In this document: piece by piece, positions 1 through 64,000 of the stretch
How the letters are laid out: each line of letters starts with the position of its first letter
How positions within the stretch are numbered: the first letter of the stretch is position 1
From: a virus
Virus genome (UHGV): UHGV-1351772
Strand: one strand, 5' to 3'
DNA: 64,000 nucleotides
Program-made: the position numbers and the translations under genes
Notes under the pieces: generated by a model
The model's database searches: none
What the model saw: only the letters and a program-made list of their open reading frames with translations
What the model was told of the DNA's origin: nothing

Positions 1-628
1 CTAACGATTGTTGAACAACCGTCAAATCGGGATCTTCAGGTAAGTTTAGGAATACGAACGCAGAGGGGTTTTGCGGATAAAGGCGCAAGTATTCTGCAAT
101 ACGTGACAGACGTGCATCGTTACCTACTGCGAGTTGTTCATCCACAACCATAGCTGAGAGATAGTTACGCATCACTGTCATTACACGGGGTGAAACACGA
201 ATGACCAAATCTTCAAAATGGATATTGTCATCGCCGTATACGTAACGGCAGATACTTTCCAGGATAAACTCTGGCGTCTCTCCAGACATCACGAGACCGT
301 ATAGCGTATCGGTGTCTTCGAACTCTTCGAATTTAGACGTAATGCCATCCAGAATACGCACGGTCTCTTTCGGTTTACGGAAAACTTCTTGTGGGTTTAA
401 AGCGACGCCTAAACGGTTGCCTAACGCCACGGCACATTTTACAATAATCCCTTCCAGTCTTACGGTTTCGTCGGCAGGATCAGACGACGGTTGCCAATAC
501 ACATCGCTTAGCGCAACATCGTAACCGTAATCCATGCACAGCGTTACTAAGTCCAGGAAAGGCGCAGCACGTTCTTCCGCACGATTGACGGTAAGAACGG
601 CGGCGTAATCGGTATAAATGTCAATCAT
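1..628 (-). CDS. hypothetical protein, partial (ATG at 628, runs off the window start)
   Basis: Minus-strand ATG at 628..626 followed by an open frame to position 1 (MIDIYTDYAAVLTVNRAEER...), translated by hand for the first ~45 codons; absent from the ORF track because no stop lies in the window. Confidence 0.5.
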   Translation of the reverse strand, partial: MIDIYTDYAAVLTVNRAEERAAPFLDLVTLCMDYGYDVALSDVYWQPSSDPADETVRLEGIIVKCAVALGNRLGVALNPQEVFRKPKETVRILDGITSKFEEFEDTDTLYGLVMSGETPEFILESICRYVYGDDNIHFEDLVIRVSPRVMTVMRNYLSAMVVDEQLAVGNDARLSRIAEYLRLYPQNPSAFVFLNLPEDPDLTVVQQSL

Positions 629-660
629 AGCCTTTTCCAATACAAGGGGTTCATACCAAA

Positions 661-701
661 GCGAAAAAAAAGAAAAAGCTAAGGGAGTCGTAAAGACTCC
701 C
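661..701 (-). terminator. intrinsic terminator
   Basis: Hairpin gggagtc-gtaaa-gactccc (683..701) followed on the minus strand by a T-run (rc of 661..680), just after the stop of the 708..1013 gene. Confidence 0.6.
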
Positions 702-707
702 TTACAT

Positions 708-1013
708 TTAATTTTTCAGCTTAAGTTCTTTCTCCAAACCTTGTAGCTCTGGGTCACCGGCAGTAACGTCACTCATGACTTTCTTAATCGCGGCTTTACG
801 ACGATTAAGCACACGGAGCATCATCATAATCTCCCACCGTGGCCGATCTAACCACTCGTCGAAGGTCATTCTGAAATGCTCGCCTATCTGCTCACGCAGA
901 TACACTTCCATCCAGATTTCATACAGACTCCCGTATTCGGGGTTTTCAAAATCTGATAAGCCAACGTGTCTCGTCCCGGTGTCTAGGCCGACCGATAAGT
1001 CGTACGCACCCAA
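708..1013 (-). CDS. hypothetical protein (101 aa)
   Basis: Minus-strand ORF in operon context, followed by a terminator; no recognisable motif. Confidence 0.5.
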   Translation of the reverse strand: MGAYDLSVGLDTGTRHVGLSDFENPEYGSLYEIWMEVYLREQIGEHFRMTFDEWLDRPRWEIMMMLRVLNRRKAAIKKVMSDVTAGDPELQGLEKELKLKN

Positions 1014-1129
1014 AAGCTCATCGTGAGCTTCCTGATAAGTTATCGGGCGCGTGCTACGTTGTTTGAACAGAGAGGTGGTATCAAGCTTAAGCGTATTAAT
1101 GACGTGATCCGAAGGAATCTCGTTCGGGT

Positions 1130-3088
1130 CTAGCCAATAACGGCGTATTGATCCCTCAGATACCGCTGAATCTCGGACACCACTCGAGATAGCTCGAAAA
1201 AAACGCGGTCCGGTGAGATCGTCACGATACCACGGTAAGTTCCTTCTTTTTCGCCCTCATGGGTTTTACCGCAAGACGGACATTTCTGACCCATATATCC
1301 GAACACCGCCAAACGACTACGTTCGTTATAGTTCGCCGCAGCCGCCTCAAACTCGTACACATAGTGACGATCGGAAGACAGCTCCTCCAGAATCTGGATA
1401 ATCTTATCGGTATCCGTTTCTGTGGTGCTTACCTCACGAATTTCATCGTCCTGCATAACTTCTTCAGTTACCGTAATGGATTCCACCATATACGCATAAC
1501 GTGTTAAGCGACGTGCTTCGGTAATGAGGCGAAGGTGATCTTCACGCTCCCGCTCGGTGCCTTTCTCAGCCAACGCAGATGTAGACGCGGTGTTGTTCTC
1601 TTCCACCCAACGTTCTGTATTATCAAAGAACTTACCTAACGTCGAACGACCGAATTTAACGGTAATACCGTCGCTTACGAATGTCGCAGACGGATCTTTC
1701 AGGTGTTCTTCAACAAACTTACGTTGTTCCAAACGACTGATCGTAACGTCTTCTTTACCACGCTGTTGGGCCCACAGGCTACGCTGCATATCGGTGTAAA
1801 GCGACGTACCCATGCGGATACAACGGGCCAGGTTCAGACGAATATCTTCTTGATAACCACATCCCTCATGACCACAGATTAACGTCCATGGCAAACCGCC
1901 GGGATATTTCGCTTGCATCACACCAATCAGCAACAGCCAATAATCCGCAAGATCGATAGTATCCAGCAACACGGTCTTCATGTCGTTCCCTTCGCAATCC
2001 AACGTGCAGTCGGTAACGAAGCGTAACGCAAATTCAACCATATGGCTTAAATAGATACCCGAAGATGCGGATAACATCAGACCGTAGGTCTGCATACCGA
2101 TTTTTGCAGTTTCCAGGGTCAGCTGAATATCAAAATCACAGATTTCGCGTTCTAACGGTGCACGGAAGCCTACAAAGATACCCGTTGCGGGTAACCATAC
2201 CCAGTTAGGGATACCTGACTTACGACGACGACGAAGTGCCGCAATAGCACCAGTGTGCTGACTGTTACGTGGTGTAATGAAGCCAACCGGCTTAGACATT
2301 CCCGGCAACTGTACACGCTGTTCCCAGGCGGTATCTTCACGAGACAATGCACCATCGAATGCTTGCTGTTGGTTTTGTAAACGCGGTGGCATCATGTTCA
2401 GGGCGCGATACAAACGCTCGTACAGGTCACGCTGTTCTTCCGATTTAAACAGGAGCCGACCGTCACTACCGCGCGGAACACTGGAAAAGAATTTCTTCAG
2501 TTCACTACCGATGAGATTCGGGTCTTCACGCAAACCAATCAGTGTATTGAACTCCGTCAGAACTCGACCTGGATCGTCTTCGGGCAATTCACTGATTTCC
2601 TCGTGTGGTGCTTGCGTACCAAAATTCACATGGTGCTCAGCTGGTTGTTCTTTCACTGCCGGGGATGCTTCAGGTTCGTGATCAGCGGCAATCTGTGAAC
2701 CTTCGATCGCTTGAGGAACGTAAGGTTCTTCGGCTTTCTTCTCTACCACCGGCGCAGGTTTGTCTGCGACAGGGGCAGGATCAGGTTGCTGAATAACCGG
2801 CTCAACGACAACGGGTTCTGGCTCAGCAATCGTTACTACCGGAGCAGGCTCTTCTTCATAAACCGGTTTAGGTAGAACGGGTTCTTCAGCAGGTTTCACT
2901 TTTACGAGATTGTGATACATCTCTTCTGCTTGGGCAAATGAAAAATGGGGATTACTGCGTTTGATTGCCATAATCCCATCGTCGGCGGACATCGTAGACA
3001 AGTCAGCCTCAGGTACGACGACATGAGGTGTGTCTTCCTGAACCCGACGACGCCCATTACCTGGGCGTTGGTCTAAAGTATCTGACAT
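1130..3088 (-). CDS. hypothetical protein (652 aa) with Pro/Glu/Val/Ala-rich N-terminal linker and C-terminal Cys cluster
   Basis: Long ORF; low-complexity PEPVVVEPV-type region in residues ~60-150; CGHEGC and CPSCGK cysteine pairs near the C-terminus. Confidence 0.55.
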   Translation of the reverse strand: MSDTLDQRPGNGRRRVQEDTPHVVVPEADLSTMSADDGIMAIKRSNPHFSFAQAEEMYHNLVKVKPAEEPVLPKPVYEEEPAPVVTIAEPEPVVVEPVIQQPDPAPVADKPAPVVEKKAEEPYVPQAIEGSQIAADHEPEASPAVKEQPAEHHVNFGTQAPHEEISELPEDDPGRVLTEFNTLIGLREDPNLIGSELKKFFSSVPRGSDGRLLFKSEEQRDLYERLYRALNMMPPRLQNQQQAFDGALSREDTAWEQRVQLPGMSKPVGFITPRNSQHTGAIAALRRRRKSGIPNWVWLPATGIFVGFRAPLEREICDFDIQLTLETAKIGMQTYGLMLSASSGIYLSHMVEFALRFVTDCTLDCEGNDMKTVLLDTIDLADYWLLLIGVMQAKYPGGLPWTLICGHEGCGYQEDIRLNLARCIRMGTSLYTDMQRSLWAQQRGKEDVTISRLEQRKFVEEHLKDPSATFVSDGITVKFGRSTLGKFFDNTERWVEENNTASTSALAEKGTEREREDHLRLITEARRLTRYAYMVESITVTEEVMQDDEIREVSTTETDTDKIIQILEELSSDRHYVYEFEAAAANYNERSRLAVFGYMGQKCPSCGKTHEGEKEGTYRGIVTISPDRVFFELSRVVSEIQRYLRDQYAVIG

Positions 3089-3091
3089 TAA

Positions 3092-3664
3092 TTAACCCTC
3101 TGCTTCAACGACGGTGTCTGGTTGTTTTACAGCCTGCTCAGCCTGCTGTAGAAGTTCGTACGCTTCGGCGAACGTGCTACCTTGCTGCATTGCACGTTTT
3201 ACAAAATCGGCGCGACTATTGTACAATGACAAGATTTCAATCGCGGCACCCTGAATATCTTTGCCCAGGAAGATCGCATCGGTTTCCAGGTTAGTCACCA
3301 GCAGAGTATCCAGCTCGTATTGCTCTTTGACATTGGCCCAATTTGTGCTTTCCAACATCGTTTTGGTTTTGGTTGCCACTTCATCGATCGCAATCAATTT
3401 AGCACCCAGCTTTTCTTTCCCCTCTGCCATCAGTCCCACGAAAGCCGCTTTCGCTTCGTCTAACGCGTTAATGGCAAACTCTTTGTATTCTGGTTCTTGC
3501 AGCGCGTCCAGAATCTCGCGTTCTTTGTCGATACGCTCAGCCAAAATTTTCATTTGGTCTTCGAACAGAATGACCAGTTTATACACGTTCTTCACGCTAT
3601 CACGAAGGGTTTTCTTCGCCAGAGCACGTGGATTATAAGCGGGTTTCTTTTTACGACGTGACAT
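3092..3664 (-). CDS. hypothetical K/E/A-rich alpha-helical (coiled-coil-like) protein
   Basis: 190-aa ORF 4 bp downstream of the previous gene; basic N-terminus MSRRKKK then a charged helical-type composition. Scaffold-like, but function not established. Confidence 0.5.
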   Translation of the reverse strand: MSRRKKKPAYNPRALAKKTLRDSVKNVYKLVILFEDQMKILAERIDKEREILDALQEPEYKEFAINALDEAKAAFVGLMAEGKEKLGAKLIAIDEVATKTKTMLESTNWANVKEQYELDTLLVTNLETDAIFLGKDIQGAAIEILSLYNSRADFVKRAMQQGSTFAEAYELLQQAEQAVKQPDTVVEAEG

Positions 3665-3725
3665 TTTTATATTCCTTTAGCAAAAAAAGAAAGGGTGTAC
3701 ACAATATACACCCGTTCTGTTCTTT

Positions 3726-4109
3726 TTAACCGTTATCATGAGGAACGGTTACCCAACTGTGCCATTTCTCGGAGTATAACCGATAGGCCACTTTCGGGTT
3801 TTGGTCTACATTACCTGCGGGGTTTTCAGACCACAGAACCCAACTGTACAATTCATAAGACGAAGTATTACGAATACTGGAGTTACGTGTGATATAATAG
3901 CATTTACCACGTTGGAAAATCTGCATTCCTGCATAGTGTTCATTCACCATGTAATAGTGAAATGCGACACTCATTACAGGATCGGTACAGAGTCTATTTA
4001 CGACGTCTAAAACGTCGGGATACGCCTTTAAAACTTTTTCGAGAAAACTTGCTAAGTTCAGACCGGCATACGGCGCGGTTGGCTCTGTTGGCTGCGGCGG
4101 TAGTAACAT
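3726..4109 (-). CDS. hypothetical protein (start uncertain)
   Basis: 127-aa ORF overlapping the 3' end of the helicase gene by 115 bp; the true start may be an internal Met. Confidence 0.35.
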   Translation of the reverse strand: MLLPPQPTEPTAPYAGLNLASFLEKVLKAYPDVLDVVNRLCTDPVMSVAFHYYMVNEHYAGMQIFQRGKCYYITRNSSIRNTSSYELYSWVLWSENPAGNVDQNPKVAYRLYSEKWHSWVTVPHDNG

Positions 4110-5703
4110 CAGCTTTCCTTACAATATACGGTGAGGTGGCTATCTTAAACGACAACACAGAATCACTCAGTGATTTTTGACGCGCATTCAAGTAATTGCA
4201 ATGCTTCGGTATCGAATAAGAATGGAATAACCACACAACGGGATCGAGTTCACCCCAGTCGTTGTGGAGAATCTTACGTGGACGTCCGGCCATCTGGCGG
4301 TTTAACTGCTGGTCTTCCACAGGAGTAGTAATGTACATGTGCACCAGCCCCGGTTTGTCAACCGCAGTACCTGCTTTCCCTGGTGTTGAAATAGAGAAAT
4401 CCGCTTGAATAAAGTCGTCATACGAATCCCCTGCGTTATATTTCGCAACCATCAACGCATGGAACTTATCAGATTGTGCAAGCTTCTCTCGCACGTAATC
4501 CGTAAAGAACTCACACATTGCGACAGTTGCGAACAACACCAACACTTTCTGACCAGGTTGATAACCTGCCAGATACGTCCGTTCTATTACATCCCAGACC
4601 ATATCCGCGTACGACTGATGAAGGTTTTCGCTAATCAGCTTCCCTTCAAACAGTTTGTGGTTATACGGGGTCATCTTCGTTGCCCACCACGCAAACCGTT
4701 TATTCTCAATTCGGTAATACAACGCTTTCACATGTACCGCAGGAATAATCGGAATGGTGATACGTGCCTCTTGTGGGAAACGTTCTTTATACCGTTCTGC
4801 CAAGAACGCTTTCGATTCACCCGGTTGGAGTGTAGCCGACATCTCAACAGAGGGCGGCGGATTCAACATAATTCCAGCCATGTACACCAAGTGGAAATGT
4901 TCGTGCACTTCATCCATCGATAAGAACCCAACACCTAGCGTGTTATAGAAATCATCGATGTTCACTGGGTTAGTCGCAGCGGTGTTGATATATTCTTTCA
5001 AAAACCGCTGTAACGTCACTGTAGAGACGATAATAACTTTGATGCCACGTTTATCCAACTCACCACTTTCACCCATTTCTAGCGCTTCGTAGACCGCTTG
5101 TACGCCCTGTATAACCAAGACGTCCTCTTTCGATTCACGAAGTCCAGTAGGATCTTCCGTTAAGTCGAATAACCATTTAGAGATGTACGTGGGTCGATGA
5201 ATCAATAACGTTCTTACCCCTTTACGAACCATCACTTTCATGTTCGTCTTCGACTTACCCATCCCTGTACCAATCTCAAAGATGGTTTGTAAGCGGTTAG
5301 GCTGGCACGCCGTTTCTACAACGCCATTCTGATAAAAGAAGCGTGACGACTCATCTTCTTCTATCATGTTAAAGCCGTAGTTTTCAAACGTACAGCGGTA
5401 AGGTGTTCCCTGGGTTAAGTGATGCTCGTAGAGTTTAAAGTCAATTGCAAACTCAGCGGCCGTTCGGTTAATAATGATTCGTAAACGTTCGGAAAAATTC
5501 CGGTGGAATATAAAGGTACGGATAGAAGGAATATGTGCGTAATACGGATCGCCACGTTCGGTGATGATTCTTCCGTATTGTTTACCCATTTTCGGGGCGT
5601 GCATATTCTCTTCTGCCCACTTTAGGATTGCCGACTCTATAGGTCGACAAGGGACTTCGACCCTCACACCCATACTCGTAAAGGTCATGTGGAATTCGTA
5701 CAT
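3994..5703 (-). CDS. SF2 helicase-like ATPase (DExH box)
   Basis: P-loop GTGMGKSKT and motif II MDEVHEHF (DEVH) in the right order in a 569-aa protein. Confidence 0.55.
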   Translation of the reverse strand: MYEFHMTFTSMGVRVEVPCRPIESAILKWAEENMHAPKMGKQYGRIITERGDPYYAHIPSIRTFIFHRNFSERLRIIINRTAAEFAIDFKLYEHHLTQGTPYRCTFENYGFNMIEEDESSRFFYQNGVVETACQPNRLQTIFEIGTGMGKSKTNMKVMVRKGVRTLLIHRPTYISKWLFDLTEDPTGLRESKEDVLVIQGVQAVYEALEMGESGELDKRGIKVIIVSTVTLQRFLKEYINTAATNPVNIDDFYNTLGVGFLSMDEVHEHFHLVYMAGIMLNPPPSVEMSATLQPGESKAFLAERYKERFPQEARITIPIIPAVHVKALYYRIENKRFAWWATKMTPYNHKLFEGKLISENLHQSYADMVWDVIERTYLAGYQPGQKVLVLFATVAMCEFFTDYVREKLAQSDKFHALMVAKYNAGDSYDDFIQADFSISTPGKAGTAVDKPGLVHMYITTPVEDQQLNRQMAGRPRKILHNDWGELDPVVWLFHSYSIPKHCNYLNARQKSLSDSVLSFKIATSPYIVRKADVTTAAANRANRAVCRSELSKFSRKSFKGVSRRFRRRK

Positions 5704-5706
5704 GCT

Positions 5707-5742
5707 CCCCTCTTACAAAAAAAGAGGGGCGCAGGCCCCTCT
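5707..5742 (-). terminator. intrinsic terminator
   Basis: gaggggc-gcag-gcccctc hairpin followed on the minus strand by TTTTTTTG, immediately after the stop of the 5746..7845 gene. Confidence 0.6.
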
Positions 5743-5745
5743 CGT

Positions 5746-7845
5746 TTACTCAATGATAGTCGCGGCCACCGTATTGTCGTATAACGACGCCGGACGTTTA
5801 CGTGACGTGTAGAAACGCACGTTGTCCAGGTTTTTCTGTTGGCCTTCGAATAACAACATCGGTACAGCTGAACGCATCGCAATCAACGTGTTGTGATCCT
5901 CGAAACGTTTGCCATCCATCACATCAGCATCTTCACTATCAAACCCAACCGCCGGGAAAGGATTGGTCGGTGATTCAACGCGTGATATCGCCAGCATAAT
6001 CGCGATGTGTGTCATCGGAATACCACCGAGCTTACGTTGGATATATTTAAACACATCAAATAACGCGTGCGTACATTGTTTCTCCGTAGCACCGCGCATC
6101 TGAACCAGTGTCGTTGGTTTTACCTTACCTGACTTCTTGCTCAAACGCATTGAGTCATCAGAGAACTGTTCGAAAGTATCCGATTTATCAGACGCAACCG
6201 AACGAAGTTTCAATTCTAACCCTGCTACAAACTCCGCCATAGATTCAGACCGATTCGTATAAATTAGTATCGGCCAACTCGGTTTCCATCCTTTCAGGGG
6301 AATCCGTACCAGCTTCTTCGACGGGAAGGTAATGTTATCGCGCTGTTTCAGGAAGAAATGTAAGAAGGCTTTCGAGAAGTTACCACAAACCCCCATACGG
6401 ACGTCAATGGGATCTTCGGCCAACACATTCCCAGCTTCATCCAACCGCAAAAAGGTCAGTTCGTTAATCTCCGGCAATGCCGTTTCGTCGATCACTTCCA
6501 AATCATCGTGATACGCGATTTGGCTGATTTCAGAATAGACTTCATCGGAAATAACGAGTTGGTATTCATCCCAATTACCGTACTGCGGTTTCTCCCGTAA
6601 ACTCAATCCTTTTACGGAGTTGTGTTTATACTCACCAAGATAATCCCGCATTCTTGGAGTCAGCACCAGATTCAGCAGATAGCGTAAGAAGTCCAGGTGT
6701 TTCGTTGAGAGAATCCCCTGTGTACCCTTTTCAGATATCGAGGTTGAGGCCAAGTGGCCTGGTGACGTTCCCGGCGAAAGGTTATAAATCAAATCACCCA
6801 TGCAGGTTGCACAAATGCTTTGACGCGCCATCCCCTTACAACACATCGCGGTACGAAACTCAATAGGTTTGCCTAAGACTTTCTCAAACTCCCCTTTCTC
6901 GAATCGTAACCACGGGCCACCCACACCTTCAAAACGATAACGCATTCCCACCATCGCATCGTACTTCTTACGCTCCAGTTTACTTTCTGTAAACGTGTGG
7001 CGATGAACGTGATGTGTACCACAATCGTCGTATTCGAAATACATTAACACGTTGGCTGCTAACTGTAGCTTACGTGACGCATATTCCGCATCGGCGATTT
7101 TATCGGTATTATACAGGTGAGTACGTGACGTCGCTCCCGCTTCTTTCAGACGGCTAATTACAGAATGTAGACCCGTAAAGAAACCTTCCCATACCTGGTT
7201 GGAATAAACGCGAGAATCAATCTCTGATGTTTTCCCACGTATATACGCCTGAAGAACCTGGTTCATTTTGATGGTCTTATCCAAGACCGACATCACCACA
7301 GGGTTTAAACGAAGTTGTGGGTCTTTGAAGATATCTTCGATAAGAAGATACGCTTCTTCGATCATATCCCGACCTTCTTCGTCGTACCCAGTAGGATACA
7401 TTTGTGCCCACTGATGAATCTGCGTAAAATTTCGGTGTTGGTAAATTTCCATCATCGTATCGTAGTCAATCGTGACGCAATACGACAACAGATTTTTCAC
7501 CGATAAGTTAAACGCATCCGCATAGACGTGCTGCTGCAATAAATAGCGGGTATCTGCTAAATCCACACCCGCTTTACGTGCTGCCACAGCTGCCAATGAC
7601 ATAAACTTCAGATGTGCGTCATCTGTAGCGGTGTCGCCATGTTTATACGCCATTTGCGAACTGATTGGGATCTGCGGATAAAATCGTGTTAGCCCCCAAT
7701 AAGGCCAACTGATTTTAATGTGGCGTCCTGACATGTTTAAGGTTATCCCGTCATCGAACGTCACTTCATATCTGCCGCGCAATAGCCACACCTGATCCGA
7801 GTTCAGTTTACACAGATCACGCACGTGAACTGGAGTGCCCTTCAT
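5746..7845 (-). CDS. multisubunit RNA polymerase beta-prime subunit, C-terminal fragment (set A)
   Basis: SISEKGTQGILSTKHL matches the conserved beta-prime block AAQSIGEPGTQLTMRTFH; start overlaps the stop of the upstream beta gene (ATGA). Confidence 0.6.
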   Translation of the reverse strand: MKGTPVHVRDLCKLNSDQVWLLRGRYEVTFDDGITLNMSGRHIKISWPYWGLTRFYPQIPISSQMAYKHGDTATDDAHLKFMSLAAVAARKAGVDLADTRYLLQQHVYADAFNLSVKNLLSYCVTIDYDTMMEIYQHRNFTQIHQWAQMYPTGYDEEGRDMIEEAYLLIEDIFKDPQLRLNPVVMSVLDKTIKMNQVLQAYIRGKTSEIDSRVYSNQVWEGFFTGLHSVISRLKEAGATSRTHLYNTDKIADAEYASRKLQLAANVLMYFEYDDCGTHHVHRHTFTESKLERKKYDAMVGMRYRFEGVGGPWLRFEKGEFEKVLGKPIEFRTAMCCKGMARQSICATCMGDLIYNLSPGTSPGHLASTSISEKGTQGILSTKHLDFLRYLLNLVLTPRMRDYLGEYKHNSVKGLSLREKPQYGNWDEYQLVISDEVYSEISQIAYHDDLEVIDETALPEINELTFLRLDEAGNVLAEDPIDVRMGVCGNFSKAFLHFFLKQRDNITFPSKKLVRIPLKGWKPSWPILIYTNRSESMAEFVAGLELKLRSVASDKSDTFEQFSDDSMRLSKKSGKVKPTTLVQMRGATEKQCTHALFDVFKYIQRKLGGIPMTHIAIMLAISRVESPTNPFPAVGFDSEDADVMDGKRFEDHNTLIAMRSAVPMLLFEGQQKNLDNVRFYTSRKRPASLYDNTVAATIIE

Positions 7846-10082
7846 TATTCATCGCCCCTTTTCATTTTCACCAATTCAAACCCTTCACAGCTGTGAATGT
7901 TTTTCATCATCCTGTCAATCTGTGAATCCCCTAACGGGAATTTATTTCGGTCTACCAGTGGACCCGGATTAGACGGGGTTTGAGATCGATAAAGCCCTAC
8001 TAAAATCTCACGATGCACCGCAGGGTTATTTGCCCTGTCGTGAACTTCTTCGTAGTTACCTGGACCATAACCCGCTAACAGTCGTTCTTCCGAAGGACCA
8101 GCCCATTTTAGCGTTTTATAGTTTATCGGATACGAACCGCGGCCTTGGTTAGACGCGTCTATCGTACCCAGATAATTCAGATACATTGACGAGATACTGG
8201 AAAACTCACGACCTGTTTTATCCAGACGTAATGTTTCCACACCACCTACGTAAAACTCATTTTTTGTCCATTCCTGTTTACCATCGAAATTAGTAATCAG
8301 GAGTTTGGATTTACGCGGTTTAAATTCACCCAACCGTTCACTGATATCGACTGGCGTGTCGTCAAGTTCATGTGGTAAGTAAATACGGATTGTAAAATCG
8401 TAAATCTCTTTGAAAAGTTCGCGTTGTAAATCCTCCGTAGGATGCGTTGCCTGTAGTGTATTGGCCCATTCTGGATTATAGCGTGATAGATAATCCATCA
8501 GGATTTCCCAGCTCTCGCTGATACGTCCTTCATCCAGCAATGGTTTGAGACGCATTTTCAACTGTTCAGACGCAGCTGACCAATACATGTGGAATAATGC
8601 TGCATAAGTCGAGCGACGAATTACAGCGTTCATCGAACGTAAAACGTGAACACGTTCACCGAATTCGTTAATCGGCATCTGTTCAACGGGTAATACACGT
8701 CCAACAATCCCTTTCGTACCCGAGCGGTCGGTAATCTTAGACGACACCGTTACCGGGATCGGATAACGAACAGCAATACGAATGGTATACGTGTTGATGG
8801 GATCGCTGAGTCCACGTTGTACTGGCGAGGTCAACTTAGAAAGAATCTGCTGACTGACATTTTCTTTACCGTATTCACCACGACGAATTGCTTCATCAAT
8901 CACCACGCGTATCTCTTCACGAAACTCGTGATAGACCTCGTACGTTTCAGAAGCGAACGCTTTTTCCAACAACACACACGCTTTCGGCGACCAGATAATA
9001 TTTTTGTCACGGGACATCGAGAAATAGAATCGTACGATGGCATTGTAATAGTCTTTCAATGCTAATGCGTATTTATCCAGTTCTCGTTTGTTCTCTTCGG
9101 TACAAGAAATATTGTTAGCACCATTCGCGCAAGACGTTTCATCACGCCACACCTGGATATCGACGATACGTGTACCGCTACGCTCCATCAGTTCTTTGTC
9201 GCCTGCAAGACGTGCTTTATAATGGACGGGATCGGCATCCACATATTCGCAACTATCAAAGAACGGAGAGACGTGTTGAGTTTCCCCAAGCGACGCATCA
9301 ATTGCACCGTAAAGCTCATCGAAACGACGCGATGCAATGACCAACCCATCGTCACGAATAGCCTCTCCTACATCCGGGAAATACCGTGGGACGCGATTAC
9401 CGTTCGGATCGATGTAACCGTAAGTATCCAGTAAAAACTCGTCTTCACGTAGCGTCTTTTCAACGATTTTCAAACCATAACCGTGGAGTTTTTGGGCGGC
9501 GTACTCAGAGATGGTGTAAGAATCCTCGATGATATCAGAATGCGAAATCGTAACGGTTGGTAGCACGACGCTATCGGCGTACTCGCCTTCCACCATACAC
9601 GACATCGTTGTAAGGATTTCATCCTTTTCCAACTGATCGGTTTCGCCACGTAAAATACTACGCAGTTTCATCGACTCACGTTTCTCAGATGAGAAGATGT
9701 TGTCGTGGTTAGTATAGAAGTTAATCTCTAGCACATCTATCATGGTTTTACCGCCCTTCATTTCTGCACGGCGGAAGAAGATAGCATGTTCTAACGCTTT
9801 AGAATCCCCACGACGACCATAACGTGTAAACGTCGCGCGGCGCTGACGACCGTCTTTGGTCATATAGTGGCAGATGCTACCGGGATCTTCTACAACGTCG
9901 TTGAACAGAAAATCGTGGTAGTTTATATCTGCCCCTGTAAAATGCGGCGATGGTTCAGGATTGTCGATAGGGACCGCAGACTTCATATGGTTGCCTACCA
10001 TCGATGCCCTTGCACCTGATACTTCGGTGATATTAATCTCACGGTCAGCCACACTGCTCATTAGCTCTACTGGCGTTTTCAT
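7845..10082 (-). CDS. multisubunit RNA polymerase beta subunit, C-terminal fragment (set A)
   Basis: KITDRSGTKGIVGRVLPVEQMP aligns with bacterial beta [24 protein letters not shown] (K..R.G.KG.......P.E.MP conserved). Confidence 0.7.
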   Translation of the reverse strand: MKTPVELMSSVADREINITEVSGARASMVGNHMKSAVPIDNPEPSPHFTGADINYHDFLFNDVVEDPGSICHYMTKDGRQRRATFTRYGRRGDSKALEHAIFFRRAEMKGGKTMIDVLEINFYTNHDNIFSSEKRESMKLRSILRGETDQLEKDEILTTMSCMVEGEYADSVVLPTVTISHSDIIEDSYTISEYAAQKLHGYGLKIVEKTLREDEFLLDTYGYIDPNGNRVPRYFPDVGEAIRDDGLVIASRRFDELYGAIDASLGETQHVSPFFDSCEYVDADPVHYKARLAGDKELMERSGTRIVDIQVWRDETSCANGANNISCTEENKRELDKYALALKDYYNAIVRFYFSMSRDKNIIWSPKACVLLEKAFASETYEVYHEFREEIRVVIDEAIRRGEYGKENVSQQILSKLTSPVQRGLSDPINTYTIRIAVRYPIPVTVSSKITDRSGTKGIVGRVLPVEQMPINEFGERVHVLRSMNAVIRRSTYAALFHMYWSAASEQLKMRLKPLLDEGRISESWEILMDYLSRYNPEWANTLQATHPTEDLQRELFKEIYDFTIRIYLPHELDDTPVDISERLGEFKPRKSKLLITNFDGKQEWTKNEFYVGGVETLRLDKTGREFSSISSMYLNYLGTIDASNQGRGSYPINYKTLKWAGPSEERLLAGYGPGNYEEVHDRANNPAVHREILVGLYRSQTPSNPGPLVDRNKFPLGDSQIDRMMKNIHSCEGFELVKMKRGDE

Positions 10083-10109
10083 TTTAATGCTCCTTTAGGT
10101 TGAATCAGT

Positions 10110-10136
10110 AGGATAATATCTATCTCACTTATTTTA
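10110..10136. promoter_or_regulatory. conserved palindromic AT-rich promoter/operator motif (copy a)
   Basis: taggataatatctatctcacttatttt sits between divergent starts at 10082 (-) and 10146 (+); core AGATA-A-TATCT palindrome shared with copies at 23740, 23820, 31621 and 39521. Confidence 0.55.
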
Positions 10137-10145
10137 GGAACGATT

Positions 10146-10469
10146 ATGTTAGACAATTTTATTACCCTAGAAGAATTCATACCTGCGCCTTACACCACGA
10201 CGTGGAAAGTGATGCACGATTACACAGACTATCTGCGTAAACACCCGAAAACTAAAATAGAAAATGTTGACCCACGCTACAGTTGGCCTGAGGTCCACAA
10301 TTTCTACGCCTACTGTAAACTCAAAGGTTACGCCGATATCATTATCTATCCGATGATGCTATTAAACGGGCTAGAAGACCCCATGAATTTCACCCCTGAA
10401 ATCACGCAACTAATCGTACCCGACGTCGGAACGGTTAGTGAGATTATTAGCACCATCGGTAATGATTAA
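10146..10469 (+). CDS. hypothetical protein (107 aa)
   Basis: Plus-strand ORF starting 10 bp after the promoter motif and ending at a bidirectional terminator. Confidence 0.5.
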   Translation: MLDNFITLEEFIPAPYTTTWKVMHDYTDYLRKHPKTKIENVDPRYSWPEVHNFYAYCKLKGYADIIIYPMMLLNGLEDPMNFTPEITQLIVPDVGTVSEIISTIGND

Positions 10470-10500
10470 AAAAAGAAGGGACCGAGTCCCTTCTTTTATA
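10466..10500. terminator. bidirectional intrinsic terminator
   Basis: gaagggac-cga-gtcccttc hairpin flanked by A-run and T-run between convergent genes 10146..10469 (+) and 10507..11886 (-). Confidence 0.65.
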
Positions 10501-10506
10501 CTTCAC

Positions 10507-11886
10507 TTAGCGCGTAAATGGCGAAGTTGCAAATCCACCGAAGCTGCTTTGCGGCTGTCCGCCAAAACTGCTATTCGTTGCAAATGCTGAACTCGTGCTA
10601 AACGCGCTAGTCCCTCCTACGTTCCCGCTAAAAGAATTATTCCCTCCGCCAAAGGTACTTGCCAAAGAACCTCCGGTATTCCCTACACCGAAGTTACTCT
10701 GACCACCGAAAGGTGACACCTTGCGCTCTCCACCAAACGCATCCACAACAGAAATTCGACTTACCATACCGTTGGCAGGGTTAGTTGTTCCGTGCTGCTC
10801 GGCGTAACGTTGCATCGCTGGCGTCAAATTCCCATAAGGACTATGCGTGGCCATGTTACGTTCACGTGCGCGGAAGAATTCCATCGGATCGGACTTATCT
10901 GCTTTATCTGCATCCGATGCACGTTTTTGTGGAATCTGCTGTGGTGCCTGTGCACGATCAATACGGAAATCATGCGCCGTGGTATCACGTTCAGGGCTGT
11001 CAGAACGTGGGCCGGTGTTATACGGTAAGGTCTGAATGACGTTATCGTAAATATCCATATTGTCCAGCTGAGAAATCCATTCATCTTCCAACGGACGTAA
11101 AGAAGTGTGGTCGCGCAATCCCTTAACGACGTTGTTATAGTTCACAACGTACTGCGCCCAACCACGCGCTAAGCAACCGAAATACGGACGCGAATCATTA
11201 GACCCCGTTACGCTCGGATACCAACCGAACACGGTGGTCAATAAACGATGGATAATGATTTTGTCTTGTTTACGTTGAAGCTTCGCAGAGAAGTACATTG
11301 CAGTACCATCTAACGATTCTTCTTCGAACATATTCCGATAATTAGCTACACGGTTAAACTTCACGCCGTCGATAACTAAATCAGACGCAATAAAAAGCTG
11401 GGTGATCTTGTGCTTTTTATCTTTTTCCAATTGTGCATAAACGAACGCCTTAACCGCTTCCCAGGATTTTACCAAACGTTCATCGAACGTCGGATCTTTC
11501 ATCCCTTCGCAAATCTGTTCTGTTAAGAATTTCTTGTAGGATGCAGAACGTACTGCTTTACCACTTGCCCCCGTTTCCAGAATCGCGTCGATTAATGCAA
11601 AGGAACGAATGAACAGGTTCGCATTAATGGATTTCTTCAGGAAACGAATTGTACCTGATTCACCTGCCAGTACCGATTCACACAGCGGATGAAATGCCTG
11701 ACATTCACGACCATCGTCGTCTTCCATGCCACGCTTAATCATCGCTGGGGTGGGAAGCGCCAAACGGCGCTTCACTTTGTTATACGTAAACTCTGCCGGT
11801 TCACCACCGTCACGAGTGAGTAAATCGTTTTCAAAATCGAATCCTTGTGATTTAAGAAACGATTTGTAGAATTCAATAATTTTCAT
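10507..11886 (-). CDS. hypothetical protein with ~85-aa Gly/Ser/Phe-rich (FG-repeat-like) C-terminal tail
   Basis: 459-aa ORF; C-terminus AFGG..PFGG..NFGVG..TFGGG..SFSG..SFGG..SFGGF is low-complexity and FG-rich. Confidence 0.6.
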   Translation of the reverse strand: MKIIEFYKSFLKSQGFDFENDLLTRDGGEPAEFTYNKVKRRLALPTPAMIKRGMEDDDGRECQAFHPLCESVLAGESGTIRFLKKSINANLFIRSFALIDAILETGASGKAVRSASYKKFLTEQICEGMKDPTFDERLVKSWEAVKAFVYAQLEKDKKHKITQLFIASDLVIDGVKFNRVANYRNMFEEESLDGTAMYFSAKLQRKQDKIIIHRLLTTVFGWYPSVTGSNDSRPYFGCLARGWAQYVVNYNNVVKGLRDHTSLRPLEDEWISQLDNMDIYDNVIQTLPYNTGPRSDSPERDTTAHDFRIDRAQAPQQIPQKRASDADKADKSDPMEFFRARERNMATHSPYGNLTPAMQRYAEQHGTTNPANGMVSRISVVDAFGGERKVSPFGGQSNFGVGNTGGSLASTFGGGNNSFSGNVGGTSAFSTSSAFATNSSFGGQPQSSFGGFATSPFTR

Positions 11887-11908
11887 TTAAGAGTCCTTGA
11901 TTAATCTT

Positions 11909-13615
11909 TTACTCGCCGAATGCACCAAAACCAGACACTGGCGCAGGAGTTGACATATCGCTGCCGCCAAAGCTACCGAAGCTACCCAGGCTCGTAGGTG
12001 CAGACACAGGGGCAGTTGGAATATTCGACAGGATATTCGAACGGTTCTGACCACGGTTGAATTCTTGGTACCCTTCTTCCACTTTATTCATCAGCTGCGC
12101 TGTTTCTGCAGCTAACTGGTTCGTGTACTGAAGGTCAGTTGTTGTACCACAATGCAGACGTGCTTTCATGAACGACGCATGAGTATAATACTCAGGCAGC
12201 TCACCATCGATTTCAATTTCAATACGTGAAACCACCCCGACGATACATGTTACGGTCATCTTACAACGAATACGGTTGTGTTTAGTCACTTGCAAGAATA
12301 CGCCTTGTAAGTCACTTAAGAAGCGACGCGCTAACACATCCGGTAATCCGTCTTCAGTTAATGCCCCAACGTTGTGTTTTGACACTTGCAGCAGAGGAGG
12401 TGTTGCAATATCCGCCATACGGTTATCGTAGAAGAAAGTCACTTCACCGATAAGGTTACGAGTGACCACAGGCCCCAGTAACATGGCTAAATCAAATGCC
12501 ACCAACGAACCCTGAGTAGAATAGTTATTACGTCCTACCCAATCATCGGTGCGTTCAATTTCACCAAAACCACGACGAGCCGCGACAGCCAGCGAGTGCG
12601 CAATTGCAGCGTCCACGTCTTCGGGATTAATCACCGCATTACGCAAGTCGCACAGTTTGAATGCTGCACGGTTCGCAACGTTCCAACCGCTAGTCATATC
12701 GGACGTGGCGTTGGATATGGCTGTTCTAAAAGCCTTCACCAACTCGTAACTGTTGAAATTACGCATCACACCGATCTGGCTAAGTTCAGATTCTACCCCA
12801 AGAGAATGATCTCCTGCGAAGAAACTGTCTACTGCGCTCAACTCCGTTTCAATCCCCATGGTATTAATGAAGGAATTGGAGATCGCTGTCACGAAAGATT
12901 CTGGTCGGGTTAATTGACTAGACATCAACTGTGGCGCACGCTGGCAATTAGCGGAGATAACGGTGTTGTTATCCAGCTCAATCTGCTCACCAGCTTTCAC
13001 CACTTTACGTACCATATCAGCTGCTTTCGCGGTAGAAATAACGTCAATGGTGTGCTCTACATAGCTGTCTGCGGTTAATGTCTTGGACAACACATAGTTG
13101 TCTATCAAACGGAAGGAATCCGGGTTGATACGACGTCCACCGAACGCATCAGTGATATACGTACATTGTAACCCGTATATTTCGTTGATATACAGAACCA
13201 TGTCGTCCGGCAGGTGATTAAACATGGATCGCTCTGCCTGGGACGTATACCCGGAAACAACATAACGCGTTTCCTGAGTCCGTGTGTCGTTTAACGAGTT
13301 CGAAACAATAATCGCCACGAAGTTATACACACCAGTATCGCGAGAATTATACGCAAATTGGATTGGTTGCGATTCGTTATCACTCACGTTAATGAATGGA
13401 CGTTCAATGCCTGTTGGGGTATTGTCGAAACCCACAATCTGCCCCAGGGCTTCTTGATAAGCCCGAGAACCTGTTGCTTTATCACCGTGTTCTGCAACCA
13501 CATCCACTAACTCATCCAAAGCGTGCTGCGATTCAAAGAACCCAATACGACGACGAATCTGCTCTGGGATTTCGTACACTGGATACATTTGTAGTTTCAA
13601 AAGTTTCATTGCCAT
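11909..13615 (-). CDS. hypothetical protein with FG-rich C-terminal tail
   Basis: 568-aa ORF ending ...SLGSFGSFGGSDMSTPAPVSGFGAFGE; adjacent to and co-directional with the previous FG-tail gene. Confidence 0.6.
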   Translation of the reverse strand: MAMKLLKLQMYPVYEIPEQIRRRIGFFESQHALDELVDVVAEHGDKATGSRAYQEALGQIVGFDNTPTGIERPFINVSDNESQPIQFAYNSRDTGVYNFVAIIVSNSLNDTRTQETRYVVSGYTSQAERSMFNHLPDDMVLYINEIYGLQCTYITDAFGGRRINPDSFRLIDNYVLSKTLTADSYVEHTIDVISTAKAADMVRKVVKAGEQIELDNNTVISANCQRAPQLMSSQLTRPESFVTAISNSFINTMGIETELSAVDSFFAGDHSLGVESELSQIGVMRNFNSYELVKAFRTAISNATSDMTSGWNVANRAAFKLCDLRNAVINPEDVDAAIAHSLAVAARRGFGEIERTDDWVGRNNYSTQGSLVAFDLAMLLGPVVTRNLIGEVTFFYDNRMADIATPPLLQVSKHNVGALTEDGLPDVLARRFLSDLQGVFLQVTKHNRIRCKMTVTCIVGVVSRIEIEIDGELPEYYTHASFMKARLHCGTTTDLQYTNQLAAETAQLMNKVEEGYQEFNRGQNRSNILSNIPTAPVSAPTSLGSFGSFGGSDMSTPAPVSGFGAFGE

Positions 13616-13645
13616 TGTAAATGCTCCTTTAGGTCAAGCCGAAAA

Positions 13646-15358
13646 TTATTGATTAAACCATGCTACTTCTTCGCATTTCTTTCTGTTTTGAATTAACAGA
13701 AATTCTGCTAACATGTTCTGAAGTCGCGGATGAGGTGAATAGTCCAACATCACTGTCCCACACCGTAACATTCTGGCTGCTTCCGGTGTTGCCCTGAGAT
13801 TGAAGTTGAACGGTGCAATATGTTCACGAACCAACAAGCTGAGAGAATCCTTCAATGTTGATTGTTCGTAAGTATTACGATGCTTACGGTATGCTTGTGG
13901 ATAATATCTATCCGTTTTTATTTTAATCTCATTATCGATTGGCTCGATAGGATACCCGCCATTTAGCGGTGCCCGGATCATTTCACAACTTAACAACTGT
14001 GCAATCTCAGGCATTCCGTAATAGATGTAAACGGCTTGGGATATACCCATCGCGTTCTTAAACGCTTCTGCGTCGATTTCCTTGTATGTACGACGATCTG
14101 CAAATCGGTGCATCACTGCCGCCACCAACCATTCGTAGAGTTCGTAGAAAGGATATTGATGGTTAATGTTGATGGAATCTATCAACACTTTCACATCAGC
14201 GGGAGCAATATCGAGATTCAAAGCACGCACCGCACGACGATAGTCATTAAAGAATTCTTGAGTACGAACGAATTCCTTCATTGGTGCTTTAGTCCGAGCT
14301 TGAACCAGGTCAATCGACGAAGTTTTCCCCTTCTCGCCGTTGAACATGATTTTCTCAGGATTCGCTTTTAGCATCACGTTTTGACCGGAAATTTTTCCCG
14401 CGAAGCCCGTTTCAATTTCTTGCCGAATATTGAAATACATCCCCGCCACGATGTTGTTTTCAACCATCGTACCTGGTGGTAGTTCGGCACCGATTAACTT
14501 CATCGCAATTAAACGGATAACGGCGAACGCTATGATGTATTCCTCTACCATATCCGTACCGTAGCCGCAGATAGATGCCAGGACGGTAAGGTTTGCAGTA
14601 TTAGGTCCTTTACTCCCCCCGTCCTGAACTTTCGAAATCACCGACACTAAAAACTCACGCAACTTTGTAATGGCTGGCAGTGTAGCAATCTCGGTATCAG
14701 ACAACAGTTCCATGCAGTAGGTCAGGTTATAAACACTTTTGCGCTTCGACTCAACAGAAGCACGTGTTGCAGGAAAAGCGTCCAAAATCAAGAATACGGG
14801 AATAAACGGTTTTGTCATCAAAGACAAAATCACCAATTCGTAATAATCTTGTACGATATACGTCATCTCTTTTGGATAATTCGACGACATCTCTTCGTAC
14901 GTTTCGTGGACGTTTTGAGGAATCCACACCGAACCGTGTGGATAAAGCTGGCGGAATCTATCTGCGTGATGAAATTTAGCAATTCTCGCGACGAGCGTGG
15001 GGACGTGTTCACGAATAACTTCTGGGGGTTCATTAGCTAACAACTCTAATTCTTCGTAAACTGAAAACAGTTCGCTTTTCTCTTCAGGTGTTAAAGTTGA
15101 CCAATAACGCTCGATTTCCATGAACATGATTTTATCGTGCGTTACGATCTGTCCGAAACTATCGCGTACGTCTGGCACATTCACGTCTTTACGTCCATTT
15201 CGGAAACCATTAAACGCGACCTCTTTTTCGCCGTACTTTATCACTAAACGGTCACGATTCTTTTCAATGCGCATTTTAAAATCTCCAGGAATAACATAGT
15301 CGTCCACTAAGATAAAATCTATCTCAGATAACTTCGACTGTATTCTACACACATACAC
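13646..15358 (-). CDS. hypothetical protein (570 aa)
   Basis: Long minus-strand ORF in operon context; no motif recognised. Confidence 0.55.
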   Translation of the reverse strand: MYVCRIQSKLSEIDFILVDDYVIPGDFKMRIEKNRDRLVIKYGEKEVAFNGFRNGRKDVNVPDVRDSFGQIVTHDKIMFMEIERYWSTLTPEEKSELFSVYEELELLANEPPEVIREHVPTLVARIAKFHHADRFRQLYPHGSVWIPQNVHETYEEMSSNYPKEMTYIVQDYYELVILSLMTKPFIPVFLILDAFPATRASVESKRKSVYNLTYCMELLSDTEIATLPAITKLREFLVSVISKVQDGGSKGPNTANLTVLASICGYGTDMVEEYIIAFAVIRLIAMKLIGAELPPGTMVENNIVAGMYFNIRQEIETGFAGKISGQNVMLKANPEKIMFNGEKGKTSSIDLVQARTKAPMKEFVRTQEFFNDYRRAVRALNLDIAPADVKVLIDSININHQYPFYELYEWLVAAVMHRFADRRTYKEIDAEAFKNAMGISQAVYIYYGMPEIAQLLSCEMIRAPLNGGYPIEPIDNEIKIKTDRYYPQAYRKHRNTYEQSTLKDSLSLLVREHIAPFNFNLRATPEAARMLRCGTVMLDYSPHPRLQNMLAEFLLIQNRKKCEEVAWFNQ

Positions 15359-15365
15359 GATAAAG

Positions 15366-15385
15366 AGCCCCAGGATATCCTGGGG
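15366..15385 (-). terminator. hairpin, possible terminator
   Basis: gccccagg-atat-cctggggc perfect hairpin between genes; the downstream U-tract is weak. Confidence 0.35.
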
Positions 15386-15407
15386 CTATGTTATAGTTTT
15401 ACATTAT

Positions 15408-16052
15408 TTAGATAATATCGTCAAAATCGTTAGTTGGTGTTGGGGCTTTTGCAGCAGATTGGTTGTTATAACCTCCGCCGTTGCCGCCGTTATTGTAACC
15501 GCCGCGACCGTAACTACCACCACCCGCATTATTAAACTCACGCGGTTTGTAGTTGTCACGGAAATCTTCCAGGAATACATCCGCATTTTTCAGGAACGCG
15601 CGTAGCTGACGCTCTGCCAGTTCCAGATCGGAGACCAGTTGTCCATTACGGAAAACACGATAACCTTTCGGATAAGTGAAATAGAATTTCTTCTGACGCG
15701 CACCAACCCCTGGGATCTCGCCGCTCAGTGCAAAGAACGGTGTCAGATTTTCATCACGACCTACGTGTAAGCTAACCGGTGCCTTCTTACCTTTTGTATC
15801 TTCCCATTTGAAAACAACTTTTTCGGGTTTCTGCATCACCGTACGCAGGGTTTCAAAGATATCAACACAGACAGTATAACCTGCGGTGAAATAAAGACCT
15901 TCGCCTTTACCAAAGGAATAGTGGAATTTCATCAGTTCCACATCACCATTGAACTCGTTCAATTCAATGCCCAGTTTACGAGTACGGCCCTGTTGATCCG
16001 GCTCAGTCTGCGGGTAAAGCCATTTCTCTTTAAGGAAGTTTTTATTGACCAT
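15408..16052 (-). CDS. single-stranded DNA-binding protein-like (Gly-rich linker plus acidic DFDDII tip)
   Basis: C-terminus GGGSYGRGGYNNGGNGGGYNN...TNDFDDII mirrors the bacterial SSB Gly-rich linker and acidic tip (E. coli SSB ends MDFDDDIPF). Confidence 0.5.
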   Translation of the reverse strand: MVNKNFLKEKWLYPQTEPDQQGRTRKLGIELNEFNGDVELMKFHYSFGKGEGLYFTAGYTVCVDIFETLRTVMQKPEKVVFKWEDTKGKKAPVSLHVGRDENLTPFFALSGEIPGVGARQKKFYFTYPKGYRVFRNGQLVSDLELAERQLRAFLKNADVFLEDFRDNYKPREFNNAGGGSYGRGGYNNGGNGGGYNNQSAAKAPTPTNDFDDII

Positions 16053-16110
16053 TTACTTATCCTATTTTTACATTTTCGGAGTGCTCAAACTAACAAAACG
16101 ATCTGTAAAA

Positions 16111-16947
16111 TTAGCGAGACAATCTACGAAGGAACTCAATGACAAAGGGCTCGTTAACCAACTTCAAGCAACTGTAAATACGATCCATGGTCGTATCTTG
16201 TCGCCAGTGGTATTTCTCGGCGGTATTCAACACCACCTTACGAACCTTTCTGTCAAGTGGGGAGAACATATACCCATCGCCAAATAGCGTTAGAAACGCC
16301 TTGTTAAACGGGATCTGTTCGGGTTTACCGTAAAGCTTCGTGTACCATTCTAACCGACCTTTAATCTTGCCCGTGTGTGATTCTAGCAGATTCAACAGCG
16401 GGAAATCTTTGTAGGCCAGCAGATCGGCGGGGTAATGGGTTAAAATCAATGTGTCATGCTGCCCTTTCGGAAACACATCGAAGCTTTTGAATTGCTCAGG
16501 GTATTTTTCACCGTATAACTTTAACGTATCGTGTTCTAACGCATTAAAGTGGTGCTGGTTAGGTGTCATCTTTTCCTGCCCTCCCGCAATCGTACGGAAC
16601 GCTGCTTCGGGGAAGATTCTGTTCGCACTTTTATACGTACAGATATAGGGGACACATAGCACCGAAGGCGCTACCGCTTTCGCGGTAGCGTTAATAGAAG
16701 CAATATCTTCTTCAATCGATGCCAGCAACACTTCAGGTGTTAATCGTTCACGATTCGTTTCAAACGCGTAAAACGCGTTACGGAACAACGTCCGTAGATT
16801 CAGGTAAATATCCTGATACTTGTGGATAGGGACAGGACCCTTCCAATCGGCATATTCTCCTTCATGGAGAAGCCCTTCAAAAGCCAACGATGTAGCAATT
16901 GACATTTGATAAAACCCAAACGTGCGATCAACACTGATTGGGGTCAT
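16111..16947 (-). CDS. hypothetical protein (278 aa)
   Basis: ORF immediately downstream of and overlapping the nuclease gene (ATGA). Confidence 0.5.
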   Translation of the reverse strand: MTPISVDRTFGFYQMSIATSLAFEGLLHEGEYADWKGPVPIHKYQDIYLNLRTLFRNAFYAFETNRERLTPEVLLASIEEDIASINATAKAVAPSVLCVPYICTYKSANRIFPEAAFRTIAGGQEKMTPNQHHFNALEHDTLKLYGEKYPEQFKSFDVFPKGQHDTLILTHYPADLLAYKDFPLLNLLESHTGKIKGRLEWYTKLYGKPEQIPFNKAFLTLFGDGYMFSPLDRKVRKVVLNTAEKYHWRQDTTMDRIYSCLKLVNEPFVIEFLRRLSR

Positions 16948-18092
16948 TTGATGCTCCTGATAATGTCAGTGACAATTTGTGCATCGTATTTAAACGGCAC
17001 TAATGCTTCTAACAAAATCGCTTCCACATTCTCTTCAGAGATGGTTTCCTCGACCTCTGCGTCGATGGCAAAACCGGCTGCGAGAATTTGCTCCTCTTCA
17101 GGCGTACGTATACGCGTACCTGAAATATGGAATGAATATTGTGATTTCCAACGAGTGATGGCTTCCGCCAATGGAGAATCAGGGTAATATTCAATTTCCA
17201 ATCGTCCTATCATTGAGGACGGATGAGTATCGATGTACTCAAGCGCAGAGAGACATTTCGCGTACTGCGATTCATAGTCCTCCTCCGCAGCAATTTTAAT
17301 CTGCGGGCAAGCGCGTTCATTAACCAAGAAATAATCTCTGGCTAAATCAGGAGTGAAATCGACAATAGCAAAGCCTTTGTCCTCTTCTTCACCCATTGCC
17401 AGGCGATCAGGGCTGCCTGGTACACGAATCTTACCCAATTGTTTCCTACGATGATCGTGATGGATGATAATCAAATGCTTGACTAACGGTTCCCAAAAAT
17501 CCGTATGGAAAAAGCGGGTAGACTCAACGGGAACTTGGAACTGAAAGCAGCCATGCATAAAGCAGAAATCCATCTGCTGTATACCACGCGTGGCTAATAA
17601 TTCAGCCATTTCCTGTTCTGTTGCGGTAGCATCAATGGATTCAGAACCCAGGGCTTTATACTCGTCCTGGACCCAACCGACTGTCGCTTCTAACGCCTCG
17701 TCGTAAAACACGCCAATCTTATCCAGATACAAACAATCTGCACCCACCGCCTGATTTAACTCTTCGACGATTTTCGATTGTTTGTGATCGTGGGAGGGTG
17801 TTCCTTCCAAGACACGAATAGCAGTATTCGTCTGTTTGGCCCAGAGCAATAACCAAGTTAAAAACCCTATGGCTTCCTGAGAATCTTCTTGCCGCAAATG
17901 CCGGGAATCATCAAATAAATCACCAGCTATATAAATAGCGTCAATCGTATTATCGAACCGTTCTAAGGTTTCCTTGAGCACGTTAACAATGTGCCACGTC
18001 GGTACACGACGGTGCAGTAAATGTACATCGCCCGTTGAGAAAATGCGCTTAACGCCAACTGGTTTCGGTGGCGGATTAGTAATCCTCTTCAT
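16944..18092 (-). CDS. Mre11/SbcD-like calcineurin-type phosphoesterase (nuclease)
   Basis: Ordered phosphoesterase motifs: GDVH (I), IAGDLFDD (II), EGTPSHD (III), FMHGCF (IV), IIHHDH (V). Confidence 0.6.
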   Translation of the reverse strand: MKRITNPPPKPVGVKRIFSTGDVHLLHRRVPTWHIVNVLKETLERFDNTIDAIYIAGDLFDDSRHLRQEDSQEAIGFLTWLLLWAKQTNTAIRVLEGTPSHDHKQSKIVEELNQAVGADCLYLDKIGVFYDEALEATVGWVQDEYKALGSESIDATATEQEMAELLATRGIQQMDFCFMHGCFQFQVPVESTRFFHTDFWEPLVKHLIIIHHDHRRKQLGKIRVPGSPDRLAMGEEEDKGFAIVDFTPDLARDYFLVNERACPQIKIAAEEDYESQYAKCLSALEYIDTHPSSMIGRLEIEYYPDSPLAEAITRWKSQYSFHISGTRIRTPEEEQILAAGFAIDAEVEETISEENVEAILLEALVPFKYDAQIVTDIIRSIK

Positions 18093-18744
18093 CGATGATT
18101 CTTCTTCCCTTAGCAGGGGAGGACTGTTCAGGTTGTGCCGCCGTTACAGATTTCTTTTGTCCCTGGATACGATTGCACAATTCTTCAAGTCCTTCAGGAT
18201 AAGGTAATTGTCCTGACACGTTATAACGACGGAAGATCCAGTTTAACAGGTCGATAGTCTGTTTCGCACGAAGTGCATTTTCTTCGTACGACAACTGCTC
18301 GATACCGTCCAACGTATAGTCGATCATCTGATACATCTGCCGTTCACCGACCTCGGAAATGATATCGGCTTGTTGGCGAATCATCTCTGTTTCTTCAGTG
18401 AGCGACGGTTGACCGTCGACGTGTTGGAGTGACCGACCAGTATTAAGCAGAGGCGGGATCGTAAAGAGTAGTTTTGAATTATCCGAATCCGAAACAATCT
18501 GTAACGGAACGAAAGCACTACCTACATAATCCGTCCAGGTATCTTCGTTAAACGTACCGTCCAACATCCCCGACAACAACGGCAAACCTTGTCGACGGAA
18601 CATCGATTCAGTAAACACGCTGCACACACCCTGGCCCTGTTTAAGCATCTCTTCCATTTCAAGAAGTTTCTCAAACTCAAACTTAGCACGGCCAGAAAGT
18701 TCTTCAATGGGTACACCATTAAATTTTCCCGGTTCTTGATCCAT
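18076..18744 (-). CDS. hypothetical protein (222 aa)
   Basis: Minus-strand ORF in operon context. Confidence 0.5.
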   Translation of the reverse strand: MDQEPGKFNGVPIEELSGRAKFEFEKLLEMEEMLKQGQGVCSVFTESMFRRQGLPLLSGMLDGTFNEDTWTDYVGSAFVPLQIVSDSDNSKLLFTIPPLLNTGRSLQHVDGQPSLTEETEMIRQQADIISEVGERQMYQMIDYTLDGIEQLSYEENALRAKQTIDLLNWIFRRYNVSGQLPYPEGLEELCNRIQGQKKSVTAAQPEQSSPAKGRRIIDEEDY

Positions 18745-18746
18745 CC

Positions 18747-19130
18747 TTACTCATCCTCAATGACTGATGATTCAGTTTCAACGTATCGTTCCACATCATA
18801 CCACACCCCGCCCGACATAACGCGAGCTTGGATGATGATACGGTAACGTACATCGGTATCCGGCAAATATTCCCAGGTTGTCTCTACTTCAACCCCCTCA
18901 GGAAAAATATGTTCGTAAAGCGTGGTTAAGTCTGTTTTCACCCGATTGGCTAAACCGTCGGGATCTTGAGCAAACATTTGCTTTGCTTTCGCAAGTGACC
19001 GGACATTGCCTTGATAAATTTGCGATTGGCTGTACCCTGCTTCCGTGTAATGATTCATCATCTCACGAATACGTTCACGGGGAGTTTTTGCCCAGCCGCG
19101 TGTAGAAACCGTGCCTACTGCAATCGCCAT
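18747..19130 (-). CDS. hypothetical protein (127 aa)
   Basis: Minus-strand ORF 3 bp upstream of the next gene. Confidence 0.5.
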   Translation of the reverse strand: MAIAVGTVSTRGWAKTPRERIREMMNHYTEAGYSQSQIYQGNVRSLAKAKQMFAQDPDGLANRVKTDLTTLYEHIFPEGVEVETTWEYLPDTDVRYRIIIQARVMSGGVWYDVERYVETESSVIEDE

Positions 19131-19170
19131 TCTCTACTCCTATCACATTGATAGCTGCTGCTGTAAATAA

Positions 19171-19205
19171 GAAAAAAGAAGGGGGTGCCCAATCCCCTTC
19201 TTTTC
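19171..19205 (-). terminator. intrinsic terminator
   Basis: gaaggggg-tgcccaat-ccccttc hairpin followed on the minus strand by TTTTTTC, after the stop of 19208..19795. Confidence 0.6.
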
Positions 19206-19207
19206 GA

Positions 19208-19795
19208 TTAACACGAAGCGCCGAGTTCAGAACACGGATCTTCGTCTTCCCAATCAAAACTCCGCATACGTGCCCAGTTGATTTGCATGTCAACTTGCTC
19301 TACACGCGTGAGTTTGTTGGATCGATCTTCGTTGGATACCCAGTTCCAAATACGATCTTCATCGTACTCGTTGGACATACCCGACGTTACTTCGCGGAAG
19401 TTATCGTCCGTATGCATATACGCCGAACCACGGAAGTTATCGATTTTCGAATACCCGTTCTCGTAACCGGTCGCCATGTTGTTATTGTACAATTGTCGAT
19501 ATTCCGGCAACGCCATTAGCAACGGCTGTAAGGTTGCGTTTGCAAACTGGAATTGTCCTATCTTCTCCAATTGTCGTACAACGTCAGTCGCATCGCTGTG
19601 CTGTACTTTGCGTGCGGCTGCATACATCTCGCGGAAACGCTCTAATGAAATTAACTCATTACATTTTCGTTTAACGCTTTCGATCATGTCAGGAGCAAAG
19701 GCGTTAATATCGAAATTGTCTCTGAAATAGCGATACATCCCGCTATTTTCAGTTTGTCGCGTCCAGATGGTTCCGCCTAAGTTCCACATGCCCAT
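19208..19795 (-). CDS. hypothetical protein (195 aa)
   Basis: Minus-strand ORF between a terminator and the RNAP exon. Confidence 0.5.
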   Translation of the reverse strand: MGMWNLGGTIWTRQTENSGMYRYFRDNFDINAFAPDMIESVKRKCNELISLERFREMYAAARKVQHSDATDVVRQLEKIGQFQFANATLQPLLMALPEYRQLYNNNMATGYENGYSKIDNFRGSAYMHTDDNFREVTSGMSNEYDEDRIWNWVSNEDRSNKLTRVEQVDMQINWARMRSFDWEDEDPCSELGASC

Positions 19796-19801
19796 GTTTC
19801 A

Positions 19802-20086
19802 TTACCCCGCCAATTTTAATAATTCCGAGTCAAGCGCGATACCGGCTTCCAAGTCCTCTTCAGTATCCTGGAAGAAACTGTTTATGTTGCTGATATTCTC
19901 GTTATGGAGAATCATGCAACTCGAAACCTCGTCCACATTCGTGCTTGACATAAACCCGTTGTCTGGGCGATAAGCCATGCCCAGTTCCATTTCAATCTGG
20001 TCGATTGCCAATCTACATTGTAACTGGTCGCCATCGAAATCCTGTTTGTCCACTCCATTCCTTTTGGAGCAGGTGTGCAATGACAC
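19802..20086 (-). CDS. RNA polymerase beta-prime catalytic segment (DFDGDQ), probable exon 2 of the beta-prime N-terminal gene
   Basis: Translation begins VSLHTCSKRNGVDKQDFDGDQLQ, matching the universal NADFDGDQ Mg-binding motif; listed start is GTG and an in-frame TGA lies 5 codons upstream, so it is unlikely to be an independent gene. Confidence 0.5.
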   Translation of the reverse strand: MSLHTCSKRNGVDKQDFDGDQLQCRLAIDQIEMELGMAYRPDNGFMSSTNVDEVSSCMILHNENISNINSFFQDTEEDLEAGIALDSELLKLAG

Positions 20087-20445
20087 CCTCCCATGCTTTC
20101 ACATGGGCACAGACTATATCATAACCGTAGGTATTGCTACCCGTAGGTCTCCCCCACTTCGCCGCTAAACTAAGCAGCTACTCTACTCGGTTTTACCCTT
20201 TCGATAGTCGTTGAACGATTTTCATCGCTGCTGGTTATCCATTATCACAACCCTTAGCATTATTGGTTAGCATAGGTTATCTTACGAATTGTTTCTGACT
20301 TTCGCCACCCTGTCGGGATCGTAAGCTTTAGGGGTTTCCAGCAATTCGAGGGATACGCACTAGAGGTTTCCCGTCTAGTGGGCCAGTGTTTAGCATTAGG
20401 TGCTTTGATGACGCGATCAGAAATACGCAGAGAACATTGTGTTAC
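20084..20445 (-). other. group I self-splicing intron (ORF-less), boundaries approximate (+/- 20 nt)
   Basis: Minus-strand core elements in canonical order: P aattgctggaaa (20335..20346), Q aaccagcagc (20227..20236), R gttcaacgacta (20205..20216), S atgatatagtct (20111..20122), P9 hairpin cccatg-tgaaag-catggg (20090..20107), with a G before the exon-2 frame. Confidence 0.65.
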
Positions 20446-21759
20446 ATCTGTCAGTACCGCTGAGATGAACAATGTCTGAATAGAAAGTTGAACCAATGTT
20501 GGGTTACGCAGAACTTCCAACATTAAGCCGAATCCGCCGGGGGATTCTTTAATCAACTCATTAATAATTTCATGTACCAACGGTACATACTGCATTGCCG
20601 CAAATGCAATGATGCGCTCACATTGTCGAGGTGTATAATCACGTCGACCTAACTTGTTCTCAATGTGAACACTCGCCAACGGAACCAACCAACGCCAAGG
20701 CGCAATAACTTTCAACGCATCATGAGGTTCAGAGATAGGAGAGATAGTCACACGTCCGCCCCACGGTACGTGTGTTGACCCGAGTTTTGCCCGATAGAAC
20801 CCAGGTTTACCTTCCATCACTTCCTGACGATGGTCAATATAGAAATACGCAAGCTGTCGATTCGCTTTGATCGCACGACGAATAATAAATCGTGGTTCGA
20901 TACGGCGTGCATTCGTGTACAACAACGCCACATTTTTTACTGCGTCGATAGCGCTGGTATAAACCGGATCGATAAAAATACCTTGTCGGCGCTCCTCCGT
21001 AACGATCAGTTTTGATGAAATAATCGGAAGGTGTCTTGGAAAGAATGAGAACGATTGTTCCTGAAAGAACTCACGCCATTCTAAGCGCACGCGCTCACTC
21101 TCATAACGGTTATTTTTCGTTGGTGGATAAATCTCCTTCCAAGCTTCCGGAGACGTAAGGATATTAAAGACGGTTCGATGGTGGTCGATAAAGTTTCGAA
21201 TTCCCCGTTCGAAGCCATGTTCGCCGAGTATTCTTTTCACCACGCGAGCACGTGTTCCCTCGTCCTTTTCTGGATGGTAGTACGGATCGATTAGCCACAG
21301 CAGTAAATCAGACCCGCGTTCTACCGTCACTTTGTTACGATTAAATTTTTTCAGCTTAGAGCCAAAGAAGGCATTAAAGAGAGACCAAAAACGTGGATTG
21401 ATAAAGTTACCCATCTCATCGGGAGCGCGTAACCAGACATCAGACGTAATCCGATGTTCAGAAACAACATGTCCGCAATGTGGGCAACGAAGCCCAAGAT
21501 TATAACGATGGGTAATAGGTGATTCGCAGGTCAGACTGCAAATAGGAGCCGAGTTGAGTGTTTCATCAACGATTCGGTTTTGGAGTATTTGGTTAATCAT
21601 CTCCGACGCTTCGATGGTATCCATCGTTGCAGCAACGTCATTGATAATAATCGGTGGTTTGTAGCCTTTTTCCTCCGCTTCTTGTATACAGTCACGTAAC
21701 ATCTTGTCGTGACTAATTAGTCGCCCCGAAATCCCGTAATATTCTAGTTTATGTTCCAC
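20260..21759 (-). CDS. multisubunit RNA polymerase beta-prime subunit, N-terminal part (set A), exon 1; last ~55 codons are probably intron read-through
   Basis: Cys cluster CSLTCES...CPHCGH (zinc ribbon), GKPGFYRAKLGSTHVPWGGRVTISPI matching [27 protein letters not shown], and VLRNPTLVQLSIQTLF matching VLLNRAPTLHRLGIQAF; homology stops ~25 codons before the expected NADFDGD. Confidence 0.6.
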   Translation of the reverse strand: MEHKLEYYGISGRLISHDKMLRDCIQEAEEKGYKPPIIINDVAATMDTIEASEMINQILQNRIVDETLNSAPICSLTCESPITHRYNLGLRCPHCGHVVSEHRITSDVWLRAPDEMGNFINPRFWSLFNAFFGSKLKKFNRNKVTVERGSDLLLWLIDPYYHPEKDEGTRARVVKRILGEHGFERGIRNFIDHHRTVFNILTSPEAWKEIYPPTKNNRYESERVRLEWREFFQEQSFSFFPRHLPIISSKLIVTEERRQGIFIDPVYTSAIDAVKNVALLYTNARRIEPRFIIRRAIKANRQLAYFYIDHRQEVMEGKPGFYRAKLGSTHVPWGGRVTISPISEPHDALKVIAPWRWLVPLASVHIENKLGRRDYTPRQCERIIAFAAMQYVPLVHEIINELIKESPGGFGLMLEVLRNPTLVQLSIQTLFISAVLTDVTQCSLRISDRVIKAPNAKHWPTRRETSSAYPSNCWKPLKLTIPTGWRKSETIRKITYANQ

Positions 21760-21770
21760 GCCGAATCCTC

Positions 21771-21814
21771 AACAAAAAAAGAGAGGGAAGGGACAGGGGG
21801 TTTTCCCCTGTCCC
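21771..21814 (-). terminator. strong intrinsic terminator
   Basis: gggacagggg-(g)tttt-cccctgtccc hairpin followed on the minus strand by CTCTCTTTTTTTGTT, directly after the stop of the 615-aa gene. Confidence 0.7.
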
Positions 21815-21843
21815 TCAACTACTGCTTACTACTTACCAACTTA

Positions 21844-23691
21844 TTAGAAAGTCGGACGCCAGTCAGTTGCAGCGAAGGACATACCGAAATCGCTACCAAA
21901 TGCGTTAGGACCGCTACCAGACAGCGCGAAGTTCTCATTACCCGTGTTAACAAACACAGAGTGAGTGAGGCTGTTCGCTGCGGTAACACCATTCACCTGG
22001 AAGTTGCAGTTTTCAGTAATGTATTCCACCAGTGCTTTACCAAACAGCGGATTGATCGCCAGGTCAGACGCTTCACCCGTTACCTGCGGCTGTTTGCTAC
22101 CGAACATGGACGCAGCCATTTTCAGCAGGTACAGACGCTGGTCACGCGCATTCAGATAGCGGTGAGAGTAGGACTGTGCACTGATGTAGTCGATCGCATC
22201 GCGTTGGTTATCACCCACTTTAGTCAGAGCGGAAACCAAGTCCATATCCTGGAAGCTGCGTTTCTGGCTGTTGCTGAAATACTGACCAGAGATGGTCGGG
22301 CAACCGGCAATAACAACGTGTTTGCACTCGAAGTTGGTGACATTGCCCAGCAGTGCTTTGAAGCGAGTGCTGAACTTAGTCGCGCCGTTGCTGGCCATGT
22401 TATCCAGGATATTGAACAGGGTGTACAGTGCGTTGGTGTTACCCATCCCGATTTCGCTCAGGAGAGTAGACAGGCCACCGATACCGTTACCTGCACGATG
22501 GTTCACCACCAGGGCCGCAGTCGGGTTAGCGAAGGTGTCCAGGCATTTCTCGATAACTTCACGGTTACCGTCGATTTTGCTCAGGTCAGGTTTTTCGCTG
22601 CCCCATTCTACATACTCCAGAACGCGGGAGAAGCGGCGATCGGTTTTGTTCAGCGACTGCATGAAACGTTCACGCCAGCCACCAATAGTGGCGATTTGTG
22701 CGAACGCGGCCAGTTCAATCAGCTGACGCTCGATAGGTGCCATTGCCCCAGAGGACTGAGAATCCATCAGGGAAACAACCACTTCGGCTTCCAGCTGACG
22801 CAGGTCCTGAGTACCGTTAGTCAGGGTTTGAGGTTTACCTTTATGGCGGAGGTTGATGTAACCAACACCTGCAACGCTCGGATAATTCTGGAGGCGTTCA
22901 GAAGAGAACAGCGTCGGGTTATTATCGTTGTTGCCAGTGCGAGTGTGGTCAACCACAACCATCAGGTCAGCACGTTGTGCAGAACCGTTAACGTCAGTTA
23001 CAGAACCTTCTTCAACTACGCTGACTTGCGCGGTGAAGCGATCAGAACGGGTCATTTTCAGGTAGCCCAGGTAGCCGGAATGACGACCGAAGATACCCAA
23101 TGCAATCTGGCCCATGAGCTGGTTAGCCCATTCTTCGTTCATGGTTTTACCCAGTTCCGGTACGCAGTTCATTACCATGAACTGTACGCTTGGCAGATTG
23201 TGCTGAGTTGCAATCTGGTTAGTGATGTTGTTCATCACACCTTCTTGACTGAACAGCTGCGCCAGGGTGTAGTAGTTTTCTTTACCGTTGATTTCGTAGA
23301 AACGGATGGACTGGCCATGTTCAAAGAACAGGATACCATAGAGCCATTCGTTATGGTTATCGCCGGACGGACCAGCCACGTATGCAGCAGAACCCATTTC
23401 AGAGTTGATGCCGTCAATAACACCCCAACGGAAGTTACGCAGGTATGTGTTCTTCTCCGCCATCTTCTCAATCAGGCTAGTGAACTGAGAAGCAGTGGAC
23501 ACGAAAGACATGTATCCGAAAGCTTTATCGAAAGTAGAGATGTTTTTAGACATCCCACCAAAAGCGTTGGCCGCATTGGTATTATCCACAGTAGCAGCTC
23601 CCGCGCCACCGAAAGACGGAATTGGATCTGCAGCGGAACCAGCAGCACCAGTCACAACGTCGTTTTGATTGTCAATAAACTCTTTAGCCAT
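21844..23691 (-). CDS. abundant 615-aa protein: candidate chimallin (phage-nucleus shell protein); alternative is major capsid protein
   Basis: Strong optimal-codon bias (ggt, cgt, ctg, aac, ttc), two tandem promoter motifs upstream and a strong terminator downstream; ~67 kDa with Gly/Ala/Ser-rich N- and C-terminal segments; directly upstream of the beta-prime N gene, as chimallin is in phiKZ (recalled synteny). Confidence 0.45.
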   Translation of the reverse strand: MAKEFIDNQNDVVTGAAGSAADPIPSFGGAGAATVDNTNAANAFGGMSKNISTFDKAFGYMSFVSTASQFTSLIEKMAEKNTYLRNFRWGVIDGINSEMGSAAYVAGPSGDNHNEWLYGILFFEHGQSIRFYEINGKENYYTLAQLFSQEGVMNNITNQIATQHNLPSVQFMVMNCVPELGKTMNEEWANQLMGQIALGIFGRHSGYLGYLKMTRSDRFTAQVSVVEEGSVTDVNGSAQRADLMVVVDHTRTGNNDNNPTLFSSERLQNYPSVAGVGYINLRHKGKPQTLTNGTQDLRQLEAEVVVSLMDSQSSGAMAPIERQLIELAAFAQIATIGGWRERFMQSLNKTDRRFSRVLEYVEWGSEKPDLSKIDGNREVIEKCLDTFANPTAALVVNHRAGNGIGGLSTLLSEIGMGNTNALYTLFNILDNMASNGATKFSTRFKALLGNVTNFECKHVVIAGCPTISGQYFSNSQKRSFQDMDLVSALTKVGDNQRDAIDYISAQSYSHRYLNARDQRLYLLKMAASMFGSKQPQVTGEASDLAINPLFGKALVEYITENCNFQVNGVTAANSLTHSVFVNTGNENFALSGSGPNAFGSDFGMSFAATDWRPTF

Positions 23692-23739
23692 TTTACTTAA
23701 TCCTTATAAGGTTTAATACAATTGTAGTGTTGGTTCACG

Positions 23740-23765
23740 TAGATAATATCTAGCTAAGATATTTT
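23740..23765. promoter_or_regulatory. conserved palindromic promoter motif (copy b1)
   Basis: tagataatatctagctaagatatttt in the divergent region between 23691 (-) and 23900 (+). Confidence 0.55.
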
Positions 23766-23819
23766 AGAATACACGTAAAACACACATAGCTTAAAATGAT
23801 TAACTACCGAACCATCACA

Positions 23820-23845
23820 TAGATAATATCTTTCTCAGATATTTT
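23820..23845. promoter_or_regulatory. conserved palindromic promoter motif (copy b2)
   Basis: tagataatatctttctcagatatttt, a second copy 80 bp from b1 with 22 of 26 positions identical. Confidence 0.55.
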
Positions 23846-23899
23846 TCAATGTGAGTGAGACTGTGACCGTTTCCTATGTGTAACCCCAAGGAGTAAGTC

Positions 23900-24961
23900 A
23901 TGTTCAGTCAAGCCGAGTTAAACCAAGCAGCCATAAAGGGTAAATTCGAAGACCCTTCCGCTATACAATTGGTCAGTGCCGTAAAAAATAATAATCAGCG
24001 CATTCGCAACTATTTAGAGTCCATTCAAACCCGTGTTGTTTCAGGCCATCTGGTACTCAAAATCTTAGCGGCTATCGGATATGCGGGTGAACCCAGCTAC
24101 GAAGAGATCGAGTGGGCATGTCGACGCAAGCTTTCCGATATCGGTAATGCGCTACACCTAACTTCTGTGGGGGAGTATGGTCAAGTTTTCAACGGGATCT
24201 TTATCGAGGGGCAAGATGAGATTATTTCACTCGTCGCACGTCCTATTGATCCTGAACTGTCTTTTCGTGACTACACACCTGCAGTTTATCTTTATCACGA
24301 GTACACGAATCTTAACTGGAGTCTCGGGAACGGCAAACCCCGTGGCATCAGTATTATTGAAATTAATCTGGTTGCACTGCTATGGCAATACGTTCTTGCA
24401 GAACAATACTACCGAACGCAATCCGAACCGATTAACCGTGTAGTTTACGCGCAACGACACATCATTTACCGTATGTTACCCAGCTACATGAATATTGCTT
24501 TTTTAAATATTCATCGCGCTGTCGCAACGGGTAAAGAAGTCGAACCCGAAACGCCACTTCGTGTTATCCCTACACCACCTTTGCGTGAACTTTCAATTAA
24601 ACACGCAACGCAAGTTTGTAAAGCACTTCGTGCAGGTAAACCTTTACCTGGTGTGGTCATGGCACACATTCCACAGTTCTTTGATGATCCGACACACCCT
24701 ACCACTGCGGTAGACCGCATCCTTTTTAAAGACCCAGGCTCAACCATTCAAGGTAGTTGGCATCGAAACATCGTGAACTGGTATTGGGCGTTGTTCTGCT
24801 TACAGTTCGACAATTCGAGTATGAGCAAATACAAATCCAATTTAATGGTGCGTATAGCCAGATTCGAAGATGCGAAGATATTGGAAAAACTTACACGGTC
24901 GGCTAGAAATTACTATCGACACGAGTTAATTTTACCATTATATCACGCATTAGAAAATTAA
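23900..24961 (+). CDS. hypothetical protein (353 aa)
   Basis: Plus-strand ORF with ATG at 23900 preceded by aaggag; ends at a terminator hairpin. Confidence 0.55.
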   Translation: MFSQAELNQAAIKGKFEDPSAIQLVSAVKNNNQRIRNYLESIQTRVVSGHLVLKILAAIGYAGEPSYEEIEWACRRKLSDIGNALHLTSVGEYGQVFNGIFIEGQDEIISLVARPIDPELSFRDYTPAVYLYHEYTNLNWSLGNGKPRGISIIEINLVALLWQYVLAEQYYRTQSEPINRVVYAQRHIIYRMLPSYMNIAFLNIHRAVATGKEVEPETPLRVIPTPPLRELSIKHATQVCKALRAGKPLPGVVMAHIPQFFDDPTHPTTAVDRILFKDPGSTIQGSWHRNIVNWYWALFCLQFDNSSMSKYKSNLMVRIARFEDAKILEKLTRSARNYYRHELILPLYHALEN

Positions 24962-25012
24962 GACTTACTCTCCCCCGCTGAGGATTCTTTCGAATCCCCA
25001 TATAATAGAGTT

Positions 25013-25050
25013 AAAACGTTGCACCAAAGTGCAACGTTTACTTTCTTTTT
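25013..25050 (+). terminator. intrinsic terminator
   Basis: aacgttgcac-caaa-gtgcaacgtt hairpin followed by tactttcttttt after the plus-strand gene. Confidence 0.6.
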
Positions 25051-25193
25051 ACCGTAATTCGTATCCCATGACAAAAACATTCTGTCCGGTTACGTGAGCT
25101 AACCACCCGTTTAACTGATCGTCATAGTAGATTTCGAAACTGACAACGGGCTTCAGTCGGAACCAACGTTCGTTACACGGGATCGAATTAATC

Positions 25194-27506
25194 TCATTCG
25201 TCGTCAAAAACCTCTTCTTCGTCTTCATCTTCTTCGTCATCCCCTGCCCTCTCCGATTTCTTAACGTATTGTACTTCCGCCAATTCCTTGTACAATTCGT
25301 CTTTCTCCTCGGCCTTGTCGTAGAAATCTGACAACAACCTCATCCTGTTTTTATCCATCATGAACACACCTAAGCATTCGAGAATGTGATAGTACGGTTC
25401 AACCGTAGAGAAAGCAGTACGACGGATATCTGCAATATCGATCAGTTCTTTAGGGATACCATAGTTTTCCACCAAATGTTCTGGCAGAATCAGTGTTTTA
25501 TATTTACGGAAGTTTGTCTCCTCAAACCACGCCGATGCACCGTTCTTGATAATCGGATCTTCGATACTGTCAATCCACTCTTTAATCTTCGTTTTGTTTT
25601 CCAATGTTACCGGAAGCTTCACTGCATCATACGGCGGTTCTTCCAAATAACCAAACTTCGGACCAAAGATAGCATTATACATTCGGTGGTAATGGTAGTT
25701 CTTCTCATCCTTCTCGTTATAAGCGCTACGTTCCTTGATGTTCGTCGTTTTCAAATACCCTGGATTCCCAGAACGAATAGAATCCATAATCGTGTGTTCG
25801 ATTTGGGCAACCTTTTCCAGCAACGGAATGATTTCGATCTGATCGCCACGGGCAACAACTTCACATAACCCTTTGATGGTGTTCTTAAACTCCTTCATGA
25901 TAATCGGAGGAATGTTAGACGTACGTAAAGACACACCTTTTACTTCCAGCTCGGGATCTTTTTTCAGCTGGCCTTCCTGTCCAGTAATCAATGAGAAGTA
26001 ATGTTTTGCTTTAGTGGTTAATGCAAACGAATCAAACTTAAATTCATTCTTCATTGCATACAGGAACAAACGCTCCTTCGCCACACCGATGTTTGCTGAC
26101 ATACTCGCCATCAAGTGCCGTAAGTGCTGTGTCGCAATATAGATCATCGCATTGGAAACACGGGTAGCTACCTCACCGTAATGTTTACCGGTGTACCAGA
26201 TTGCCCACCATTGCGCAGTCATCATTGTAGAGTCAGTATCAGATACTACCCCTACACGACGAACCACATCCGGCATTCGAGCAATATTGATTGGTAAGTT
26301 TTTCGTGGTAAGAATATTGCGAATCAGTAGCGCGTATTTACCGATCGTTTTCTGTAAGAACACTGCGGAACGAATTAATTCTTTATACCCATCCTGCTGT
26401 TCCCACGGCAACGGTTTTTTATTACCATCAAGTTTCTTAACGTCACTGAACGCTTTACCCATCGGTACTACGTCGGTACGGAACTGCGAGATAATAATCT
26501 GCATATCACCATCGATGGTCTTCTCAGCAGCAACCCAGTCCGTATCAGTCCAGCCTTCGGTATCAACACGCACATCTGGGGTAATTAATGCGCCAATAAA
26601 GTCGCGCATGAATTTATCGTTGTATTTAGCCAGGTGGAAAAAATCACCCATGTAAACAAACGCCGCTCGCGTCAACGCTGATACATTACTAACGTAATGC
26701 TCAACGAACTCCATCCCCTCTTCGTTCTTAAAGTAGAAATCGGCAGAATAATGAATAACCTCCATCACCTCTTCTACCGACGGATAATGAAGCTCATACG
26801 TCTCCATACATTTCTTAAAGCTATTCCAATCGGTTAAAGTACCGATAGATAAGAAATGATCGATAATGCGTGACGGGGTTTCGTAATGTCTATTACCTCC
26901 TAATAAACGCTCATTTCCAGCATTGCCGAACGAAGTTGCAGTACGACAAGTGGACGTCAGTGTGGAGTGTGAGGACTGATTAAAAAGGATCGTGAACGGG
27001 GAGGAAAATGCGCCCGACATACCGTTGTTCAGCGTCTTGACCGCATTCTGTTCGTTCTTTTTGTTGATATTTAATACTACATTGCCCGCTGCTGCTGCTG
27101 CAAACATTTCCTTTTTTACCGCATCACGTTTCGCTACGTTAGCTGCTGTGAATTCAGACAACTTAGAACGTTTGACATGTTCGGGCAAATAAAAAGTTAA
27201 CGAAGGTGCGGAGATAATCTGTTTGTCAATGACGGTTTTAAATAACTTATCGACGGTAGTGTATTTTTCCTCACGATCGCCCGTTTTCTGATTACGCACC
27301 CACATCTTACACACGGGTGATTCGGTTGCTAACTCACCGCCAGGTGCAATAAGAGCATCAACTTCCTGACGACAAAACTCTAAAGGGTATTTTTGTGCGG
27401 TCACGTTATGAATGTATAACGCGACTTGTTCGCGGTAGGCATCGTTGACATCGATATCACGATGGTATTCATCTACCGTTAAACGAAAAGGAGAAATGTA
27501 TTCCAC
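25194..27506 (-). CDS. family-B-like DNA polymerase, polymerase-domain protein (tentative)
   Basis: VVSDTDS (motif C YGDTDS-like), KTLNNGMSGAF (motif B-like KxxxNSxYG), later KAKHY (KKRY-like), in that order; strongly acidic C-terminal tail DDEEDEDEEEVFDDE; no exonuclease motifs seen. Confidence 0.4.
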   Translation of the reverse strand: MEYISPFRLTVDEYHRDIDVNDAYREQVALYIHNVTAQKYPLEFCRQEVDALIAPGGELATESPVCKMWVRNQKTGDREEKYTTVDKLFKTVIDKQIISAPSLTFYLPEHVKRSKLSEFTAANVAKRDAVKKEMFAAAAAGNVVLNINKKNEQNAVKTLNNGMSGAFSSPFTILFNQSSHSTLTSTCRTATSFGNAGNERLLGGNRHYETPSRIIDHFLSIGTLTDWNSFKKCMETYELHYPSVEEVMEVIHYSADFYFKNEEGMEFVEHYVSNVSALTRAAFVYMGDFFHLAKYNDKFMRDFIGALITPDVRVDTEGWTDTDWVAAEKTIDGDMQIIISQFRTDVVPMGKAFSDVKKLDGNKKPLPWEQQDGYKELIRSAVFLQKTIGKYALLIRNILTTKNLPINIARMPDVVRRVGVVSDTDSTMMTAQWWAIWYTGKHYGEVATRVSNAMIYIATQHLRHLMASMSANIGVAKERLFLYAMKNEFKFDSFALTTKAKHYFSLITGQEGQLKKDPELEVKGVSLRTSNIPPIIMKEFKNTIKGLCEVVARGDQIEIIPLLEKVAQIEHTIMDSIRSGNPGYLKTTNIKERSAYNEKDEKNYHYHRMYNAIFGPKFGYLEEPPYDAVKLPVTLENKTKIKEWIDSIEDPIIKNGASAWFEETNFRKYKTLILPEHLVENYGIPKELIDIADIRRTAFSTVEPYYHILECLGVFMMDKNRMRLLSDFYDKAEEKDELYKELAEVQYVKKSERAGDDEEDEDEEEVFDDE

Positions 27507-27559
27507 GGCTGACCTCTAAAAAGGCAGTTTAACTCGGCTATAAGGAGGGTGGGTAACGT

Positions 27560-27600
27560 GAAAAAAAAAGAAAGAAGTATGTCCTCTCCGAAGAGAGGAC
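27560..27600 (-). terminator. intrinsic terminator
   Basis: gtcctctc-cgaa-gagaggac hairpin followed on the minus strand by a long T-run, after the stop of 27609..28028. Confidence 0.65.
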
Positions 27601-27608
27601 ATTTTCGA

Positions 27609-28028
27609 TTAACCCGCAGCGTTTTCAATGATCTCGATTTCCACATCATTAAACCCGCGTGCTGCCAACGCAGCTTCCAGGTCTTCTTTCTCTTGCTTGT
27701 TATCGAGCTGTACAACAAAACGTGCTGTCAAACTGGTAATTACCCTTACTTCGCGTACCCACGCATCAGCCGCAACGCCTACCTTACCTGTAGAATCGCG
27801 GAACAGCATATAGTTATACGCAGTGAGGTCATTTGAAGGTTGTGCTACTAACGACGAATAAATATTCTTCTGGATAGCAGCCAGATCTTCGCCTGCGGTT
27901 TTTGCAAACTCATAGCCGACTTTAGACGCGAGTACACGCACTCGCGTTTCATTACCTTTTAACGGAGTATCGTAAACAATATTTACGATAGACCCTGGTT
28001 CAATGTTACTAAAATCAAACATTATCAC
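27609..28028 (-). CDS. hypothetical protein (139 aa)
   Basis: Last gene of a nine-gene minus-strand cassette of small ORFs. Confidence 0.5.
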   Translation of the reverse strand: MIMFDFSNIEPGSIVNIVYDTPLKGNETRVRVLASKVGYEFAKTAGEDLAAIQKNIYSSLVAQPSNDLTAYNYMLFRDSTGKVGVAADAWVREVRVITSLTARFVVQLDNKQEKEDLEAALAARGFNDVEIEIIENAAG

Positions 28029-28629
28029 TCCTCAACATTGTGATGTCCAGATGGAACGTAGCGTAAACACCTGAAACGGTACCTAAGTCATCATGTAACG
28101 ATAAGTTTAAACACAGGCTCTCAATACCACATTTGTGTGCGGTACGAAAGAGCTGGATAGCGGGTTCGCAATCATTCTCGTAAATCTGGAGAATATTATC
28201 GCGAAGAATTTCTATCGCGTGTTCACGCAACACGTCCCAAGAAGACCCGCCTTGTATTTTACATAACTCATAGATTTCCAGGAGTGGTCGCATATCCTCA
28301 ATCATGTCTTCCGTATAACTGGTTTCCATCATTGAGTTAAATTCCCACTGCCGGTATTCGTCGTTTAACCGTTTCAGGTAACTGTCTAACTCTTTCAGTT
28401 CCCTTTTATTGCCAGGAAAGTTACACGCTTTCGATAACTCGCTAATCGCGGTATTGATATATCGCGTTGCTTCATCCGTCGTCTCTATCGTTGTAGGAAA
28501 AGACACTCGCATACAGCGAAAGCGCATTAGGGTTCTTACTAACTTATCTTTATAGAAATCGCCATCTGTGGCGTATTCCAGTAACCCTAAGTTCGGACGG
28601 ATGAAATGATCACCCCGTACTTTGTACAT
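28015..28629 (-). CDS. hypothetical protein (204 aa)
   Basis: Small-gene cassette member. Confidence 0.5.
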   Translation of the reverse strand: MYKVRGDHFIRPNLGLLEYATDGDFYKDKLVRTLMRFRCMRVSFPTTIETTDEATRYINTAISELSKACNFPGNKRELKELDSYLKRLNDEYRQWEFNSMMETSYTEDMIEDMRPLLEIYELCKIQGGSSWDVLREHAIEILRDNILQIYENDCEPAIQLFRTAHKCGIESLCLNLSLHDDLGTVSGVYATFHLDITMLRSDNV

Positions 28630-29097
28630 TCAAACCTCTATGCAAATAAAACCACTCCCAATCTCATTCATAAACAAAGATACTTTGGTTTTCTTCGATC
28701 CTTCTTCCGGCGTTAACCCAGACTGTTGCCAGAGCGTTTCGACCAGATTACGGATACGAAAATAGTCCACATCCTTTTCTATTTCAAACTGCAACAAAGA
28801 ATGGGAGAATATACGCACTTCATCGACTGAGAACAGTTGTGCTAGTTGTGTGAAAATAAATTGGTGATTGGGTGGGATGAACGTCAGAAACGTTTCACCC
28901 TCACCCAAACGACGCACCACCGAACGTACAGATTCCTCTGCATACTTCGCCAGGAACCAGTACGCCATATACGGTGCTACCGAACCAATATCCGCATTCT
29001 CAACCCGCGAATGTAGGCGTTCCGGGAGATACACTTCCGAAATTTCCATAAACAGTTTCATAGCAGACCAACACCAGATCGCTGAATGTTTCCCCAA
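28630..29097 (-). CDS. hypothetical protein (start uncertain)
   Basis: Small-gene cassette member; overlaps the upstream ORF by ~100 bp in the track, so the start is probably internal. Confidence 0.45.
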   Translation of the reverse strand: MGKHSAIWCWSAMKLFMEISEVYLPERLHSRVENADIGSVAPYMAYWFLAKYAEESVRSVVRRLGEGETFLTFIPPNHQFIFTQLAQLFSVDEVRIFSHSLLQFEIEKDVDYFRIRNLVETLWQQSGLTPEEGSKKTKVSLFMNEIGSGFICIEV

Positions 29098-29506
29098 TCC
29101 AACGTGTCAATGAACCAGGAAACATCGAATTAATTAACGCAGCCAATCCTGTCTGCGACAGAAGTTCACGCTGTAGAATATCCGCCGCGTGACAAATTGC
29201 CGCCAGATGACTGTCTTCATCACCTATCGTAGAAAGGAAGGTGATACTTTCTACAGTTTCGCCTGGAATAGCATTTTCGTCGTATGCAGTGACAGTAAGC
29301 AGTTCTTTTAACAACTCAGGATTATGGGACTTCGCCGCGATAATGTATGCGGTACCGAAGTCTTCATAGAGTCGCCGAATATCGTGCTCGAAAACGTCTA
29401 AACGATTCGTTTCTAAAACGTCCACCAACACGTCACGTACTGCTTCGTAAAAACGGGTTCTACCGTAACTTTGTACCTCTTGCGCGACGTAATAAACATA
29501 CTGCAT
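29000..29506 (-). CDS. hypothetical protein (168 aa)
   Basis: Small-gene cassette member. Confidence 0.45.
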   Translation of the reverse strand: MQYVYYVAQEVQSYGRTRFYEAVRDVLVDVLETNRLDVFEHDIRRLYEDFGTAYIIAAKSHNPELLKELLTVTAYDENAIPGETVESITFLSTIGDEDSHLAAICHAADILQRELLSQTGLAALINSMFPGSLTRWIGETFSDLVLVCYETVYGNFGSVSPGTPTFAG

Positions 29507-30015
29507 TATAAAACCTTCCCAGCCAGATTACCCAGCAACATTTCTGTAAGCGTTTGTATTTTTGGGGTGATTTGTTGTAACAAAGCGGGTTCCTCGTATT
29601 CAGGATACTTCACCTCCTCGTACCTTACAAGGAACTCTACCGCGCCAGGCTTTTGTGCACAATAACGTGCACCTATCCACTGGCCGTATCGTGTAAACCA
29701 GTACGGCTCTGTCGACACCGCTGTCACAAAAGCCTTCGCCACTTCCTGCGTCGCCTTTACATACTCCAACGCACGCTCACCCTCCAACAAGACGCCATGG
29801 CTGTTAAGTTCCCGTCCAATAAAATCAAACGTTTCTTGTAACGCGTAACGATCTAACCGCGGGAAGTACCCCGTTAACGCGTACTCCCAGACATAATTCA
29901 GTACCGTATTTAAATCGGTACAGACTTCGCGCAATATCGCATTCGGATCAAACTCCGTCAGCGGTCCGCAAATAAATTGATAGTCAGGTATGATAAAATA
30001 ACTCTCACGCACCAT
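29506..30015 (-). CDS. hypothetical protein (169 aa)
   Basis: Small-gene cassette member. Confidence 0.5.
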   Translation of the reverse strand: MVRESYFIIPDYQFICGPLTEFDPNAILREVCTDLNTVLNYVWEYALTGYFPRLDRYALQETFDFIGRELNSHGVLLEGERALEYVKATQEVAKAFVTAVSTEPYWFTRYGQWIGARYCAQKPGAVEFLVRYEEVKYPEYEEPALLQQITPKIQTLTEMLLGNLAGKVL

Positions 30016-30412
30016 ACGCTACCCCTCCTGTTGTAAACATTCGCCAAACGCCAGAACCTGTGTGGAACAGAAGAAAACCTTCATTCGGTAAAACGACCAC
30101 TTCTTCTTCAAGTCGCGCCCATAACGACACTGAATTCAGAAGCTCAACTTCAATAACATGATTAATACAGTAACTGTTCGGACTCTCCGATTCTACAATC
30201 GGATACCGCCGAATAATGTCCGCAAACAGCTCACGTACTGTAAGTTCGTCGATGCAATACTTTCGACGTAACACCTCCAGCCTAACGAGCTGTTCTACGT
30301 AATAATCTACTGTATCCGAAACATCCAGGTATTGAAGATACGCGGCGCGTTTTATTACCTTCAGAATTTCTGCAGTTGTCCACGGAAACTCAATAAAGAT
30401 CGTCATAAACAT
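30005..30412 (-). CDS. hypothetical protein (135 aa)
   Basis: Small-gene cassette member. Confidence 0.5.
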   Translation of the reverse strand: MFMTIFIEFPWTTAEILKVIKRAAYLQYLDVSDTVDYYVEQLVRLEVLRRKYCIDELTVRELFADIIRRYPIVESESPNSYCINHVIEVELLNSVSLWARLEEEVVVLPNEGFLLFHTGSGVWRMFTTGGVAYGA

Positions 30413-30821
30413 CCGTTACCTTCTTTGGAATAAAACGAAGAAAATGTCCGTCTATCCGATAATAAAAACGCCACCCTTTGGGAGGAATGCCCATTTCCTC
30501 ACATAGAGCACCACGGACGTAAGATGTTATCAGACGAACATCTTCCTCTGTAGACCGAGGTCGATAAGACCGTACTATCGTTGCAGCACAGTTAGCATCC
30601 CACATTCCCGATTCCGTAAAATTAGGAATGAGATACTCCAGTAGGGACAGTATGACATATTTTAACTGTTCAGCATCTGTCCCTGAATACGATGACAACC
30701 TTTCGTCCGCGAGTATACGCTGGTACGCCTTATACGTCACGTGATCGAGTAAGGTAATCCGGATCGTATCTTTTATCCGGGAAACAGTTCCGGTAGTGGA
30801 TAAATCGGATATCTTCTCCAA
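30390..30821 (-). CDS. hypothetical protein (start uncertain)
   Basis: Small-gene cassette member; 92-bp overlap with the upstream ORF in the track. Confidence 0.45.
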   Translation of the reverse strand: MEKISDLSTTGTVSRIKDTIRITLLDHVTYKAYQRILADERLSSYSGTDAEQLKYVILSLLEYLIPNFTESGMWDANCAATIVRSYRPRSTEEDVRLITSYVRGALCEEMGIPPKGWRFYYRIDGHFLRFIPKKVTDVYDDLY

Positions 30822-31269
30822 GACGAAGCTCCATCATCGCAATTTGACCTCTCGGTGTAAGGTGTGGTTCAATCTCAACCGTTAAATAAGGATTGAAAAC
30901 TTCCCCGACAGCCTCAAACCCTTCCCTAACTAAAGATTCGACCTCACACAACAAACCGTCGTAACAGTCATCAAACGCCAACCCCAGGAGATATGTCTTC
31001 GAACGTAGGACACAAACCTCACGTTCCTGTTCTGTTGCAACTTCACCAAACGCTGAACGATGGACAAGAACCTGACGACACTTCATGGTTTTAGGTGGTT
31101 TTACACGACCATCTGCAACCAGTAAATTCGTTAGGGTGTAAGCATCCGTGAACTGGTCTAAAAAATCCGGCAGCCGACTATTCGGCATTCTGGGAATTGA
31201 GTGAAAAATATCCTCTAATGCTGTGTGTATCAGTTGTACAGTAACGGCCTGTTTTTCTTTTACTGTCAT
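30730..31269 (-). CDS. hypothetical protein (start refined to ATG at 31269)
   Basis: Longest ORF extends to 31356, but the ATG at 31269 (MTVKEKQ...) forms an ATGA overlap with the stop of the upstream gene, typical coupling in this genome. Confidence 0.45.
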   Translation of the reverse strand: MTVKEKQAVTVQLIHTALEDIFHSIPRMPNSRLPDFLDQFTDAYTLTNLLVADGRVKPPKTMKCRQVLVHRSAFGEVATEQEREVCVLRSKTYLLGLAFDDCYDGLLCEVESLVREGFEAVGEVFNPYLTVEIEPHLTPRGQIAMMELRLGEDIRFIHYRNCFPDKRYDPDYLTRSRDV

Positions 31270-31589
31270 CCGCAAAGCGGAAGCGTAGGATGTTTTTTCC
31301 ATCGCTGCCCAGAAGTTATGATAAACTGTAGCTGGATTGAAGTGTATTTTGACCACGTTTGCACAACTCCATTTTTATAAGAGAAAGGACTACTGTGGTC
31401 ACGACCCAACGCACTGATCATAAACCACGCATCCGAACCAAAATATCTTTCTGCCACCTTCAACCGATCTCCAGGTAAATTGTGAACACCCGGAAAAATC
31501 AGTTCTTGTATCGCTTCTAAAATCTCCTCAGGACGATAGCGAACTGAATGGCTAGAGTCTAGCAGAAAACCAAATAGCACGCGCGTCAT
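31266..31589 (-). CDS. hypothetical protein (107 aa), first gene of the small-gene cassette
   Basis: Start 32 bp downstream of promoter motif c with SD aaggag. Confidence 0.5.
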   Translation of the reverse strand: MTRVLFGFLLDSSHSVRYRPEEILEAIQELIFPGVHNLPGDRLKVAERYFGSDAWFMISALGRDHSSPFSYKNGVVQTWSKYTSIQLQFIITSGQRWKKHPTLPLCG

Positions 31590-31620
31590 TAACGTTAATA
31601 CTCCTTTAAGGGAACATCAT

Positions 31621-31647
31621 TAAGATAATATCTATACAAAAAATATT
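31621..31647. promoter_or_regulatory. conserved palindromic promoter motif (copy c)
   Basis: taagataatatctatacaaaaaatatt upstream of the small-gene cassette. Confidence 0.55.
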
Positions 31648-31755
31648 CGAGTATAGTGCGCACAGGAAGGGCACAGAGTGTATTTTTTAGTAAGGCAGGG
31701 TTGGACTATTACCCGATCCTATGAACCGTTTTACAGAGCCTATTAGGAGCACGCA

Positions 31756-32568
31756 ATGAGCGTCATCGACTACTGTCTACGGAGAATACGTCGCGAAATT
31801 CCCGAACCGATTCTTCGTGCGGCTTTTGTACCTCAAAATCTTCGCAACTTTGGTGTTGCCAGTTCGCTGGACAATGAAATCACTCAAAAGGTTTTTCGAG
31901 AATACTTAATTCCTGAAGTCTCTCGTTTAGGTCAGTACACAGAGATCGATTTACAGGGTCTCCCTTTTGAAAATGACACACAGGATTACTATTCACGCAT
32001 CTATTACCTGGACGACATGAAAACCGGTGGACGTCCAATACTTGATGTCCATATGGCCGTCACGCCTGTGGCAGGACAAGCCTATACCTTGCCGCCTGCC
32101 GGGTCTTATTTAGATGGTGCAACGTCTGGTGTACTAGCCTCTACCCAATTTGTTGTGGATAGTCAATCTGCAATGCCACGCATTTCTTCACCTGAGGTGA
32201 AAAAGCTTGGACCTAACACGATTAAAATCAAAGACCCTGGCATGTTCGTTTATGCGACCAAACTCCAGGTTAAATTCGAGATGTCTGAAGACTTGAACGA
32301 AATCAAACCGGCCTTCTATCCGGTTGTTGCAGATATGGCACTCTACGCTACAAAACAATATATCTACAACAAAATGATTTTCGATATGGATTCTGGTCGT
32401 CTCGAAAACGGTATGGAGTTCGGTGCGTTTAAAAACGTCATCGAGGGCTATTCCGATGCGGGTGAAATGTTCAACGACAATTTACCACGTCTACAACGCG
32501 CAATGGTACACAACGACGACTCGGGCAACCGTTACAACTACATGTCAGGTGGTCGCTTCAAATCGTAA
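31756..32568 (+). CDS. hypothetical protein (270 aa)
   Basis: Plus-strand ORF ending at a bidirectional terminator. Confidence 0.55.
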   Translation: MSVIDYCLRRIRREIPEPILRAAFVPQNLRNFGVASSLDNEITQKVFREYLIPEVSRLGQYTEIDLQGLPFENDTQDYYSRIYYLDDMKTGGRPILDVHMAVTPVAGQAYTLPPAGSYLDGATSGVLASTQFVVDSQSAMPRISSPEVKKLGPNTIKIKDPGMFVYATKLQVKFEMSEDLNEIKPAFYPVVADMALYATKQYIYNKMIFDMDSGRLENGMEFGAFKNVIEGYSDAGEMFNDNLPRLQRAMVHNDDSGNRYNYMSGGRFKS

Positions 32569-32569
32569 C

Positions 32570-32622
32570 AAAAAAAAGAAATTCTACCCACTACTCGTTT
32601 CGGAGTAGTGGGTACTATTCTT
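32570..32622. terminator. bidirectional intrinsic terminator
   Basis: cccactactc-gtttcg-gagtagtggg hairpin flanked by an A-run upstream and T-rich sequence downstream, between convergent genes. Confidence 0.65.
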
Positions 32623-33003
32623 TCACTGCAACATATTCTTCAAATGACATGCCGTTCCTGTCGTCCACGCCACCCCATTACGGATGTTTTCAGGTTGTGC
32701 ATTCACCAATCTGCGTAGGCTAATGATATTCTCCGCAGGTCCCGCAATCGGTAACGTGTAGGGTACCGTCATTTCAGCCATATACTGAACGACATCTTCA
32801 AACCCTTCCGGTACAGACCAATCAATCACACTACCTTCTGGAATATCGTTGTATCGCGTGTTTTTATACTCGCCGGGGTGCATCACAAAACCCCATTCCA
32901 GAGACGAAAGCAGCTTCTCGTCAAGCTGGCTCCGAATCTTAATTTTACTCAATGCGTCCGGATGCACCAAAATCACGTCCAGTGGACGCAGTGTAGTATT
33001 CAT
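32623..33003 (-). CDS. hypothetical protein (126 aa)
   Basis: Minus-strand ORF. Confidence 0.5.
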   Translation of the reverse strand: MNTTLRPLDVILVHPDALSKIKIRSQLDEKLLSSLEWGFVMHPGEYKNTRYNDIPEGSVIDWSVPEGFEDVVQYMAEMTVPYTLPIAGPAENIISLRRLVNAQPENIRNGVAWTTGTACHLKNMLQ

Positions 33004-33022
33004 TTTTCTCTCCCACTATAAC

Positions 33023-33427
33023 TCAATGGATATTTGACAGCTTATTGGTTGCCTGGTACTGGAAACTGTATACCGCATCCAATAACACAGAGAAAGCTTC
33101 AACTAACGGTATCTGTTGACGTTTTACCCCGTTGGCTAATTCGCTCATAAACGAATTAACTAGTTTCGGAGTAATCGCATGGACTTCCGTTCGGGTAAGG
33201 TGGTAATTCGTACGTATTACCGGAACCTCATCGTTTAGTAGCAAAGCAGGTTCGTCAATGGATTTCATTTCAGTCAACCATGCTTTAAACTCGGGGTGAT
33301 TTGCCAGTATAGGTAAGAGCGTATACAGAATCAAATCGTCTAAACGACTGCGAACTAAAATCCGTTCTGGAAAGATGTTGTTCTCTAACAAACTATAAAA
33401 ATCGTAATGTGGTTCTTCGATGTTCAC
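33023..33427 (-). CDS. hypothetical protein (134 aa)
   Basis: Minus-strand ORF. Confidence 0.5.
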   Translation of the reverse strand: MNIEEPHYDFYSLLENNIFPERILVRSRLDDLILYTLLPILANHPEFKAWLTEMKSIDEPALLLNDEVPVIRTNYHLTRTEVHAITPKLVNSFMSELANGVKRQQIPLVEAFSVLLDAVYSFQYQATNKLSNIH

Positions 33428-33463
33428 GGTACCACCTCCTATAAATACATACCAGTACCGTAA

Positions 33464-33494
33464 AAATCAAAAAAAATGGGGACGTATAGTCCCC
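33464..33494 (-). terminator. intrinsic terminator
   Basis: ggggac-gtata-gtcccc hairpin followed on the minus strand by ATTTTTTTTG. Confidence 0.6.
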
Positions 33495-33521
33495 TAATCA
33501 CCCTCTATAGCTGATTTATAG

Positions 33522-33962
33522 TTATAGTAGCTCTACGGCATGACGCTCGTGGTAAAGCTCCGCCAACTGTTTCGTTTTAATCCGTAATTCGCCTCGGTCG
33601 TAAACTAATACCCGACCTGCGCCGTTTGTTCCTAACTCTGTGTAAAGTGCTAACCCGTACCGTCTTACAAATTCAATAGCTGGAAACGTAAATTCTTCGT
33701 CATCACAACGAAACACCAACATACACCACGGGCTCGGGTTTAAGTGCTTACGTTCTTTCCCATCCGCCCACCGTAAACTAAATTCATTTCGATTACGATT
33801 CAGCACCCGCTCAACAAATCGTTCTACTAACTTACCAGTCGGTCCATCTTTGGGTAGTGCTTGCCACACCGAGAAACGGCGTGACAAAAACGGTCGAATC
33901 ACCGCTGCTTCATCAAACGAATACCCCAAACACATCAAACCCTCAATGGCATCTATTTTCAT
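33522..33962 (-). CDS. hypothetical protein (146 aa)
   Basis: Minus-strand ORF; a weaker promoter-motif copy (acatctatctctaaaaattt, 34021..34040) lies upstream. Confidence 0.5.
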   Translation of the reverse strand: MKIDAIEGLMCLGYSFDEAAVIRPFLSRRFSVWQALPKDGPTGKLVERFVERVLNRNRNEFSLRWADGKERKHLNPSPWCMLVFRCDDEEFTFPAIEFVRRYGLALYTELGTNGAGRVLVYDRGELRIKTKQLAELYHERHAVELL

Positions 33963-34187
33963 TTTACCTGCTCCTAAAAAGTCGAATTAAAACGCTTAGT
34001 ACCAACGTTCATACAGGTAACATCTATCTCTAAAAATTTGCGATAAAAAAAGAATATACCTACCCCCTTTCGGAGGTAGGTACGTTCCCTGTCATCGGCA
34101 ATGAAACTACAGGATTAAAACCCTTCAGGGCATGAGAATGGGCGTTCTCGAAGGGTGGGCTTTTAGCTTTCGGCGGAGCTAAACTGG

Positions 34188-34835
34188 TTATCGGAGAGTA
34201 TCAATGGTTTTACCTTCATTGTTCATGATGTAAACCACATCCCCTGGATAGAAAAATTCGTAAGCATCATCGACGTGTAAAACACCGATCGCCTCGTCAA
34301 CCGAATGCTTACCACTACGGAGCTGATTCTGATAGAAGGTATCGCCATCTTCGTTGATCAACTCACGGATTAATTGGATTTCTTGAGGTGGCATCACATA
34401 CGTCATTTCACGCTGTGTAAAGCCACAAAACCGGCAATAGAAATTATTGCCAGGAATATAAATTTCGTCGACTGGCGAATTCTTTTCTTCGACGGACGGC
34501 ATACGCGGGTTAACGATCACCACACGTGGCACATCCTCTGGAATAGGTCGACCACCGATGACAACGGTCCAATTTGACACATTGTGCAAAAACGGATGCA
34601 GGTTGGCTAAGGTGCTTTTCTGTTCCTCTACGGACATATCAGTTAAAGCTGTATAACCCACCGGTTTCGGTTTTCTCGGCAAATCAATCGCGTTATCAAA
34701 ACACAATTCATTATCTTCGCCATTGGCGACTTTAAGTGCTTCTTTGTAAACACGGGACATTTTGTCACCCAAACGTACACGTTCGTGAACAGTGATGACA
34801 CGGTCGCCGTTAATAACACGTTTTACTGTAAGCAT
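34188..34835 (-). CDS. hypothetical protein (215 aa)
   Basis: Minus-strand ORF downstream of the 545-bp gene-free region. Confidence 0.5.
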   Translation of the reverse strand: MLTVKRVINGDRVITVHERVRLGDKMSRVYKEALKVANGEDNELCFDNAIDLPRKPKPVGYTALTDMSVEEQKSTLANLHPFLHNVSNWTVVIGGRPIPEDVPRVVIVNPRMPSVEEKNSPVDEIYIPGNNFYCRFCGFTQREMTYVMPPQEIQLIRELINEDGDTFYQNQLRSGKHSVDEAIGVLHVDDAYEFFYPGDVVYIMNNEGKTIDTLR

Positions 34836-35379
34836 TTCTGTTACCTCGTACTGTTACTACTACTCGTTCTGTTGTACGTCGCTATACCCCGACGTGTGGG
34901 TTAATGGGACGCGTTGACGTCTGATGAGGCGCAGCAGGCAGTGGCAGCAATGACAGCAAGGGCAGCAATGGTACAAACGCCAACGCGAATAAAAAACGCT
35001 ACTGATCAAATAAAACGACAAGGAAAGTATGAGAAACAAAGACCAGTACCGTCGAGTTAACGCGTAACTCTCAATTCACATTACAGGGTATTCACGTTGC
35101 ACTTAGGGGAAATACCCAGTAATTAAATTCTTGGTGGGAGTAGGTGGGAGGATACCCTCCCACCGTACCACCGTTTCGGCAGTCGTGCTACCAGGACCCT
35201 ACGGCCCTAAACGTAAGTCCGAACTTAATCGGTAGGTGTTTACACGTTTTTAAGGAGCTTTCTACCCGTGAGCAAGAGCAGAAAATATCAGAGCAGGCGT
35301 AACTCAGTTGAAGGCTGACGGGAAAATCTACCCAACATACGTCTGTTCTAATTAGGTTAGTGGGCCGAAGCCCACTGTT

Positions 35380-35640
35380 TTAGCCGTATAGGTAATCAGT
35401 GTAAAGAACCTCCCCCTCAGGATAGTGCGTTGTACCGAGGAGTGTGGCTTCGAGGGTAACCTCTTCCACATCACCATCCGATAACAACTCGCCAGTCCAA
35501 CCTATTTCGGATGGAAGAATTGCACATGCAGCTTCTTCCGTAGGGGCTGCCACAATCATTGCGGAATATTCATCCCAACCAACGTGGTCGGTTCTTTCTA
35601 CTAGATACAAGTTCATAATTTTCTCCCACAGATAACACAT
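35380..35640 (-). CDS. hypothetical acidic protein (86 aa)
   Basis: Small ORF directly downstream of the tRNA. Confidence 0.4.
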   Translation of the reverse strand: MCYLWEKIMNLYLVERTDHVGWDEYSAMIVAAPTEEAACAILPSEIGWTGELLSDGDVEEVTLEATLLGTTHYPEGEVLYTDYLYG

Positions 35641-35680
35641 CTCGTTTTCTGTGTTGAGAATGAACTTACTGGCTAAAATC

Positions 35681-35756
35681 TGGCGGGGGTGGGAAGTTTC
35701 GAACTCCCAACCTTCGGTTTTGGAGACCGCTGCACCACCAATTGTGCTACACCCCC
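35681..35756 (-). tRNA. tRNA-Trp (anticodon CCA), 76 nt with encoded CCA
   Basis: Hand-folded cloverleaf from the reverse complement: acceptor GGGGGTG/CACCCCC, D-stem GCAC/GTGC, anticodon loop CUCCAAA (U33, CCA, A37), T-arm GGGAG-TTCGAAA-CTTCC; anticodon and T arms nearly identical to E. coli tRNA-Trp. Confidence 0.8.
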
Positions 35757-35763
35757 TAATACA

Positions 35764-36264
35764 TCAAAACAGCTTAAGTGTTTGCGTTTGACCACCGCTG
35801 TACAGGTCGTAACGTTTCGCCACTTCCACCGCAGTGGGGGCGTCAACGCCAGCACCTAATGCACCCAGGGCATAGTGAGCACCTGAGCCTATCGCATACG
35901 GCGGCTCTACAAACACGTAACTGGCGTATTTGTTGTCTTTGCACTTCGAGGCGTCGATAACGCGTCCGTCTGTCAAAACAGCAAGTACGATAAAATCAAT
36001 CTGCTCGGGATACGTCGTTTCGAATCTAACTCCACCCCGTTCGATACCGCCGAAACGTTCAAGCGTGAGTTCTTGGCGCACGGATTGCAATGCGGCGACA
36101 TCACCTGCCAAACCGATCGCTTTCACGTCTTCACCCAAAAGCTTCCACGACGTACCCTCAGGCGGCGTGTGAATCTTACGGTATTGCGTGGCAGCACTAC
36201 GTTCTTCCACGGTGACTTGACCGTCGCAAGCTAACGTCTTTCCGTCGAAAACAATCGTGGTCAT
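35764..36264 (-). CDS. hslV: HslV-like Ntn-hydrolase peptidase (proteasome beta-type)
   Basis: MTTIVFDGKTLACDGQVT vs E. coli HslV [22 protein letters not shown] (catalytic Thr after Met); KAIGLAGDVA vs KVIAGFAGGTA; YAIGSGAHYALGALGAG vs IAIGSGGPYAQAAARAL; length 166 aa vs 176 aa. Confidence 0.7.
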   Translation of the reverse strand: MTTIVFDGKTLACDGQVTVEERSAATQYRKIHTPPEGTSWKLLGEDVKAIGLAGDVAALQSVRQELTLERFGGIERGGVRFETTYPEQIDFIVLAVLTDGRVIDASKCKDNKYASYVFVEPPYAIGSGAHYALGALGAGVDAPTAVEVAKRYDLYSGGQTQTLKLF

Positions 36265-36626
36265 GACAGATTTCCTAACTCATTGCCGACCTCCTGGTCA
36301 GCAGCTACCATCGAATTCGTGCAACGCGTAACATGTTCACGAATCGCTCGAGCCAAACCTTCACGAACGGCTACCAGGAGACACTCTCGATAGCTCGGAT
36401 AATGCGCAATAGGGCTAGGGATGTGTTCCACGCAATAACCATCGTGAACTTCCACCACTACCGTGATGTAAATCTCGACGGGTTGGTAAATCCGCACGCT
36501 CTTGATCAAATCAAGTAACGCTGGCTCCGTGCATCCCCAGTCCTCCGGGGCTTTTAACAGCACTGCCAACTCATCGAGCCTGTACTGAACATCCAATTCC
36601 ACGTTAGTGGTGTTTTTGGAATCCAT
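36261..36626 (-). CDS. hypothetical protein (start refined to ATG at 36626)
   Basis: Track start at 36710 is TTG; the ATG at 36626 has SD aggag 8 nt upstream; stop overlaps the hslV-like start (ATGA). Confidence 0.5.
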   Translation of the reverse strand: MDSKNTTNVELDVQYRLDELAVLLKAPEDWGCTEPALLDLIKSVRIYQPVEIYITVVVEVHDGYCVEHIPSPIAHYPSYRECLLVAVREGLARAIREHVTRCTNSMVAADQEVGNELGNLS

Positions 36627-37518
36627 ATTAAAATCTCCTGTCGTGGTCTGTGTCACACCAACAGGAAATCCTGTAAAAAAATAATTCAGCTGCGTACCGG
36701 CGTTTCTCAACGGGAGTACGCACCCCTCTCGTCTTTGCGAGCCGTCAAGCTAGAGGACATCACACTGCCAGCGCTACCTGGAGCAGGGTCATTCGACGCA
36801 ACGTCGTAATTCGCATTTTGGCCGCACCTCTGGGAGCGTATCCCACCGTCGGCTGCCCGCAGGTAAGTTCTACGGACCTTTCGCCAACGTCGCTCCCAGA
36901 GGCTGCCACGGTTCACTCGGATTTTCTCATGTGGTCCACGCGTCACTGATAGCGCGGGTTCCCCAACACTCGTAAGTCGGGGAACGGTACCGAGCACCTG
37001 AACTCTGGGGATTCCAAAAATCCCTCGGGGTAAGTACGATTCGCAAATCGATTTTCAAACCCCATAGTAAAACAAACTCCAGTGTTAGGCTGAACGTTTT
37101 GTTTTTCCCAGTACACGGCGAAATAAATTCCATGCACTCGAAAAAACAACCCCCAAACCAACACCCGGTCAGGGGGCTTCGAGCTCTGCTGAATCTTCGC
37201 AGACAGAAATCGTGTTTGAGCTGTGAGCAGTAAACTCCTGAACTCCGAAAAATCTTCGTGGTTGGATTTGTAAATCATCCCACGCAAATCCTCCGAACAT
37301 ACCATAGGGTTTTAACGTTCGAAAAAGGGGAATGGGTTTTACCCCCCTCGGTCAGGTGTTCAGGGTAGACCCCCTACCCGATCCCCCAGGTGGGGATTTT
37401 ACCCTGGTGAATTACCCCGGGTTCGATTTTCGGATTTTCTGGAAAATACCGCTCACCGATCCCTACCCCCTCAGGGGGGTCAGACCGAGATCAGATCTCA
37501 TAATAAGGATCGCGCGCG

Positions 37519-37680
37519 TTTTATATATATTTATATATAATATATATTATATATAATAATTATTATATTAATAAATATATTAATATATTTATTTAAATAA
37601 ATAATTAAATAATACCTAAAGGTATTATTATTTTGATCCTAAAGGAATAATATATTTATAAATAAATATATTATACTATA
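37519..37680. other. ~160-bp almost pure A+T core: candidate DNA-unwinding element of a replication origin
   Basis: Only a handful of G/C across 37519..37680, with internal inverted repeat aataatacc-taaa-ggtattatt, inside a 1.65-kb gene-free island. Confidence 0.5.
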
Positions 37681-37700
37681 CGCGCGTGCGTACGCACGCG
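37681..37700. repeat. alternating purine-pyrimidine CG palindrome (cruciform/Z-DNA-prone)
   Basis: cgcgcgtgcgtacgcacgcg: perfect 18-bp palindrome cgcgtgcgtacgcacgcg inside a fully alternating 20-mer, abutting the AT core; a shorter gatcgcgcgcg sits on the other flank (37508..37518). Confidence 0.6.
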
Positions 37701-38361
37701 TATAAGGAAGAGATCTTGAGATCAGATTTTTGAGAGAGTTAAAAATTTAAGATCGATCCGAGAGACTTAGTGTCTCTCGAAGAGTATTAAAAAATTTAAA
37801 AGATCAAAAAACCAAAGCTAGAGAACTACTCAACCTGAATCTTCAGTGTGTGAAGATTCAGTAAGTTGATCAATCCAGCTGATCCGCTAGTACGCGAAGC
37901 GTGAATGTTTTTTTGATCGTCGCGGCGGCCGGTCCGCCGACCCGAGGGTGGGGTGGAACTGGTCGAGGGGAATGCCCCTCAGGCGCTCTCAATCGCGCTG
38001 TAACGAGTTAAACGGGGTTCTGGTACCCAAGTGTACCCCTTGAGGAGATTTTTGCGTCAAAATGCGTTCTAGAGCGTTTTACGATGGGGTGGGTTTTCGA
38101 CCCACTCAGGGATAGGGGTTGGCGTGACAGCTCGAACGACAAAATCGTGGTTTCATGGCGTTGAGTGAAAATAAATTCAAAACCCACAACCAAAAACACC
38201 CTCAAATTCTTCGTAGGAAGCTCTCTGACGAGATAAACGTGGGTAAGGGGTACGAACGTACCGCCTGGAAAGAAAAATGCGTTAGAATCGCTCTCAGCGC
38301 GTTTTTGATTTTTGGGCAAAAAAATAAAACGGGGGAGACTTCGGTCTCCCCAGAATATTTT

Positions 38362-39486
38362 TTACAGAGTCGTCAGTTCTTTTGACGGATAGTACAGTTT
38401 CACATCGACCAAACTGTAACCGGTGGCGTAGAACACCTGATTTCCGACCGAAGCAATAAACCCTTCAGGGTCGATAACGTCAACCGAGAAATCGGAATCG
38501 AATAGCCAGGTTTCTTGTTCCCCTTCCCGTTCGAAAACGGCAGCGTAACGCCCGTATTCTGGGCCTCGGCGGAAACGAAACAGCGTTAATCCTGTCTCAC
38601 GTTCTAAGCCATAAATCACCCCATTTTCTTCGTAGATTTCAGCGCGATTACAGCGTGTAACCGTCAACAACGCAGGCCGTTGTGTCGGGATTGTTTTAAA
38701 CGGTGAAGGCCCATCGTATGTCGTTGAAACCCAATCACCGAGACTGTCTAACGCCAGTGCTCGATACGCGATAGGTGACTTGTAGTTACACAACCTGTTG
38801 CCCTCGGTGTACATCGTGTATTCGATGCGTAACGTAGTACCGATGATGTCGTTCAAACTCAGTTTGTAGTGCGCTAACTGGGCTTGTATACGACAGGACA
38901 GAATTGTACACAGGAAAGTGTGACCCTCTGTAGAACGGCACACAACTCCGTAATCGGTCACTGCCAGTAACGTGGCATCTGTTTTACGGACGGGTTCCAG
39001 GCGAAACACCTCATTTTCAGTTTCTACGAGGAACTGCGAAACCGCTTGGTTTCTGGATTTAGCTTTAATCGTATCGAACACATCACCCGCTTTTACGATT
39101 AACGGTTCTACCACGTTTACCTGAAACGGCAGCGGTTTAGTTGGGTATTGTCCCAACGTTGTAATCGTTACTGAGTTGAGTTCTGGGTCCGATGCGTCAG
39201 GATCACCAGACAACCAATACGTTAGCCATTTCGACAACGTCTGGGGAATGACGCGCGTGGTGTAAAACAGAATTTCGCCATGTAAACCTGCCTCTGCCAA
39301 TTCGCGTGCAAGAAACGAGTTGACCGCGTCGTAGGTACCGTTGCGCAAGATGTCCATACCCCCGACACGAACCAAATCACAAATTACGCCGTGTGGAAGA
39401 ACCCACATTTTGACGTTTTGATTTCGGTCGATGGTACCTTCGCGCAGCATTCTGTGCCAAACGGGTTTACGTAAGTAATTTCTCAT
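38362..39486 (-). CDS. hypothetical protein (374 aa)
   Basis: Minus-strand ORF, first gene after promoter motif d. Confidence 0.55.
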   Translation of the reverse strand: MRNYLRKPVWHRMLREGTIDRNQNVKMWVLPHGVICDLVRVGGMDILRNGTYDAVNSFLARELAEAGLHGEILFYTTRVIPQTLSKWLTYWLSGDPDASDPELNSVTITTLGQYPTKPLPFQVNVVEPLIVKAGDVFDTIKAKSRNQAVSQFLVETENEVFRLEPVRKTDATLLAVTDYGVVCRSTEGHTFLCTILSCRIQAQLAHYKLSLNDIIGTTLRIEYTMYTEGNRLCNYKSPIAYRALALDSLGDWVSTTYDGPSPFKTIPTQRPALLTVTRCNRAEIYEENGVIYGLERETGLTLFRFRRGPEYGRYAAVFEREGEQETWLFDSDFSVDVIDPEGFIASVGNQVFYATGYSLVDVKLYYPSKELTTL

Positions 39487-39520
39487 TTTAAAACTCCTTT
39501 AGGTAGAATAAGACTCTCAC

Positions 39521-39547
39521 TAGGATAATATCTATCCGTAATTATTT
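39521..39547. promoter_or_regulatory. conserved palindromic promoter motif (copy d)
   Basis: taggataatatctatccgtaattattt between divergent starts at 39486 (-) and 39560 (+). Confidence 0.55.
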
Positions 39548-39559
39548 CGAGGTTCACTA

Positions 39560-40936
39560 ATGGCTGAACTGGTTTATGATTTTACATCCGGCTGCTACCA
39601 GAAAGCTGGAACTCGCGTCGCTCAGGAATCGTTCGGCCGTGATCCGTTCTTCGATGACGCGGAAACCTCATCGGGTTTGTACTACGACTACGGTTTTGGT
39701 GGCTACGTACCGATGGGATTCTCTGTTGCACACGAAGCCCGTCGCGACGACCGTTTACGTAAAGCGTTTGACGGCGTGTTTAATAAACTCGTGATTGACC
39801 GCAAATTGGCGTCTAAGCTGCGTCACTACGTAAGCGGAATACTCTCTCGTGAAGGTAACGTGGAGTGGTTAGGGTCGAACCTCCTCGGTGTTCACAGCAT
39901 CCGTTTTTTCGATTCGGACCGTAATCGTCTGTTCGATGAAGTTATCAACGTTGACGAAGATTATCTGTCGGAACTGATTAAAGAGTCCCAGTCGATTAAT
40001 ACCGATTGGCAGGTCGCGGGTGATACGTATAACCTGACCATCGTGTATTTGTTGCACCTGATGATTCCAAAGTTTGGCGACAAAGAAATCCTCGCTGCAG
40101 CCATCGACCTGGTGACGATACTCCAGTTTAAATTCTACTCGAGTATTTACTATCACTTCTTTCCGAAACCGGTTGATCTCCCTGCAGCAGAAGCGGCGTA
40201 TTCGATGCTCTCAATGAAATTCGATATTCGACGTTTGGGTAACTGGGGGCTGCATATGGCAGAACGTGCAACGTATTTCTGTTCGCCCGAATACCCGAAC
40301 TACGACGCCGTAAAACGTTTCGATACCCCCGACTTGGTACTGCGTTATATCACCGATTTAAATACACGTACGAAACAAACCGTGAAAGACTACTACGCGG
40401 TGCTCGATCGTGTACGTCGTGAGAATACTCGCGTGGTTAGTCAATCCGCGCGTATCGAGTTAGATGGCCAGTCTGTAATCCGTGATAAAGTCGGTGCACT
40501 AGAGATTGCAAAACAGAATCTGTTTGATGCGTCTTACGACATTAACAATCTGTACAAGGAAGAGTTGGCTCGTGTGGTGCTAGAAATGGTGCCCAAAGCA
40601 TCTCCCGCCGCGCTGAAAACGCTGCTGACTTATATCGCCAGTTTGCCGATTGGTAAGAAGCGTGATGAAATCAATAGCATTATGGAGGATACACTCTCAC
40701 ATGCTTTTGATGAGATTGTTACCAACCGTATCAACTTCAATGATGCGGTAACGGTGTTGCAGCGTATGCGTGCGTTGTATCAAGCATCGAAATCACCGAA
40801 CCCGTATGTGTTATCCCTACGGTCGAGAATTGAGAAATTGGCGGCGAAGGAAACACACATCCGACACGAATCCGCGTTAGCAGCTTTGCGTAATGCGTTG
40901 TTGTTATATTTCTTAATCCGGTCGTTACAGAAATAA
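39560..40936 (+). CDS. hypothetical protein (458 aa)
   Basis: Plus-strand ORF from the divergent promoter to a terminator. Confidence 0.55.
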   Translation: MAELVYDFTSGCYQKAGTRVAQESFGRDPFFDDAETSSGLYYDYGFGGYVPMGFSVAHEARRDDRLRKAFDGVFNKLVIDRKLASKLRHYVSGILSREGNVEWLGSNLLGVHSIRFFDSDRNRLFDEVINVDEDYLSELIKESQSINTDWQVAGDTYNLTIVYLLHLMIPKFGDKEILAAAIDLVTILQFKFYSSIYYHFFPKPVDLPAAEAAYSMLSMKFDIRRLGNWGLHMAERATYFCSPEYPNYDAVKRFDTPDLVLRYITDLNTRTKQTVKDYYAVLDRVRRENTRVVSQSARIELDGQSVIRDKVGALEIAKQNLFDASYDINNLYKEELARVVLEMVPKASPAALKTLLTYIASLPIGKKRDEINSIMEDTLSHAFDEIVTNRINFNDAVTVLQRMRALYQASKSPNPYVLSLRSRIEKLAAKETHIRHESALAALRNALLLYFLIRSLQK

Positions 40937-40939
40937 AAA

Positions 40940-40985
40940 AAGAGTTAGCCAGTAACCCTAACGGGTTACTGGCTAGTTTATTTTA
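40940..40985. terminator. bidirectional intrinsic terminator
   Basis: tagccagtaaccc-taac-gggttactggcta hairpin with A-run upstream and gtttatttt downstream. Confidence 0.65.
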
Positions 40986-40992
40986 GCTGGGT

Positions 40993-41232
40993 TCAATGGG
41001 GCCCTGACATTACCACGAGGTGTATAGAGTAGACCATATTTAGCGCATAGGTAGCTGACGAACCTGCTACCATCAGACCAAATACTGCAAATGCCTGTAC
41101 ATACCGTGTTTTTCGTAGTGGGAAACCTTGCGAACGTCCGTATTGTTTTATCGCTTGGTAACTCTCGCGGATCATTTTATACGTCGCTATCCACGAAAAG
41201 AACACAAGTAAATAGTAAATTGGAGCCATCAC
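40993..41232 (-). CDS. small membrane protein (two predicted TM helices)
   Basis: 79 aa with two hydrophobic stretches (APIYYLLVFFSWIATY; VQAFAVFGLMVAGSSATYALNMV); start overlaps the terminase stop (ATGA). Confidence 0.45.
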   Translation of the reverse strand: MMAPIYYLLVFFSWIATYKMIRESYQAIKQYGRSQGFPLRKTRYVQAFAVFGLMVAGSSATYALNMVYSIHLVVMSGPH

Positions 41233-43337
41233 TTCATCCTCTGGCGTTGGATAAGCTCTCTTAAGCTTTCCATTGACGCCACGTTTTGTGTATCAGTGTT
41301 AAGTTGAGCAATGAGGGACTGGAGACGGTTACGAGCAGCCATTGCTTGAACCGGGTCTAATAACCCGTTTGTGGTTCGCACAAGACGCTCAATTTCCCCC
41401 ATCAGTTCCTGCTGTCGCGCCTCCTCCTCGAGTTGTAATTCCTCATCCACCCCTTCACGATTTTCGACTAAATTACGATTGCGCATCATCAATCGACTGT
41501 TGTTGATTTCATAATGCCCCAGGTTATTCCCAAGCAGCAATAACCACATCGCAAGTAACCAAGAAATCACGAGGTCGTCATGACCTGAAGCTTTGTGGTC
41601 AATACGACCATTTTTCTCCACGAGGTTAAGTATCTGGTCGATGAGTTCTCCGCAACGGAGTTTATCCGCGGATAAGCGCAACGCTGTGGTGAATACCTCA
41701 CCGTACAGTTTACGACGTTTTTCCTGGTCGGTTGAGAAACCGATATATTTACGGAATTTATTCCAGAACTTCTCAGCGTTACCAATAGGTCCACGGTGAT
41801 ACTCTTTGTAGAGATCGTCCGTACGTGAGTAGTCCTGAGTGATTCTCACAAATAAACGGCGATGTAAGTCCGTGACGCGAGACTGTAACTGCAGGATAAT
41901 TGCATCAGCCACAGACGAGCCAGTAGACCGTCGTTCCAGGATTAGTACCGTGTTAGGATATCGCACCATAAAATCCGCTAAATGAATCGCGAAAGAGATA
42001 ACGTTAGATTCGTTAACGGTTAATTTACCTGCATACTCTGCGGTCACAGAGTTAACAATAGACATGGCGATCGCGTCTCGACCCACCGCCTCAGAGGTAT
42101 CCAACCCGATGACGTGTCGGTCTTTGAGCTTCGTCATCATCTCCTCTTCGGTGTAGTACCAGTCGGTAACGTAGTTTTGTGGTGAAATATCTTTAAACAC
42201 AGCACGCATACGGGAAGCATTCATACGATCTGCATCTTCCGCTGAGAACGGCTTGTTCAGACCACCGGTAGTCCATTCACCCCCGAAGTCACGACGGATC
42301 TGGTCAGGGGTACCTTTGGCGTTCGCAATCATTGCCGCTAACTGCTCATCGCTGGTACCGAGCTGACGGTGGTTGTACTTCACGTAGAACATGATACGTG
42401 GGACTTCTGCCGTGGAGTTAGAACGGATGATATCAATGAGCTGTTTACGGGTTGGAATGTCGATATAGCGCTCATCCCACATAATCCCCGACGTCATCAG
42501 CTCGTACATGTACTTGCCTTCTTCCGTCGCTAAGTCACCAGGGGTTGTTGCGAATACGTTACCGTAAGGAACACCTTCCGCTTCGTTAATACGGCGAGCC
42601 GCTGTACCGGATGCCAGGGCTGCCGGTAGAATGTGGTGTACGTTTTTGGTAAAGGGGCCTTCGTCCGAGAACAGACGACCAGCGGTGAGTCCACGACCGA
42701 TACCGTTAGCAGATTCTGGGTCGTTTTGGCCGATACCCGTAATCAGTTTGTTACCCTGGGCTAAACACGCAAAAGTTTCGCGGTTATCTGGATCATCTGG
42801 ATGTGCTGGCCACAAGTAAGACGGTAGACCGTTACGTAGTTGCTTAAGTTTGTTAATGGTTTCTTCACGCAGTGCCGGTCCTTTTGTGATAAGAATCGTA
42901 CGAGAGTTTTCCAGAAACCGAATTAACCACAATAGTAATCCGCTCATCCCGACGGTTTTACCATGCTGACGGAGGAACTCGACGGCGGCGTCGATGTTGT
43001 TGAAGAAAATCCAATACATCGAAAAGTTACCACGGTCGATACGGAACGGCGACCCGTATTTCATACCGTCCGCAGGTACCCTGACGCACTCTCGAAACCA
43101 GTACCAAGGGTTTTCAGCACACTCGATGGCGATATACGCTTTCTGCTCGTCCGTTAGGTTTTCGTCAAAAGGATCGACCCCTTGCAGTAAAGGGTTATGT
43201 AAGGCGAGATGAATATAGTAGTGCTTTACACCCAGCTTTTTTAGGATATTTGCAAACTTGATAAACGATTTGTTTGTGGTTTTATCGTCAACAATAGCGC
43301 CTGGATAATAACGCCAGTCCGATTCACGTAGTATCAT
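41229..43337 (-). CDS. terL: terminase large subunit (T4 gp17-like ATPase/nuclease)
   Basis: Walker A LRQHGKTVGMS closely resembles T4 gp17 SRQLGKT; 702 aa, a typical size for a two-domain large terminase. Confidence 0.55.
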   Translation of the reverse strand: MILRESDWRYYPGAIVDDKTTNKSFIKFANILKKLGVKHYYIHLALHNPLLQGVDPFDENLTDEQKAYIAIECAENPWYWFRECVRVPADGMKYGSPFRIDRGNFSMYWIFFNNIDAAVEFLRQHGKTVGMSGLLLWLIRFLENSRTILITKGPALREETINKLKQLRNGLPSYLWPAHPDDPDNRETFACLAQGNKLITGIGQNDPESANGIGRGLTAGRLFSDEGPFTKNVHHILPAALASGTAARRINEAEGVPYGNVFATTPGDLATEEGKYMYELMTSGIMWDERYIDIPTRKQLIDIIRSNSTAEVPRIMFYVKYNHRQLGTSDEQLAAMIANAKGTPDQIRRDFGGEWTTGGLNKPFSAEDADRMNASRMRAVFKDISPQNYVTDWYYTEEEMMTKLKDRHVIGLDTSEAVGRDAIAMSIVNSVTAEYAGKLTVNESNVISFAIHLADFMVRYPNTVLILERRSTGSSVADAIILQLQSRVTDLHRRLFVRITQDYSRTDDLYKEYHRGPIGNAEKFWNKFRKYIGFSTDQEKRRKLYGEVFTTALRLSADKLRCGELIDQILNLVEKNGRIDHKASGHDDLVISWLLAMWLLLLGNNLGHYEINNSRLMMRNRNLVENREGVDEELQLEEEARQQELMGEIERLVRTTNGLLDPVQAMAARNRLQSLIAQLNTDTQNVASMESLRELIQRQRMK

Positions 43338-43383
43338 ACAGACTCCTCACCTCCTACCCTTTCGGGTAGGAGGCTTGTTATAT

Positions 43384-45024
43384 TTATTCGATGTGGTGCG
43401 CCAACATTGGCGACGCGGCTAAGTTTAACGTATCTGTTGGTGTGCGACGTATCCAACGAATCACTAGCGGAGCGTCCAGTGGTACGCGGTAGTCGATAAC
43501 CTTTTTATCCAACCACTCATCTACGCTATAGGTGTAAACTTTACCCCCGACGTGGATTTCGAAGTGTGTTGGTTCAGGTGGCTCTGATTCATTACGGCGG
43601 TCGTACAACGGATAAATCGGCTCGTACAACAGCTTCAACCATTCCGCCTTAGAGGCCACTTTGTTACTGACGTCGATTTCAGAATAATTGACGTTGGAGT
43701 ATTTAAATTCCGCCCATACGTTTTCCCCATACTTCATACCGTCTGGGAGGTATTCCAGAATGAAGTTCGAGTTCAGTTCGTTACCCGGATTTACAAGCGT
43801 AATAGCGAATGACTGAGACTGAATAAACGCACGGAATTTACTGTCTACTTTACTGATATCGACCTGAACGTTAAGGCGTTGTTTAACACCCATCAGTAAC
43901 GGATCGAAGGTCGTGCCCGTGGTGTAGTTAACGTGTGCTGTTGCATCGTAGACTTTACCGCGTGTCAGGTTATACAGCAAGAAGTCCAGACGATAACCGC
44001 GTGTGGCATCCAACCATCTCGGTACAACGAAAAGTTTCATGCTGTAGGCACCGTCGACCTGCTCTGTTACCGCCGTATAGTTTTTCACAATGGTGTCACC
44101 TACGACATCGGTACCCCCGTAAGTTTCACCTCTGGATAACTTATAGCTTAGTACGCATGGTAGCGTGTTGCCTGAGTTAGAAGCGATGTAGAACGTGTCG
44201 TGTGAACCTGCGTTACGTAGGCCGTTGAATTTCACACGAGCCTGGTCGATAGGTAGACGTTTTGTGCCATCGCTGTAAACAACATCACACCAAAGCGGTA
44301 TAGACTCGATTGGCATGTTGATCGGCAGCGTCAGTGTGGTGCCGTCGTTGTCTACCAAGAACGGTGACACTAACTTAATACCTAACACCGTGCGCGCTGG
44401 CGTTTCTTGCGGCATTACCAGGTTCGTTTTGATAATGTGTGCGTGACCGATTTGCACCACGTTACCGACGTCGGAGTAAACAGCGAACATACATTCTTCG
44501 CCGTTCTCGACCTCAGCTAAGCAAGCACCAGGTAACGTTTGTTTAACGACACGCTCTGCACCTTCGACAGAAATCGTCTGGACCGGTAAGTAAGTGTATT
44601 TCAATTTACCGTCTTTGTAGTAGCCGGAGAGTATTTCCGCACTGTCGTCAACTTTACTGCCTCGGAAAATGCGCACCCCGTCCACATCCGGTCCTTCAAA
44701 GGTGAGTGCGTTATCTAACACCATTGTTGCCGGGAGCTTCGTAGAATCCACGTAGACGCGATATTTATCGCTACGCAGTGGGTAGTGTCCGTTCAGACGA
44801 CCGTCTTGATTAGCCACCCCTACACCGCCCCACGGTTCTGTTTCCCACGACGGTTTGGCGTAGTTAACGCTTATGACGATATCGAAACCGGAGGTGATAT
44901 CGTTAACGATCAGATCTTTCGGGTTCGGTACGTATCCGGTTGGGCGTTCCGGCGCATAGAGTTCTTCAGGACGCCATACACGGAACCCGCGATCCTTATT
45001 AATAATGTCGGTTGTTAAGGCCAT
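43384..45024 (-). CDS. hypothetical virion structural protein (beta-rich; tail or baseplate associated?)
   Basis: 546-aa ORF upstream of the terminase in the same operon; composition rich in T/V/Y/N/G, no catalytic motif. Confidence 0.45.
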   Translation of the reverse strand: MALTTDIINKDRGFRVWRPEELYAPERPTGYVPNPKDLIVNDITSGFDIVISVNYAKPSWETEPWGGVGVANQDGRLNGHYPLRSDKYRVYVDSTKLPATMVLDNALTFEGPDVDGVRIFRGSKVDDSAEILSGYYKDGKLKYTYLPVQTISVEGAERVVKQTLPGACLAEVENGEECMFAVYSDVGNVVQIGHAHIIKTNLVMPQETPARTVLGIKLVSPFLVDNDGTTLTLPINMPIESIPLWCDVVYSDGTKRLPIDQARVKFNGLRNAGSHDTFYIASNSGNTLPCVLSYKLSRGETYGGTDVVGDTIVKNYTAVTEQVDGAYSMKLFVVPRWLDATRGYRLDFLLYNLTRGKVYDATAHVNYTTGTTFDPLLMGVKQRLNVQVDISKVDSKFRAFIQSQSFAITLVNPGNELNSNFILEYLPDGMKYGENVWAEFKYSNVNYSEIDVSNKVASKAEWLKLLYEPIYPLYDRRNESEPPEPTHFEIHVGGKVYTYSVDEWLDKKVIDYRVPLDAPLVIRWIRRTPTDTLNLAASPMLAHHIE

Positions 45025-45026
45025 GA

Positions 45027-47543
45027 TTAACCCTTGATTTTCAGATACTGGTTCAGCTGAACTTCACCATTCAGATACCGCTCGTTAACGCGATCCAAAA
45101 ACGCGAACCCGAGTTCGTTAACTTCTACGGTTTGGTATTTCACATGCGGATGGAGCTTGACAAACGCTTTATCGTAACCGATGTACGCGGGGTCGAACGG
45201 AAGCAGGTCTTTATACCGCTCCATAATCTCATCCAACTGTGTTGTTGAAATACGATAATCTGGATCGTCTTCCACGAGGGTGAGAACACCCTGTAAGTAG
45301 TCCCACAGGATTTTATTCAACGTAGGTGAATATAGGTGATACAGGTGCGGTAAAGGCACCGGGTTCTGTGGAGGCGGTGTCGGGAACCAGTTAGTCATGT
45401 AATTTTCTACTCGACTATCCAGATCACGCGCTACGTCTCTGAGCGCATACGTGTTCCCCGTTACCAGTGTACGCAACGGTATTGTAGGGTCGTCGACAGA
45501 GTAGGGATAACCATCATCAACAATTTTGACGCCTACCGTGTTGTCCTCGCGGAACACTACCTCGTCGCGTAATAGCAAGGAACCGCCAGCAACGACACGA
45601 ATAACTTTGTCGTCACGACAATCGAATTGGTTGTTATTTGATAACAGCCCGCTTGAGACGAAACCGTGTTTCGGAATACGAAGTTCACCGGTGACACCAC
45701 GACAACGCACCGCGATGTGGTTTTCATCAGTATCGCTCATCCAAGCTTTACAGACTACAACGATTTCTGGCCAAATGACGTGATAATCGATACCGTGTAC
45801 CAGAGGGTGTCCGTTTAACCACACTTCAACAGTTTCCATCGGAATCCACAGAGTGCGTTGTTTACCTTCTTGGTTTCGGGCCAGAATAGGAATACGAATC
45901 TCCCCTTCCCTGACCGCCACATCGATTTCGAAATACAGATGACGATCGTCGTAAATCACCGTAGGATGACGACGAGTACGGTCCACAGTCCAGGTAATGC
46001 TATTACCTTCACGGGTGTAATCCGTCCCTTCCACTGCCTTCAGATATTCGTCTCGTGGAATGTCATCGATAACCTTACGTAACCACAAGTTAACGTTTTG
46101 GCCTTCCTGAATCTCGAAATCGGCGGCGTTATCAACGATAGTTACTGTCTCGGCTTTATCGCCTTCAATCGCCTCGATAATTCTGGTGTTGGGGTTGCGT
46201 GCTTGGTATACGTCGTAACCACGGTTTTGATGTGCCTCTAACAGCAAACCATCGCCATCATACTCGTACACAGTCGAGTTGGTTGCCAATAACGCAGGTA
46301 AGGTAGCGCGGTACCCTCCTTCCGTTAACGTAAGACGCTGAGGGGTATCGGCGGCATAACGGCTTACGGCGTTGTAACCGTAGGCATCAGTACACAAATC
46401 GCGCGTAATATTCTCAAGCTTAGCTGCTGCCAATCGGTTAAAAGCAGCTTGTTCCAGATTAGCAGCCTGCCACTCTGTTACGTTCGCATTCGCACCGATC
46501 ATCGCGTCGATAATCAGGTCATCTGATAATCGGTATAAATCGTGTATGTGCGATGAGTTAAACAACGGCGTAATATCCAGATAGTCATCGCGGATAATCA
46601 GCCTGATGATCAGATCGTCCAGGTCGGTGATTGAGCCACTAAAAACGTTGCGATATTTTGCAATGCGTTCAGTCGGGATTGATAAATCGTTCCATGTTAG
46701 CTGACGTAGCGCCTGGTGGCGGTGACGATGGTAATAACGCCCCCGGCCTTTCCAATAAAGCTGGATCTCCGCATCGTTGTTAAAAATCCAGATGCCATCT
46801 TTTTTCGGAATATGGAGCAAGTATTTTCGTTTGCTATCCAGTTTGGACATAAACGTTTGTAAGTCGCCGCAGCGAAACTCTACAACACGACGAACGCGAC
46901 CATCGACGCGGATGTCGATATCGTCCCACGTTTTAATATCCGCAGGCTTTGGAGAATCAACCAGTTCTCCGTTTAACCAGAACTCAACGTACCCTTTGTT
47001 TTGTTGTTTCAGGTAATTAAACCGATCGATGACCTTTTGGACCTGTTCACGATTCGGCGGTGAATAAAACTCGACGGTCGTCGGGTTGATGTACGGTGCG
47101 TTTTCACCCCCGTTGTAACCAGGATAAATTCGCAGGTAACAAGGGTCGTTGTCCAACCAGGCATACCGATCGGATTGCGGAATAGCCATGTAAACCATTC
47201 CCGCACTGTTACGGTAGAAATAAACGTATTCGGAAGGAATTGTCGTTCCGTTTTCGTTATAGACCTGAATCCAGGTGCTAAAACCGTTTACGCAAGTGGA
47301 CAGTTTCTTCCAACGGTTTAGGGGGATAGCAAGATTCCCCCAGTTTACGTGAAGTTTATCCACCGCATAGGCGTGCCACCACGAATTCTCTTTCGGTAAA
47401 GCGACCGGAATCCGACCGTGTTTGAAAAAGCCGATCGCCCCGGTCTTGGGTGAAAGACGGAAGGGTGCGATGTTGAGCACCCCGTCAAGATATGGACGCT
47501 GCCACGCTTTTTGGATGGCGTGGGCGACCAGCCAGTTCTCCAT
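45027..47543 (-). CDS. hypothetical virion structural protein (838 aa, W/Y/N-rich)
   Basis: Long ORF 3 bp upstream of the previous gene; composition typical of tail/baseplate proteins; not portal-like by composition. Confidence 0.45.
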   Translation of the reverse strand: MENWLVAHAIQKAWQRPYLDGVLNIAPFRLSPKTGAIGFFKHGRIPVALPKENSWWHAYAVDKLHVNWGNLAIPLNRWKKLSTCVNGFSTWIQVYNENGTTIPSEYVYFYRNSAGMVYMAIPQSDRYAWLDNDPCYLRIYPGYNGGENAPYINPTTVEFYSPPNREQVQKVIDRFNYLKQQNKGYVEFWLNGELVDSPKPADIKTWDDIDIRVDGRVRRVVEFRCGDLQTFMSKLDSKRKYLLHIPKKDGIWIFNNDAEIQLYWKGRGRYYHRHRHQALRQLTWNDLSIPTERIAKYRNVFSGSITDLDDLIIRLIIRDDYLDITPLFNSSHIHDLYRLSDDLIIDAMIGANANVTEWQAANLEQAAFNRLAAAKLENITRDLCTDAYGYNAVSRYAADTPQRLTLTEGGYRATLPALLATNSTVYEYDGDGLLLEAHQNRGYDVYQARNPNTRIIEAIEGDKAETVTIVDNAADFEIQEGQNVNLWLRKVIDDIPRDEYLKAVEGTDYTREGNSITWTVDRTRRHPTVIYDDRHLYFEIDVAVREGEIRIPILARNQEGKQRTLWIPMETVEVWLNGHPLVHGIDYHVIWPEIVVVCKAWMSDTDENHIAVRCRGVTGELRIPKHGFVSSGLLSNNNQFDCRDDKVIRVVAGGSLLLRDEVVFREDNTVGVKIVDDGYPYSVDDPTIPLRTLVTGNTYALRDVARDLDSRVENYMTNWFPTPPPQNPVPLPHLYHLYSPTLNKILWDYLQGVLTLVEDDPDYRISTTQLDEIMERYKDLLPFDPAYIGYDKAFVKLHPHVKYQTVEVNELGFAFLDRVNERYLNGEVQLNQYLKIKG

Positions 47544-47553
47544 AGTGGACCTC

Positions 47554-48462
47554 TTACTGGTTGTTTATCGGTTTGGTGTTTTGGTTAAGTAATGTGTCGT
47601 ATGCCATGATAAAAGCGTCTTTACGTTTTGCCACGTCACATTTCTTAATTAGCCCACCTAAACGGGAGCGGTTAAATATCACGTTCTCTAAGCATGTGCG
47701 GGTAATAACAAAGAGAGACGGTGGATATTCGATGGCGCTGGTAACAAGTTGACGATCGTAGCTAATAAAGCTACCCAGGCTCGTTGCCAGCATACCTTGC
47801 AAACTTACTACGCTGAGATCTTTTAAGCGTGCGGTAATGTCTGCAGCTTTTACCATCTCGACAAATTCACCGATATTGCGTGGGAACAGGAACTCTGTGT
47901 TTCCGGTAACAGTTTCAAAAATCTGTGGTCCGAGGCGAAGTTCACGTTCTAACTGTTGCTGCATTCTTAACATTTTAACTTCATCTTCGAAGTTGTTGTA
48001 GAACTGCCCTACGGAGAACAGGGCAGCGAGTGCCTTGACTTGACCACTTTGATATGGAGCAAGTGCGTAGGTGTGTTCAATTGCATCGCTAATCCACCTG
48101 CTGAAGATCTCATGGTGATAAGACATACGTGACATTAATGCACCGAGCTTATCATTGTTCCGTTTCCACACTAATTCCCAACGTGCTTCGTCGAGACGTA
48201 ATTGGTGCTCAATGGGGTTACGGATTTTCAGTACGCCGTTTTTATCGAGCGTAGTGAAAGTTCGTGCGTCAACGTACACGTCATCACCGATGACGATCGG
48301 TAACGGGAACGGTTTTACATCGGCGGTTTCGATAACGTAATGTACTTCGTCAGACTGTGCAACGGTCTGATTGACTTTACGCGCCAGTTCCAAATCCGCG
48401 TGTAAGCGGGTAAGGTCTATGGTATTAAACGGAGTACCGTTGTAAGCGTTTTTGAGTGCCAT
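47554..48462 (-). CDS. hypothetical protein (302 aa)
   Basis: First gene of the minus-strand structural operon, divergent from the sheath gene. Confidence 0.5.
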   Translation of the reverse strand: MALKNAYNGTPFNTIDLTRLHADLELARKVNQTVAQSDEVHYVIETADVKPFPLPIVIGDDVYVDARTFTTLDKNGVLKIRNPIEHQLRLDEARWELVWKRNNDKLGALMSRMSYHHEIFSRWISDAIEHTYALAPYQSGQVKALAALFSVGQFYNNFEDEVKMLRMQQQLERELRLGPQIFETVTGNTEFLFPRNIGEFVEMVKAADITARLKDLSVVSLQGMLATSLGSFISYDRQLVTSAIEYPPSLFVITRTCLENVIFNRSRLGGLIKKCDVAKRKDAFIMAYDTLLNQNTKPINNQ

Positions 48463-48524
48463 GAGTATGATACCTTAGTATGACCCTTTTTCAAGGTCTT
48501 AAAGACTGAATATGGAGACGTTCC

Positions 48525-50582
48525 ATGAGTTTTATTCCACGAAACGGCGCGCCATTGAATAACAAGCAAGGGTGGCAGGATAACTCTGTCCCTGAGCTTG
48601 TCCGGACCCCCACGGGTGATCCGATTCATAAGCCGCTGATCTTCACCTTTGCATCACGCGGGGTAGACGACGAGGCGTTCCCGTTATCCGGGGATAATGC
48701 ATTGTCTCTGCTTGGTCGTGATTTGTTCGACCTGCGTGGCGATTACGCGACGTTCAACACACCCTTCCAGGCGATGTTTAATGCCAATGGTAACGAGTGT
48801 ATGTATCAGCGTCTGGTACCGGAAGATGCGAAAGTCGCAGCTGTCCGTCTGGTGGCTGACGTCCTCGAAACCAAAGTTCCTTCATACGAGCGTGTGAACG
48901 GCATTATCCAGTATGAAACTAACGGTAAGCCGAAGAAGAAAGCGGACGTTGATGGCTTGAAAGTGGTTTTCCGTCTGCAAGTTGTCGAAGATGTAAGCAC
49001 CCTGAAAAAAGGTGTGGTTACTGAAGGGACAATGACCGACGAAACTACCCAGGCGAAATCAAAGCTCTATCCGATCTTCGACATTAAAGGCCCGTACGCG
49101 GGTGCTGATGTCAACGGTTTCGGTTTTAAACTGGTTCCGCTGAACGAAAAATCCAGCCCATCTATCGCGTCTGCTTATCAGACCAACGTAGGTGGACGTA
49201 TGTACGCACTGCAATGGTTTGAAACCTTAGCAGGGGTTACATCGCCGGTAATTTGGAAGACCCTTAAAGGTCTTAGCAGCATCAATGTTAGCTTCAAGCC
49301 CGATGCATACTATCAGCCGATGGCTACTCAACTGGACTTCGAAGTCGTTGTTCCAGATGCCTATCGTCAGACGATGCCAGACATCGGTGGTCTGCCGGAC
49401 TACGGTCCTTTCGAAGAGTTCTACATTTACCGTGAAAACCTGGAAACTGTTCTGAAACTGGCACAGTCTAAAATTCAGAATGCGAAACCAGCGATCACCG
49501 ATCCGTATATGGTCGATATCTTCGGCGGCCTGGATTTAACCGGTCAAATGTACGATGGTCTGCAAGTTAGCCCATCTGATGAAGTGGGTAAAGTTGTCTT
49601 TTCTGCTTCTAACATTCACTATCTGCAGGGCGGTAGTGACGGGACGATGGGTAATGATGCTTACGACAAACTCGTGCGTCGTGAGATGAGTCAGTTCCCG
49701 GACGGCGGTAAAGTCCGTTACGATAACGAACTGAAATATTCGTTAGGCTGCTTCTGGGACTCCGGTTTTAGCATGGATACCAAGAAAGTGCTGACCAATT
49801 TCATTGGTCGTTCTCGTAACACGTTCTTGACACTCTGTACTCACGTTTATAACGAAGGTCGTAATGACTTACAAACCGAAGAGAACGTGAAGACAGCGCT
49901 GATCGAAATGATTACGTCCGTGCCTGAGTCGTCCTATTACGGTACCCCGGCGTGCCGTGGGATGATTACTGGCCAGTCTGCTTTCATCCGTAACTCGAGC
50001 TACAAGAAACCGGTTCCGATGTGTTATAGCATTGCGAACTTCTTCTCGAAGTATCTCGGTTCCGGTGAAGGACGTGCAAAACCGGCGTATCGTTTCAGCC
50101 GTGGTGAAGAGACGATCATCGAAGATCTGTACGATTTGAGTATGCCGTGGAAAGGTAACGAGATTTACGCGTCCGACTGGGATGTGTCCCTGGTTACCGC
50201 ACGTTCCCGCGACTACTATCGTTTGTTCATCCCAGCTATCCAGTCCATCTATAGCGAAGAACGTTCAGTGCTGAACAATGCACTGTTTAACTTTATCCTG
50301 ACTTACGTTTATCGTGTCAGCGATCAGGTTTGGGCAGATATGTCCGGTGAAAGCCGTATGACGGACGACGAACGCGCGAAAATGATTGAAAACAAAATCA
50401 CCGAGCGTTTGGAAGGTCGCCTGGATAATATTGCCGACATTACCCCGAGTGCGTATATGACAGCGGACGATAAAGCCAATGGCTACTCTATCACGCTGGA
50501 CATTAAAGCTGAAGGCGGTGTACTGTTGTCGCAGTTCAACACGACGATCAAAGTTTATCGTCGCAACAGTACGGAGGTCTAA
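48525..50582 (+). CDS. putative tail sheath protein
   Basis: 685 aa (phiKZ-type sheaths ~690 aa), strong optimal-codon bias, immediately followed by a ~290-aa gene and a strong terminator; assignment by size, expression signature and gene order, not by motif. Confidence 0.45.
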   Translation: MSFIPRNGAPLNNKQGWQDNSVPELVRTPTGDPIHKPLIFTFASRGVDDEAFPLSGDNALSLLGRDLFDLRGDYATFNTPFQAMFNANGNECMYQRLVPEDAKVAAVRLVADVLETKVPSYERVNGIIQYETNGKPKKKADVDGLKVVFRLQVVEDVSTLKKGVVTEGTMTDETTQAKSKLYPIFDIKGPYAGADVNGFGFKLVPLNEKSSPSIASAYQTNVGGRMYALQWFETLAGVTSPVIWKTLKGLSSINVSFKPDAYYQPMATQLDFEVVVPDAYRQTMPDIGGLPDYGPFEEFYIYRENLETVLKLAQSKIQNAKPAITDPYMVDIFGGLDLTGQMYDGLQVSPSDEVGKVVFSASNIHYLQGGSDGTMGNDAYDKLVRREMSQFPDGGKVRYDNELKYSLGCFWDSGFSMDTKKVLTNFIGRSRNTFLTLCTHVYNEGRNDLQTEENVKTALIEMITSVPESSYYGTPACRGMITGQSAFIRNSSYKKPVPMCYSIANFFSKYLGSGEGRAKPAYRFSRGEETIIEDLYDLSMPWKGNEIYASDWDVSLVTARSRDYYRLFIPAIQSIYSEERSVLNNALFNFILTYVYRVSDQVWADMSGESRMTDDERAKMIENKITERLEGRLDNIADITPSAYMTADDKANGYSITLDIKAEGGVLLSQFNTTIKVYRRNSTEV

Positions 50583-50585
50583 TAG

Positions 50586-51461
50586 ATGTCTATCAAAGAA
50601 CGCATGATTTTACCTGACCAGGGCCTCCACGTCGATGGCGGCCAGTACGATATGGTTAACCCCTTTTCGTCTGGTCAAAACGGTCCGGTCGGCCAGGTTG
50701 GTAAGTTCGTTACCAACGCCCACCGTCTGCGTCGTAACGTAATCGCACGTGTGATGGAATTCCCTCGTTGGGTTGATTACATGCCGAACCCACAACTGTG
50801 GCGTCAGGCAATCAAATCGTTCATCGAGGTTCACACCACGATTACCGGTCTGGACAAATCCCTGAGTGCTGAGTACGTACAGACCCAGCAGGGACGTAAC
50901 AACCGCGTTCAGTATGAAGCTGGTCTGGTAACGGAAGCACTGTCTTCGGTTACGCACACGACCCCGGATAAACTGGGTAAAGTGTATCAGAACATGCTCT
51001 GGGCGTGGTTGGTTTACGGTGTTTGTGATCCGCACACAGGCCACCCTGGTCTGGCGGCAATCAACCCGAACGTGCCAGATCACTTGCCGGATATGTACAG
51101 CATGACAGTGCTGTATTTCGAACCGGATGCGTATCAGCGTAAACCGCAGAACGCTTGGTGGCTGACGAACATGGCTCCTGAGTCTAACGGTCAGGATATC
51201 GGTGAACGTGACCCGAACACCGGACCTCAGACCAACGAACTGTCTATCACCTTCACCTCCCAGCAATGGACAGGTTGGGGTCCGATGCAGGCAGCTCAGA
51301 AAGAACTGGAGCGCATGAAGCTTTACGGTCTGCGTCCTTACGAACGCAAACTGTGGCTTACTCCGTCTCAACAGACCAACGGTATCAACCCAGACGTCGA
51401 TGCTACGGCTGGCGGTTATCGTTCTGTGTCCGACGAGCAGATGGCAAATCAGCTTCGTTAA
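50586..51461 (+). CDS. putative tail tube protein
   Basis: 291-aa highly codon-optimised ORF 4 bp after the putative sheath gene. Confidence 0.35.
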   Translation: MSIKERMILPDQGLHVDGGQYDMVNPFSSGQNGPVGQVGKFVTNAHRLRRNVIARVMEFPRWVDYMPNPQLWRQAIKSFIEVHTTITGLDKSLSAEYVQTQQGRNNRVQYEAGLVTEALSSVTHTTPDKLGKVYQNMLWAWLVYGVCDPHTGHPGLAAINPNVPDHLPDMYSMTVLYFEPDAYQRKPQNAWWLTNMAPESNGQDIGERDPNTGPQTNELSITFTSQQWTGWGPMQAAQKELERMKLYGLRPYERKLWLTPSQQTNGINPDVDATAGGYRSVSDEQMANQLR

Positions 51462-51462
51462 G

Positions 51463-51516
51463 CAAAAAAAATAAGTTTACCTACCTCCGTCAAGGAGGTA
51501 GGTAGCTTTTATTTTT
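51463..51516. terminator. bidirectional intrinsic terminator
   Basis: tacctacctcc-gtcaa-ggaggtaggta hairpin with A-run upstream and ttttatttttc downstream, between convergent genes. Confidence 0.7.
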
Positions 51517-52087
51517 CTTCTTGCGCCAGTTGTTTACGGGCAGAAGAACGAATAATTAAGTTTTTCATCTGCATTAACAGCAGGAACGTAGAGAGTAGAT
51601 CGAACGTGGTGGGTGGTGTGTTGGTGGTGTCGCTGGGATAAGCAACACGCCACAGTGTTAGTTCTGTGTCACCGTTTCCTTTTTCGTTACGTATAATTTC
51701 GTTGTTGTGCAAGCTAACCAATTCAGATTCCAACGCTTCTAATACATCTTCACCGAACTCAATCCGTAAGAGCTGTTTGAAACGGATAACGTAACCGGCG
51801 ACGACATTACCGACTGAACTGCTACGTATTTCGGTTAAGAAACGCTGGTAGCCGTTGATAGTGTGTGGGATCGTTTCAGCAGGCCATCCCGCGATGTGTG
51901 GAAACGCATCACCTAAAGTGGCTTGCATAGACAACGTAAAGATTTCACCGATCTGGTTAAGATGGCTAATGACTTCTGTACGGTTCATGACGTTAGGAAG
52001 CGCGACGGCCCGTTCTGTATTCGGCTTTTCTTGAGCCACGGGATAACCATCGAATAAGTTTTGCATTGTTTTATCTCCTGAAATCAA
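51509..52087 (-). CDS. hypothetical protein (192 aa)
   Basis: Minus-strand ORF. Confidence 0.5.
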   Translation of the reverse strand: MISGDKTMQNLFDGYPVAQEKPNTERAVALPNVMNRTEVISHLNQIGEIFTLSMQATLGDAFPHIAGWPAETIPHTINGYQRFLTEIRSSSVGNVVAGYVIRFKQLLRIEFGEDVLEALESELVSLHNNEIIRNEKGNGDTELTLWRVAYPSDTTNTPPTTFDLLSTFLLLMQMKNLIIRSSARKQLAQEEK

Positions 52088-52113
52088 AAAAATAAGGCGG
52101 TCATAAGACCGCC
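52081..52113 (-). terminator. intrinsic terminator
   Basis: ggcggtc-ataa-gaccgcc hairpin followed on the minus strand by TTATTTTTTTG. Confidence 0.6.
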
Positions 52114-52230
52114 CTAGATTTTATTTTCTCCGTCGATGGCTCAGGTAAACCAGACCATCAATCGGTCTAGGTGGCCCTGGCTTCCGAGAAAGAGGTTGTT
52201 GCCATTTCGTAGGATTGATTTTCTCTTCAG

Positions 52231-52255
52231 GAACAAAAGCCCGATATAGTCGGGC
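52231..52255 (-). terminator. intrinsic terminator (tandem with the previous one)
   Basis: gcccgatatagtcgggc hairpin followed on the minus strand by TTTTGTTCC, just after the stop of 52275..52757. Confidence 0.5.
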
Positions 52256-52274
52256 TCCTGAAATAATGCCGATC

Positions 52275-52757
52275 TTATTCGTCGTCTTCGTCATCGCCCG
52301 CCATCATCGCGTCGGCAAACACTTTGCGCATTTTCCCTTCCAGCTCTTTTGACTTAGGTACACCGTAACCAAAGCCGATAGAAGCTGCCCATTCAGACGC
52401 CCCTACTGTTTCCCCAGTCGGACGTGAGAACACCGTAGAGAACGACGCGTTACCAATATTCGTGGTAAGGTCCAGTGCGACCAGTTCGTCGTCTGCTTTC
52501 GCTTTCTCAACGATAAGTTCTGACGCAACCTTACCGTAGACTTCCAGGAAGTTCGCATCGTGTTGGCGAACCGCATCCGCATCCTGTAGCGTCAGACGAT
52601 AATCGGTGTCGTTCACTTTGATGACCGGAAGTGATTCTTCGTAGATTTTGATTAACGGGTCTGCGTTAAGTACCGCGCTTTCGTCCAGAGTCATTGCCGG
52701 AGTTTCCAGCGCATCGATCATTGCAGCCAGTTCTTTAGTAGACATTACTTGTGCCAT
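52275..52757 (-). CDS. hypothetical acidic protein (160 aa, C-terminal DDEDDE)
   Basis: Minus-strand ORF followed by two hairpin terminators. Confidence 0.5.
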   Translation of the reverse strand: MAQVMSTKELAAMIDALETPAMTLDESAVLNADPLIKIYEESLPVIKVNDTDYRLTLQDADAVRQHDANFLEVYGKVASELIVEKAKADDELVALDLTTNIGNASFSTVFSRPTGETVGASEWAASIGFGYGVPKSKELEGKMRKVFADAMMAGDDEDDE

Positions 52758-52776
52758 TTGATTTATTCCTTAAGGT

Positions 52777-53448
52777 TTACTGTTGTTGAAGACGGCTTTC
52801 TAAGCCAGTGATGATTTCGTCGGTGAAATACGCTAAGTCGAGCATTTCAACGTACTCTTGGCGTTCCAAGATTTCTTTCGCAAACAATGCGTTATACCAA
52901 TCAGGAACACGAGATTTACCATTACGACCGAACTTATTTTGTACGTGACTGATTGCATGGAATTTTGAATCGGTAACGGATTTTCCATGGTCACGTGCGT
53001 ATAAGTAAGAGCGGTGCATGTAATTTTTAACTTCTTCGACGGTAGGGATACCGCGATCGGCGGCAGCGACAATTTCAGAAACAATGGAATTATAACCACC
53101 TTTGTGGGAACTCCGATGTTCTAATACTGCATACGCTACCTCGGTTACATCGTCGGAACTAAGTTTAAAACGACGTCTGAGAATAGGCGCAGAATCAAGC
53201 ACGTAATTGAATGCTTTGATGTGGTGGGAGGCACGGTCGGCAGGTGTGGAGAAAATATCGTGCGCTGCTACAGCAACCAGAACATTCTTTAAGTGTTGAG
53301 TTTCGTTCAACAGGTAAGCGATACGGACAGCGTTCGACTTCACAGAAAGAATGTGGTCTAGTCGATGTGCGCTATCGGTATAGCGATAGAAATCGCGGAA
53401 GTGGCTAAGTACACGTTCCCAGAATTTATTAATTTCGGTAGCTTCCAT
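52777..53448 (-). CDS. HD-domain phosphohydrolase-like protein (tentative)
   Basis: RLDHILSV followed by VAVAAHDIFS (H...HD pattern of HD-domain metal sites). Confidence 0.4.
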   Translation of the reverse strand: MEATEINKFWERVLSHFRDFYRYTDSAHRLDHILSVKSNAVRIAYLLNETQHLKNVLVAVAAHDIFSTPADRASHHIKAFNYVLDSAPILRRRFKLSSDDVTEVAYAVLEHRSSHKGGYNSIVSEIVAAADRGIPTVEEVKNYMHRSYLYARDHGKSVTDSKFHAISHVQNKFGRNGKSRVPDWYNALFAKEILERQEYVEMLDLAYFTDEIITGLESRLQQQ

Positions 53449-53469
53449 TGATAATACCTTACAAGTCGA

Positions 53470-53895
53470 TTAAGAGAATGTGAACTGACAGCGTGCCAAC
53501 AGAATACGATGGTTTTTCCAATCGTCAGGTTCTTGGATAATGTTTCGATAAAGGATATGGTCGGTGCTTACTACCCTTGCAAGCTCTTGCACCATATCCG
53601 GGAGCGTAGATGCTTTTAGCCGATGCGCTTCACGCCACTTAGGAGACGCCATACGGCACAGAAACGCATCTTTAGGTACGATGGTATTGCTTTCCTCTTT
53701 TAACGTCTCTAAATGCGCCTCAACGCGTTTTACGTGGAGCTCAAGTGCTTGTGGGTCTGTTACGAAAGTATAGAATCTGTCATCGCGACGTAAGCTACAC
53801 AGAATCCATAAGGTAAAGGGGTCACGACAAATATCAATGAATTGTTCTGACCAGACCATGAGCTGCATCTCCCTGAGTGTTACCTGCGAGTTCAA
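53470..53895 (-). CDS. hypothetical protein (141 aa)
   Basis: Minus-strand ORF. Confidence 0.5.
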   Translation of the reverse strand: MNSQVTLREMQLMVWSEQFIDICRDPFTLWILCSLRRDDRFYTFVTDPQALELHVKRVEAHLETLKEESNTIVPKDAFLCRMASPKWREAHRLKASTLPDMVQELARVVSTDHILYRNIIQEPDDWKNHRILLARCQFTFS

Positions 53896-54259
53896 TTGTT
53901 ACTATATCGATATTCGTCATGGCCGCACGCAAGACAATTGCTAAGACCTCATGGTCAGATTCATCCAGTTTGGTCCAAAGCTTTTTATCCGCTTTCACTT
54001 CTGGAAGTAGTTTTTCAATTGATAAATTAATGTATTCGGATAACGGATGTGCTTTTCTCCATTTTTCGTCTTTAAGTGTCTCAACCAACACTTTCATGTT
54101 GCCCGGGAATTCCAGGATTTCTTTTTCTAAATACGCAGAGCTTTGTTCGCGCAGGTATGCTTCATCGGAGAGGAGACGGTTTAAATCTTCAGCAACACCT
54201 GCTGCTCTGACAGCGACCATCATTACAACAAACGGGTCTTTAAATAATTCGTTTTTCAT
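53834..54259 (-). CDS. hypothetical protein (141 aa; start possibly internal)
   Basis: Minus-strand ORF; overlaps the downstream ORF by ~60 bp in the track. Confidence 0.45.
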   Translation of the reverse strand: MKNELFKDPFVVMMVAVRAAGVAEDLNRLLSDEAYLREQSSAYLEKEILEFPGNMKVLVETLKDEKWRKAHPLSEYINLSIEKLLPEVKADKKLWTKLDESDHEVLAIVLRAAMTNIDIVTIELAGNTQGDAAHGLVRTIH

Positions 54260-54322
54260 CTTTAATACTCCTTTAGGTTAAACAGTCGAATAGCGTGTAA
54301 TTCTACAACGCTCACCTAAGTA

Positions 54323-54343
54323 AAATATATCTAAGATAATTTT
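54323..54343. promoter_or_regulatory. degenerate copy of the palindromic promoter motif
   Basis: aaatatatctaagataatttt shares the atatct...agata half-sites; lies in the 143-bp intergenic region upstream of 54259 (-). Confidence 0.35.
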
Positions 54344-54402
54344 CAATAGGGTTAAAATAAAGGTGGGCTAGTCTATTCGATGAATAGACTAGCCGAATGG
54401 TT

Positions 54403-54954
54403 TTACTGCACGCACAAAATCTGACCTGAGTATTCGAAGGGATTTTCTGCGAATGTTCTGAGTTGTCGACAAATGGCGTCAACGTCAGGCTCATCCGTCC
54501 GCGTATAGATCGCGGTCCCGTTCTTTAACACCCACTCACGGCAATTCCGGCCATAGTCATCCACTAACAATCTCCCCTTATCAGCGTAAGTCGCTTTTTC
54601 TGCAGAGTTTGTGGTTACGATAACTTTGTGACCAGGCACACCAAAGTGTTTCTCGAAGAATAATTTTTTACACTCAACAACACGGTCGTGATCGAAATGG
54701 TCTTCCGAACCCGACGTTAATATCGCCCAGCATTCCCCCAGACTTTCTACCGTTTCGAGGATTTTTGCGGCCTCGGGTATAGGGTCTAGTTTATAGAAAA
54801 GATCCGGGTCCTTTAAATACATTTCCCGGACCAGTGCACGGCGGTGCAATTCCGGCATTCCATGAAATTCTTGTATGGACATTCCTTGAAAGTGGTGGGT
54901 CAGCACGTATTTGCGCCAACTTGCGAATACGCCGTCACTATCTAAATTGAACAT
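54403..54954 (-). CDS. HAD-superfamily 5'(3')-deoxyribonucleotidase-like protein
   Basis: N-terminal FNLDSDGVFASW matches the NT5C-type motif I (VDMDGVLADF; DxDGV), with a later LLVDD aspartate motif; 183 aa. Confidence 0.5.
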   Translation of the reverse strand: MFNLDSDGVFASWRKYVLTHHFQGMSIQEFHGMPELHRRALVREMYLKDPDLFYKLDPIPEAAKILETVESLGECWAILTSGSEDHFDHDRVVECKKLFFEKHFGVPGHKVIVTTNSAEKATYADKGRLLVDDYGRNCREWVLKNGTAIYTRTDEPDVDAICRQLRTFAENPFEYSGQILCVQ

Positions 54955-55020
54955 TTTTGATTATCCTTTTTGTAGAAGTTCCTCCGACACAATAACGGTA
55001 GAAATCGTAAAATAAAAAAA

Positions 55021-55320
55021 TTAAGACTGCTTAATCGAAAGAATGAACCGAAACGGTTCAGTTAACAAGAGGTAAGTACGTGTAAAGTCGATTTCGGTAC
55101 CGGCTTGACGCACATCGCAATAAAATTTCGCGATATCTTGTTGTGAAATACCTGCGACAATGTTGTTGACTTTACGTTTGGTGTCAAAACGTTCAGCGAG
55201 TATCGAAGAAAGCACTTCCTTTCCAGCACGCTCTTGAACGGCATAGATTGTTAGTGCTTTCAATTCCTCAGGCGTTAAAGTTTGCAAAGTCGGAGGTATG
55301 GCAATGTTAACCACTTTCAT
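55021..55320 (-). CDS. hypothetical protein (99 aa)
   Basis: Minus-strand ORF. Confidence 0.45.
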   Translation of the reverse strand: MKVVNIAIPPTLQTLTPEELKALTIYAVQERAGKEVLSSILAERFDTKRKVNNIVAGISQQDIAKFYCDVRQAGTEIDFTRTYLLLTEPFRFILSIKQS

Positions 55321-55369
55321 GCTTCCCTCACAATCGACAAATTCGGGTTGCAGACCATGAACTGGGCGA

Positions 55370-56008
55370 TTATGGAGTTACAGTGTATTCGTTTAACGCA
55401 GCGTCAAAAATACCCCGAGAGATTTCCTTTGCATCAGAAATCGTAATCTGAGGTTCCCGTTCACTACACGCTACAGTAAGCTCGTAGAATGAACCACCCT
55501 TTAATAGCTGGTTAGCATTCAAACGAACGTCTTGGTTAAGCGCTACTGCTAACGTGTGAGTGTATCCGTTGTTTGCCAGTCGAACTAAACGCAGTTCACC
55601 GACCATACTGGGTTTAATTTCCCAGTTTGATAAGCGGTGAGGAACAATCCACACTTCATTAGCGCGGTAAGGCTCAGCCGACAGCTCTATCGAGGGCTGG
55701 ACAACATCACGTTCGTCGAACCCATACAGATAAAAACGTGGCACAGCGGTTGTGGTTTCCGCAGGTGTAAAGTAGCGACGGACACCACGCAGGCAGCGTT
55801 CTAAATCGACAGAGCAGCAAATACGGGGTACCGTTTTGTCTTCGTCTCTGTAAACGCTATAAGGAATCCGAGGTGTGAAAACCGAAATCTTTCGATCGCT
55901 GATATGCAACGGGGCGCTATCTAACTTTTTCAAAGAAACTTTCTTTGCGGTGCGCGGCAGTTGTTGCTCTAACCACTTCACCAACGAAGGTTCAATAGTA
56001 TCAGCCAT
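55370..56008 (-). CDS. hypothetical protein (212 aa)
   Basis: Minus-strand ORF contiguous with the next gene. Confidence 0.5.
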   Translation of the reverse strand: MADTIEPSLVKWLEQQLPRTAKKVSLKKLDSAPLHISDRKISVFTPRIPYSVYRDEDKTVPRICCSVDLERCLRGVRRYFTPAETTTAVPRFYLYGFDERDVVQPSIELSAEPYRANEVWIVPHRLSNWEIKPSMVGELRLVRLANNGYTHTLAVALNQDVRLNANQLLKGGSFYELTVACSEREPQITISDAKEISRGIFDAALNEYTVTP

Positions 56009-56812
56009 TTACCACTTCCCGTTACCTAAACCCATAACACGCAGGTTAGTTTTCTTATTAGCGATGGCCAGGTACTCCTGCGCTAACGCACGAACTTCAC
56101 CACGACGAGATTCTGTCGCGATAGTAGACGTAGTGTTAGGATTTCGCAGAATGTCCTCCAGCGCCTGGAGGGAGACGCGACGGTCCAGCAGAACGCGTGT
56201 GGATTCTTGAGCCACTTTACTACCGCGTTGAATCGCAGAGTATTTGTTACAAATCTGCAACCCGTCCTCGATAACCCAGTCAAACGTTACCAGGCGATCC
56301 AGGCGACGCGTTTTCACACCACCTACATAACCTTCACGCACGATTGCACGCAGAGAGAAACACACATTCTGGTGTGGGTTTTCGAGCGCTTCTGCTAAGT
56401 ACGGACCACGTTCACGGTTCGGCTTAATCCAGCCCCAGATTTCCATAACCGGCAACCCGTTACAGGTTTGGTCGGTTGGAATCACTTCAACTTCACGAAT
56501 GTGCATACAGACGTTTTTCGTCTCAATCCATTCGTTGCGATCAATCCATTGCGCTTCGGTCATACCAGGTTCTGGTGCTGGGTGATCTTCTTCCCCGAAC
56601 AGATTCCCTGCCTTCACTTTACGCATAAAGATATTCGAGCGTTCGAATACGTGCTTAGACTCGTTATAGGCGTAAAAAATCCCTTCCGAGTTAAAGATAT
56701 TCAAAGCACCCAATAGTACGCGGTAATAACCATCCGCGTCTTTCTCCAGTGTGGCTGGAGCGTTAACACCGGCTAACGCTACGCAGTTGTAACGCAGTGT
56801 TAAATTGTCCAT
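56009..56812 (-). CDS. hypothetical protein (267 aa)
   Basis: Minus-strand ORF. Confidence 0.5.
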   Translation of the reverse strand: MDNLTLRYNCVALAGVNAPATLEKDADGYYRVLLGALNIFNSEGIFYAYNESKHVFERSNIFMRKVKAGNLFGEEDHPAPEPGMTEAQWIDRNEWIETKNVCMHIREVEVIPTDQTCNGLPVMEIWGWIKPNRERGPYLAEALENPHQNVCFSLRAIVREGYVGGVKTRRLDRLVTFDWVIEDGLQICNKYSAIQRGSKVAQESTRVLLDRRVSLQALEDILRNPNTTSTIATESRRGEVRALAQEYLAIANKKTNLRVMGLGNGKW

Positions 56813-56843
56813 TGTTTTCCCCGAGTAAAAGTAAAAGGTAAGA

Positions 56844-57578
56844 TTACCTCATAAACAAATCTTCGAGCGGTTCGGCACGCACCGGGTCAACCTGTAGCGC
56901 AGAACGAATACCACGTTTAAGTTCTACGTCTGCAAGTTTCGCCAGTCTCGACGTTTTGTTAAGTGAACCACTGCGCAACGGAATAAACTGCACAGGGTTG
57001 TTAAGATCGCTATCTTTCTTCAGCGTGTAACGGAAGAACGTTCTCGGATCACCTACTTTACGCTGCGTGTGTGCTGCGTAAACGTCAGCGGTAATCTGAT
57101 CGGCAAATACAGTAAAACCGTTCCATTTCTTGACTTTATCAGGTGCCAAGAGTTCAGCATCATCCGCTGCAGTAAACCAGAAAGGACGATTACCAAAGTC
57201 GTAAATATACGACGCAATGTTGTAAATAGGGTGAGACAACACCTGTAAATTGCGGTTGGGGAAAACCACTGTACCGGGATCAAAACGAAATTCGTAATAA
57301 GGAACGCCAAAGACGTCGATCTCTTCAAACGCCGTTGGGGTAATTTCCATAAGCGTTGTCACGCTGGACACCCCATATGTTTTACGGTCGGTAGAAATCG
57401 CAAAGATCCCTACAATTGTTACCGTAGAAGAAATAACCGCCAACTCCTTCGCCACAAACCCAACGGGGATGTAAATGTAACACCCCCCTTTGGTAGTGGT
57501 GACCGTGCCGTTATTTACCAAGTCCGCATGAACCTTAGTAGGGTCACGACGGGCTGTTTCAATCGCACTCACGATCAC
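56844..57578 (-). CDS. hypothetical protein (244 aa)
   Basis: Minus-strand ORF. Confidence 0.5.
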   Translation of the reverse strand: MIVSAIETARRDPTKVHADLVNNGTVTTTKGGCYIYIPVGFVAKELAVISSTVTIVGIFAISTDRKTYGVSSVTTLMEITPTAFEEIDVFGVPYYEFRFDPGTVVFPNRNLQVLSHPIYNIASYIYDFGNRPFWFTAADDAELLAPDKVKKWNGFTVFADQITADVYAAHTQRKVGDPRTFFRYTLKKDSDLNNPVQFIPLRSGSLNKTSRLAKLADVELKRGIRSALQVDPVRAEPLEDLFMR

Positions 57579-57590
57579 CTCCTAAGCGCG

Positions 57591-59051
57591 TTAAAGTTTA
57601 TCGACAAATACTGAGCCTGCGATCCAGTTCAGTACATAGTCAATCATCCAACTGGTTGCGGCTTCTGCCGGGTCGGTGTTCTCAATCATCGCGGTATGAA
57701 TCGTACGCATCAGCGGATCAATTTCGTAGGCGCAGAATACGGAGTTACATGCAGTCCGGATGATAAACAACGTAATGTCTTCGTCTGCGTTGACAAAGAA
57801 ATCATCACAAATACCCATAACAACCTGCTTGACTTCTTCGCGAGTACGCGTCAGTTCGCCAACAGTCAGGTAGCCCTGGTCGAGTTGGTCGATTGCAATC
57901 GAGAACGCTGTTTTCAGCGCCTGACGGTTACGACTTACCCAGTCGAGTTCATTTCGTTTCTGAACGATAATCGCACGACGATTGTAAGCTTCAACGTAGG
58001 CTTTCTGGTTTTCCAGCAGAGATGCGACACGTGCGGAAACGTTATAGTCACCTTCGTCCATCAGGTAAATGGCACCCAACAGGGCTTCAACGATGCCGCC
58101 TTTTTCCAGGTAGTCGTCCATCGTTTCCTGACAGATATAGACGTTTTTCTCGTTGGTATCGTAAGAGTAAACGATGTTACCTGTGGCGACACGGTTAGCC
58201 ACCGCTTTTTCGAAACCGTATACCCAACCGATAGATGTGTAATACGCACGACCCATTTCCGCTTTCCATTTCAGGGCGTCAACACCTGAGTCAGGCCATG
58301 GACGTTCAATGAAGAACGAAGACAACAGCAGTACCAGAACACGTTCTTTTACCATCTCCGGCGCTTTATCTGCAACAGGTACGGTGTAGTTACCTGCCAG
58401 CAGCAGTTTTGCTGCATCGTACATGCTGAGGTTCAGGTCGTTCAGTAATTTACGTACCAGTTCATCGTACGCTTTTACACCTGTTTCCGGAATCTCGATG
58501 TCGGTCGGTACATCGAACTTGATTGGGTCGTAAGTTGTGCCATTACCCATCGGGTTGGCGATTTCTTGAATCAGCGCCTGGACAACCGGGGAATCTACAC
58601 ACGGATCGATACCTACCGGAATCAGGTTCCAGTCTTCGACCAACGGTTTGACATCTTCAATCGTGTTATTCTGGATAACCAGCTGCACAAACGGTTGAAC
58701 AACGTTACGGGCAAAGTCCAGCATCCCGTTGCAACGCTGAATGGCCATGTTTTTCAGTTCGAATAGCGTGGTTTCATGATCGTCAACACGCAGCGCTTCA
58801 ACTTCAACAGCACCGTCACGAATAATCGAAGCTTCCGCTGTACCGTCTACTGGACGTTTAAGCTGCGTAATCGCGGGCAGTTCCTGGAAGAACTGTTCGT
58901 CGGTGATTGTGGTATCGAAAACGCGGGTAGGGTCGACCGCACGGTTGAGCAAATCAACCGGAGAGTCAACGTCTGTGCCAAGCTGAACATTATGCTGTTT
59001 GCACAGTTTCATGGCGTTAGTAACCGCATTCAGCGAGTATAAACTGATCAT
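57591..59051 (-). CDS. hypothetical protein (486 aa)
   Basis: Minus-strand ORF. Confidence 0.5.
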   Translation of the reverse strand: MISLYSLNAVTNAMKLCKQHNVQLGTDVDSPVDLLNRAVDPTRVFDTTITDEQFFQELPAITQLKRPVDGTAEASIIRDGAVEVEALRVDDHETTLFELKNMAIQRCNGMLDFARNVVQPFVQLVIQNNTIEDVKPLVEDWNLIPVGIDPCVDSPVVQALIQEIANPMGNGTTYDPIKFDVPTDIEIPETGVKAYDELVRKLLNDLNLSMYDAAKLLLAGNYTVPVADKAPEMVKERVLVLLLSSFFIERPWPDSGVDALKWKAEMGRAYYTSIGWVYGFEKAVANRVATGNIVYSYDTNEKNVYICQETMDDYLEKGGIVEALLGAIYLMDEGDYNVSARVASLLENQKAYVEAYNRRAIIVQKRNELDWVSRNRQALKTAFSIAIDQLDQGYLTVGELTRTREEVKQVVMGICDDFFVNADEDITLFIIRTACNSVFCAYEIDPLMRTIHTAMIENTDPAEAATSWMIDYVLNWIAGSVFVDKL

Positions 59052-59341
59052 TGTTTAACCTCTTTATTCGTGCTGATGTTCGCCTGAAGCATCGCGTACA
59101 AACGCGCGCCCACCAGATCTGCGATATCACGTTTCAGCAGTTTCTGATCACCGATACGGTCAGACATTCCTGAGTTACCGCGAATCAGACCATGCACAAT
59201 CTCCGTTGCTAATTCGACAGTATTACCTAAAGACACGTAGTTGGTACGTTGAATGGGACTGTATCCCTCCACGTTTTGCTGGGTAATATTTTTCCCAGTC
59301 GGAATACCGTGTCGCTGTTTGATTTTATCTAGAATAGACAT
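59048..59341 (-). CDS. hypothetical protein (97 aa)
   Basis: Minus-strand ORF with ATGA overlap to the upstream gene. Confidence 0.45.
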   Translation of the reverse strand: MSILDKIKQRHGIPTGKNITQQNVEGYSPIQRTNYVSLGNTVELATEIVHGLIRGNSGMSDRIGDQKLLKRDIADLVGARLYAMLQANISTNKEVKQ

Positions 59342-59388
59342 TCTCTTCTCCGGAGTTTACAAGGGTGGGAGCGACCCACCCCTCGAGA

Positions 59389-62300
59389 TTATTTAAGTGT
59401 CGCGGGTAAATCAGGCACAGCCTCCCCATCGAGTATACGCCCGATGAGAATCCCGGCTTGTTCACCTACAGCATTCGCGGTACCGATACGTTGGATTGAA
59501 CCTACGATACGCGCATCGACGGAATCACGACCGAACAACACGTCCAGGTCATCACCATCCTCTGTTTTGTTGTCGCCGTACATGACTTCTTGTACGGTGG
59601 TTTTTAGCTGGTTAGCAATAACCATCTTATCCGCAGCGGCCATCTCAACGTCGTGTGTAATAAAGAATCGAACACAAAGTGAGTTAAAGGCCAAGGGTAC
59701 ACCTTCAACACGGTAGTCGCCGTTTACACTGCCTGAAACCGGATCACCGCGTCCGACTGCCAGTGCGGCCTTACGACGAATTCTGTCGTATTTACGCACC
59801 AGTTCAGCAAGACTTGGTGTCATGTCTTCGGTTTCACCGTGATACACCACTTCGATTTTATCCACGATACCACGTACCCCTGCACGAGGTGCGTACGAAC
59901 TTAAACTTTGCAACGTTGCGGCTGCTTCCTGACTAAAGGCACTCATATCGCCTGTCAAGTCGTCAGTAAACGTGCATAGGATTGTGTCGACGTCTACGTG
60001 GTCGCCCTCATTCACGATTTCCAAAAGCATTTGGTTGCTGTTAATCGTTACTTCTTTCAGCTTTGTTACCTGCCCCACCATTTTCTTCGCGAACCGTTCA
60101 GAAATTGCGTTGGAGTCTTCGATAACTTCTTCAGCTTCTAATAAAGCAACGGTAGCCAGCACCCCGTTTTTCCAGGAAACCTGAGTAGGATCGTAAATAT
60201 CAGGTTCAAAGTGTTGCTCGTTATACGTAATCACTGCTCCGGCCGGGAGCTTGTCACCGGCTTTCCAGCGTGTTACCAAGGTGTGCGGATAGAAGGTACC
60301 TTCGTGGGGGCCGAACCAGCGCCCTAGAGGAAAGGCTTCTTTACTTCCATCTTCGTACGTAATTTCAATGTGGTCTTTCGACAGACCAGTAATCTTACCT
60401 GCTTTATCAATAACGCGTGCATGTTTCACCGACGTACGGTGTGCGACGAATTTCTCCTGTTCAGTACGGTACGGGGTTGTGGTTGCCCCATTACAACTGG
60501 TGGCAGAACCTAACTGAATCCCAACGAAGTTTTGACGCTTTGCGTCGTCCATTAACGTATCGGGTACTAACCCGTCAATAAACGAAAGGGTATCGCTTGG
60601 TTTCGGGGTTTTCTCTTCACGTTTAAACGTAGTACCGTCAACGGTGTCAAAACGTGGGTTATTGGTGACGAAAGCAGTAATACCTACGTCGCCGTTATCT
60701 ACGGTGTTACCCGAGACTATCCCGATATCGCTGGGTTGGAACTCACGTGTGTGGTAGACCATCGTTTTACGATTACGACCACCTGTACCCCCCATCGTAA
60801 TAACGTCTTTTTCTTTAATTGACTGGATAGGGTTAGCACCTGGTGCCAAAAGTACCGACGGGTCGGAGTTAATTGCACCCCAAACCATGTCTTGCGTCAG
60901 TTCGAACTTACGGTTACTGCCCGGTGCGTTATTGTAGTTACGCATCGCTCTGACCATCGCGGTATAGATGTGGTAGGCAATCCTCTGATTTCCTAAGAAC
61001 ATCATTTCATCGCCGTTAATCTCTGGTAAAGAGTGGTCAGTTTGTAACAGTTCGTTAGAACGTTCCAGCAAGCCAATAAAGGTTTCCGGCTCACCCATTT
61101 TCCTGAGGATACGTGCGTGCATGTCGTCAACAAACGCGGACCGCATCTGTTTCAGCTCGTTGATGTACCGTGGTGTTAGGCCATCTGCATCACGTAATAA
61201 GTTCAGGTAAATGTCTTCACGGTCTGCTTCTGATTCGGTATAAGCAACCAGGTGTTTGAGATAACGATCCAAACCATGCAGAATCATCTTCTGTTGATCG
61301 TTATCGCAAGTAACTAAAAGTTTACAGTCTTGTAGTCGAATAATGCTGTCGTAGGCATTCTTATCAACACGTTGCCCTGCGGGAACCAACTCGTATTGGA
61401 TACCGAAATGTTTCAACATTCCCTGGAGTCCAAGATAGAACGAGAAGATAAAACCAAGCGACAAAGATTTACCCATCAAAGACAGCTCGGTCATTTCGCG
61501 AGGCACTTTCTGGTTATTAAAGCCCAGTACCTCTGCGATAGTTCCCACCGGTTCAACTTTGTTTCCGTTCACACCGTAAAGCATGGATTTGTCATCCATT
61601 GCCAGGATTGTTTCACTACGCGGACGTTTCGCCACCGGCAAAAGTTTGGCAGCATCGGCGTCTCTGAGTTGCTCGTCGTTAAAGAAGTTAACGGCTTCTT
61701 TGTAGTCGAAGTTCCACATATAGCCGTTCGCATTAAAGCTGGCAATACGACGCGCAATCTCCGTATACTGACGCGGCAGATGTTGCGTAGGATCGAACAC
61801 ATTTGCTAAACGTGCGTCGGTGACTTCGGTGTTTGTCGGGTCAACGGCGCGTGTGATGATCGCATTGGTTAACCAACGACCGTAGTCGTTTGCGACCTTA
61901 TCACTACGACGGACAAAGTTTTTACCGTAAGCGGTAGTCAGTGCGACAGTATCCGGTGCAACCTTACGGATCGGTAAGTCCACACGTTGCCGACGCATGG
62001 TGTATTCGACACCATTAGCGACCCAGGTACCGTCTTCGGTCAAGCCTGGGATGGAGAAGCGAACGGTTGTTGGTTCACCACCGACTGGCTGAACACGTAA
62101 AGTGTGGTGCTCGATAGTCCCTGTAACAGAAACCTCTTTTTCCACCGTGTGGTTGTGAACTGCCAGACCCAAACGTTGTGAGCTGGCGACCGCCGCCAGT
62201 ACGTCCTTCGTCATCATGGTCTGGTTGTACTGTTTCACCATCTGGTCGGTGACGTTCTCTGCCCACCCTTCATCAGTAACAAGTCGCTGAACTTTTTTCG

Positions 62301-63555
62301 GTTCGGCTTTAACGACAATATCTTTCTCGTGAACAGTCAGTGCTTCCCCGTAGGTTTCTTTCGGGTTATACGGGTTAGGTAACTGAACGAAACGTTTAGA
62401 CGATTCTGACAGGAACTGATATGCTTTAGAACTTAAGCGGCCCGCTTCAGCTAAGCGTTGTGCTTCCTGTTTAATAATCTCGTCATGCGGAATGACTTTC
62501 TCGACGACGATAGTCGTCGGTTTGACGTCTTCCTTCGGTTCTTCAATAACAACGTCTTCTTTTTCATCGAAGGTGTTATCGGATTCGACCACAGCGTCAT
62601 TAACAACGTCGTCATCATCGACAACATCAACGGTTTCTTCTTCGACGTCTTTAAGGAAAACACGCTCGTCGCCTTCAGGCGTTAGGAATTCCGCTTCGTA
62701 CGCGTTAGACGGTGCTTGTGTCATTACACGCACCAGCGTACGGTAGAACATCCTGGCCATTTGGTCGTCACTTAAACGACCGCCGGATGACTTACGCATT
62801 TTCTCTACAACACCCATGTTCATGGACGTAAAGCCCGTGTTGTGGGTGAAGATAAAGTTCATTCGTGACAGCTGAGTTAAATCCATTCCCGCGAATAAGG
62901 AATCGGATTGTTTTCCATAAGCCCAAGCAAACAACTCCAATAACCACAGCAAGTTGAAGTCCTGGAACTTCTCAATCTTACTCTTAACGCGATCGTTATA
63001 GGTTGTTTGAAACTTCTGGAACGAAGGTAGAGTCGAACCTAGTTCAATAACGAAATAGTTCTGACGCATGTATTCTTGCGTGTCGTATTTGAACTGGTTA
63101 ATCATCAACAGTTGGATGTTACGCAGTCTATCGTACCAGGCTAACTGGGTATCAGGATAGTAATAGTGCGATAGCATCGGTGTGTAGTTCTCGACCAGGA
63201 GAACTTTTAAGTCTTTGCGAACCAGATCGTCTGAGGTAAGACGACGCATCGGTCGGTTTGCACGGTGGTAAGCAAAGATAGCACGTTCTTGCCCCTGAAC
63301 AGGTTTGTTGCGCGGATGACCGCTAATACCGTCTTCCGGTAATTTAAAGTGGTGACGAACCTGTGCAGGTTTTTCTAACGGTTGAATAATCTCGAGTGTT
63401 GCAGGTGGCGCTAACACCACCTGGTCGAGATCAATGACATGGAGTACAGAACCACGTGGTATCTGTAGCTTCTCGAGCGGGATAATCCTCGGATTACCAA
63501 ACTCGTCAGTTTTACGCACCGAGAAGCGTTGGTTAAACTGTTTAATGAGCAGCAT
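59389..63555 (-). CDS. large RNA polymerase beta-prime-like subunit, C-terminal part (set B), 1388 aa
   Basis: Starts 9 bp after the stop of the DYDGD-containing beta-prime fragment; contains ITMGGTGGRNRKTMVYHT, resembling the beta-prime block SIGEPGTQLTMRTFH; assignment partly by position. Confidence 0.45.
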   Translation of the reverse strand: MLLIKQFNQRFSVRKTDEFGNPRIIPLEKLQIPRGSVLHVIDLDQVVLAPPATLEIIQPLEKPAQVRHHFKLPEDGISGHPRNKPVQGQERAIFAYHRANRPMRRLTSDDLVRKDLKVLLVENYTPMLSHYYYPDTQLAWYDRLRNIQLLMINQFKYDTQEYMRQNYFVIELGSTLPSFQKFQTTYNDRVKSKIEKFQDFNLLWLLELFAWAYGKQSDSLFAGMDLTQLSRMNFIFTHNTGFTSMNMGVVEKMRKSSGGRLSDDQMARMFYRTLVRVMTQAPSNAYEAEFLTPEGDERVFLKDVEEETVDVVDDDDVVNDAVVESDNTFDEKEDVVIEEPKEDVKPTTIVVEKVIPHDEIIKQEAQRLAEAGRLSSKAYQFLSESSKRFVQLPNPYNPKETYGEALTVHEKDIVVKAEPKKVQRLVTDEGWAENVTDQMVKQYNQTMMTKDVLAAVASSQRLGLAVHNHTVEKEVSVTGTIEHHTLRVQPVGGEPTTVRFSIPGLTEDGTWVANGVEYTMRRQRVDLPIRKVAPDTVALTTAYGKNFVRRSDKVANDYGRWLTNAIITRAVDPTNTEVTDARLANVFDPTQHLPRQYTEIARRIASFNANGYMWNFDYKEAVNFFNDEQLRDADAAKLLPVAKRPRSETILAMDDKSMLYGVNGNKVEPVGTIAEVLGFNNQKVPREMTELSLMGKSLSLGFIFSFYLGLQGMLKHFGIQYELVPAGQRVDKNAYDSIIRLQDCKLLVTCDNDQQKMILHGLDRYLKHLVAYTESEADREDIYLNLLRDADGLTPRYINELKQMRSAFVDDMHARILRKMGEPETFIGLLERSNELLQTDHSLPEINGDEMMFLGNQRIAYHIYTAMVRAMRNYNNAPGSNRKFELTQDMVWGAINSDPSVLLAPGANPIQSIKEKDVITMGGTGGRNRKTMVYHTREFQPSDIGIVSGNTVDNGDVGITAFVTNNPRFDTVDGTTFKREEKTPKPSDTLSFIDGLVPDTLMDDAKRQNFVGIQLGSATSCNGATTTPYRTEQEKFVAHRTSVKHARVIDKAGKITGLSKDHIEITYEDGSKEAFPLGRWFGPHEGTFYPHTLVTRWKAGDKLPAGAVITYNEQHFEPDIYDPTQVSWKNGVLATVALLEAEEVIEDSNAISERFAKKMVGQVTKLKEVTINSNQMLLEIVNEGDHVDVDTILCTFTDDLTGDMSAFSQEAAATLQSLSSYAPRAGVRGIVDKIEVVYHGETEDMTPSLAELVRKYDRIRRKAALAVGRGDPVSGSVNGDYRVEGVPLAFNSLCVRFFITHDVEMAAADKMVIANQLKTTVQEVMYGDNKTEDGDDLDVLFGRDSVDARIVGSIQRIGTANAVGEQAGILIGRILDGEAVPDLPATLK

Positions 63556-63564
63556 TGCTTAGCC

Positions 63565-64000
63565 TTATGGGTTCTTTAATAACGCTTGCGTTGCACGTTT
63601 AATCACGTTGTTGATAGGATTGATTTTAAAGTTCCCATCAGAATCGAACCAGTAGTTTTTCGAGTGTATCCAGTTCCGGTTTTCCTCGAGCGCTTCCTGG
63701 GACATAGGCGCGTTAAACGACCCGGTATCGCCATCGTAGTCACCCCCTAAGCCACCTAGACGTGAAGGGTGTGGTGCCATCGACTCAACGAAGGTAGGAA
63801 CCGACCGGTCAGGGTAGCTGATAGCCCCTCGGGGTTTTTCAGTTTCCCAGTCATCTTCCAGTTCTTTTAAATATAAAGATGACGTGGTGGTCTCCAATCT
63901 TATGGTCGATGAATACGTCGAGCCTCGGCCTGTAACGGGATAACGTGTAACGAAACCGAAATAATCGTTCCAAAGTTCGTAGCCCGACAAATAAAGCAAT
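63565..64000 (-). CDS. RNA polymerase beta-prime subunit, N-terminal/catalytic fragment (set B), partial; continues beyond the window end
   Basis: GGDYDGDTGSFNAPMSQEALEENRNW...GNFKINPINNVI aligns with bacterial [26 protein letters not shown]...GEPIIVPSQDVV (Mg-binding Asp triad); the frame is open to the window edge. Confidence 0.6.
   Translation of the reverse strand, partial: LLYLSGYELWNDYFGFVTRYPVTGRGSTYSSTIRLETTTSSLYLKELEDDWETEKPRGAISYPDRSVPTFVESMAPHPSRLGGLGGDYDGDTGSFNAPMSQEALEENRNWIHSKNYWFDSDGNFKINPINNVIKRATQALLKNP

Follow-up and report, generated by a model that had tools for sequence, protein, structure and literature searches.

Candidate directional early promoters of a virion RNA polymerase in an uncultured SPN3US-like jumbo phage

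An AT-rich, near-palindromic element recurs at gene junctions of an uncultured, SPN3US-like jumbo phage known from metagenomic data, and this raises the question of whether it is a promoter, which polymerase would read it, and in which direction. The whole stretch of DNA analysed, 64,000 nucleotides long, is referred to here as the window. A preliminary description had placed five to seven copies in it. Their presence at those places is far beyond chance, but their number has to be corrected, as nine exist. All nine lie on the minus strand and are co-oriented with the gene downstream. In our judgement they are likely to be directional early promoters read by an injected multisubunit virion RNA polymerase (RNAP); the start site, the polymerase used, and the timing are predictions drawn from the DNA itself and from analogy with better-studied phages. 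The nine sites are as follows.

10106..10140, minus strand: P10106, candidate early promoter, from -34 to the predicted +1 G at 10106 (39.7 and 33.9 bits), in the divergent gap 10083-10145, 24 nt upstream of the start codon (10082) of a beta-like gene of the non-virion RNAP (nvRNAP).
13894..13928, minus strand: P13894, candidate intragenic early promoter, inside CDS 13646..15274, 279 nt upstream of the start codon at 13615.
15305..15339, minus strand: P15305, candidate early promoter, preceded by a terminator (15387..15366, minus strand), 31 nt upstream of the start codon at 15274.
23736..23770, minus strand: P23736, proximal member of a candidate tandem pair, 45 nt upstream of the start codon (23691) of the putative chimallin orthologue.
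23816..23850, minus strand: P23816, distal member of the same pair, 125 nt upstream of the start codon at 23691.
31618..31652, minus strand: P31618, candidate early promoter, heading a small-gene cassette, 29 nt upstream of the start codon at 31589.
34010..34044, minus strand: P34010, candidate early promoter, preceded by a terminator (34083..34056, minus strand), 48 nt upstream of the start codon at 33962.
39518..39552, minus strand: P39518, candidate early promoter, 32 nt before the ATG at 39486.
54313..54347, minus strand: P54313, candidate early promoter, preceded by a terminator (54394..54366, minus strand), 54 nt before the ATG at 54259.

With a matrix derived from the window, these sites score 30.7-43.7 bits, while the next best match reaches 7.7 bits and the maximum over 100 randomisations is 17.9 bits. 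A second matrix, built from the sites of relatives only and from none of the window, returns exactly the same nine (25.4-44.0 bits; next best 9.4; random maximum 18.5). The copies at 34021 and 54323, previously regarded as weaker relatives, are full members of the family (32.7-39.3 bits with the window-derived and relatives-only matrices), and two further copies had not been listed: one at 13897, inside CDS 13646..15274 on the minus strand, and one at 15308, after a terminator and ahead of the real ATG at 15274. Eight of the nine sites are intergenic, against an intergenic fraction of 6.9% for the window (p = 4e-9). Five of these eight lie in divergent gaps and three after terminators between same-strand genes; together with the intragenic copy, the latter contradict the view that the motif occurs only in divergent intergenic regions. 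At these three sites the minus strand reads terminator, motif, ribosome-binding site, and ATG, in that order, and at seven of the nine the predicted leader is 24-54 nt long. An IMG/VR pattern scan for ATAGATATTATCNNNNTG, aimed at the remaining sites of this phage, gave, among the matches listed, mostly single chance matches in unrelated contigs.

On the minus strand, the window copies share the consensus TC.AA.AAAT.T.AGATAGATATTATC-(5N)-G, a two-part element of about 35 bp in total. Its AT-rich, over-represented core, AGATAGATATTATC, spans -19 to -6, and an A-tract lies upstream at about -29, with TC.AA at -32 to -28. What had been described as an A/T-rich tail some 8 nt after the motif is, in the minus-strand reading, this upstream A-tract. 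A G stands six bases 3' of TATTAT in 9/9 window copies and in 50/50 sites of a family alignment drawn from five genera, over which A-29, T-12, T-10, A-8, and G+1 are invariant, as is A-13 over the first 36 family sites counted. The exact 14-mer TAGRATAATATCTA is found in the window only at 10109 and 39521 (0 expected), and the 31621 copy differs from it by one mismatch. In the copies at 23740 and 23820 the sequence is TAGATAATATCT, shorter by one base than the consensus originally proposed, which makes them true copies in a shifted register.

Conservation in relatives extends to the position of the sites as well as to their bases. Each of the nine is matched in SPN3US, a phage whose proteins are only about 50% identical to those encoded here, by a site in the same orientation and at the equivalent position; the orthologues of P39518 and P54313, for instance, are found at SPN3US 238200, before gp003, and at 223296, before gp017. 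Comparison with Asesino, ChrisDB, and CR5 covered the seven sites from 10106 to 34010, and all seven recur in these phages, save that no counterpart of P34010 was found in CR5, while SPN3US, Asesino, and ChrisDB have one. In all four relatives, P10106 has an orthologous copy in the same orientation ahead of the same gene, and the tandem pair ahead of the shell gene is kept in all five phages. Genome-wide, SPN3US holds 24 matches, of which 23 are on the coding strand, co-oriented with the downstream gene, and none lies ahead of an annotated virion, terminase, or sheath gene. Two IMG/VR contigs encode an identical shell protein. In the stretch upstream of the shell gene, the only one aligned, one of them equals the window, and four single-base differences set the other apart, each of them within or beside the distal promoter; these contigs were dropped for footprinting as too close to the window.

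The intragenic P13894 is unusual for a promoter, lying as it does inside a gene and far from the next start codon. It occupies one and the same codon column in each of the five phages; third codon positions are identical in 3 of its 4 informative columns, as opposed to 15 of 113 elsewhere in the gene (Fisher p = 0.011). This excess conservation at synonymous positions shows the copy, within this alignment, to be constrained beyond its coding role.

The genes downstream of the sites, and those that lack them, bear on which polymerase may be involved. Four features of the window, all on the minus strand, matter here.

5746..10082, minus strand: two nvRNAP subunit genes downstream of P10106, homologues of phiKZ gp71-73 and gp74.
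20260..21759, minus strand: nvRNAP subunit gene, phiKZ gp55-like (PDB 7ogp chain A, 4.5e-32), following the putative chimallin orthologue.
21844..23691, minus strand: putative chimallin orthologue, downstream of the tandem P23736/P23816.
59389..63555, minus strand: RNAP beta-like gene, 1388 aa (phrog_3148), in a gene order matching SPN3US gp025 to gp017.

The two genes in 5746..10082 have PHROG hits and match chains C and D of PDB 7ogp at 2.4e-29 and 1.1e-31, and it is by such PDB homology that the nvRNAP set is assigned. One further beta-like gene is present, that of 1388 aa. Going by its gene order, it probably belongs to the virion set and encodes a subunit of the virion RNAP that would read these promoters. 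The product of 21844..23691 is 51% identical to SPN3US ACQ60_gp244, which has been called a diverged chimallin (PMC9365700). Searched singly or as a profile of five sequences, the protein matched no solved structure, those of chimallins included, and nothing was found in Pfam; the assignment as a putative chimallin orthologue draws on that report together with gene order relative to the gp55 homologue. Copies had been described upstream of the beta gene, the chimallin-like gene, and the small-gene cassette, and P10106, P23736/P23816, and P31618, respectively, are found there. The reported lack of the motif ahead of the terminase and sheath genes is likewise borne out, since scans of the whole window with both matrices find no match before these genes or before the 1388-aa RNAP gene. 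The homologues of gp71-73, gp74, and gp55 are early genes in phiKZ and AR9 (PMC13282480), and the early status of the genes downstream of the window sites is proposed from these two phages.

Taken with a sequence and spacing like those of AR9, the nvRNAP and chimallin-orthologue genes downstream, and the lack of sites at the virion RNAP, terminase, and sheath genes, these observations favour the suggestion, already made in the preliminary description, of an early promoter class read by a virion-packaged RNAP. The virion RNAP would recognise the extended AT-rich element near -10 (-19 to -6) together with the upstream A-tract and its invariant A-29, and would initiate at the conserved G six bases past TATTAT, giving leaders of 24-54 nt that end in a strong ribosome-binding site. 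A first wave of transcripts would then supply the non-virion RNAP, the nuclear-shell protein, and the products of the small-gene cassettes, while virion genes without the motif would wait for this second polymerase. A literature search returned no mapped transcript 5' ends, transcriptome, or rifampicin data for SPN3US-like phages, and a search for the motif strings matched unrelated papers only.

Such elements are expected for this phage group, as every jumbo phage encoding these polymerases has been reported to carry a motif of this kind before its early operons (PMC5312081, PMC7598289). The mapped early promoter of AR9 is AAATATATATTAT-(6N)-G+1 (PMC5312081), and transcription starts 6 nt past the consensus in phiKZ and phiR1-37 as well (PMC5312081; PMC7598289). 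AR9 shares with the window the ATATTAT core followed by six bases and a G, an A-rich upstream part, and sites ahead of early operons, including some in divergent gaps next to late genes; it has about 40 sites per genome, and one of its early promoters lies inside a late gene, which recalls P13894. Unlike AR9, the window has motif flanks that contain G/C (AGATA...TATC) and an invariant A at -29, and its genome contains thymine instead of uracil; its starts are predicted, whereas those of AR9 are mapped. In phiKZ, which belongs to the same phage family, 28-32 early promoter sites consist of an AT-rich extended -10 box and a T-rich upstream part (PMC8244752, PMC13282480), and drive, as the sites here would, nvRNAP subunit genes and the shell gene, gp54. 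Leaders there are typically 31-40 nt long, compared with the 24-54 nt predicted at seven sites of the window. The consensus letters differ, the upstream part being A-rich in the window. phiKZ gp54 has two starts and the tandem pair suggests the same for its orthologue, although the second gp54 start has a middle-type motif, whereas both window copies are early-type. Finally, as cited in PMC7598289, Lavysh et al. (2016) predicted by computer early-promoter motifs for every RNAP-encoding jumbo phage, over-represented, like those of the window, ahead of presumed early operons. Going by that citation, their prediction probably already covers SPN3US, whose sites match those of the window one for one.

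One rival reading, quite improbable, would make the elements strong host sigma-70 promoters, in which TATTAT would be the -10 box, the A-tract would work like an UP element, and host RNAP would transcribe the early genes. TATTAT agrees with TATAAT at 5/6 positions and lies at -12 to -7 counted from the conserved G, the DNA upstream is A-rich, and the known hosts of the relatives are all Enterobacterales. T4-type early promoters likewise combine such a -10 element with an AT-rich region upstream. In sigma-70 promoters, too, six bases separate the -10 element from the start, and spacing alone thus leaves room for the host enzyme. However, no TTGACA-like -35 hexamer is found at the usual 16-18 bp spacing. 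The TC.AA element is 14 bp away from TATTAT. The reading was rejected since a minus-strand consensus scan calls none of the nine sites. Sigma-70-like sites are, moreover, fewer than in shuffles (13 vs 22.6 and 10 vs 15.4). Conservation runs through the spacer and is strongest at -19 to -13 and at C-6, positions that sigma-70 reads little. The homologous motif in AR9 and phiKZ works without host RNAP, an independence known for these two phages and extended here to the SPN3US clade by analogy.

If the elements are promoters of the virion RNAP, their symmetry needs to be considered, as the preliminary description suggested that a single palindromic element could serve both directions or, equally, be the site of a dimeric regulator. 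In most window copies, the near-palindrome GATA-T-TATC does make up an inverted repeat of 9-11 bp. Across the family, the 9-bp palindrome is intact in only 24/50 sites, with departures that are one-sided and uncompensated. In CR5 the left arm has decayed to ACATA or ATATA, while TTATC-(5N)-G is kept. A-29, T-10 (at the centre), and G+1 are asymmetric positions, each invariant in 50/50 sites, and the orientation towards the downstream gene is fixed in 9/9 window and 23/24 SPN3US sites. By these measures the element points one way and is not a two-way palindrome. In addition, the plus-strand genes at 23900 and 31756 have a conserved TATG element of their own.

Two compact junctions, 10083-10145 and 39487-39559, bear on this point as well: their plus-strand genes, at 10146 and 39560, have 63-73 bp upstream and no TATG, and at the SPN3US junction 191601 (minus)/191621 (plus) each strand has a G at six bases from the core and, past it, a ribosome-binding site and an ATG. 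It is conceivable, if doubtful, that the core at the two window junctions fires both ways, serving an early minus-strand operon and the small gene opposite. We know of no bidirectional promoter described for a sigma-less multisubunit polymerase.

An operator role for GATA-T-TATC, as the target of a dimeric phage regulator beside or instead of a promoter role, is highly improbable. Apart from the inverted repeat itself, it could draw on SPN3US having at least one helix-turn-helix protein, gp165, encoded just downstream of one such site, but the symmetry is not maintained, the CR5 left arm has decayed, the invariant positions are asymmetric, and the orientation is fixed. The early promoters of phage N4 are hairpins, with a stable stem of 5-7 bp and a 3-nt loop. 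A DNA hairpin or cruciform promoter like that of the N4 virion RNAP, which the inverted repeat could form with a stem of 4-5 bp around a 3-nt loop, is barely credible and was rejected by folding, since its predicted single-stranded DNA stability (-0.4 to -1.1 kcal/mol) is no better than that of shuffles. The stem is neither conserved nor compensated, and the polymerase of this phage, a multisubunit enzyme, is unrelated to that of N4.

For annotation, this means that the elements should not be labelled two-way palindromic operators. The 50-site, five-genus alignment bears on how a sigma-less virion RNAP finds its promoters, as it shows which bases are invariant within a two-part element that is longer than the ~10 nt usually quoted. 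Read as promoters of the virion RNAP, the sites would mark early genes, the usual place of anti-host and anti-defence functions, and would provide a candidate map of the first transcription wave in an uncultured nucleus-forming jumbo phage. As SPN3US and the Erwinia phages have the same sites, this map would extend to them.

The window can be recognised from sequence comparison as a piece of an uncultured SPN3US-like jumbo phage: its ~21-26 kb region matches Erwinia jumbo phages only, at ~75% nucleotide identity and over short conserved stretches; the 615-aa product of gene 21844..23691 is ~51-53% identical to SPN3US, Asesino, and phiEaH2 proteins; and an identical protein is encoded by two IMG/VR metagenomic contigs (221 and 225 kb), one of which shows no difference from the window across the aligned intergenic stretch. 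The minus strand carries 60 of the 68 genes, along with one tRNA gene.

35681-35756 (-): tRNA-Trp (anticodon CCA), with a counterpart at the matching place in SPN3US, Asesino, and ChrisDB.

A ~170-bp block at 37520-37690 is 89% A+T and packed with overlapping palindromes, and 13 GATC sites cluster around it within ~460 bp (37458-37915; window mean, 3.25 per kb). This segment, which corresponds to the start/end point of the SPN3US record, looks like a replication origin or genome-end region.

A preliminary description had reported palindromic AT-rich motifs, each followed by an A/T-rich tail, in divergent intergenic regions only. The copies are real and stronger than it stated, but their geometry had been misread. 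Its exact 14-mer matches the window at 10109 and 39521 only; the copy at 31621 is one base off, those at 23740 and 23820 keep the core but in a register shortened by one base, and a two-mismatch scan yields two overlooked copies, at 13897 and 15308. Aligned on the minus strand, all copies have GATAGATATTATC preceded by an A-rich stretch, and in each a G stands exactly six bases past TATTAT. This G, the predicted start (+1), lies at 10106, 13894, 15305, 23736, 23816, 31618, 34010, 39518, and 54313. With a matrix made from these nine sites, their scores are 30.7-43.7 bits, versus 7.7 for the runner-up place and at most 17.9 in 100 randomised sequences. Because that matrix is circular, an independent one was built with the window sites left out, using just 41 sites in related phages; it recovers the same nine sites at 25.4-44.0 bits (runner-up, 9.4; random maximum, 18.5).

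All nine copies are on the minus strand and eight are intergenic, versus 6.9% of the window (p = 4e-9). They are not confined to divergent regions, as three (15305, 34010, and 54313) separate same-strand genes and the copy at 13897 lies within gene 13646..15274. The conserved G precedes the next minus-strand ATG by 24, 29, 31, 32, 45, 48, or 54 nt at seven sites, by 125 nt for the distal member (23816) of a tandem pair with 23736, and by 279 nt for the intragenic copy; the supposed tail thus forms the upstream portion of a promoter on the minus strand. On that strand, the three sites between same-strand genes follow one order (gene, terminator hairpin with T-run, motif, ribosome-binding site, ATG), which reads as a terminator-promoter-gene layout. 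The copy at 15308 is located 3' of the terminator and 31 nt ahead of a well-placed ATG at 15274, which has a ribosome-binding site. Since terminator and promoter both fall inside 15275-15358, the GTG start listed at 15358 (gene 13646..15358) is probably wrong.

Such an arrangement can be set beside mapped early promoters of jumbo phages. In AR9, 41 of these share AAATATATATTAT-(6N)-G+1 and are active without new protein synthesis, and transcription likewise starts 6 nt past the consensus in phiKZ and phiR1-37 (PMC5312081). According to a review, a conserved AT-rich motif centred near -10 is detectable by computer ahead of the early operons of every RNAP-encoding jumbo phage, and the non-virion RNA polymerase (nvRNAP) set is made of early-gene products (PMC7598289). 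phiKZ has 28-32 early promoters, including those of nvRNAP subunits, and transcription of its shell gene begins at two sites (PMC13282480, PMC8244752). The window motif agrees with the AR9/phiKZ class in sequence (the ATATTAT core and a G after a six-base gap), in the genes it targets, and in how many sites a genome carries. Its membership of the early-promoter class, already proposed in the preliminary description, is thus well supported, and from this likeness we infer start site, enzyme, and timing. The RNA polymerase genes of the window, the first three of them downstream of motif copies, are as follows.

7845..10082 and 5746..7845 (-): nvRNAP subunit homologues, matching chains C and D of the solved phiKZ nvRNAP (gp71-73 and gp74).
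20260..21759 (-): gp55-like nvRNAP subunit, matching chain A (gp55).
59389..63555 (-): 1388-aa RNA polymerase-like gene heading a block in SPN3US gp025-to-gp018 gene order; motif absent.

The gp55-like gene stands behind 21844..23691, just as phiKZ gp55 stands behind the shell protein gp54. The SPN3US orthologue of 21844..23691 is ACQ60_gp244, reported as a diverged chimallin homologue with 10% identity (PMC9365700). Our own sequence searches with 21844..23691 gave no confirmation of chimallin identity; the 617-aa size and gene order of ACQ60_gp244 are consistent with a shell protein. In an older numbering, gp244 is the label of another SPN3US protein, a small one of the virion. A 649-aa open reading frame (21751-23700, +) runs antisense across the entire shell-protein gene; it is probably not a gene, and the protein-family match there falls in the minus-strand frame. 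Both matrices place no motif before the DNA polymerase gene (25194..27506), nor, as originally noted, before those for terminase (41229..43337) and sheath (48525..50582).

The window matrix was also run on the syntenic segment (36-39 kb) of four relatives from four genera, SPN3US, Asesino, ChrisDB, and CR5. It gave six or seven sites in each, all co-oriented with the genes and laid out as in the window.

Ahead of the nvRNAP beta gene.
Within the large gene that precedes nvRNAP beta, in its 3' part (intragenic copy).
Before that large gene.
Before the shell-protein gene, a tandem pair spaced by 77-93 nt.
Before the small-gene cassette.
Before a gp261-like gene (no counterpart found in the CR5 syntenic region).

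In alignments of two intergenic regions, the promoter blocks form identity islands. The intragenic copy occupies an identical codon column in all five phages, and its third codon positions are identical in 3 of 4 informative columns, versus 15 of 113 elsewhere in the gene (p = 0.011). Across the whole SPN3US genome, the window-only matrix finds 24 matches above 10 bits, 23 of them on the coding strand and none before genes annotated as virion protein, head, tail, sheath, or terminase; counterparts of sites 54313 and 39518 lie at 223296 and 238200. A closely related contig has TTAGCT (L002, 2855-2860) in the spacer of its distal shell-gene promoter where the window has TGAGAA (23831-23836); TTAGCT is also what the proximal copy has, which suggests that the tandem promoters have exchanged sequence.

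Base constraint helps to weigh other readings. A-29, T-12, T-10, A-8, and G+1 are invariant across 50 family sites (window plus relatives); in the first 36 counted, A-13 is invariant and A-17, A-15, T-9, T-7, and C-6 nearly so. Host sigma-70 promoters would fit the TATTAT-to-G spacing, but the -35 box is missing at the usual distance, a sigma-70 scan calls none of the nine sites, and conservation peaks where sigma-70 reads little. A two-way element or dimeric operator, both suggested earlier from the palindrome, is not supported: all nine copies share one orientation, just 24 of the 50 sites keep the 9-bp palindrome GATA-T-TATC unbroken, and changes in one arm are uncompensated in the other. 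In CR5, for instance, the left arm reads ACATA or ATATA while TTATC-(5N)-G is retained. It seems that the symmetry follows from the alternating A/T core and was not itself selected. An N4-type hairpin promoter is not supported either, predicted DNA hairpins at the motif being negligible.

Some plus-strand genes of the divergent gaps appear to be served otherwise. TATG lies 23 nt ahead of ATG 23900 and TATGA ~36 nt ahead of ATG 31756, both invariant in all five phages, and ahead of the sheath gene (48525) two copies of TATGA are shared with SPN3US (regions 23850-23899, 31700-31755, and 48463-48524). In all three genes a conserved TATG(A) stands 23-36 nt from the ATG. These elements resemble the phiKZ late element T-3ATG+1, and the three genes are probably late. 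In at least two divergent gaps (23900 and 31756), the palindrome is, judging by sequence, not serving the plus-strand gene. The compact junctions 10083-10145 (63 bp) and 39487-39559 (73 bp) hold no conserved TATG, the one present in SPN3US at the second being absent from the window. The start codons of plus-strand genes 10146 and 39560 are confirmed by protein N-terminus conservation, and their 63-73 bp of upstream space is wholly taken by the minus-strand early promoter. At one SPN3US junction, both strands carry a G six bases from the core, so that two-way use in special cases, though improbable, might occur.

Further candidate elements were observed. Many small early-region genes have the box (A)ATCGAC(T/C)AT(T)A 5-10 nt upstream of their ribosome-binding site, often 3' of a hairpin starting at the predicted +1; this box may be either a second promoter or an RNA element.

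Window: 33978-33992; 54282-54296.
SPN3US: 4479, 23833, 57148, 65457, 94282, 114032, 166646, 167594, 223320, 224199.

At 27507-27608 and 33428-33521, behind terminators, the DNA polymerase gene and one other gene are preceded by TTTTT(C)ACG-N13-15-yTTATAG(G), a pattern also found in SPN3US, ahead of gp248 and gp260; it may represent a further (middle) class of promoters. As for the nine-copy motif, it is what one would expect in this phage family, to which the window adds a new uncultured member.

Follow-up and report, generated by a model that had tools for sequence, protein, structure and literature searches.

Two adjacent genes of a nucleus-forming jumbo phage, assigned to the protein importer PicA/Imp1 and to the phiKZ gp70 family, encode proteins with Phe-Gly (FG)-rich C-terminal tails, and across the phage family the PicA and gp70 tails of one genome co-vary in composition and in their terminal residues. 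The FG composition is lineage-specific; the conserved property is a disordered tail whose flavour is matched among PicA, gp70 and the termini of the shell protein chimallin (ChmA). The co-varying tails suggest that the importer is attached to the shell in a manner not described before.

The importer gene and its neighbours

The window, i.e., the whole 64,000-nucleotide stretch of the virus genome UHGV-1351772 that was analysed, contains a block of genes for which the following assignments were made.

7845..10082, minus strand: nvRNAP beta subunit, equivalent to phiKZ gp71-73 (Pfam RNA_pol_Rpb2_6; phrog_3295, E=1e-250)
10507..11886, minus strand: gene of the phiKZ gp70 / PhiPA3 gp64 family, 459 aa (BLASTP, phrog_3520)
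11909..13615, minus strand: PicA/Imp1 ortholog, 568 aa (phrog_3141, synteny)
13646..15358, minus strand: ortholog of the fifth nvRNAP subunit, phiKZ gp68 / PhiPA3 gp62 (phrog_3209, common to PhiPA3 gp62; synteny)
15408..16052, minus strand: ChmC/Imp6 ortholog, 214 aa (phrog_3284, common to PhiPA3 gp61; synteny)
19208..19795, minus strand: Imp3 ortholog, phiKZ gp59 / PhiPA3 gp55 (phrog_3254, E=6e-66, the family of PhiPA3 gp55)
21844..23691, minus strand: chimallin (ChmA) ortholog, 615 aa (52.7% identical to ASESINO_39)

The two ORFs of 459 aa and 568 aa were confirmed as described in the sequence-only reading, including the unrelatedness of their globular parts, which fall into different PHROGs (phrog_3520 vs phrog_3141) and have different AF2 folds. 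The 568-aa protein matches phrog_3141 over its full length (PHROG profile search, E=1.9e-127), a profile that is also matched by PhiPA3 gp63 (PicA; 4e-170) and Goslar gp174 (1e-46). Its gene is flanked by a gp68-like and a gp70-like gene, an arrangement also present in phiKZ, PhiPA3, Goslar and all other loci checked, and an HMM derived mostly from SPN3US-like sequences finds the ORF upstream of the gp70-like gene in most distant loci. Identity to the studied PicA proteins of Pseudomonas and E. coli phages is only about 16-17%, and the PHROG profiles were decisive, BLASTP against PhiPA3 and Goslar PicA being marginal with a weak colinear motif. The protein is hence classified as the ortholog of PicA/Imp1 (phiKZ gp69), the protein importer of the phage nucleus (bioRxiv 10.1101/2024.03.27.586873; PMC11087766). 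The family members share the full-length PHROG profile, the gene position and the presence of a chimallin in the same genome, but differ in their ends, which are FG-rich in the window protein, ...NNVADLGLL in PhiPA3 and ...TTKGNF in Goslar. Puncta at the nuclear shell and a need for the protein in selective import have been established only for PicA/Imp1 of phiKZ, PhiPA3 and Goslar; PicA gathers in one or two puncta, where import happens, and Imp1 function requires Imp3.

The 459-aa protein matches PhiPA3 gp64 in BLASTP searches (E=1e-18) and phrog_3520 (E=3.4e-124), the profile common to PhiPA3 gp64 and Goslar gp173, and is accordingly regarded as the ortholog of phiKZ gp70 / PhiPA3 gp64. Homologs of this family were found in 263 phage records. 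Its homology to gp70, PhiPA3 gp64 and 201phi2-1 gp126 lies in an N-terminal domain of ~290 aa, which contains an FHPLCE motif with invariant H65, P66, C68 and E69. The place beside PicA is also the same, the gp70-like gene being located directly downstream of PicA in every locus with both genes. A fold search found no solved structural relative of the gp70 homolog. phiKZ gp70 has been counted among the nuclear proteins. PhiPA3 gp64 is known to reside at the nuclear shell during infection, and both PhiPA3 gp63 and gp64 are shell-localised, expressed early, absent from virion mass spectrometry and co-purify with ChmB/ChmA (PMC10643120).

The proposal that the phage forms a nucleus is borne out by the chimallin ortholog, whose identity is established via the experimentally studied Asesino gp39 (ASESINO_39), the GFP-tagged version of which forms a nuclear ring (PMC11724907). 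An identity of about 51% to SPN3US_0022, taken as the SPN3US chimallin gp244 of Laughlin with inferred numbering, is consistent support. Gene numbers of SPN3US vary by source, RefSeq gp244 corresponding to GenBank 0022. The ChmA candidate has no match to Pfam Chimallin_Phikzvirus and no PDB sequence match, belongs to a PHROG other than that of PhiPA3 ChmA, and PhiPA3 ChmA as tblastn query gave no match in the window. The conserved block order is ChmA – nvRNAP – Imp3 – ChmC/Imp6 – gp68 – PicA – gp70 – RNAP β, and the phage is classified as a nucleus-forming chimallivirus.

Composition and distribution of the tails

The tails correspond to the following parts of the two genes.

11912..12025, minus strand: FG tail of PicA, predicted to be disordered, approximately residues 531-568, ...SLGSFGSFGGSDMSTPAPVSGFGAFGE (4 FG; pLDDT <50)
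10510..11019, minus strand: C-terminal half of the gp70 homolog, predicted to be disordered, approximately residues 290-459 (pLDDT <50)
10510..10761, minus strand: FG-rich part of the gp70 homolog, residues 376-459 (6 FG, 11 Phe)

The reported accumulation of FG dipeptides was reproduced. The 459-aa protein has six of them in its C-terminal 84 residues (G 21%, S 20%, F 13%; only 6 charged residues), and the 568-aa protein has four in its C-terminal 40, all within the final 24. Phe followed by Gly is commoner than in shuffled tails (P=0.011 and P=0.0004 for the 459-aa and 568-aa proteins, respectively), and a density of at least three FG per 40-residue stretch is reached by these two proteins alone among the approximately 68 putative genes of the window. 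Both tails are predicted to be disordered, in agreement with the initial proposal. In the AF2 models, whose numbering equals that of the protein minus 1 (start codon absent from the reference), PicA is folded over residues 1-529, after which the pLDDT is <50 (model residues 530-567), and in the gp70 homolog values of 85-97 for residues 1 to ~285 are followed by values nearly all <50 for residues 289-458; the tail of the 459-aa protein also shows a drop in sequence entropy, from ~3.7 to 2.7-2.9 bits. Copies of both proteins with 98-100% identity, tails included, are encoded on several independent contigs, and the tails are therefore not a sequencing or frame artefact.

Within the window's clade the Phe residues are retained while the spacers drift. 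The PicA tail kept 4/4 Phe and 15/28 other residues in comparison to an 83%-identical relative, and the gp70 tail kept 9/11 Phe and 20/55 other residues in comparison to a relative with 93% identity in the globular domain and 45% in the tail. In the pooled tails 13 of the 15 Phe are conserved vs 35 of the 83 other residues (Fisher P=0.0014). Short DNA repeats are present inside the tails; gene conversion between the two tails was considered and rejected, as the shared stretches comprise just 16-22 nt at 73-88% identity.

Absence of the tails in related phages, which the sequence-only reading had regarded as an argument against its interpretation, was not observed, because C-terminal tails are present in all PicA and gp70 homologs found; although the family is very old, none of the 45 distinct genome pairs has lost them. 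FG-rich PicA tails were found in 3 of the 35 homolog clusters, all from the window's immediate clade, and only three gp70 clusters have at least three FG. Sister lineages have GGLGG (Leu-Gly) or NSLLD tails, distant lineages Met/Gln/Pro-rich or Arg/Asp-rich ones, and only about two to three independent Phe/Leu switches occurred within the SPN3US-like clade. A long disordered C-terminal half is common to every member of the gp70 / PhiPA3 gp64 / 201phi2-1 gp126 family examined, but its composition differs: FG prevails in the window protein, Met/Gly/Pro/Gln in the proteins of PhiPA3 and phiKZ, and Arg/Asp in those of PCH45-like phages. A literature search on the phage nucleus and FG repeats found no paper, the tails are not mentioned in the literature searched, and neither of the primary PicA/Imp1 papers mentions a tail.

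Co-variation of the PicA, gp70 and ChmA ends

Raw composition correlations partly reflect genome-wide bias, since the core controls were significant before correction, and background-subtracted tests were therefore adopted. In a set of 17 clades below 40% identity, the residual composition of PicA and gp70 tails correlated at 0.38 within the same genome vs 0.08 across genomes (P=1e-5, from permutation tests that, as for all co-variation P values given here, correct only partly for shared ancestry), and the core-segment controls were flat (P=0.5-0.8). The respective values for a 12-lineage set were 0.59 vs 0.29 (P=1e-5), with the own partner being the best in 8 of the 12. The last three to five residues of the two proteins also match within a genome (P=0.0005-0.002; broad-set tests P=5e-5 to 5e-3), e.g., in the PicA/gp70 pairs DLGLL/GLGLL, GFGLI/GFGNI, SRFLI/SRFGI, EDLF/GDLF and DSFNF/GGFSF. 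C-terminus-specific matching within the SPN3US-like clade alone was not significant for any pair, and genome-specific CTS2 mimicry is therefore not claimed.

The terminal segments of ChmA are the known docking elements of the lattice; they are extended, flexibly linked, and insert into adjacent protomers (PMC9365700). Those of the window phage carry the same (A/S)FG motifs as the PicA and gp70 tails.

23533..23691, minus strand: ChmA N-tail with PSFGG and NAFGG
21847..21921, minus strand: ChmA C-terminal segment with NAFGSDFGMSF...PTF

The C-terminal 25 residues of ChmA co-vary with the gp70 tail (0.64 vs 0.42, P=8e-5) and with the PicA tail (P=0.008), the controls being flat in both cases, while co-variation between the ChmA N-tail and the PicA tail was not significant (P=0.6) and matching of the extreme ChmA C-terminus to PicA/gp70 was marginal (P=0.025-0.11). 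Overall, the co-variation of ChmA with the tails is weaker than that between PicA and gp70. The ChmA N-tail has SFGG/AFGG in the window phage and PLGG in Leu-type sister lineages, the ChmA termini of PCH45 are Arg/Asp-rich like its gp70 tail, and some lineages match in all three ends, e.g., SSFNF / DSFNF / GGFSF for ChmA / PicA / gp70. In the window lineage the three proteins end in PTF, FGE and FTR, which share no motif, and in PhiPA3 and 201phi2-1 the ChmA ends (...GFY and ...SFY) are unlike the shared PicA/gp70 end (...LGLL). Deletion of the N-tail of 201phi2-1 ChmA left its incorporation into the shell unaffected.

A proposed shell tether and its alternatives

The reading that we prefer, and to which we give an even chance, is that the matched sticker-and-spacer tails are attachment or co-assembly modules that hold import proteins at the chimallin shell. 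Each protein consists of a folded domain and a flexible low-complexity tail with hydrophobic stickers, here Phe-Gly, in Gly/Ser/Thr/Asn spacers. Many weak sticker contacts, supplemented by the matching C-terminal peptide in many lineages, would anchor PicA and gp70 to the chimallin lattice and keep them together in one or two import puncta, the tails engaging ChmA terminal segments, or the grooves where those dock, and one another. Partners of this kind would have to remain compatible, so that the tail flavour would shift in step within one phage, FG being the flavour of this lineage. The analysis shows the identities of the proteins, the predicted disorder of their tails, the co-variation and the conservation of Phe, whereas binding to ChmA or between the tails and a role in localisation and assembly are inferred. 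A stable direct complex of PicA and gp70 is unlikely, at least in phiKZ, because gp70 co-expressed with Imp1 in E. coli failed to pull it down.

The closest functional precedent is the low-complexity, low-pLDDT tail of ChmC/Imp6 (PhiPA3 gp61), a shell-associated protein from the same gene block, which in PhiPA3 drives condensates and is needed for shell binding (bioRxiv 10.1101/2023.09.22.559000). The ChmC tail, which is rich in Asn/Gly(/Tyr) and terminates in a conserved acidic-hydrophobic stretch, has a stable make-up across lineages and acts together with an RNA-binding Whirly domain, whereas the PicA and gp70 tails are Gly/Ser/Phe-rich and contain almost no acidic residues. The neighbouring ChmC ortholog of the window follows the N/G-rich and acidic pattern, with a disordered Gly/Asn/Tyr-rich tail and DFDDII at its end.

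FG repeats had initially been taken as a hallmark of nucleoporins, and in a nucleoporin-like scenario the tails would form the filling or lining of an import channel through the chimallin shell, as a cohesive selective phase that is crossed by the cargo-bound importer. The tails indeed belong to the importer itself and to its shell-associated neighbour, import occurs at one or two puncta, and the tails resemble FG nucleoporins in being disordered, low in charge, rich in Gly/Ser/Thr/Asn and tied to a nuclear transport machinery. Their uncharged G/S/T/N plus FG make-up is like that of the cohesive FG domains of GLFG/FxFG nucleoporins, which likewise retain Phe while the spacers drift. However, FG is limited to a single small clade, and the tails of orthologs with presumably the same function are of the Leu-Gly, NSLLD, Met/Gln/Pro or highly charged Arg/Asp type. 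Nucleoporin FG domains typically comprise tens of repeats over hundreds of residues, whereas the phage tails, which contain 4 FG over 38 aa and 6 FG over ~85 aa, are about 10-fold shorter; homology and fold similarity to nucleoporins are lacking, and the phage barrier is a closed protein lattice rather than an open pore. Cargo is selected by folded PicA surfaces, and no class of transport receptors is known (PMC11087766; bioRxiv 10.1101/2024.03.27.586873). A conserved disordered tail of matched flavour agrees better with tethering or co-assembly than with a generic FG permeability barrier, and a true nucleoporin-like barrier is less likely than a shell tether and, taken by itself, distinctly improbable. 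The nucleus-forming phage and the importer and shell-associated identities stand, but FG composition as a conserved property does not. We also regard as unlikely that the shell bears a brush of low-complexity ChmA termini and that PicA, gp70 and perhaps ChmC are held and gated in a matched cohesive phase at the import site, an independently evolved analogue of the nuclear-pore FG phase. The chemistry of such a phase would be free to vary (FG, LG, Q/P/M, mixed-charge R/D) if all partners changed together, and the window's clade would have converged on true FG repeats.

Matching of the extreme C-termini suggests a single peptide-binding site, and it is possible, though rather unlikely, that the two tails, perhaps along with the ChmA termini, bind another common partner via a short linear motif, the co-variation then tracking this partner instead of ChmA. 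Candidates are ChmC/Imp6, since Imp6 binds Imp1 directly, a ChmB-like hub, as ChmB co-purifies with PhiPA3 gp63 and gp64, RNA, which could be bound by the Arg-rich tails of some clades, and a host chaperone or protease. However, neither the tail nor the C-terminus of ChmC co-varies with the PicA or gp70 tails, ChmB homologs have been reported in Pseudomonas phages only while the tails are universal, and phiKZ gp70 did not bind Imp1. The motif moreover differs between the same-host phages PhiPA3 and phiKZ-like kmuB, which argues against a host receptor. Fast evolution of the gp70 tail, the genome-wide composition signal and the short DNA repeats would also be expected of neutral or entropic linkers that drift by slippage and resemble each other within a genome through shared mutational and codon bias. 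We give this explanation a small chance, as the tail-tail correlation remains strong after same-genome background subtraction while that of the core controls vanishes, Phe is selectively conserved, the extreme C-termini match, no gene-conversion tract exists and the tails were retained in every genome pair. Gly-rich linkers are frequent in phage structural proteins, and the SPN3US orthologs (inferred gp31 and gp32) are not mentioned in the searched main text and supplements of the SPN3US virion study; the suggestion that the tails are flexible linkers of ordinary virion components nevertheless has hardly any probability, since it is contradicted for the PhiPA3 homologs by their shell localisation, early expression and absence from virion proteomes (PMC10643120), the genes are part of the early ChmA / nvRNAP / import block and not of a structural module, and PicA is a functionally proven import factor.

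The preferred reading of the tails as a shell tether bears on the passage of proteins across the closed chimallin lattice, on how PicA/Imp1, the central import factor, is retained at the shell and on its concentration in one or two puncta. The data nominate gp70, a core gene without a function so far, as a partner in the import process. Flavours that co-vary in this way would amount to a natural experiment in the co-evolution of low-complexity chemistry between partners, and a matched cohesive phase would, if true, be the bacterial-virus counterpart of the nuclear-pore FG phase.

Nuclear-shell gene block and its two FG-tailed proteins

The DNA derives from a phiKZ-like, nucleus-forming jumbo phage, whose nearest cultured relatives are the Erwinia phages phiEaH2 and Asesino and Salmonella phage SPN3US (protein identity of 55 to 72%). 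Its minus strand has the same gene order as phiKZ gp54 to gp74, PhiPA3 gp53 to gp67, and Goslar gp246 to gp171, i.e., chimallin (ChmA), nvRNAP β′, an Imp3 homolog, SbcD, a ChmC/Imp6 homolog, a gp68-like protein, the 568-aa protein, the 459-aa protein, a small reverse-strand gene, and nvRNAP β.

Features of the gene block
21844..23691, minus strand, ChmA (identity to ASESINO_39 and SPN3US_0022)
20260..21759 and 19802..20086, minus strand, ORFs of the intron-interrupted nvRNAP β′ gene (phrog_2987 for the downstream ORF)
19208..19795, minus strand, Imp3 homolog (gene order)
15408..16052, minus strand, ChmC/Imp6 homolog (gene order)
13646..15358, minus strand, gp68-like nvRNAP subunit (gene order)
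11909..13615, minus strand, PicA ortholog, 568 aa (ORF confirmed)
10507..11886, minus strand, gp70 ortholog, 459 aa (ORF confirmed)
10146..10469, plus strand, small gene of 107 aa between gp70 and nvRNAP β (phrog_3455)
7845..10082, minus strand, nvRNAP β (gene order)

ChmA is 52.7% identical to ASESINO_39, whose GFP fusion forms a ring around the phage DNA (PMC11724907), and about 51% identical to SPN3US_0022, which we take to be the divergent chimallin of SPN3US, gp244 of Laughlin et al.; it matched neither the Pfam model of phiKZ-type chimallin (PF25677) nor any PDB sequence. The SPN3US gene numbers are inverted between the RefSeq locus tags and the GenBank numbers of Thomas et al., so that the label gp244 denotes two different proteins in the literature: judging from gene order, ACQ60_gp244 (RefSeq) appears to be the chimallin, and gp244 of Thomas et al. 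is a 240-aa vRNAP subunit. A stop-free 649-aa ORF antisense to ChmA (21751..23700, plus strand) is almost certainly spurious, and naive longest-ORF calling takes it in place of ChmA.

The nvRNAP β′ gene beside ChmA harbors a group I intron between its two ORFs (20090..20407, minus strand; Rfam RF00028, full model, 56.9 bits versus a gathering score of 50, E = 1.5e-13), and the 93-aa ORF downstream of it corresponds to the C-terminal end of this RNAP PHROG, phrog_2987 (positions 418 to 477 of 478). Likewise, the Goslar nvRNAP subunit gene beside ChmA is directly followed by an annotated group I intron and a gene for an HNH endonuclease. The small reverse-strand gene occupies the same place in most of about 20 chimallivirus loci inspected (exceptions, EL and LAh10), with extra small genes intervening around this position in a few of them; its Moabite counterpart carries a baseplate wedge annotation that rests on a weak HHpred match (73% probability). 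A 770-aa protein (25194..27506, minus strand) has a poly-acidic C-terminal tail, ...ERAGDDEEDEDEEEVFDDE.

The 568-aa and 459-aa proteins extend two known families, namely, the phage-nucleus protein importer PicA/Imp1 and the shell-associated phiKZ gp70/PhiPA3 gp64 family. The latter is represented in 263 phage records from the sampled lineages of chimalliviruses, and the 459-aa protein aligns with PhiPA3 gp64 at E = 1e-18 and shares phrog_3520 with it. PhiPA3 gp61, gp63, and gp64 localize to the nuclear shell, are expressed early, and went undetected in virion proteomes, and ChmB copurifies with gp63 and gp64 (PMC10643120). The sequence-only reading, which had considered both transport and virion roles, was correct in its guess of phage-nucleus transport proteins, which are not parts of the virion.

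The last 84 residues of the 459-aa protein contain six FG dipeptides and 11 Phe (Gly, 21%; Ser, 20%; Phe, 13%; six charged residues), and four FG dipeptides lie in the last 40 residues of the 568-aa protein. FG dipeptides are enriched relative to shuffled versions of each tail (P = 0.011 and P = 0.0004, respectively), and among about 68 putative genes of the window only these two encode at least three FG per 40 residues. The disorder anticipated from the sequence was borne out by AlphaFold2 with family alignments (model numbering, protein numbering minus 1): PicA is confidently folded from 1 to 529 with a tail at pLDDT of <50 (model residues 530 to 567), and the 459-aa protein is folded from 1 to about 285 and disordered at model residues 289 to 458 (pLDDT of <50 for nearly all of them). 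Several independent contigs encode near-identical versions of both proteins, tails included.

Tail flavors across the family

In 35 PicA-family and 44 gp70-family clusters, as well as in 45 distinct PicA-gp70 pairs, each taken from a single viral contig or reference phage genome, every homolog has a C-terminal tail, which in some distant PicA proteins is short and not of low complexity; the gp70 family spans 398 to 580 aa with an N-domain of about 290 aa. Conservation in related jumbo phages therefore holds for the tail itself but not for its FG composition, since FG-rich PicA tails are confined to the small clade of the window (3 of 35 clusters). The tails have GGLGG-type repeats in phiEaH2/Asesino and SPN3US, repeated (G)NSLLD in the Caitlin/ChrisDB/Huxley group, GGSLL in the Wellington group, and Phe-based NPF or GFSFG in CR5/Derbicus/Phobos, and they are rich in Met, Gln, Pro, and Gly in phiKZ, PhiPA3, RAY-like, OBP, and EL phages. 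The gp70 tails of PCH45, Moabite, RsoM3USA, Ea277G, and several metagenomic clades consist of 60 to 76% Arg, Asp, and Glu. An extreme mixed-charge Arg/Asp repeat, e.g., RDDRRDDRRDRDRDYDRRDRRDRRDRDD, fills the last 80 to 100 aa of gp70 in loci L029, L031, L032, L035, L056 (PCH45), L058, L061 (Moabite), and L064, where these three residues make up 46 to 76% of the gp70 tails and the PicA tails are 23 to 42% charged.

Within the FG clade, the window proteins were compared with relatives whose cores are 83 to 93% identical. The gp70 FG tail is 45% identical to that of the relative, with Phe kept at 9 of 11 positions versus 20 of 55 residues other than Phe and Gly; in the PicA tail, all four Phe were kept versus 15 of 28 other residues (both tails pooled, Fisher P = 0.0014). 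The Phe stickers are retained, whereas spacer residues drift.

Co-variation of PicA and gp70 tails and a suggested link to chimallin termini

Within a genome, the PicA tail tracks its gp70 counterpart in flavor. When each of 17 clades (<40% identity) was represented once, same-genome pairs exceeded cross-genome pairs in composition and in a local score for C-terminal 5-mers (P = 5e-5 each), in the last four residues (P = 1.5e-4), and in the 3-mers that both tails contain (P = 0.005). In raw composition, the tails were also correlated with globular cores of the same genome, which indicates a genome-wide bias, and the own core composition was therefore subtracted per genome. The correlation of the PicA and gp70 tails persisted after subtraction (0.38 versus 0.08, P = 1e-5, n = 17; same for n = 27), and core-segment controls were flat (P = 0.27 to 0.87). 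The extreme C termini often coincide, e.g., DLGLL/GLGLL in PhiPA3, NLGLL/GMGLI in 201phi2-1, EDLF/GDLF in the Halocynthia phage, and GFGLI/GFGNI, SRFLI/SRFGI, DSFNF/GGFSF, and RRRI/SRRI in loci L025, L024, L014, and L031 (PicA/gp70; P = 0.0005 to 0.002 in a 12-lineage set). Recent gene conversion is ruled out as the cause of the likeness, since the window tails share only stretches of 16 to 22 nt with 73 to 88% identity at the DNA level.

The variable tails of PicA and gp70 contrast with the conserved C terminus of ChmC. Its window ortholog has a Gly/Asn/Tyr-rich tail (about 15411..15557, minus strand) ending in DFDDII, and the extreme C terminus in 12 lineages is acidic-hydrophobic, roughly [FY]-D-[DE]-hydrophobic-hydrophobic, with PhiPA3 departing from this pattern (GFDDEIPNF). 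The N/G/Y-rich makeup is kept, and no co-variation with the PicA or gp70 tails was found. The ChmC end could be a conserved docking peptide, e.g., for the direct Imp6 binder Imp1.

ChmA assembles via flexible terminal segments (N-tail, NTS, CTS1, and CTS2) that dock into neighboring protomers (PMC9365700). The window ChmA has ...PIPSFGGAGA...NAFGGMS... in its N-tail and ...PNAFGSDFGMSFAATDWRPTF in its C-terminal segment; Leu-type sister lineages have an APLGG... N-tail, PCH45 is Arg/Asp-rich at both ChmA termini and 201phi2-1 Gln/Pro-rich in the N-tail, each as in its gp70 tail, and N-x-F ends ChmA, PicA, and gp70 alike in Goslar. In background-corrected composition tests across 12 lineages, the C-terminal 25 residues of ChmA were related to the gp70 tail (0.64 against 0.42, P = 8e-5; without PCH45, 4.9e-4) and the PicA tail (P = 0.008), and the N-tail was related to the gp70 tail (P = 0.009) but not significantly to the PicA tail; four controls were flat. 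Because last-residue matching to ChmA was marginal (P = 0.025 to 0.11) and C-terminus-specific tests failed within the SPN3US-like clade alone, the link to ChmA is suggestive but not established.

Proposed role of matched tails at the phage nuclear shell

A true, nucleoporin-like FG permeability phase is conceivable but disfavored, as FG is not conserved and the tails are short. The failure of phiKZ gp70 to pull down Imp1 in Escherichia coli speaks against a simple, stable PicA-gp70 heterodimer. A third common partner of the tails and neutral drift are further rival explanations. The best-supported reading is tethering and co-assembly by matched tails, in which the disordered segments would hold PicA and gp70 together at the chimallin lattice via multivalent contacts of their stickers, helped in many lineages by a C-terminal peptide that both proteins share. 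The observed flavors all belong to sequence classes commonly described as cohesive, i.e., aromatic or aliphatic-Gly, Q/P/M-rich, and mixed-charge Arg/Asp. Tethering fits the localization of homologs to the shell, the as yet unexplained higher-order puncta formed by PicA, and the ChmC precedent, in which condensates and shell binding require the disordered tail (bioRxiv 10.1101/2023.09.22.559000).

Primary papers on PicA/Imp1, papers on the interaction network and ChmC, and recent reviews mention neither tails on PicA or gp70 nor any co-variation, and our literature search found no paper coupling "phage nucleus" with "FG repeat"; an earlier description may exist. The FG chemistry is one lineage's flavor of a more general device, whose tail partners would be kept compatible by co-evolution.

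Follow-up and report, generated by a model that had tools for sequence, protein, structure and literature searches.

The gene at positions 15408-16052 and its neighborhood

The sequence analyzed here, referred to as the window, is a 64,000-nt stretch of the virus genome UHGV-1351772. According to the list of its open reading frames (ORFs), a minus-strand ORF running from ATG to TAA spans positions 15408-16052 exactly and encodes a protein of 214 aa, the stop codon occupying 15408-15410; the plus-strand reading of the same interval contains many stops. A Shine-Dalgarno sequence, AGGA (16060..16063, minus strand), lies 7 nt 5' of the ATG (16050-16052), and a consensus scan picked out a GC-rich, terminator-like hairpin 20 nt past the stop (15366..15387, minus strand), which is a pattern match only and has a 9-bp stem with seven G-C pairs and a weak T-tract. 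By an E. coli list of optimal codons, the gene ranks fourth among 53 ORFs, which is typical of a highly expressed gene.

The product of this gene (the window protein) begins with a predicted folded domain (residues ~11-171; 15540..16022, minus strand), which is followed by a disordered Gly/Asn/Gln-rich linker, EFNNAGGGSYGRGGYNNGGNGGGYNNQSAAKAPTPTN (residues 172-208; 15429..15539, minus strand), and by an acidic/hydrophobic C-terminal tip, DFDDII-COOH (residues 209-214; 15411..15428, minus strand). The C-terminal end reads ...NNAGGGSYGRGGYNNGGNGGGYNNQSAAKAPTPTNDFDDII, with the tail-end peptide ...APTPTNDFDDII, and both strings quoted by an earlier sequence-only reading of this DNA, GGYNNGGNGGG and TNDFDDII followed by the stop, are found in the minus-strand ORF. 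The last 44 residues, which are modelled as disordered, are 25% Gly and 18% Asn. The window contains 62 ORFs of 100 aa or longer; among them the window protein alone has an acidic, basic-free, hydrophobic-ended C-terminus, and it alone has a G/N/Q-rich tail and alone has the tip motif. The tail observation is beyond chance.

The gene lies in a block with the order SbcD-like nuclease, ~275-aa protein (gp66-like), window gene, ~520-570-aa protein (phiKZ gp68), ~530-570-aa protein (phiKZ gp69, PicA/Imp1), ~430-460-aa protein (gp70-like) and RNAP beta, and this order is identical in the window, SPN3US, phiKZ, PhiPA3 and Goslar. BLASTP of the flanking genes returned phiKZ gp65, 66, 68, 70 and 71 and Goslar gp173, 175, 177 and 178, and a common PHROG backs the equivalents of phiKZ gp68 and gp69 in the window. 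The first gene of this conserved block (phiKZ gp65-gp71) is the SbcD-like nuclease (16944..18092, minus strand), which was assigned by BLASTP (phiKZ gp65, E 1.6e-30; Goslar gp178, E 7.6e-29) and by the SbcD-like annotation of the equivalent gene in SPN3US, phiKZ and PhiPA3. The PicA/Imp1 ortholog (11909..13615, minus strand) was assigned by its relative position and by phrog_3141, which is common to it, phiKZ gp69 and Goslar gp174 (E 1.9e-127). The ORF at 21844-23691 (minus strand) is a chimallin candidate by position only; its homologs are unannotated, BLASTP did not link it to phiKZ gp54, and it belongs to a different PHROG. Megablast of the 6-kb neighborhood matched none of 50,697 phage records, so no close sequenced relative is present among those records.

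Relationship to ChmC/Imp6 and the predicted fold

The window protein matches phrog_3284, a family of unknown function, with an E value of 5e-51. By tblastn, relatives were found in 62 records of jumbo phages from the SPN3US, phiEaH2, Machina, Wellington and Derbicus groups, where they are annotated as "hypothetical protein" throughout. When 1.84 billion representatives were searched with a profile, 62 relatives were retrieved as well, nearly all of 206-270 aa, and all 10 that were scanned against PHROG belong to phrog_3284. One relative, P0040, is a bridge to characterized proteins, with 51% identity to PhiPA3 gp061 and 47% to PHIKZ067. BLASTP of the window protein against phiKZ and Goslar ChmC gave no match, and profiles together with the bridging sequence were needed to connect them: hhalign of the window clade against PhiPA3 gp61, phiKZ gp67, Goslar gp176 and their relatives scored 99.5% (E 4.7e-23), and the folded domain without the low-complexity tails scored 98.3% (E 1.1e-14) over 110 columns. 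Because of this profile match, the common PHROG and the exact synteny, we identify the window protein as a predicted ChmC/Imp6 ortholog (PhiPA3 gp61, phiKZ gp67, Goslar gp176). The hosts of its lineage are Salmonella enterica and E. coli. Nucleus formation is documented in Asesino, a close relative of the window phage, and nucleus formers include Salmonella and Erwinia phages.

ChmC was described by Enustun et al. 2024 (PMC11077065). The PhiPA3 protein is a homotetramer by SEC-MALS and binds ssRNA with a Kd of 58 nM and ssDNA with a Kd of 184 nM (PMC11077065). Its C-terminal 50-70 residues are disordered and comprise an N/G-rich part, which drives condensates, and an S/D/E-rich end, which was read as an "electronegative cluster" (PMC11077065). 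PhiPA3 ChmC lacking residues 204-251 forms no condensates and does not localize to the nuclear shell, but retains its tetrameric state and RNA binding. ChmC is produced early and is among the most abundant non-structural proteins. Knockdown in Goslar brings the efficiency of plaquing down to ~4% and leaves small nuclei with less DNA, and a tail-less ChmC supports nuclear growth but does not rescue titer. The name Imp6 comes from the binding of phiKZ gp67 to the import factor Imp1/PicA (gp69), which is direct and has a 2:1 gp67:Imp1 stoichiometry (bioRxiv 10.1101/2024.03.27.586873). In the phiKZ ASO screen, gp67 was a top essential hit.

By extension from these published orthologs, the window protein would be a homotetramer whose beta-sheet faces bind ssRNA, by preference, and ssDNA. 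It would be made early and abundantly, reside at and inside the nuclear shell, and bind phage mRNAs and PicA/Imp1; the phage would need it to export mRNA, to make protein and to infect productively, and its linker would supply the multivalent weak contacts that lead to condensates.

A Pfam scan of the window protein returned no family, even at E 10, and PDB sequences searched with the family profile gave no credible match. An AlphaFold2 model built from 11 homologs (in which model residue i is protein residue i+1) has a pLDDT of about 90 over residues ~10-170, with a pTM of 0.71, and is disordered from about residue 172-173 onward (pLDDT <50). The modelled topology is beta-beta-beta-alpha, then beta-beta-beta-beta, then a long C-terminal helix. 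Foldseek placed PURA/Pur-alpha and SsgB at the top of its matches, and the tandem repeats of beta-sheet plus alpha-helix in the model superpose on Whirly/PUR structures. The predicted fold of the window protein is Whirly/PUR-like. Sequence identity to the Whirly/PUR structures is 6-9% (8-9% for the Whirly family), and the window protein does not match the Pfam Whirly profile, so the likeness is structural only. The folded domain has a net charge of +3 and is 15% aromatic.

The sequence-only reading had called the protein SSB-like and tied this to an OB fold and to ssDNA binding. No OB fold appears in the predicted structure, and OB-fold SSBs are absent from both structural match lists (Foldseek and one other). 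A divergent canonical OB-fold SSB, of the E. coli SSB, T7 gp2.5 or T4 gp32 type, is ruled out on predicted structure; the architecture of the tail speaks for it, and with the Pfam and PDB sequence searches also empty we give it practically no weight. What survives of the label is an SSB-like layout in a family that binds ssDNA and ssRNA, as the PhiPA3 ortholog does, and what falls away is the fold and any SSB homology.

Mutation of six basic residues of PhiPA3 ChmC (K30/K48/K59 and R35/R44/R63) abolished binding. Only the RTRKL patch, at K30, is basic in the window protein, and the other aligned positions carry G, L, H, E and T, in a region where the alignment is unreliable. The N-terminal third is left unaligned by hhalign, so nucleic-acid binding by the window protein is predicted from its fold and its family.

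A conserved tip on a variable linker

In the window clade, the tip takes the form [FY]-D-[DES]-hydrophobic-hydrophobic-COOH. The linker varies in length from 27 to 59 residues among homologs, with indels, and the tip is conserved. Within the 90%-identity cluster, FDDII is kept in the full-length members read, two of which have one extra terminal residue, and the adjoining linker occurs in the variants NNGGNGGG, NSNNGGG and NSNNNGGG. The tip entropy profile took an [aromatic]-D regex as its anchor, so some of the apparent conservation is built in, and the profile is used here qualitatively; P0014 (SPFM9), a block-scrambled sequence, was left out of the alignments. As judged from these alignments, the conserved tip beside a variable linker is the pattern of a flexibly tethered short linear motif, beyond mere acidity.

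We then compared C-terminal ends across 73 members of the ChmC family. An acidic-hydrophobic-Pro-aromatic-COOH tip of the bacterial SSB type (D-[ILV]-P-[FWY]) is present in 23 of them, including DFDDDIPF (P0033 and P0049), PPMDFDDSIPF (P0066), SFDDDLPF (P0051), NDFDDELPF (P0046) and NFDDIPF (P0069). Two members end in Pro-x-Phe-COOH (PhiPA3, FDDEIPNF; phiKZ, FDEDMPSF), 16 have the aromatic-D-[DES]-hydrophobic-hydrophobic-COOH tip of the window type (window, DFDDII; SPN3US, SYDEFL), and 32 have other acidic/aromatic ends. Isolates whose hosts are known are spread in a similar way, with tips that include DFDSDIPF (PhiEaH1), DFDNDVPW (Centimanus), SSDDIPW (RP12), GSEDLPF (FLC9), DDLPDSF (Xoo-sp14) and VAFDGLAF (Goslar, among the other ends). 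The last ten residues contain no Lys or Arg in 69 of the 73. At the level of sequence, the SSB-like tail is a family-wide property of ChmC. ChmC/Imp6 itself is already known; its family-wide tail of SSB type has apparently gone unremarked. An SSB-style tail is not noted in the papers on ChmC and Imp6 or in two recent reviews of the phages, and SSB is mentioned neither in the ChmC paper nor in those reviews.

These data bear on the interpretation published in the ChmC paper, where the acidic end is seen as a generic electronegative cluster serving solubility and damping non-specific nucleic-acid binding; under it, the end would have no specific partner, and its likeness to SSB tips would be compositional. 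The charge of the last ten residues is negative throughout the family, with Lys and Arg nearly nil, and in a third to half of the members the tip conforms to no one motif, both of which favor this interpretation. Charge alone, however, does not need the terminal hydrophobics, and the aromatic, the invariant Asp and the two terminal hydrophobics are position-conserved beside a freely varying linker; exact DDDIPF and close variants of it also recur far above compositional expectation. We regard a purely generic role for the acidic end as unlikely. Instead, the tip (aromatic-Asp-acidic-hydrophobic-hydrophobic-COOH) may be a flexibly tethered short linear docking motif that works in the way of the SSB C-terminal tip, for partner recruitment, for back-binding that tempers nucleic-acid binding, or for both. 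The published ChmC tail deletions took out linker and tip jointly.

Candidate partners and a possible SSB-like role

If the tip is a docking motif, its partner could be encoded by the host or by the phage. The SSB of E. coli, Klebsiella, Salmonella and P. aeruginosa ends in MDFDDDIPF (PMC5531588), the longer end in E. coli and Klebsiella being PPMDFDDDIPF. The window tip has D-F-D-D and an Ile in common with this host tip and is missing the terminal Pro-Phe; the C-terminal hexapeptide D-D-D-[IL]-P-F is not found in the window protein (D-F-D-D-I-I) but is present in other ChmC clades. The resemblance to the bacterial SSB tail that the sequence-only reading pointed out is partial: it covers the linker and the acidic tip and is seen across the family, where the canonical form occurs in a third of relatives, and it stops short at the Pro-Phe in the window protein itself.

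Host mimicry in the stricter sense, in which the tip recruits or competes for clients of the host SSB C-terminus (ExoI, RecQ, PriA, chi, RNase HI and others), has several points in its favor. The shared residues include the upstream Phe that is relevant to PriA stimulation, the hosts of the lineage are Salmonella and E. coli, and other clades carry tips as close to the host's as those of PhiEaH1, Centimanus, P0033 and P0049. Moreover, the phage protein Bas52_0087, which is OB-fold SSB-like and ends in FDDDIPF, has a proposed ExoI interface (bioRxiv 10.64898/2026.04.29.721553). Against this, the window clade is without the Pro-Phe of the SSB-Ct hexapeptide, and the pocket in the PriA complex contacts the alpha-carboxyl of the last residue. 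TopA is the sole host protein whose import into the phage nucleus has been reported, which would leave few clients within reach. Finally, tips are diverse even among phages of a single host species: those of Erwinia amylovora phages read DFDSDIPF, NFDDYV, SFDDIML, NFDEYL and EFDEMF, and the host tip is near-invariant.

Because its tip lacks the Pro-Phe and tracks phage clade rather than host, the "host-mimicking" label is not borne out in the window clade, and we consider recruitment of host SSB clients very unlikely there. In canonical-tip ChmC clades, host mimicry is possible. Variation of the tip among phages of one host, set against a near-invariant host tip, better fits a co-evolving partner encoded by the phage, and in the window clade such a partner is more likely than a host SSB client. 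The obvious candidate is PicA/Imp1, whose gene lies two genes downstream.

A related question is whether ChmC serves these phages as an SSB, that is, as a Whirly-fold, non-orthologous replacement of the OB-fold protein that coats ssDNA in the phage nucleus while DNA replicates and recombines and that recruits enzymes through its tail. Sensitive profile methods found no SSB in phiKZ-like phages, an absence that was called surprising (Kazlauskas et al. 2016, PMC4889955), and two recent reviews are silent on SSB. The homotetrameric ortholog, with its disordered G/N/Q linker and acidic tip, has an affinity for ssDNA just ~3-fold below that for ssRNA, and canonical D-[ILV]-P-[FWY] tips, down to exact DFDDDIPF and PPMDFDDSIPF, recur in its family. 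ChmC also came up in proximity labelling done with ChmA or with UvsX, a nuclear RecA-like protein; it is highly abundant, and in Goslar it forms puncta within the nucleus, where knockdown leaves nuclei poor in DNA. The gene lies near that of an SbcD-like nuclease, and E. coli SSB phase-separates through its linker (bioRxiv 10.1101/2022.01.17.476650).

Other observations point instead toward RNA. The roles of ChmC/Imp6 that have experimental support are the binding and export of phage mRNA and the association with PicA/Imp1, rather than replication: eCLIP placed ChmC on phage mRNAs and knockdown retained mRNA in the nucleus (PMC11077065). Most PhiPA3 ChmC is located at the shell and in the cytoplasm, its preference in vitro is for RNA over DNA, and the DNA deficit upon knockdown may be secondary to a global fall in phage protein synthesis. 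We judge replacement of SSB by ChmC to be unlikely, although an SSB-like role is compatible with the RNA role and does not exclude it. A more specific form of this idea, that ChmC is the missing SSB of nucleus-forming jumbo phages, a Whirly tetramer whose acquired or converged SSB tail makes it a partner hub, we would likewise rate as unlikely. If it were true, the DDDIPF-type tip would have diversified in some clades, for example to FDDII; the partners that the hub brings to single-stranded nucleic acid, at the phage nucleus and within it, might be PicA/Imp1 and its cargo or enzymes of replication and recombination, for example UvsX or an RNase H-like protein, with canonical-tip clades perhaps also recruiting host SSB clients; and the tail-deletion phenotypes (lost shell localization, unrescued titer) would reflect loss of a docking motif beyond loss of condensation.

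The explanation that best joins these observations, and that we hold to be probable, is that the window protein is a ChmC/Imp6 ortholog of an SPN3US/phiEaH2-type nucleus-forming jumbo phage of Salmonella or E. coli, with the roles of its orthologs and, in addition, a docking tip. By its identity, the gene is a recognizable ortholog of a characterized and essential jumbo-phage protein. An SSB-style tail bears on what the essential ChmC C-terminus does beyond condensation, on what anchors ChmC to the nuclear shell or PicA, and on which protein acts as SSB in phiKZ-like phages. There is also relevance for phage therapy with jumbo phages, since these phages depend on ChmC and the lineage occurs widely among isolates from Salmonella and E. 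coli.

Comparison with known systems

The closest known system is ChmC/Imp6 itself (PhiPA3 gp61, phiKZ gp67, Goslar gp176 and 201phi2-1 gp123), to which the window protein is homologous by profile and with which it has its PHROG in common. The gene neighborhoods are alike, with PicA/Imp1 two genes downstream in both, and both combine a Whirly-like predicted fold with an N/G-rich disordered tail and an acidic end. The window protein is shorter (214 versus 246-262 aa), its N-terminal third is too divergent from that of the known proteins for hhalign to align, and the known tips (FDDEIPNF, FDEDMPSF and VAFDGLAF) differ from the [FY]D[DES]-hydrophobic-hydrophobic form of its clade.

The Whirly/PUR proteins (StWhy2, PBF-2 p24, T. 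brucei MRP1/MRP2 and Pur-alpha) resemble the window protein in predicted structure at 6-9% identity. In the model, the first repeat of the window protein has three clear strands rather than four, and the same is true of the first repeat of PhiPA3 ChmC. Whirly/PUR families are not known to have a tail of the SSB linker-plus-tip type.

The tails of T4 gp32 and T7 gp2.5 contact partners in the phage replisome and tune the binding of DNA, and these two proteins are the model for a tip directed at a phage partner. Both have long, negative C-terminal tails (PMC2965674), and in this they resemble the window protein; unlike ChmC, they have OB folds, form no Whirly tetramer and serve replication, not a nuclear shell. 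Bas52_0087, from a BASEL phage, is a second case of a host-type SSB tip on a phage protein, but it has two predicted OB folds and the full canonical tip, and its phage, unlike those encoding ChmC, is not nucleus-forming.

Bacterial SSB (E. coli, PF00436) differs from ChmC in its core, which is an OB fold rather than a Whirly fold and has no sequence similarity to it, and the studied ChmC ortholog prefers RNA. The Gly/Pro/Gln-rich disordered linker of SSB has an analogous counterpart in the window protein, a feature that does not speak for homology. The DDDIPF hexapeptide is identical in part of the ChmC family, while the window tip is without its Pro-Phe. In overall design, both bacterial SSB and ChmC (as studied in the ortholog) are tetramers that bind single-stranded nucleic acid, and both end in a disordered linker and an acidic, hydrophobic-ended tip.

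Occurrence of the lineage in Salmonella and E. coli assemblies

Although no nucleotide-level match to the window phage was found among 50,697 phage records, its ChmC protein belongs to a 90%-identity cluster of 152 members. Assemblies of Salmonella enterica and E. coli isolates carry members of this cluster on hundreds of contigs, of which the longest reach 221-227 kb. A relative with 81% identity is present in the closed genome of E. coli strain 98232 (urine, Egypt; NZ_CP173450.1, 125864-137825), on a circular molecule of 221,873 bp that is recorded as a "plasmid." Together, the isolate contigs and this circular "plasmid," set against the lack of a match in phage records, suggest that the lineage is a jumbo phage of the nucleus-forming type, persisting alongside isolates of clinical or food origin and filed as a plasmid.

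Putative expression signals of the ChmC gene and two unusual family members

By its use of optimal codons, the ChmC gene (15408-16052, minus strand) comes fourth among 53 ORFs, behind three that all lie at 50-59 kb of the window. Just 3' of its stop codon is a hairpin of 9 bp, 7 of them GC (15366-15387, minus strand). The hairpin and the codon ranking are consistent with the gene having a discrete, highly expressed transcript.

Two other members of the family stood out. P0066, a metagenomic protein of 420 aa, carries two ChmC-like domains in tandem duplication, and its tail (...QPAVQPPMDFDDSIPF) almost exactly matches the C-terminus of E. coli/Klebsiella SSB (...PPMDFDDDIPF); judging from this resemblance, the tail could have been captured from an ssb gene. 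P0014 (SPFM9_00272 of Salmonella phage SPFM9) contains ~20-aa blocks of SPN3US gp237 in reversed order, which looks like a scrambled order of 60-nt lines in the SPFM9 genome record rather than biology.

Nuclear import, replication and a positional candidate for chimallin

The protein encoded at 11909-13615 on the minus strand is orthologous to PicA/Imp1, a factor for nuclear import (phrog_3141, E = 1.9e-127); pairwise BLASTP of this protein against phiKZ gp69 did not detect homology. The subset of window proteins that was scanned yielded no canonical SSB. The window also holds a conserved phiKZ-like replication and transcription block (3994-5703, 5746-10082, 20260-21759 and 25194-27506, all minus strand), comprising a DNA helicase, two RNAP beta-type subunits, a further RNAP beta subunit and a DNA polymerase.

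A 615-aa ORF (21844-23691, minus strand; phrog_8316) lacks annotation in all 62 relatives and showed no similarity to phiKZ gp54 (phrog_4795) by BLASTP. A 649-aa antisense ORF (21751-23700, plus strand) that overlaps its entire length is probably a shadow ORF. Flanked by DNA polymerase (25194-27506) and RNAP beta (20260-21759), the 615-aa ORF occupies the position of chimallin (ChmA) in phiKZ.

Follow-up and report, generated by a model that had tools for sequence, protein, structure and literature searches.

Evidence for a group I intron without an open reading frame inside the catalytic motif of a jumbo-phage non-virion RNA polymerase gene

The DNA analysed here (the window; 64,000 nt of the virus genome UHGV-1351772) carries two open reading frames (ORFs) on its minus strand, 20260..21759 and 19802..20086, which an earlier note had read as an RNA polymerase beta-prime gene split by a group I intron. 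Both ORFs are present, with a TGA five codons ahead of the GTG of the second, as had been described. The interrupted gene comprises the following features:

20392..21759, minus strand: exon 1 of the nvRNAP beta-prime N-terminal subunit gene, 456 codons with a GTG start, ending ...RVIKAPNA with GCU (PHROG 2987, SEGD1/phiEaH2, phiKZ gp55)
20042..20391, minus strand: ORF-less group I intron, 350 nt, 47% G+C (RF00028, exon junction, covariation)
20260..20262, minus strand: TAA that stops translation running on from exon 1, after 43 intron codons
20042..20042, minus strand: terminal G (omega-G) at the 3′ splice site, conserved tail GUGGACAAACAG followed by GAU (G in 13 of 13 homologous introns examined)
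19802..20041, minus strand: exon 2, 79 codons plus stop, with GAT TTC GAT GGC GAC encoding DFDGD (PHROG 2987 positions 412-477, gp55)

The two ORFs are colinear with a single protein family, PHROG 2987, at positions 1-417 and 412-477 (E = 5.7e-141), and the match in the first stops at residue 456, exactly the last codon of exon 1. Conceptual splicing gave a 535-aa protein that aligned without gaps to intron-free orthologues and to phiKZ gp55; the SEGD1 and phiEaH2 genes run gaplessly through this point as ...RVIKMANG DFDGDQF. In a phmmer search the spliced protein matched phiKZ gp55 (PHIKZ055, PDB 7ogp_A) over residues 70-499 with E = 1.5e-38, and KAPNADFDGDQL was identical across the junction in the two proteins. 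This homology, also recovered by tblastn, takes in the zinc ribbon, the NPTL block and the NADFDGD catalytic loop. Pfam searches with the exon products returned zinc-ribbon matches only, below threshold. On these similarities, we assign the gene to the phiKZ gp55 family as the N-terminal beta-prime subunit of the non-virion RNA polymerase; its phage is a jumbo phage of the phiKZ-like (Chimalliviridae-type) kind, a distant relative of SPN3US and phiEaH2. By orthology, the polymerase would be absent from virions and serve middle and late transcription. A separate, uninterrupted GGDYDGD motif at ∼63747 (minus strand) and the 1388-aa virion-type beta gene beside it mark the second polymerase of the phage.

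Upstream of exon 1 lie two further features:

21788..21816, minus strand: terminator-like hairpin, a 12-bp stem then a T-rich tail, in the gap separating the 615-aa gene from the polymerase gene
21844..23691, minus strand: 615-aa gene (PHROG 8316, which has no assigned function; gene order)

The 615-aa protein is 45-53% identical to the product of the same-position gene in Asesino, phiEaH2 and SPN3US, and a sequence search of the PDB found no match among solved structures. Judged by gene order, it is probably the nuclear-shell protein (chimallin): the annotation of Vibrio phage 2 TSL-2019 has a shell protein gene followed by the gp55 homologue, an order that has also been described for PhiPA3 (bioRxiv 10.1101/2023.09.22.559000).

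The earlier note had left the splice sites unresolved and proposed aligning the conceptually spliced protein to homologues. This alignment, with intron-free orthologues and the solved phiKZ gp55, fixed the junction at ...KAPNA/DFDGDQL, and the intron is therefore 20391..20042 (minus strand), 350 nt long, starting after U20392 and ending with G20042; exon 2 begins at 20041. The limits given before, 20445..20084, do not hold. The element had been placed just before the DFDGD motif; it is indeed at the catalytic motif, but inside it (NA/DFDGD). Homology had been thought to be lost ∼25 codons before NADFDGD, yet exon 1 runs on through ...CSLRISDRVIKAPNA, matching ...CSLRISDRVIKMANG in intron-free orthologues and ...KAPNA in phiKZ gp55, and instead of ∼55 non-conserved read-through codons only 43 are intron. 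Nor does exon 2 start at GTG 20086 with VSLHTCSKRNGVDKQ: those 48 nt form the P9.1 and P9.2 hairpins of the intron, EC001 has an in-frame stop there, and the exon begins with GAT (D) at 20041. The P9.1/P9.2 stretch (20050..20086) is what had been translated as 'VSLHTCSKRNGV'.

A search with the Rfam group I model (Intron_gpI, RF00028), which had been suggested as a check, gave a match at 20090..20407 (minus strand) of 56.9 bits (E = 8.6e-12), against a curated cut-off (gathering score) of 50 bits. The alignment covers the full model (positions 1-253 of 253) and is the sole such match within the 64-kb window; a whole-window Rfam scan for further introns at E ≤ 0.1 returned only this intron and one tRNA. 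Orthologous introns scored 51.9-69.4 bits with the same model. We found no endonuclease ORF in the intron, whose 350 nt hold stops in all three frames, and no homing-endonuclease ORF fits in the element, as had been noted. The four core elements P, Q, R and S reported earlier occur on the minus strand in the order given and are aligned by Rfam as P4, P4′/P6, P7 and P7′; the reported P9 hairpin is present at 20107-20090. The fold contains the following elements:

20382..20394, minus strand: P1, exon G20394-C20393-U20392 and intron A20391 with the internal guide U20385-G20384-G20383-C20382 (RNAalifold, covariation)
20358..20380, minus strand: P2 hairpin, CACUAGA...UCUAGUG (five of nine pairs compensatory, 96% of cells paired)
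20348..20353, minus strand: 5′ strand of P3, pairing with 20155-20149 (four of seven pairs compensatory)
20229..20343, minus strand: P4 (20343-20338 with 20234-20229), enclosing P5 and a branched P5 extension (20333-20238) (Rfam alignment, covariation)
20215..20228, minus strand: P6 hairpin, GCGAU-GAAA-AUCGU (RNAalifold, covariation)
20205..20209, minus strand: 5′ strand of P7, GACUA, pairing with UAGUC at 20116-20112 (100% of cells paired)
20161..20204, minus strand: P7.1 and P7.2 region between P7 and P3′ (P7.1 by eye, P7.2 by covariation)
20123..20148, minus strand: P8 hairpin (covariation)
20090..20107, minus strand: P9 hairpin, CCCAUGU-GAAA-GCAUGGG, at the end of the Rfam match (five of six pairs compensatory)
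20050..20086, minus strand: P9.1 (20086-20073) and P9.2 (20072-20050) hairpins (P9.2, six of seven pairs compensatory)

RNAalifold recovered the helices from P1 to P9.2. Across six homologous introns, 91.8% of cells paired, compared with 75.9% in shuffles and 37-46% in shifted (slid) controls, and compensatory changes on both sides occurred in 46 of 89 pairs versus 11-19 in the slid controls. The core helices all paired in 89-100% of cells, with compensatory changes in P3, P6, P7 and P8; in P7, a U-A pair of the window is C-G in SaP7 and EL. Between P7 and P3′ the Rfam alignment has a 46-nt insertion, in which P7.2 (20178-20173 with 20166-20161) has compensatory changes in five of six pairs and the P7.1 hairpin is visible per sequence by eye only. 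This placement of P7.1 and P7.2 is typical of subgroup IA (IA1, IA2 and IA3 taken together), and the intron probably has the architecture of that subgroup.

The 5′ splice site was likewise supported by covariation. U20392 and G20384 form a wobble pair at this site, and a U-G pair is found in five of the six aligned introns; the Vibrio phage intron, misaligned by a 3-nt shift, has a U-G of its own (GAU/AG with CUGUC). The guide sequence covaries with the last exon codon (GCU with GGC in the window, the Raoultella phage and EL; GGU with GCC in EC001 and SaP7), and so do neighbouring P1 pairs (C-G versus G-C at −2, A-U versus U-A at +1). The P1 implied by the Rfam alignment would put the 5′ splice site behind CCU at 20398; we rejected it, as it has only three pairs and breaks both reading frame and homology, and covariation favours pairing of GCU/A with UGGC. 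The P1 of the window has only four base pairs, which we count against the splicing reading. A P10 pairing between the P1 loop (AACAC) and exon 2 GAUUUC was sought by hand, and no stable pairing was found in the window. As P10 is dispensable in many group I introns, its absence was not counted as failure of a defining feature. U at −1 and the terminal G were present in 13 of 13 homologous introns examined. Together, the Rfam score above the gathering cut-off, the covariation and an in-frame junction restoring NADFDGD support, at the sequence level, the original proposal of an ORF-less group I intron in a beta-prime-like RNA polymerase gene.

A 3′ splice site at G20090, the end of P9 and of the Rfam match, would instead leave an in-frame 16-residue insertion, RVSLHTCSKRNGVDKQ, between NA and DFDGD. 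Although G20090 directly follows P9 and the window reads in frame without a stop over the 48 nt from 20089 to 20042, we consider this site extremely improbable, as the insertion is absent from intron-free orthologues and phiKZ gp55 and the EC001 orthologue has a stop codon within the stretch. Moreover, the stretch consists of two hairpins with compensatory changes (six of seven pairs in P9.2), which indicate constraint at the RNA rather than the protein level.

With G20042 as the 3′ splice site, the steps of splicing would follow the established group I pathway. In the folded pre-mRNA, GCU at the end of exon 1 would pair with GGC of the internal guide, U20392-G20384 being the wobble; free guanosine bound at P7 would attack after U20392, and the freed exon 1 would then attack after the terminal G20042. 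The predicted spliced junction is ...CCUAAUGCU joined to GAUUUCGAUGGC..., that is, CCTAATGCT joined to GATTTCGATGGC, and the ligated exons would read ...KAPNA-DFDGDQL... in a 535-aa subunit. The junction tryptic peptide of this product is predicted to be APNADFDGDQLQCR, whereas read-through would give ...KAPNAKHWPTR.... Under coupled transcription-translation, ribosomes reading 43 codons from exon 1 into the intron could disturb its folding. In the long-read transcriptome of phiKZ, three predicted intron/endonuclease loci showed no splicing (PMC10914365), and prediction is therefore no guarantee of activity in this phage group.

The phiKZ result also fits a split gene with a dead ribozyme, where a 499-aa fragment without DFDGD and a 79-94-aa fragment with it arise as separate products that associate non-covalently, as other polymerase subunits of jumbo phages do. 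In jumbo phages, beta and beta-prime naturally come as several polypeptides (PMC7598289), public records call the two pieces 'beta subunit 1' and 'beta subunit 2', and the GTG preceding the small ORF has a GGGAGG nearby. Nonetheless, such a split is very unlikely here. The core helices are all intact and under compensatory evolution, with an Rfam match above the gathering score, and 13 copies have kept the reading frame as well as U(−1) and the terminal G. A break at NA/DFDGD would cut through the strand of the double-psi beta-barrel where the catalytic Mg2+ is held, and it matches no known subunit split site (PMC7598289). In addition, EC001 has an in-frame stop upstream of DFDGD, so a shared start for a second polypeptide is lacking.

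Members of one intron family, to which the window intron belongs, are found at this site in many nucleus-forming jumbo phages; many closely related genomes have no intron here. Orthologous introns in Seoulvirus, Raoultella phage VB_ZK_P1, Klebsiella phage phiKp_32 and Pseudomonas phage EL share with the window the gene, the insertion point between N-A/G and D-F-D-G-D, the fold and the 3′ tail GUGGACAAnCAG, but are only 55-75% identical to the window intron. Six Seoulvirus records (EC001, JN03, 1252, Lh1B, SPLA3 and SPLA5c) have an ORF-less intron at the site, and SaP7 and Proteus phage 7 have an ORF-bearing version. In SaP7, phiKp_32 and EL the P1 loop carries a gene for an I-HmuI-like HNH endonuclease; the intron ORFs of the relatives are mutually homologous (HNH_3 / NUMOD1 / I-HmuI-like). 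The site is empty in SPN3US, SEGD1, phiEaH2, the SPFM phages and many others, reading, for example in SPN3US or SEGD1, ...GCAAATGGA followed directly by GATTTC...; the Salmonella phage SPFM1 locus (L009) was left out, as it looks scrambled around the polymerase gene. Vibrio phage 2 TSL-2019 has a related intron 3 nt further downstream (NAD/FDGD), and some relatives hold two intervening sequences 12 nt apart. The second, unclassified and seen in VB_ZK_P1 and phiKp_32, was searched for in the window and is absent there. None of the records of the orthologous introns examined annotates an intron, their labels being 'beta subunit 1'/'beta subunit 2', 'hypothetical protein' or 'putative replication protein'.

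Presence of the intron varies among close relatives, and its history is decoupled from that of the exons: EC001 and SaP7 are 97% identical in the exons and only 76% in the introns. The reverse was seen for the window and a metagenomic lineage (L013/L016), with exons 73-76% and introns 98.3% identical. For L013, the introns share 344 of 350 positions, compared with 74.4% identity in exon 1 and 72.9% in exon 2, and other 350-nt stretches across 8.5 kb reach 76.7 ± 7.2% on average and 90.3% at most. Identity falls from 98% to ∼75% within 10 nt of both splice sites, the first mismatches being at −7 and +9, and the high-identity tract stops short of the neighbouring genes. An intron this similar between such divergent exons points to recent horizontal transfer of the ORF-less form. 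Vertical inheritance in both metagenomic lineages, with the 98% identity kept by purifying selection on the ribozyme, is an unlikely alternative on balance: ribozyme cores are strongly constrained, and of the six positions at which the window and L013 differ, three fall in the P1 loop, which is unconstrained, but in Seoulvirus and in the Raoultella and Klebsiella phages introns with only 67-76% identity and many compensatory changes have the same fold. Change is thus tolerated by the RNA. Very strong purifying selection on the ribozyme might account for part of the 98% identity, but this is unlikely, since other members of the family retain the fold at 70-76% identity. Neither the sharp drop in identity at both splice sites nor the intron divergence, no larger between lineages (1.7%) than within them (0.9-1.7%) when the exons differ by ∼25% and ∼4%, agrees with vertical descent. 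The ORF-less form thus appears, from these comparisons, to have moved recently between phage lineages ∼25% apart in the flanking exons.

Overall, the best explanation, which we hold with high confidence, is a 350-nt ORF-less group I intron of probable subgroup IA architecture between the Ala and first Asp codons of NADFDGD in the nvRNAP beta-prime N-terminal gene, a member of a site-specific intron family of nucleus-forming jumbo phages, the ORF-less form of which appears to have moved recently between lineages. The element is of a familiar kind and not a new one. Phage introns of subgroup IA include those of T4 td, nrdB and sunY and of the HMU-phage DNA polymerase genes. The window intron shares with them the core layout P1-P9, probably with P7.1 and P7.2 between P7 and P3′, and a position at active-site motif codons of a gene for a protein of nucleic-acid metabolism; in both groups ORF-containing and ORF-less versions coexist, and introns are more alike than exons between phages. 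Short stretches from P7 to P7.1 are ∼95% identical to intron sequences of T-even-like phages. Unlike those introns, that of the window interrupts a multisubunit RNA polymerase subunit gene of a nucleus-forming-type phage, and its family carries the endonuclease ORF, where present, in the P1 loop.

An ORF-less intron can also be mobilised by a free-standing endonuclease, as in the collaborative homing of the cyanophage S-PM2 psbA intron by F-CphI. Both that intron and the window intron lack an endonuclease of their own yet show signs of horizontal spread. In contrast to S-PM2, no endonuclease gene adjoins the window intron, and a tblastn search of the 64-kb window for homologues of the HNH enzymes of the family found nothing better than E = 0.26. 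Movement of the ORF-less form presumably depended on an endonuclease supplied in trans, whose target site the inserted intron would destroy. The very short high-identity flanks (−7, +9) count against this route, as classical endonuclease-driven homing does not usually leave such flanks.

Introns in jumbo-phage RNA polymerase genes have been documented before (PMC11620839; PMC2919709; bioRxiv 10.1101/2023.09.22.559000); the literature we searched described them in other polymerase genes of these phages and held no explicit description of one at NA/DFDGD. The PhiPA3 gp210 intron interrupts the gene for the beta subunit of the virion RNA polymerase (Birkholz et al. 2024, PMC11620839), and 201phi2-1 gp273/274 is a mobile intron (PMC2919709). 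Like these, the window intron is a group I intron of an HNH-using family, beside the catalytic aspartates of an essential chimallivirus RNA polymerase gene; it differs in polymerase (non-virion), subunit (beta-prime, not beta) and site. Having no endonuclease, the window copy cannot itself be the 'weapon' described for gp210. The ORF-less intron might still be active in phage competition, an idea we offer as speculative and rather doubtful: it would spread between jumbo phages ∼25% apart with almost no exon co-conversion, through the HNH enzyme of a sister intron in mixed infection or through reverse splicing, and would then shield the catalytic-site codons of the essential non-virion polymerase. 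If so, it would be a resistance allele against an intron-endonuclease 'weapon' of the kind shown for PhiPA3 gp210. Nucleus-forming phages make their pre-mRNA in a compartment free of ribosomes, and on this view, in contrast to T4, splicing would also not be coupled to translation.

Gene callers report a 499-aa read-through product plus a small ORF for this essential polymerase subunit, where the correct product would be a single 535-aa protein; the correction matters for annotation, proteomics, the design of antisense knock-downs and structural work on jumbo-phage polymerases. The finding extends the set of chimallivirus RNA polymerase genes that host group I introns by a second polymerase, the non-virion one, and a second subunit, beta-prime, at its Mg2+-binding NADFDGD loop. 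It also reveals a natural series at one site, which can be empty, ORF-less, HNH-bearing, shifted by 3 nt or occupied by two intervening sequences 12 nt apart. This series could be used to test how intron endonucleases affect competition and genetic isolation among nucleus-forming phages.

Scanning the minus strand for open reading frames returned a 499-codon ORF followed by a small one, and the two match consecutive parts of PHROG family 2987 ('RNA polymerase beta subunit', 478 profile positions). The longer ORF covers profile positions 1-417 and the small ORF positions 412-477; both are therefore pieces of one interrupted gene, as the earlier note had proposed. That note had homology fading 25 codons before the catalytic motif, but the match reaches residue 456, the end of exon 1. 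The relevant features are as follows.

21759..20260, minus strand: 499-codon ORF (ORF scan)
20086..19802, minus strand: small ORF after the 499-codon ORF (ORF scan)
20392..21759, minus strand: exon 1
20042..20391, minus strand: predicted group I intron
19802..20041, minus strand: exon 2
5746..10082: further jumbo-phage polymerase subunits
59389..63555: further jumbo-phage polymerase subunits

The gene is a homologue of phiKZ gp55 (PHIKZ055), as identified by tblastn and by a search of solved structures (PDB 7ogp_A, E = 1.5e-38). In nucleus-forming jumbo phages, gp55 serves as the N-terminal beta-prime subunit of the non-virion RNA polymerase. The window also encodes a DNA polymerase, a large terminase subunit and an SbcD-like nuclease, and its closest cultured relatives are Seoulvirus (SPN3US-like) and Erskinevirus (phiEaH2, Asesino), with DNA ∼70% identical.

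A covariance search with the Rfam group I model RF00028 matched 20407..20090 (minus strand) with 56.9 bits (E = 8.6e-12; curated gathering score, 50), covering the full model. The four core elements picked out by eye in the earlier note are those that Rfam aligns as P4, P4'/P6, P7 and P7', and the P9 hairpin lies where it had been placed. No second intron-like match was found in the 64-kb window by Rfam scan at E <= 0.1. The genes of SEGD1 and phiEaH2 read ...CSLRISDRVIKMANG-DFDGDQFQ without interruption, as do those of many close relatives. Exon 1 of the window reads ...CSLRISDRVIKAPNA, and the next in-frame DFDGDQL starts at 20041. Only a junction after U20392 (GCU|) and after G20042 (CAG|) keeps the frame, restores N-A-D-F-D-G-D, leaves a U before the intron and ends the intron with G, which therefore sets the intron at 20391..20042 (350 nt). 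Alignment of the conceptually spliced protein to homologues, a check suggested in the earlier note, fixes the same junction. Exon 1 is then exactly 456 codons and the spliced product 535 aa (phiEaH2 gp205, 533 aa), with KAPNADFDGDQL identical to phiKZ gp55 over the junction. The stretch 'VSLHTCSKRNGVDKQ' before DFDGD, previously read as exon 2, belongs instead to the intron, as the 48 nt that follow the Rfam match: it forms two hairpins, P9.1 and P9.2, with compensatory substitutions in relatives, and in EC001 it contains an in-frame stop. Together, the sequence evidence makes it very probable that this is a real group I intron that splices, restoring NADFDGD.

To assess the fold, we aligned the window intron with five homologous introns (55-75% identical to it) from EC001, SaP7 (ORF removed), VB_ZK_P1, EL (ORF removed) and Vibrio phage 2 TSL-2019. 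RNAalifold returned, in order, P1, P2, P3, P4, P5 with a branched extension, P6, P7.2, P3', P8, P9, P9.1 and P9.2, to which the P7 pseudoknot was added by hand. Standard pairs filled 91.8% of cells, compared with 75.9% in shuffled alignments and 37-46% in slid controls, and 46 of 89 pairs had changed on both sides (23 shuffled; 11-19 slid); none of 500 shuffles matched any observed pairing value. The P1 guide tracks the last exon codon (GCU/GGC in the window, VB_ZK_P1 and EL; GGU/GCC in EC001 and SaP7), and the U-G wobble pair of P1 is retained in all while the guide changes. SaP7 and EL have C-G in place of a U-A pair of P7. Between P7 and P3', the helices are consistent with subgroup IA, the usual phage type of group I intron. 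As a single sequence, the window intron folds modestly better than shuffles (z = -2.75), and no convincing P10 pairing was found in it.

The insertion point, N-(A/G)|D-F-D-G-D, is the same in all family members listed here.

Introns of the family in phage genomes
Six Seoulvirus records: 356 nt, ORF-less
SaP7, Proteus phage 7: 1404 nt
Klebsiella phage phiKp_32: 1430 nt
Raoultella phage VB_ZK_P1: 365 nt, ORF-less
Pseudomonas phage EL: 1417 nt

Intron ORFs sit in the P1 loop, which a long additional stem closes, and encode mutually homologous HNH_3 / NUMOD1 / I-HmuI-like proteins. As the VB_ZK_P1 and phiKp_32 introns are nearly identical apart from the presence of the ORF, their sequences indicate that its gain or loss is recent. 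EC001 and SaP7 are one species with exons 97% identical and introns only 76% identical, which indicates independent acquisition. The site is empty in SPN3US, SEGD1 and the SPFM phages. Compared with empty SEGD1 (L003, around 1900..1960; GCA AAT GGA|GAT), occupied Seoulvirus alleles (L001, L005; GCT AAC GGT|GAT) carry a synonymous change in each of the three codons that precede the insertion point and supply the U required at -1; this difference may be a co-conversion or target-site signature. A related ORF-less intron of 392 nt in Vibrio phage 2 TSL-2019 (L011 2460..2851) lies 3 nt downstream, at NAD|FDGD, and its guide fits the shifted site (GAU|AG with CUGUC). In Salmonella phage SPFM1 (L009, LR535901.1 222258-227488; description 'XXX.'), the gp55-homologue region appears rearranged with exon and intron fragments disordered, probably an assembly problem.

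A pattern made of the intron 3' tail and the exon 2 start matched two contigs in IMG/VR and five metagenome contigs 221-243 kb long. Over this region, CYGL01000001.1 does not differ from the window, and three further contigs are ∼96% identical in exons. Contigs L013 and L016 represent one lineage with far more divergent exons and a nearly unchanged intron: between the window and L013, identity is 74.4% over the whole of exon 1 and 72.9% over the whole of exon 2, compared with 98.3% (344/350) in the intron. All other 350-nt segments across the 8.5 kb aligned averaged 76.7 +/- 7.2%, with a maximum of 90.3%. The first exon mismatches fall at -7 and +9, the high-identity tract stops short of neighbouring genes, and the intron is just as divergent within a lineage as between the two. 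Selection on the intron could in principle preserve it, but by itself it accounts poorly for the pattern, since other family members retain the fold at ∼70% identity. The pattern is better explained by a recent horizontal transfer of the ORF-less intron between lineages, which is likely on these comparisons. No homologue of the family's HNH enzymes was found in the window.

VB_ZK_P1 (L007 2372..2694) and phiKp_32 (L008 2358..2680) carry two intervening sequences in the gp55-family gene, separated by only 12 nt. Rfam recognises the first, an intron at FNA|DFDG; it is followed by the micro-exon GATTTTGACGGT (DFDG), a 311-nt second sequence and then GATACC... (D-TMYCYVLSDLKGKAKAYG), which is colinear with EL. 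The second sequence is preceded by U, ends with G, has a P1-like hairpin with a U-G pair (GGU|AA with UUGCC) and folds better than shuffles (z = -3.4), with no Rfam match even at E <= 10. A search of the window did not find it. Relatives of 255-258 nt occur in the Aeromonas jumbo phages ZPAH34 (L021 2512..2766), ACP1, CF8 and PS1 (L022, L023, L024), in a different polymerase gene adjoining the virion-type beta gene, between G and D codons (GGDFDG|D). RNAalifold of six copies gave group-I-like P1, P2 and P3, together with internal hairpins that co-vary; a putative P7 (GCGUA with UACGC) does not vary among the copies and hence gives no covariation signal. This family is probably a compact group I variant missed by the single Rfam model.

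Around the gene, a 615-aa gene upstream occupies the position of the nuclear-shell protein gene, annotated as such in Vibrio phage 2 TSL-2019 (L011) and found at the corresponding position in PhiPA3 (bioRxiv 10.1101/2023.09.22.559000). Searches of PDB and PHROGs gave no name for its product, which gene order makes a candidate shell protein, 45-53% identical between the window and the closest cultured relatives. A strong terminator-like hairpin (21788..21816, minus strand; 12-bp stem, 8 G-C pairs, T-rich tail) separates this gene from the polymerase gene, so the two may be transcribed separately. A 649-codon ORF antisense to the 615-aa gene (21751..23700, plus strand) most likely stays open by chance, within a gene of biased composition, and is not a real gene. 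Near 63747 (minus strand), an ORF located upstream of the 1388-aa virion-type beta gene (59389..63555) contains a second catalytic motif, GGDYDGD; this ORF, presumably the beta-prime N subunit of the virion polymerase, runs off the window end and is uninterrupted in its visible part. The window has a single tRNA-Trp gene (anticodon CCA; 35681..35756, minus strand; Rfam 60.6 bits, ARAGORN in agreement).

Several jumbo phages are already documented to carry group I introns in polymerase genes: 201phi2-1, at gp273/274 (PMC2919709); PhiPA3, where gp210 lies in the virion beta gene and has been shown to play a part in competition (PMC11620839), and where gp65-66 belongs to the non-virion polymerase (bioRxiv 10.1101/2023.09.22.559000); and phiKZ, at gp72 and gp179 (PMC12676376). 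The Goslar record carries an Intron_gpI feature. For SPN3US, a figure legend marks introns in the polymerase scheme (PMC5105663), yet it has no intron at the site occupied in the window. Predictions call for some caution: a phiKZ long-read transcriptome showed no splicing at three predicted loci (PMC10914365). We found no description of the gp55-family NA|DFDGD intron in the literature, and none of the inspected records bearing it annotates an intron; its identification is useful for annotation.

The fold, the splice-site nucleotides, the restored reading frame and the population pattern are observed, and the chemistry would follow the established group I mechanism: guanosine would attack after U20392, exon 1 would then attack after G20042, and the joined exons would be the mRNA for the 535-aa subunit. 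Because nucleus-forming phages separate transcription from translation (PMC12908238), read-through of 43 codons into the intron need not disturb its folding, unlike in T4. Once occupied, the site would no longer offer the cognate HNH enzymes their target, and the intron may thereby shield an essential gene in mixed infections (compare PMC11620839).
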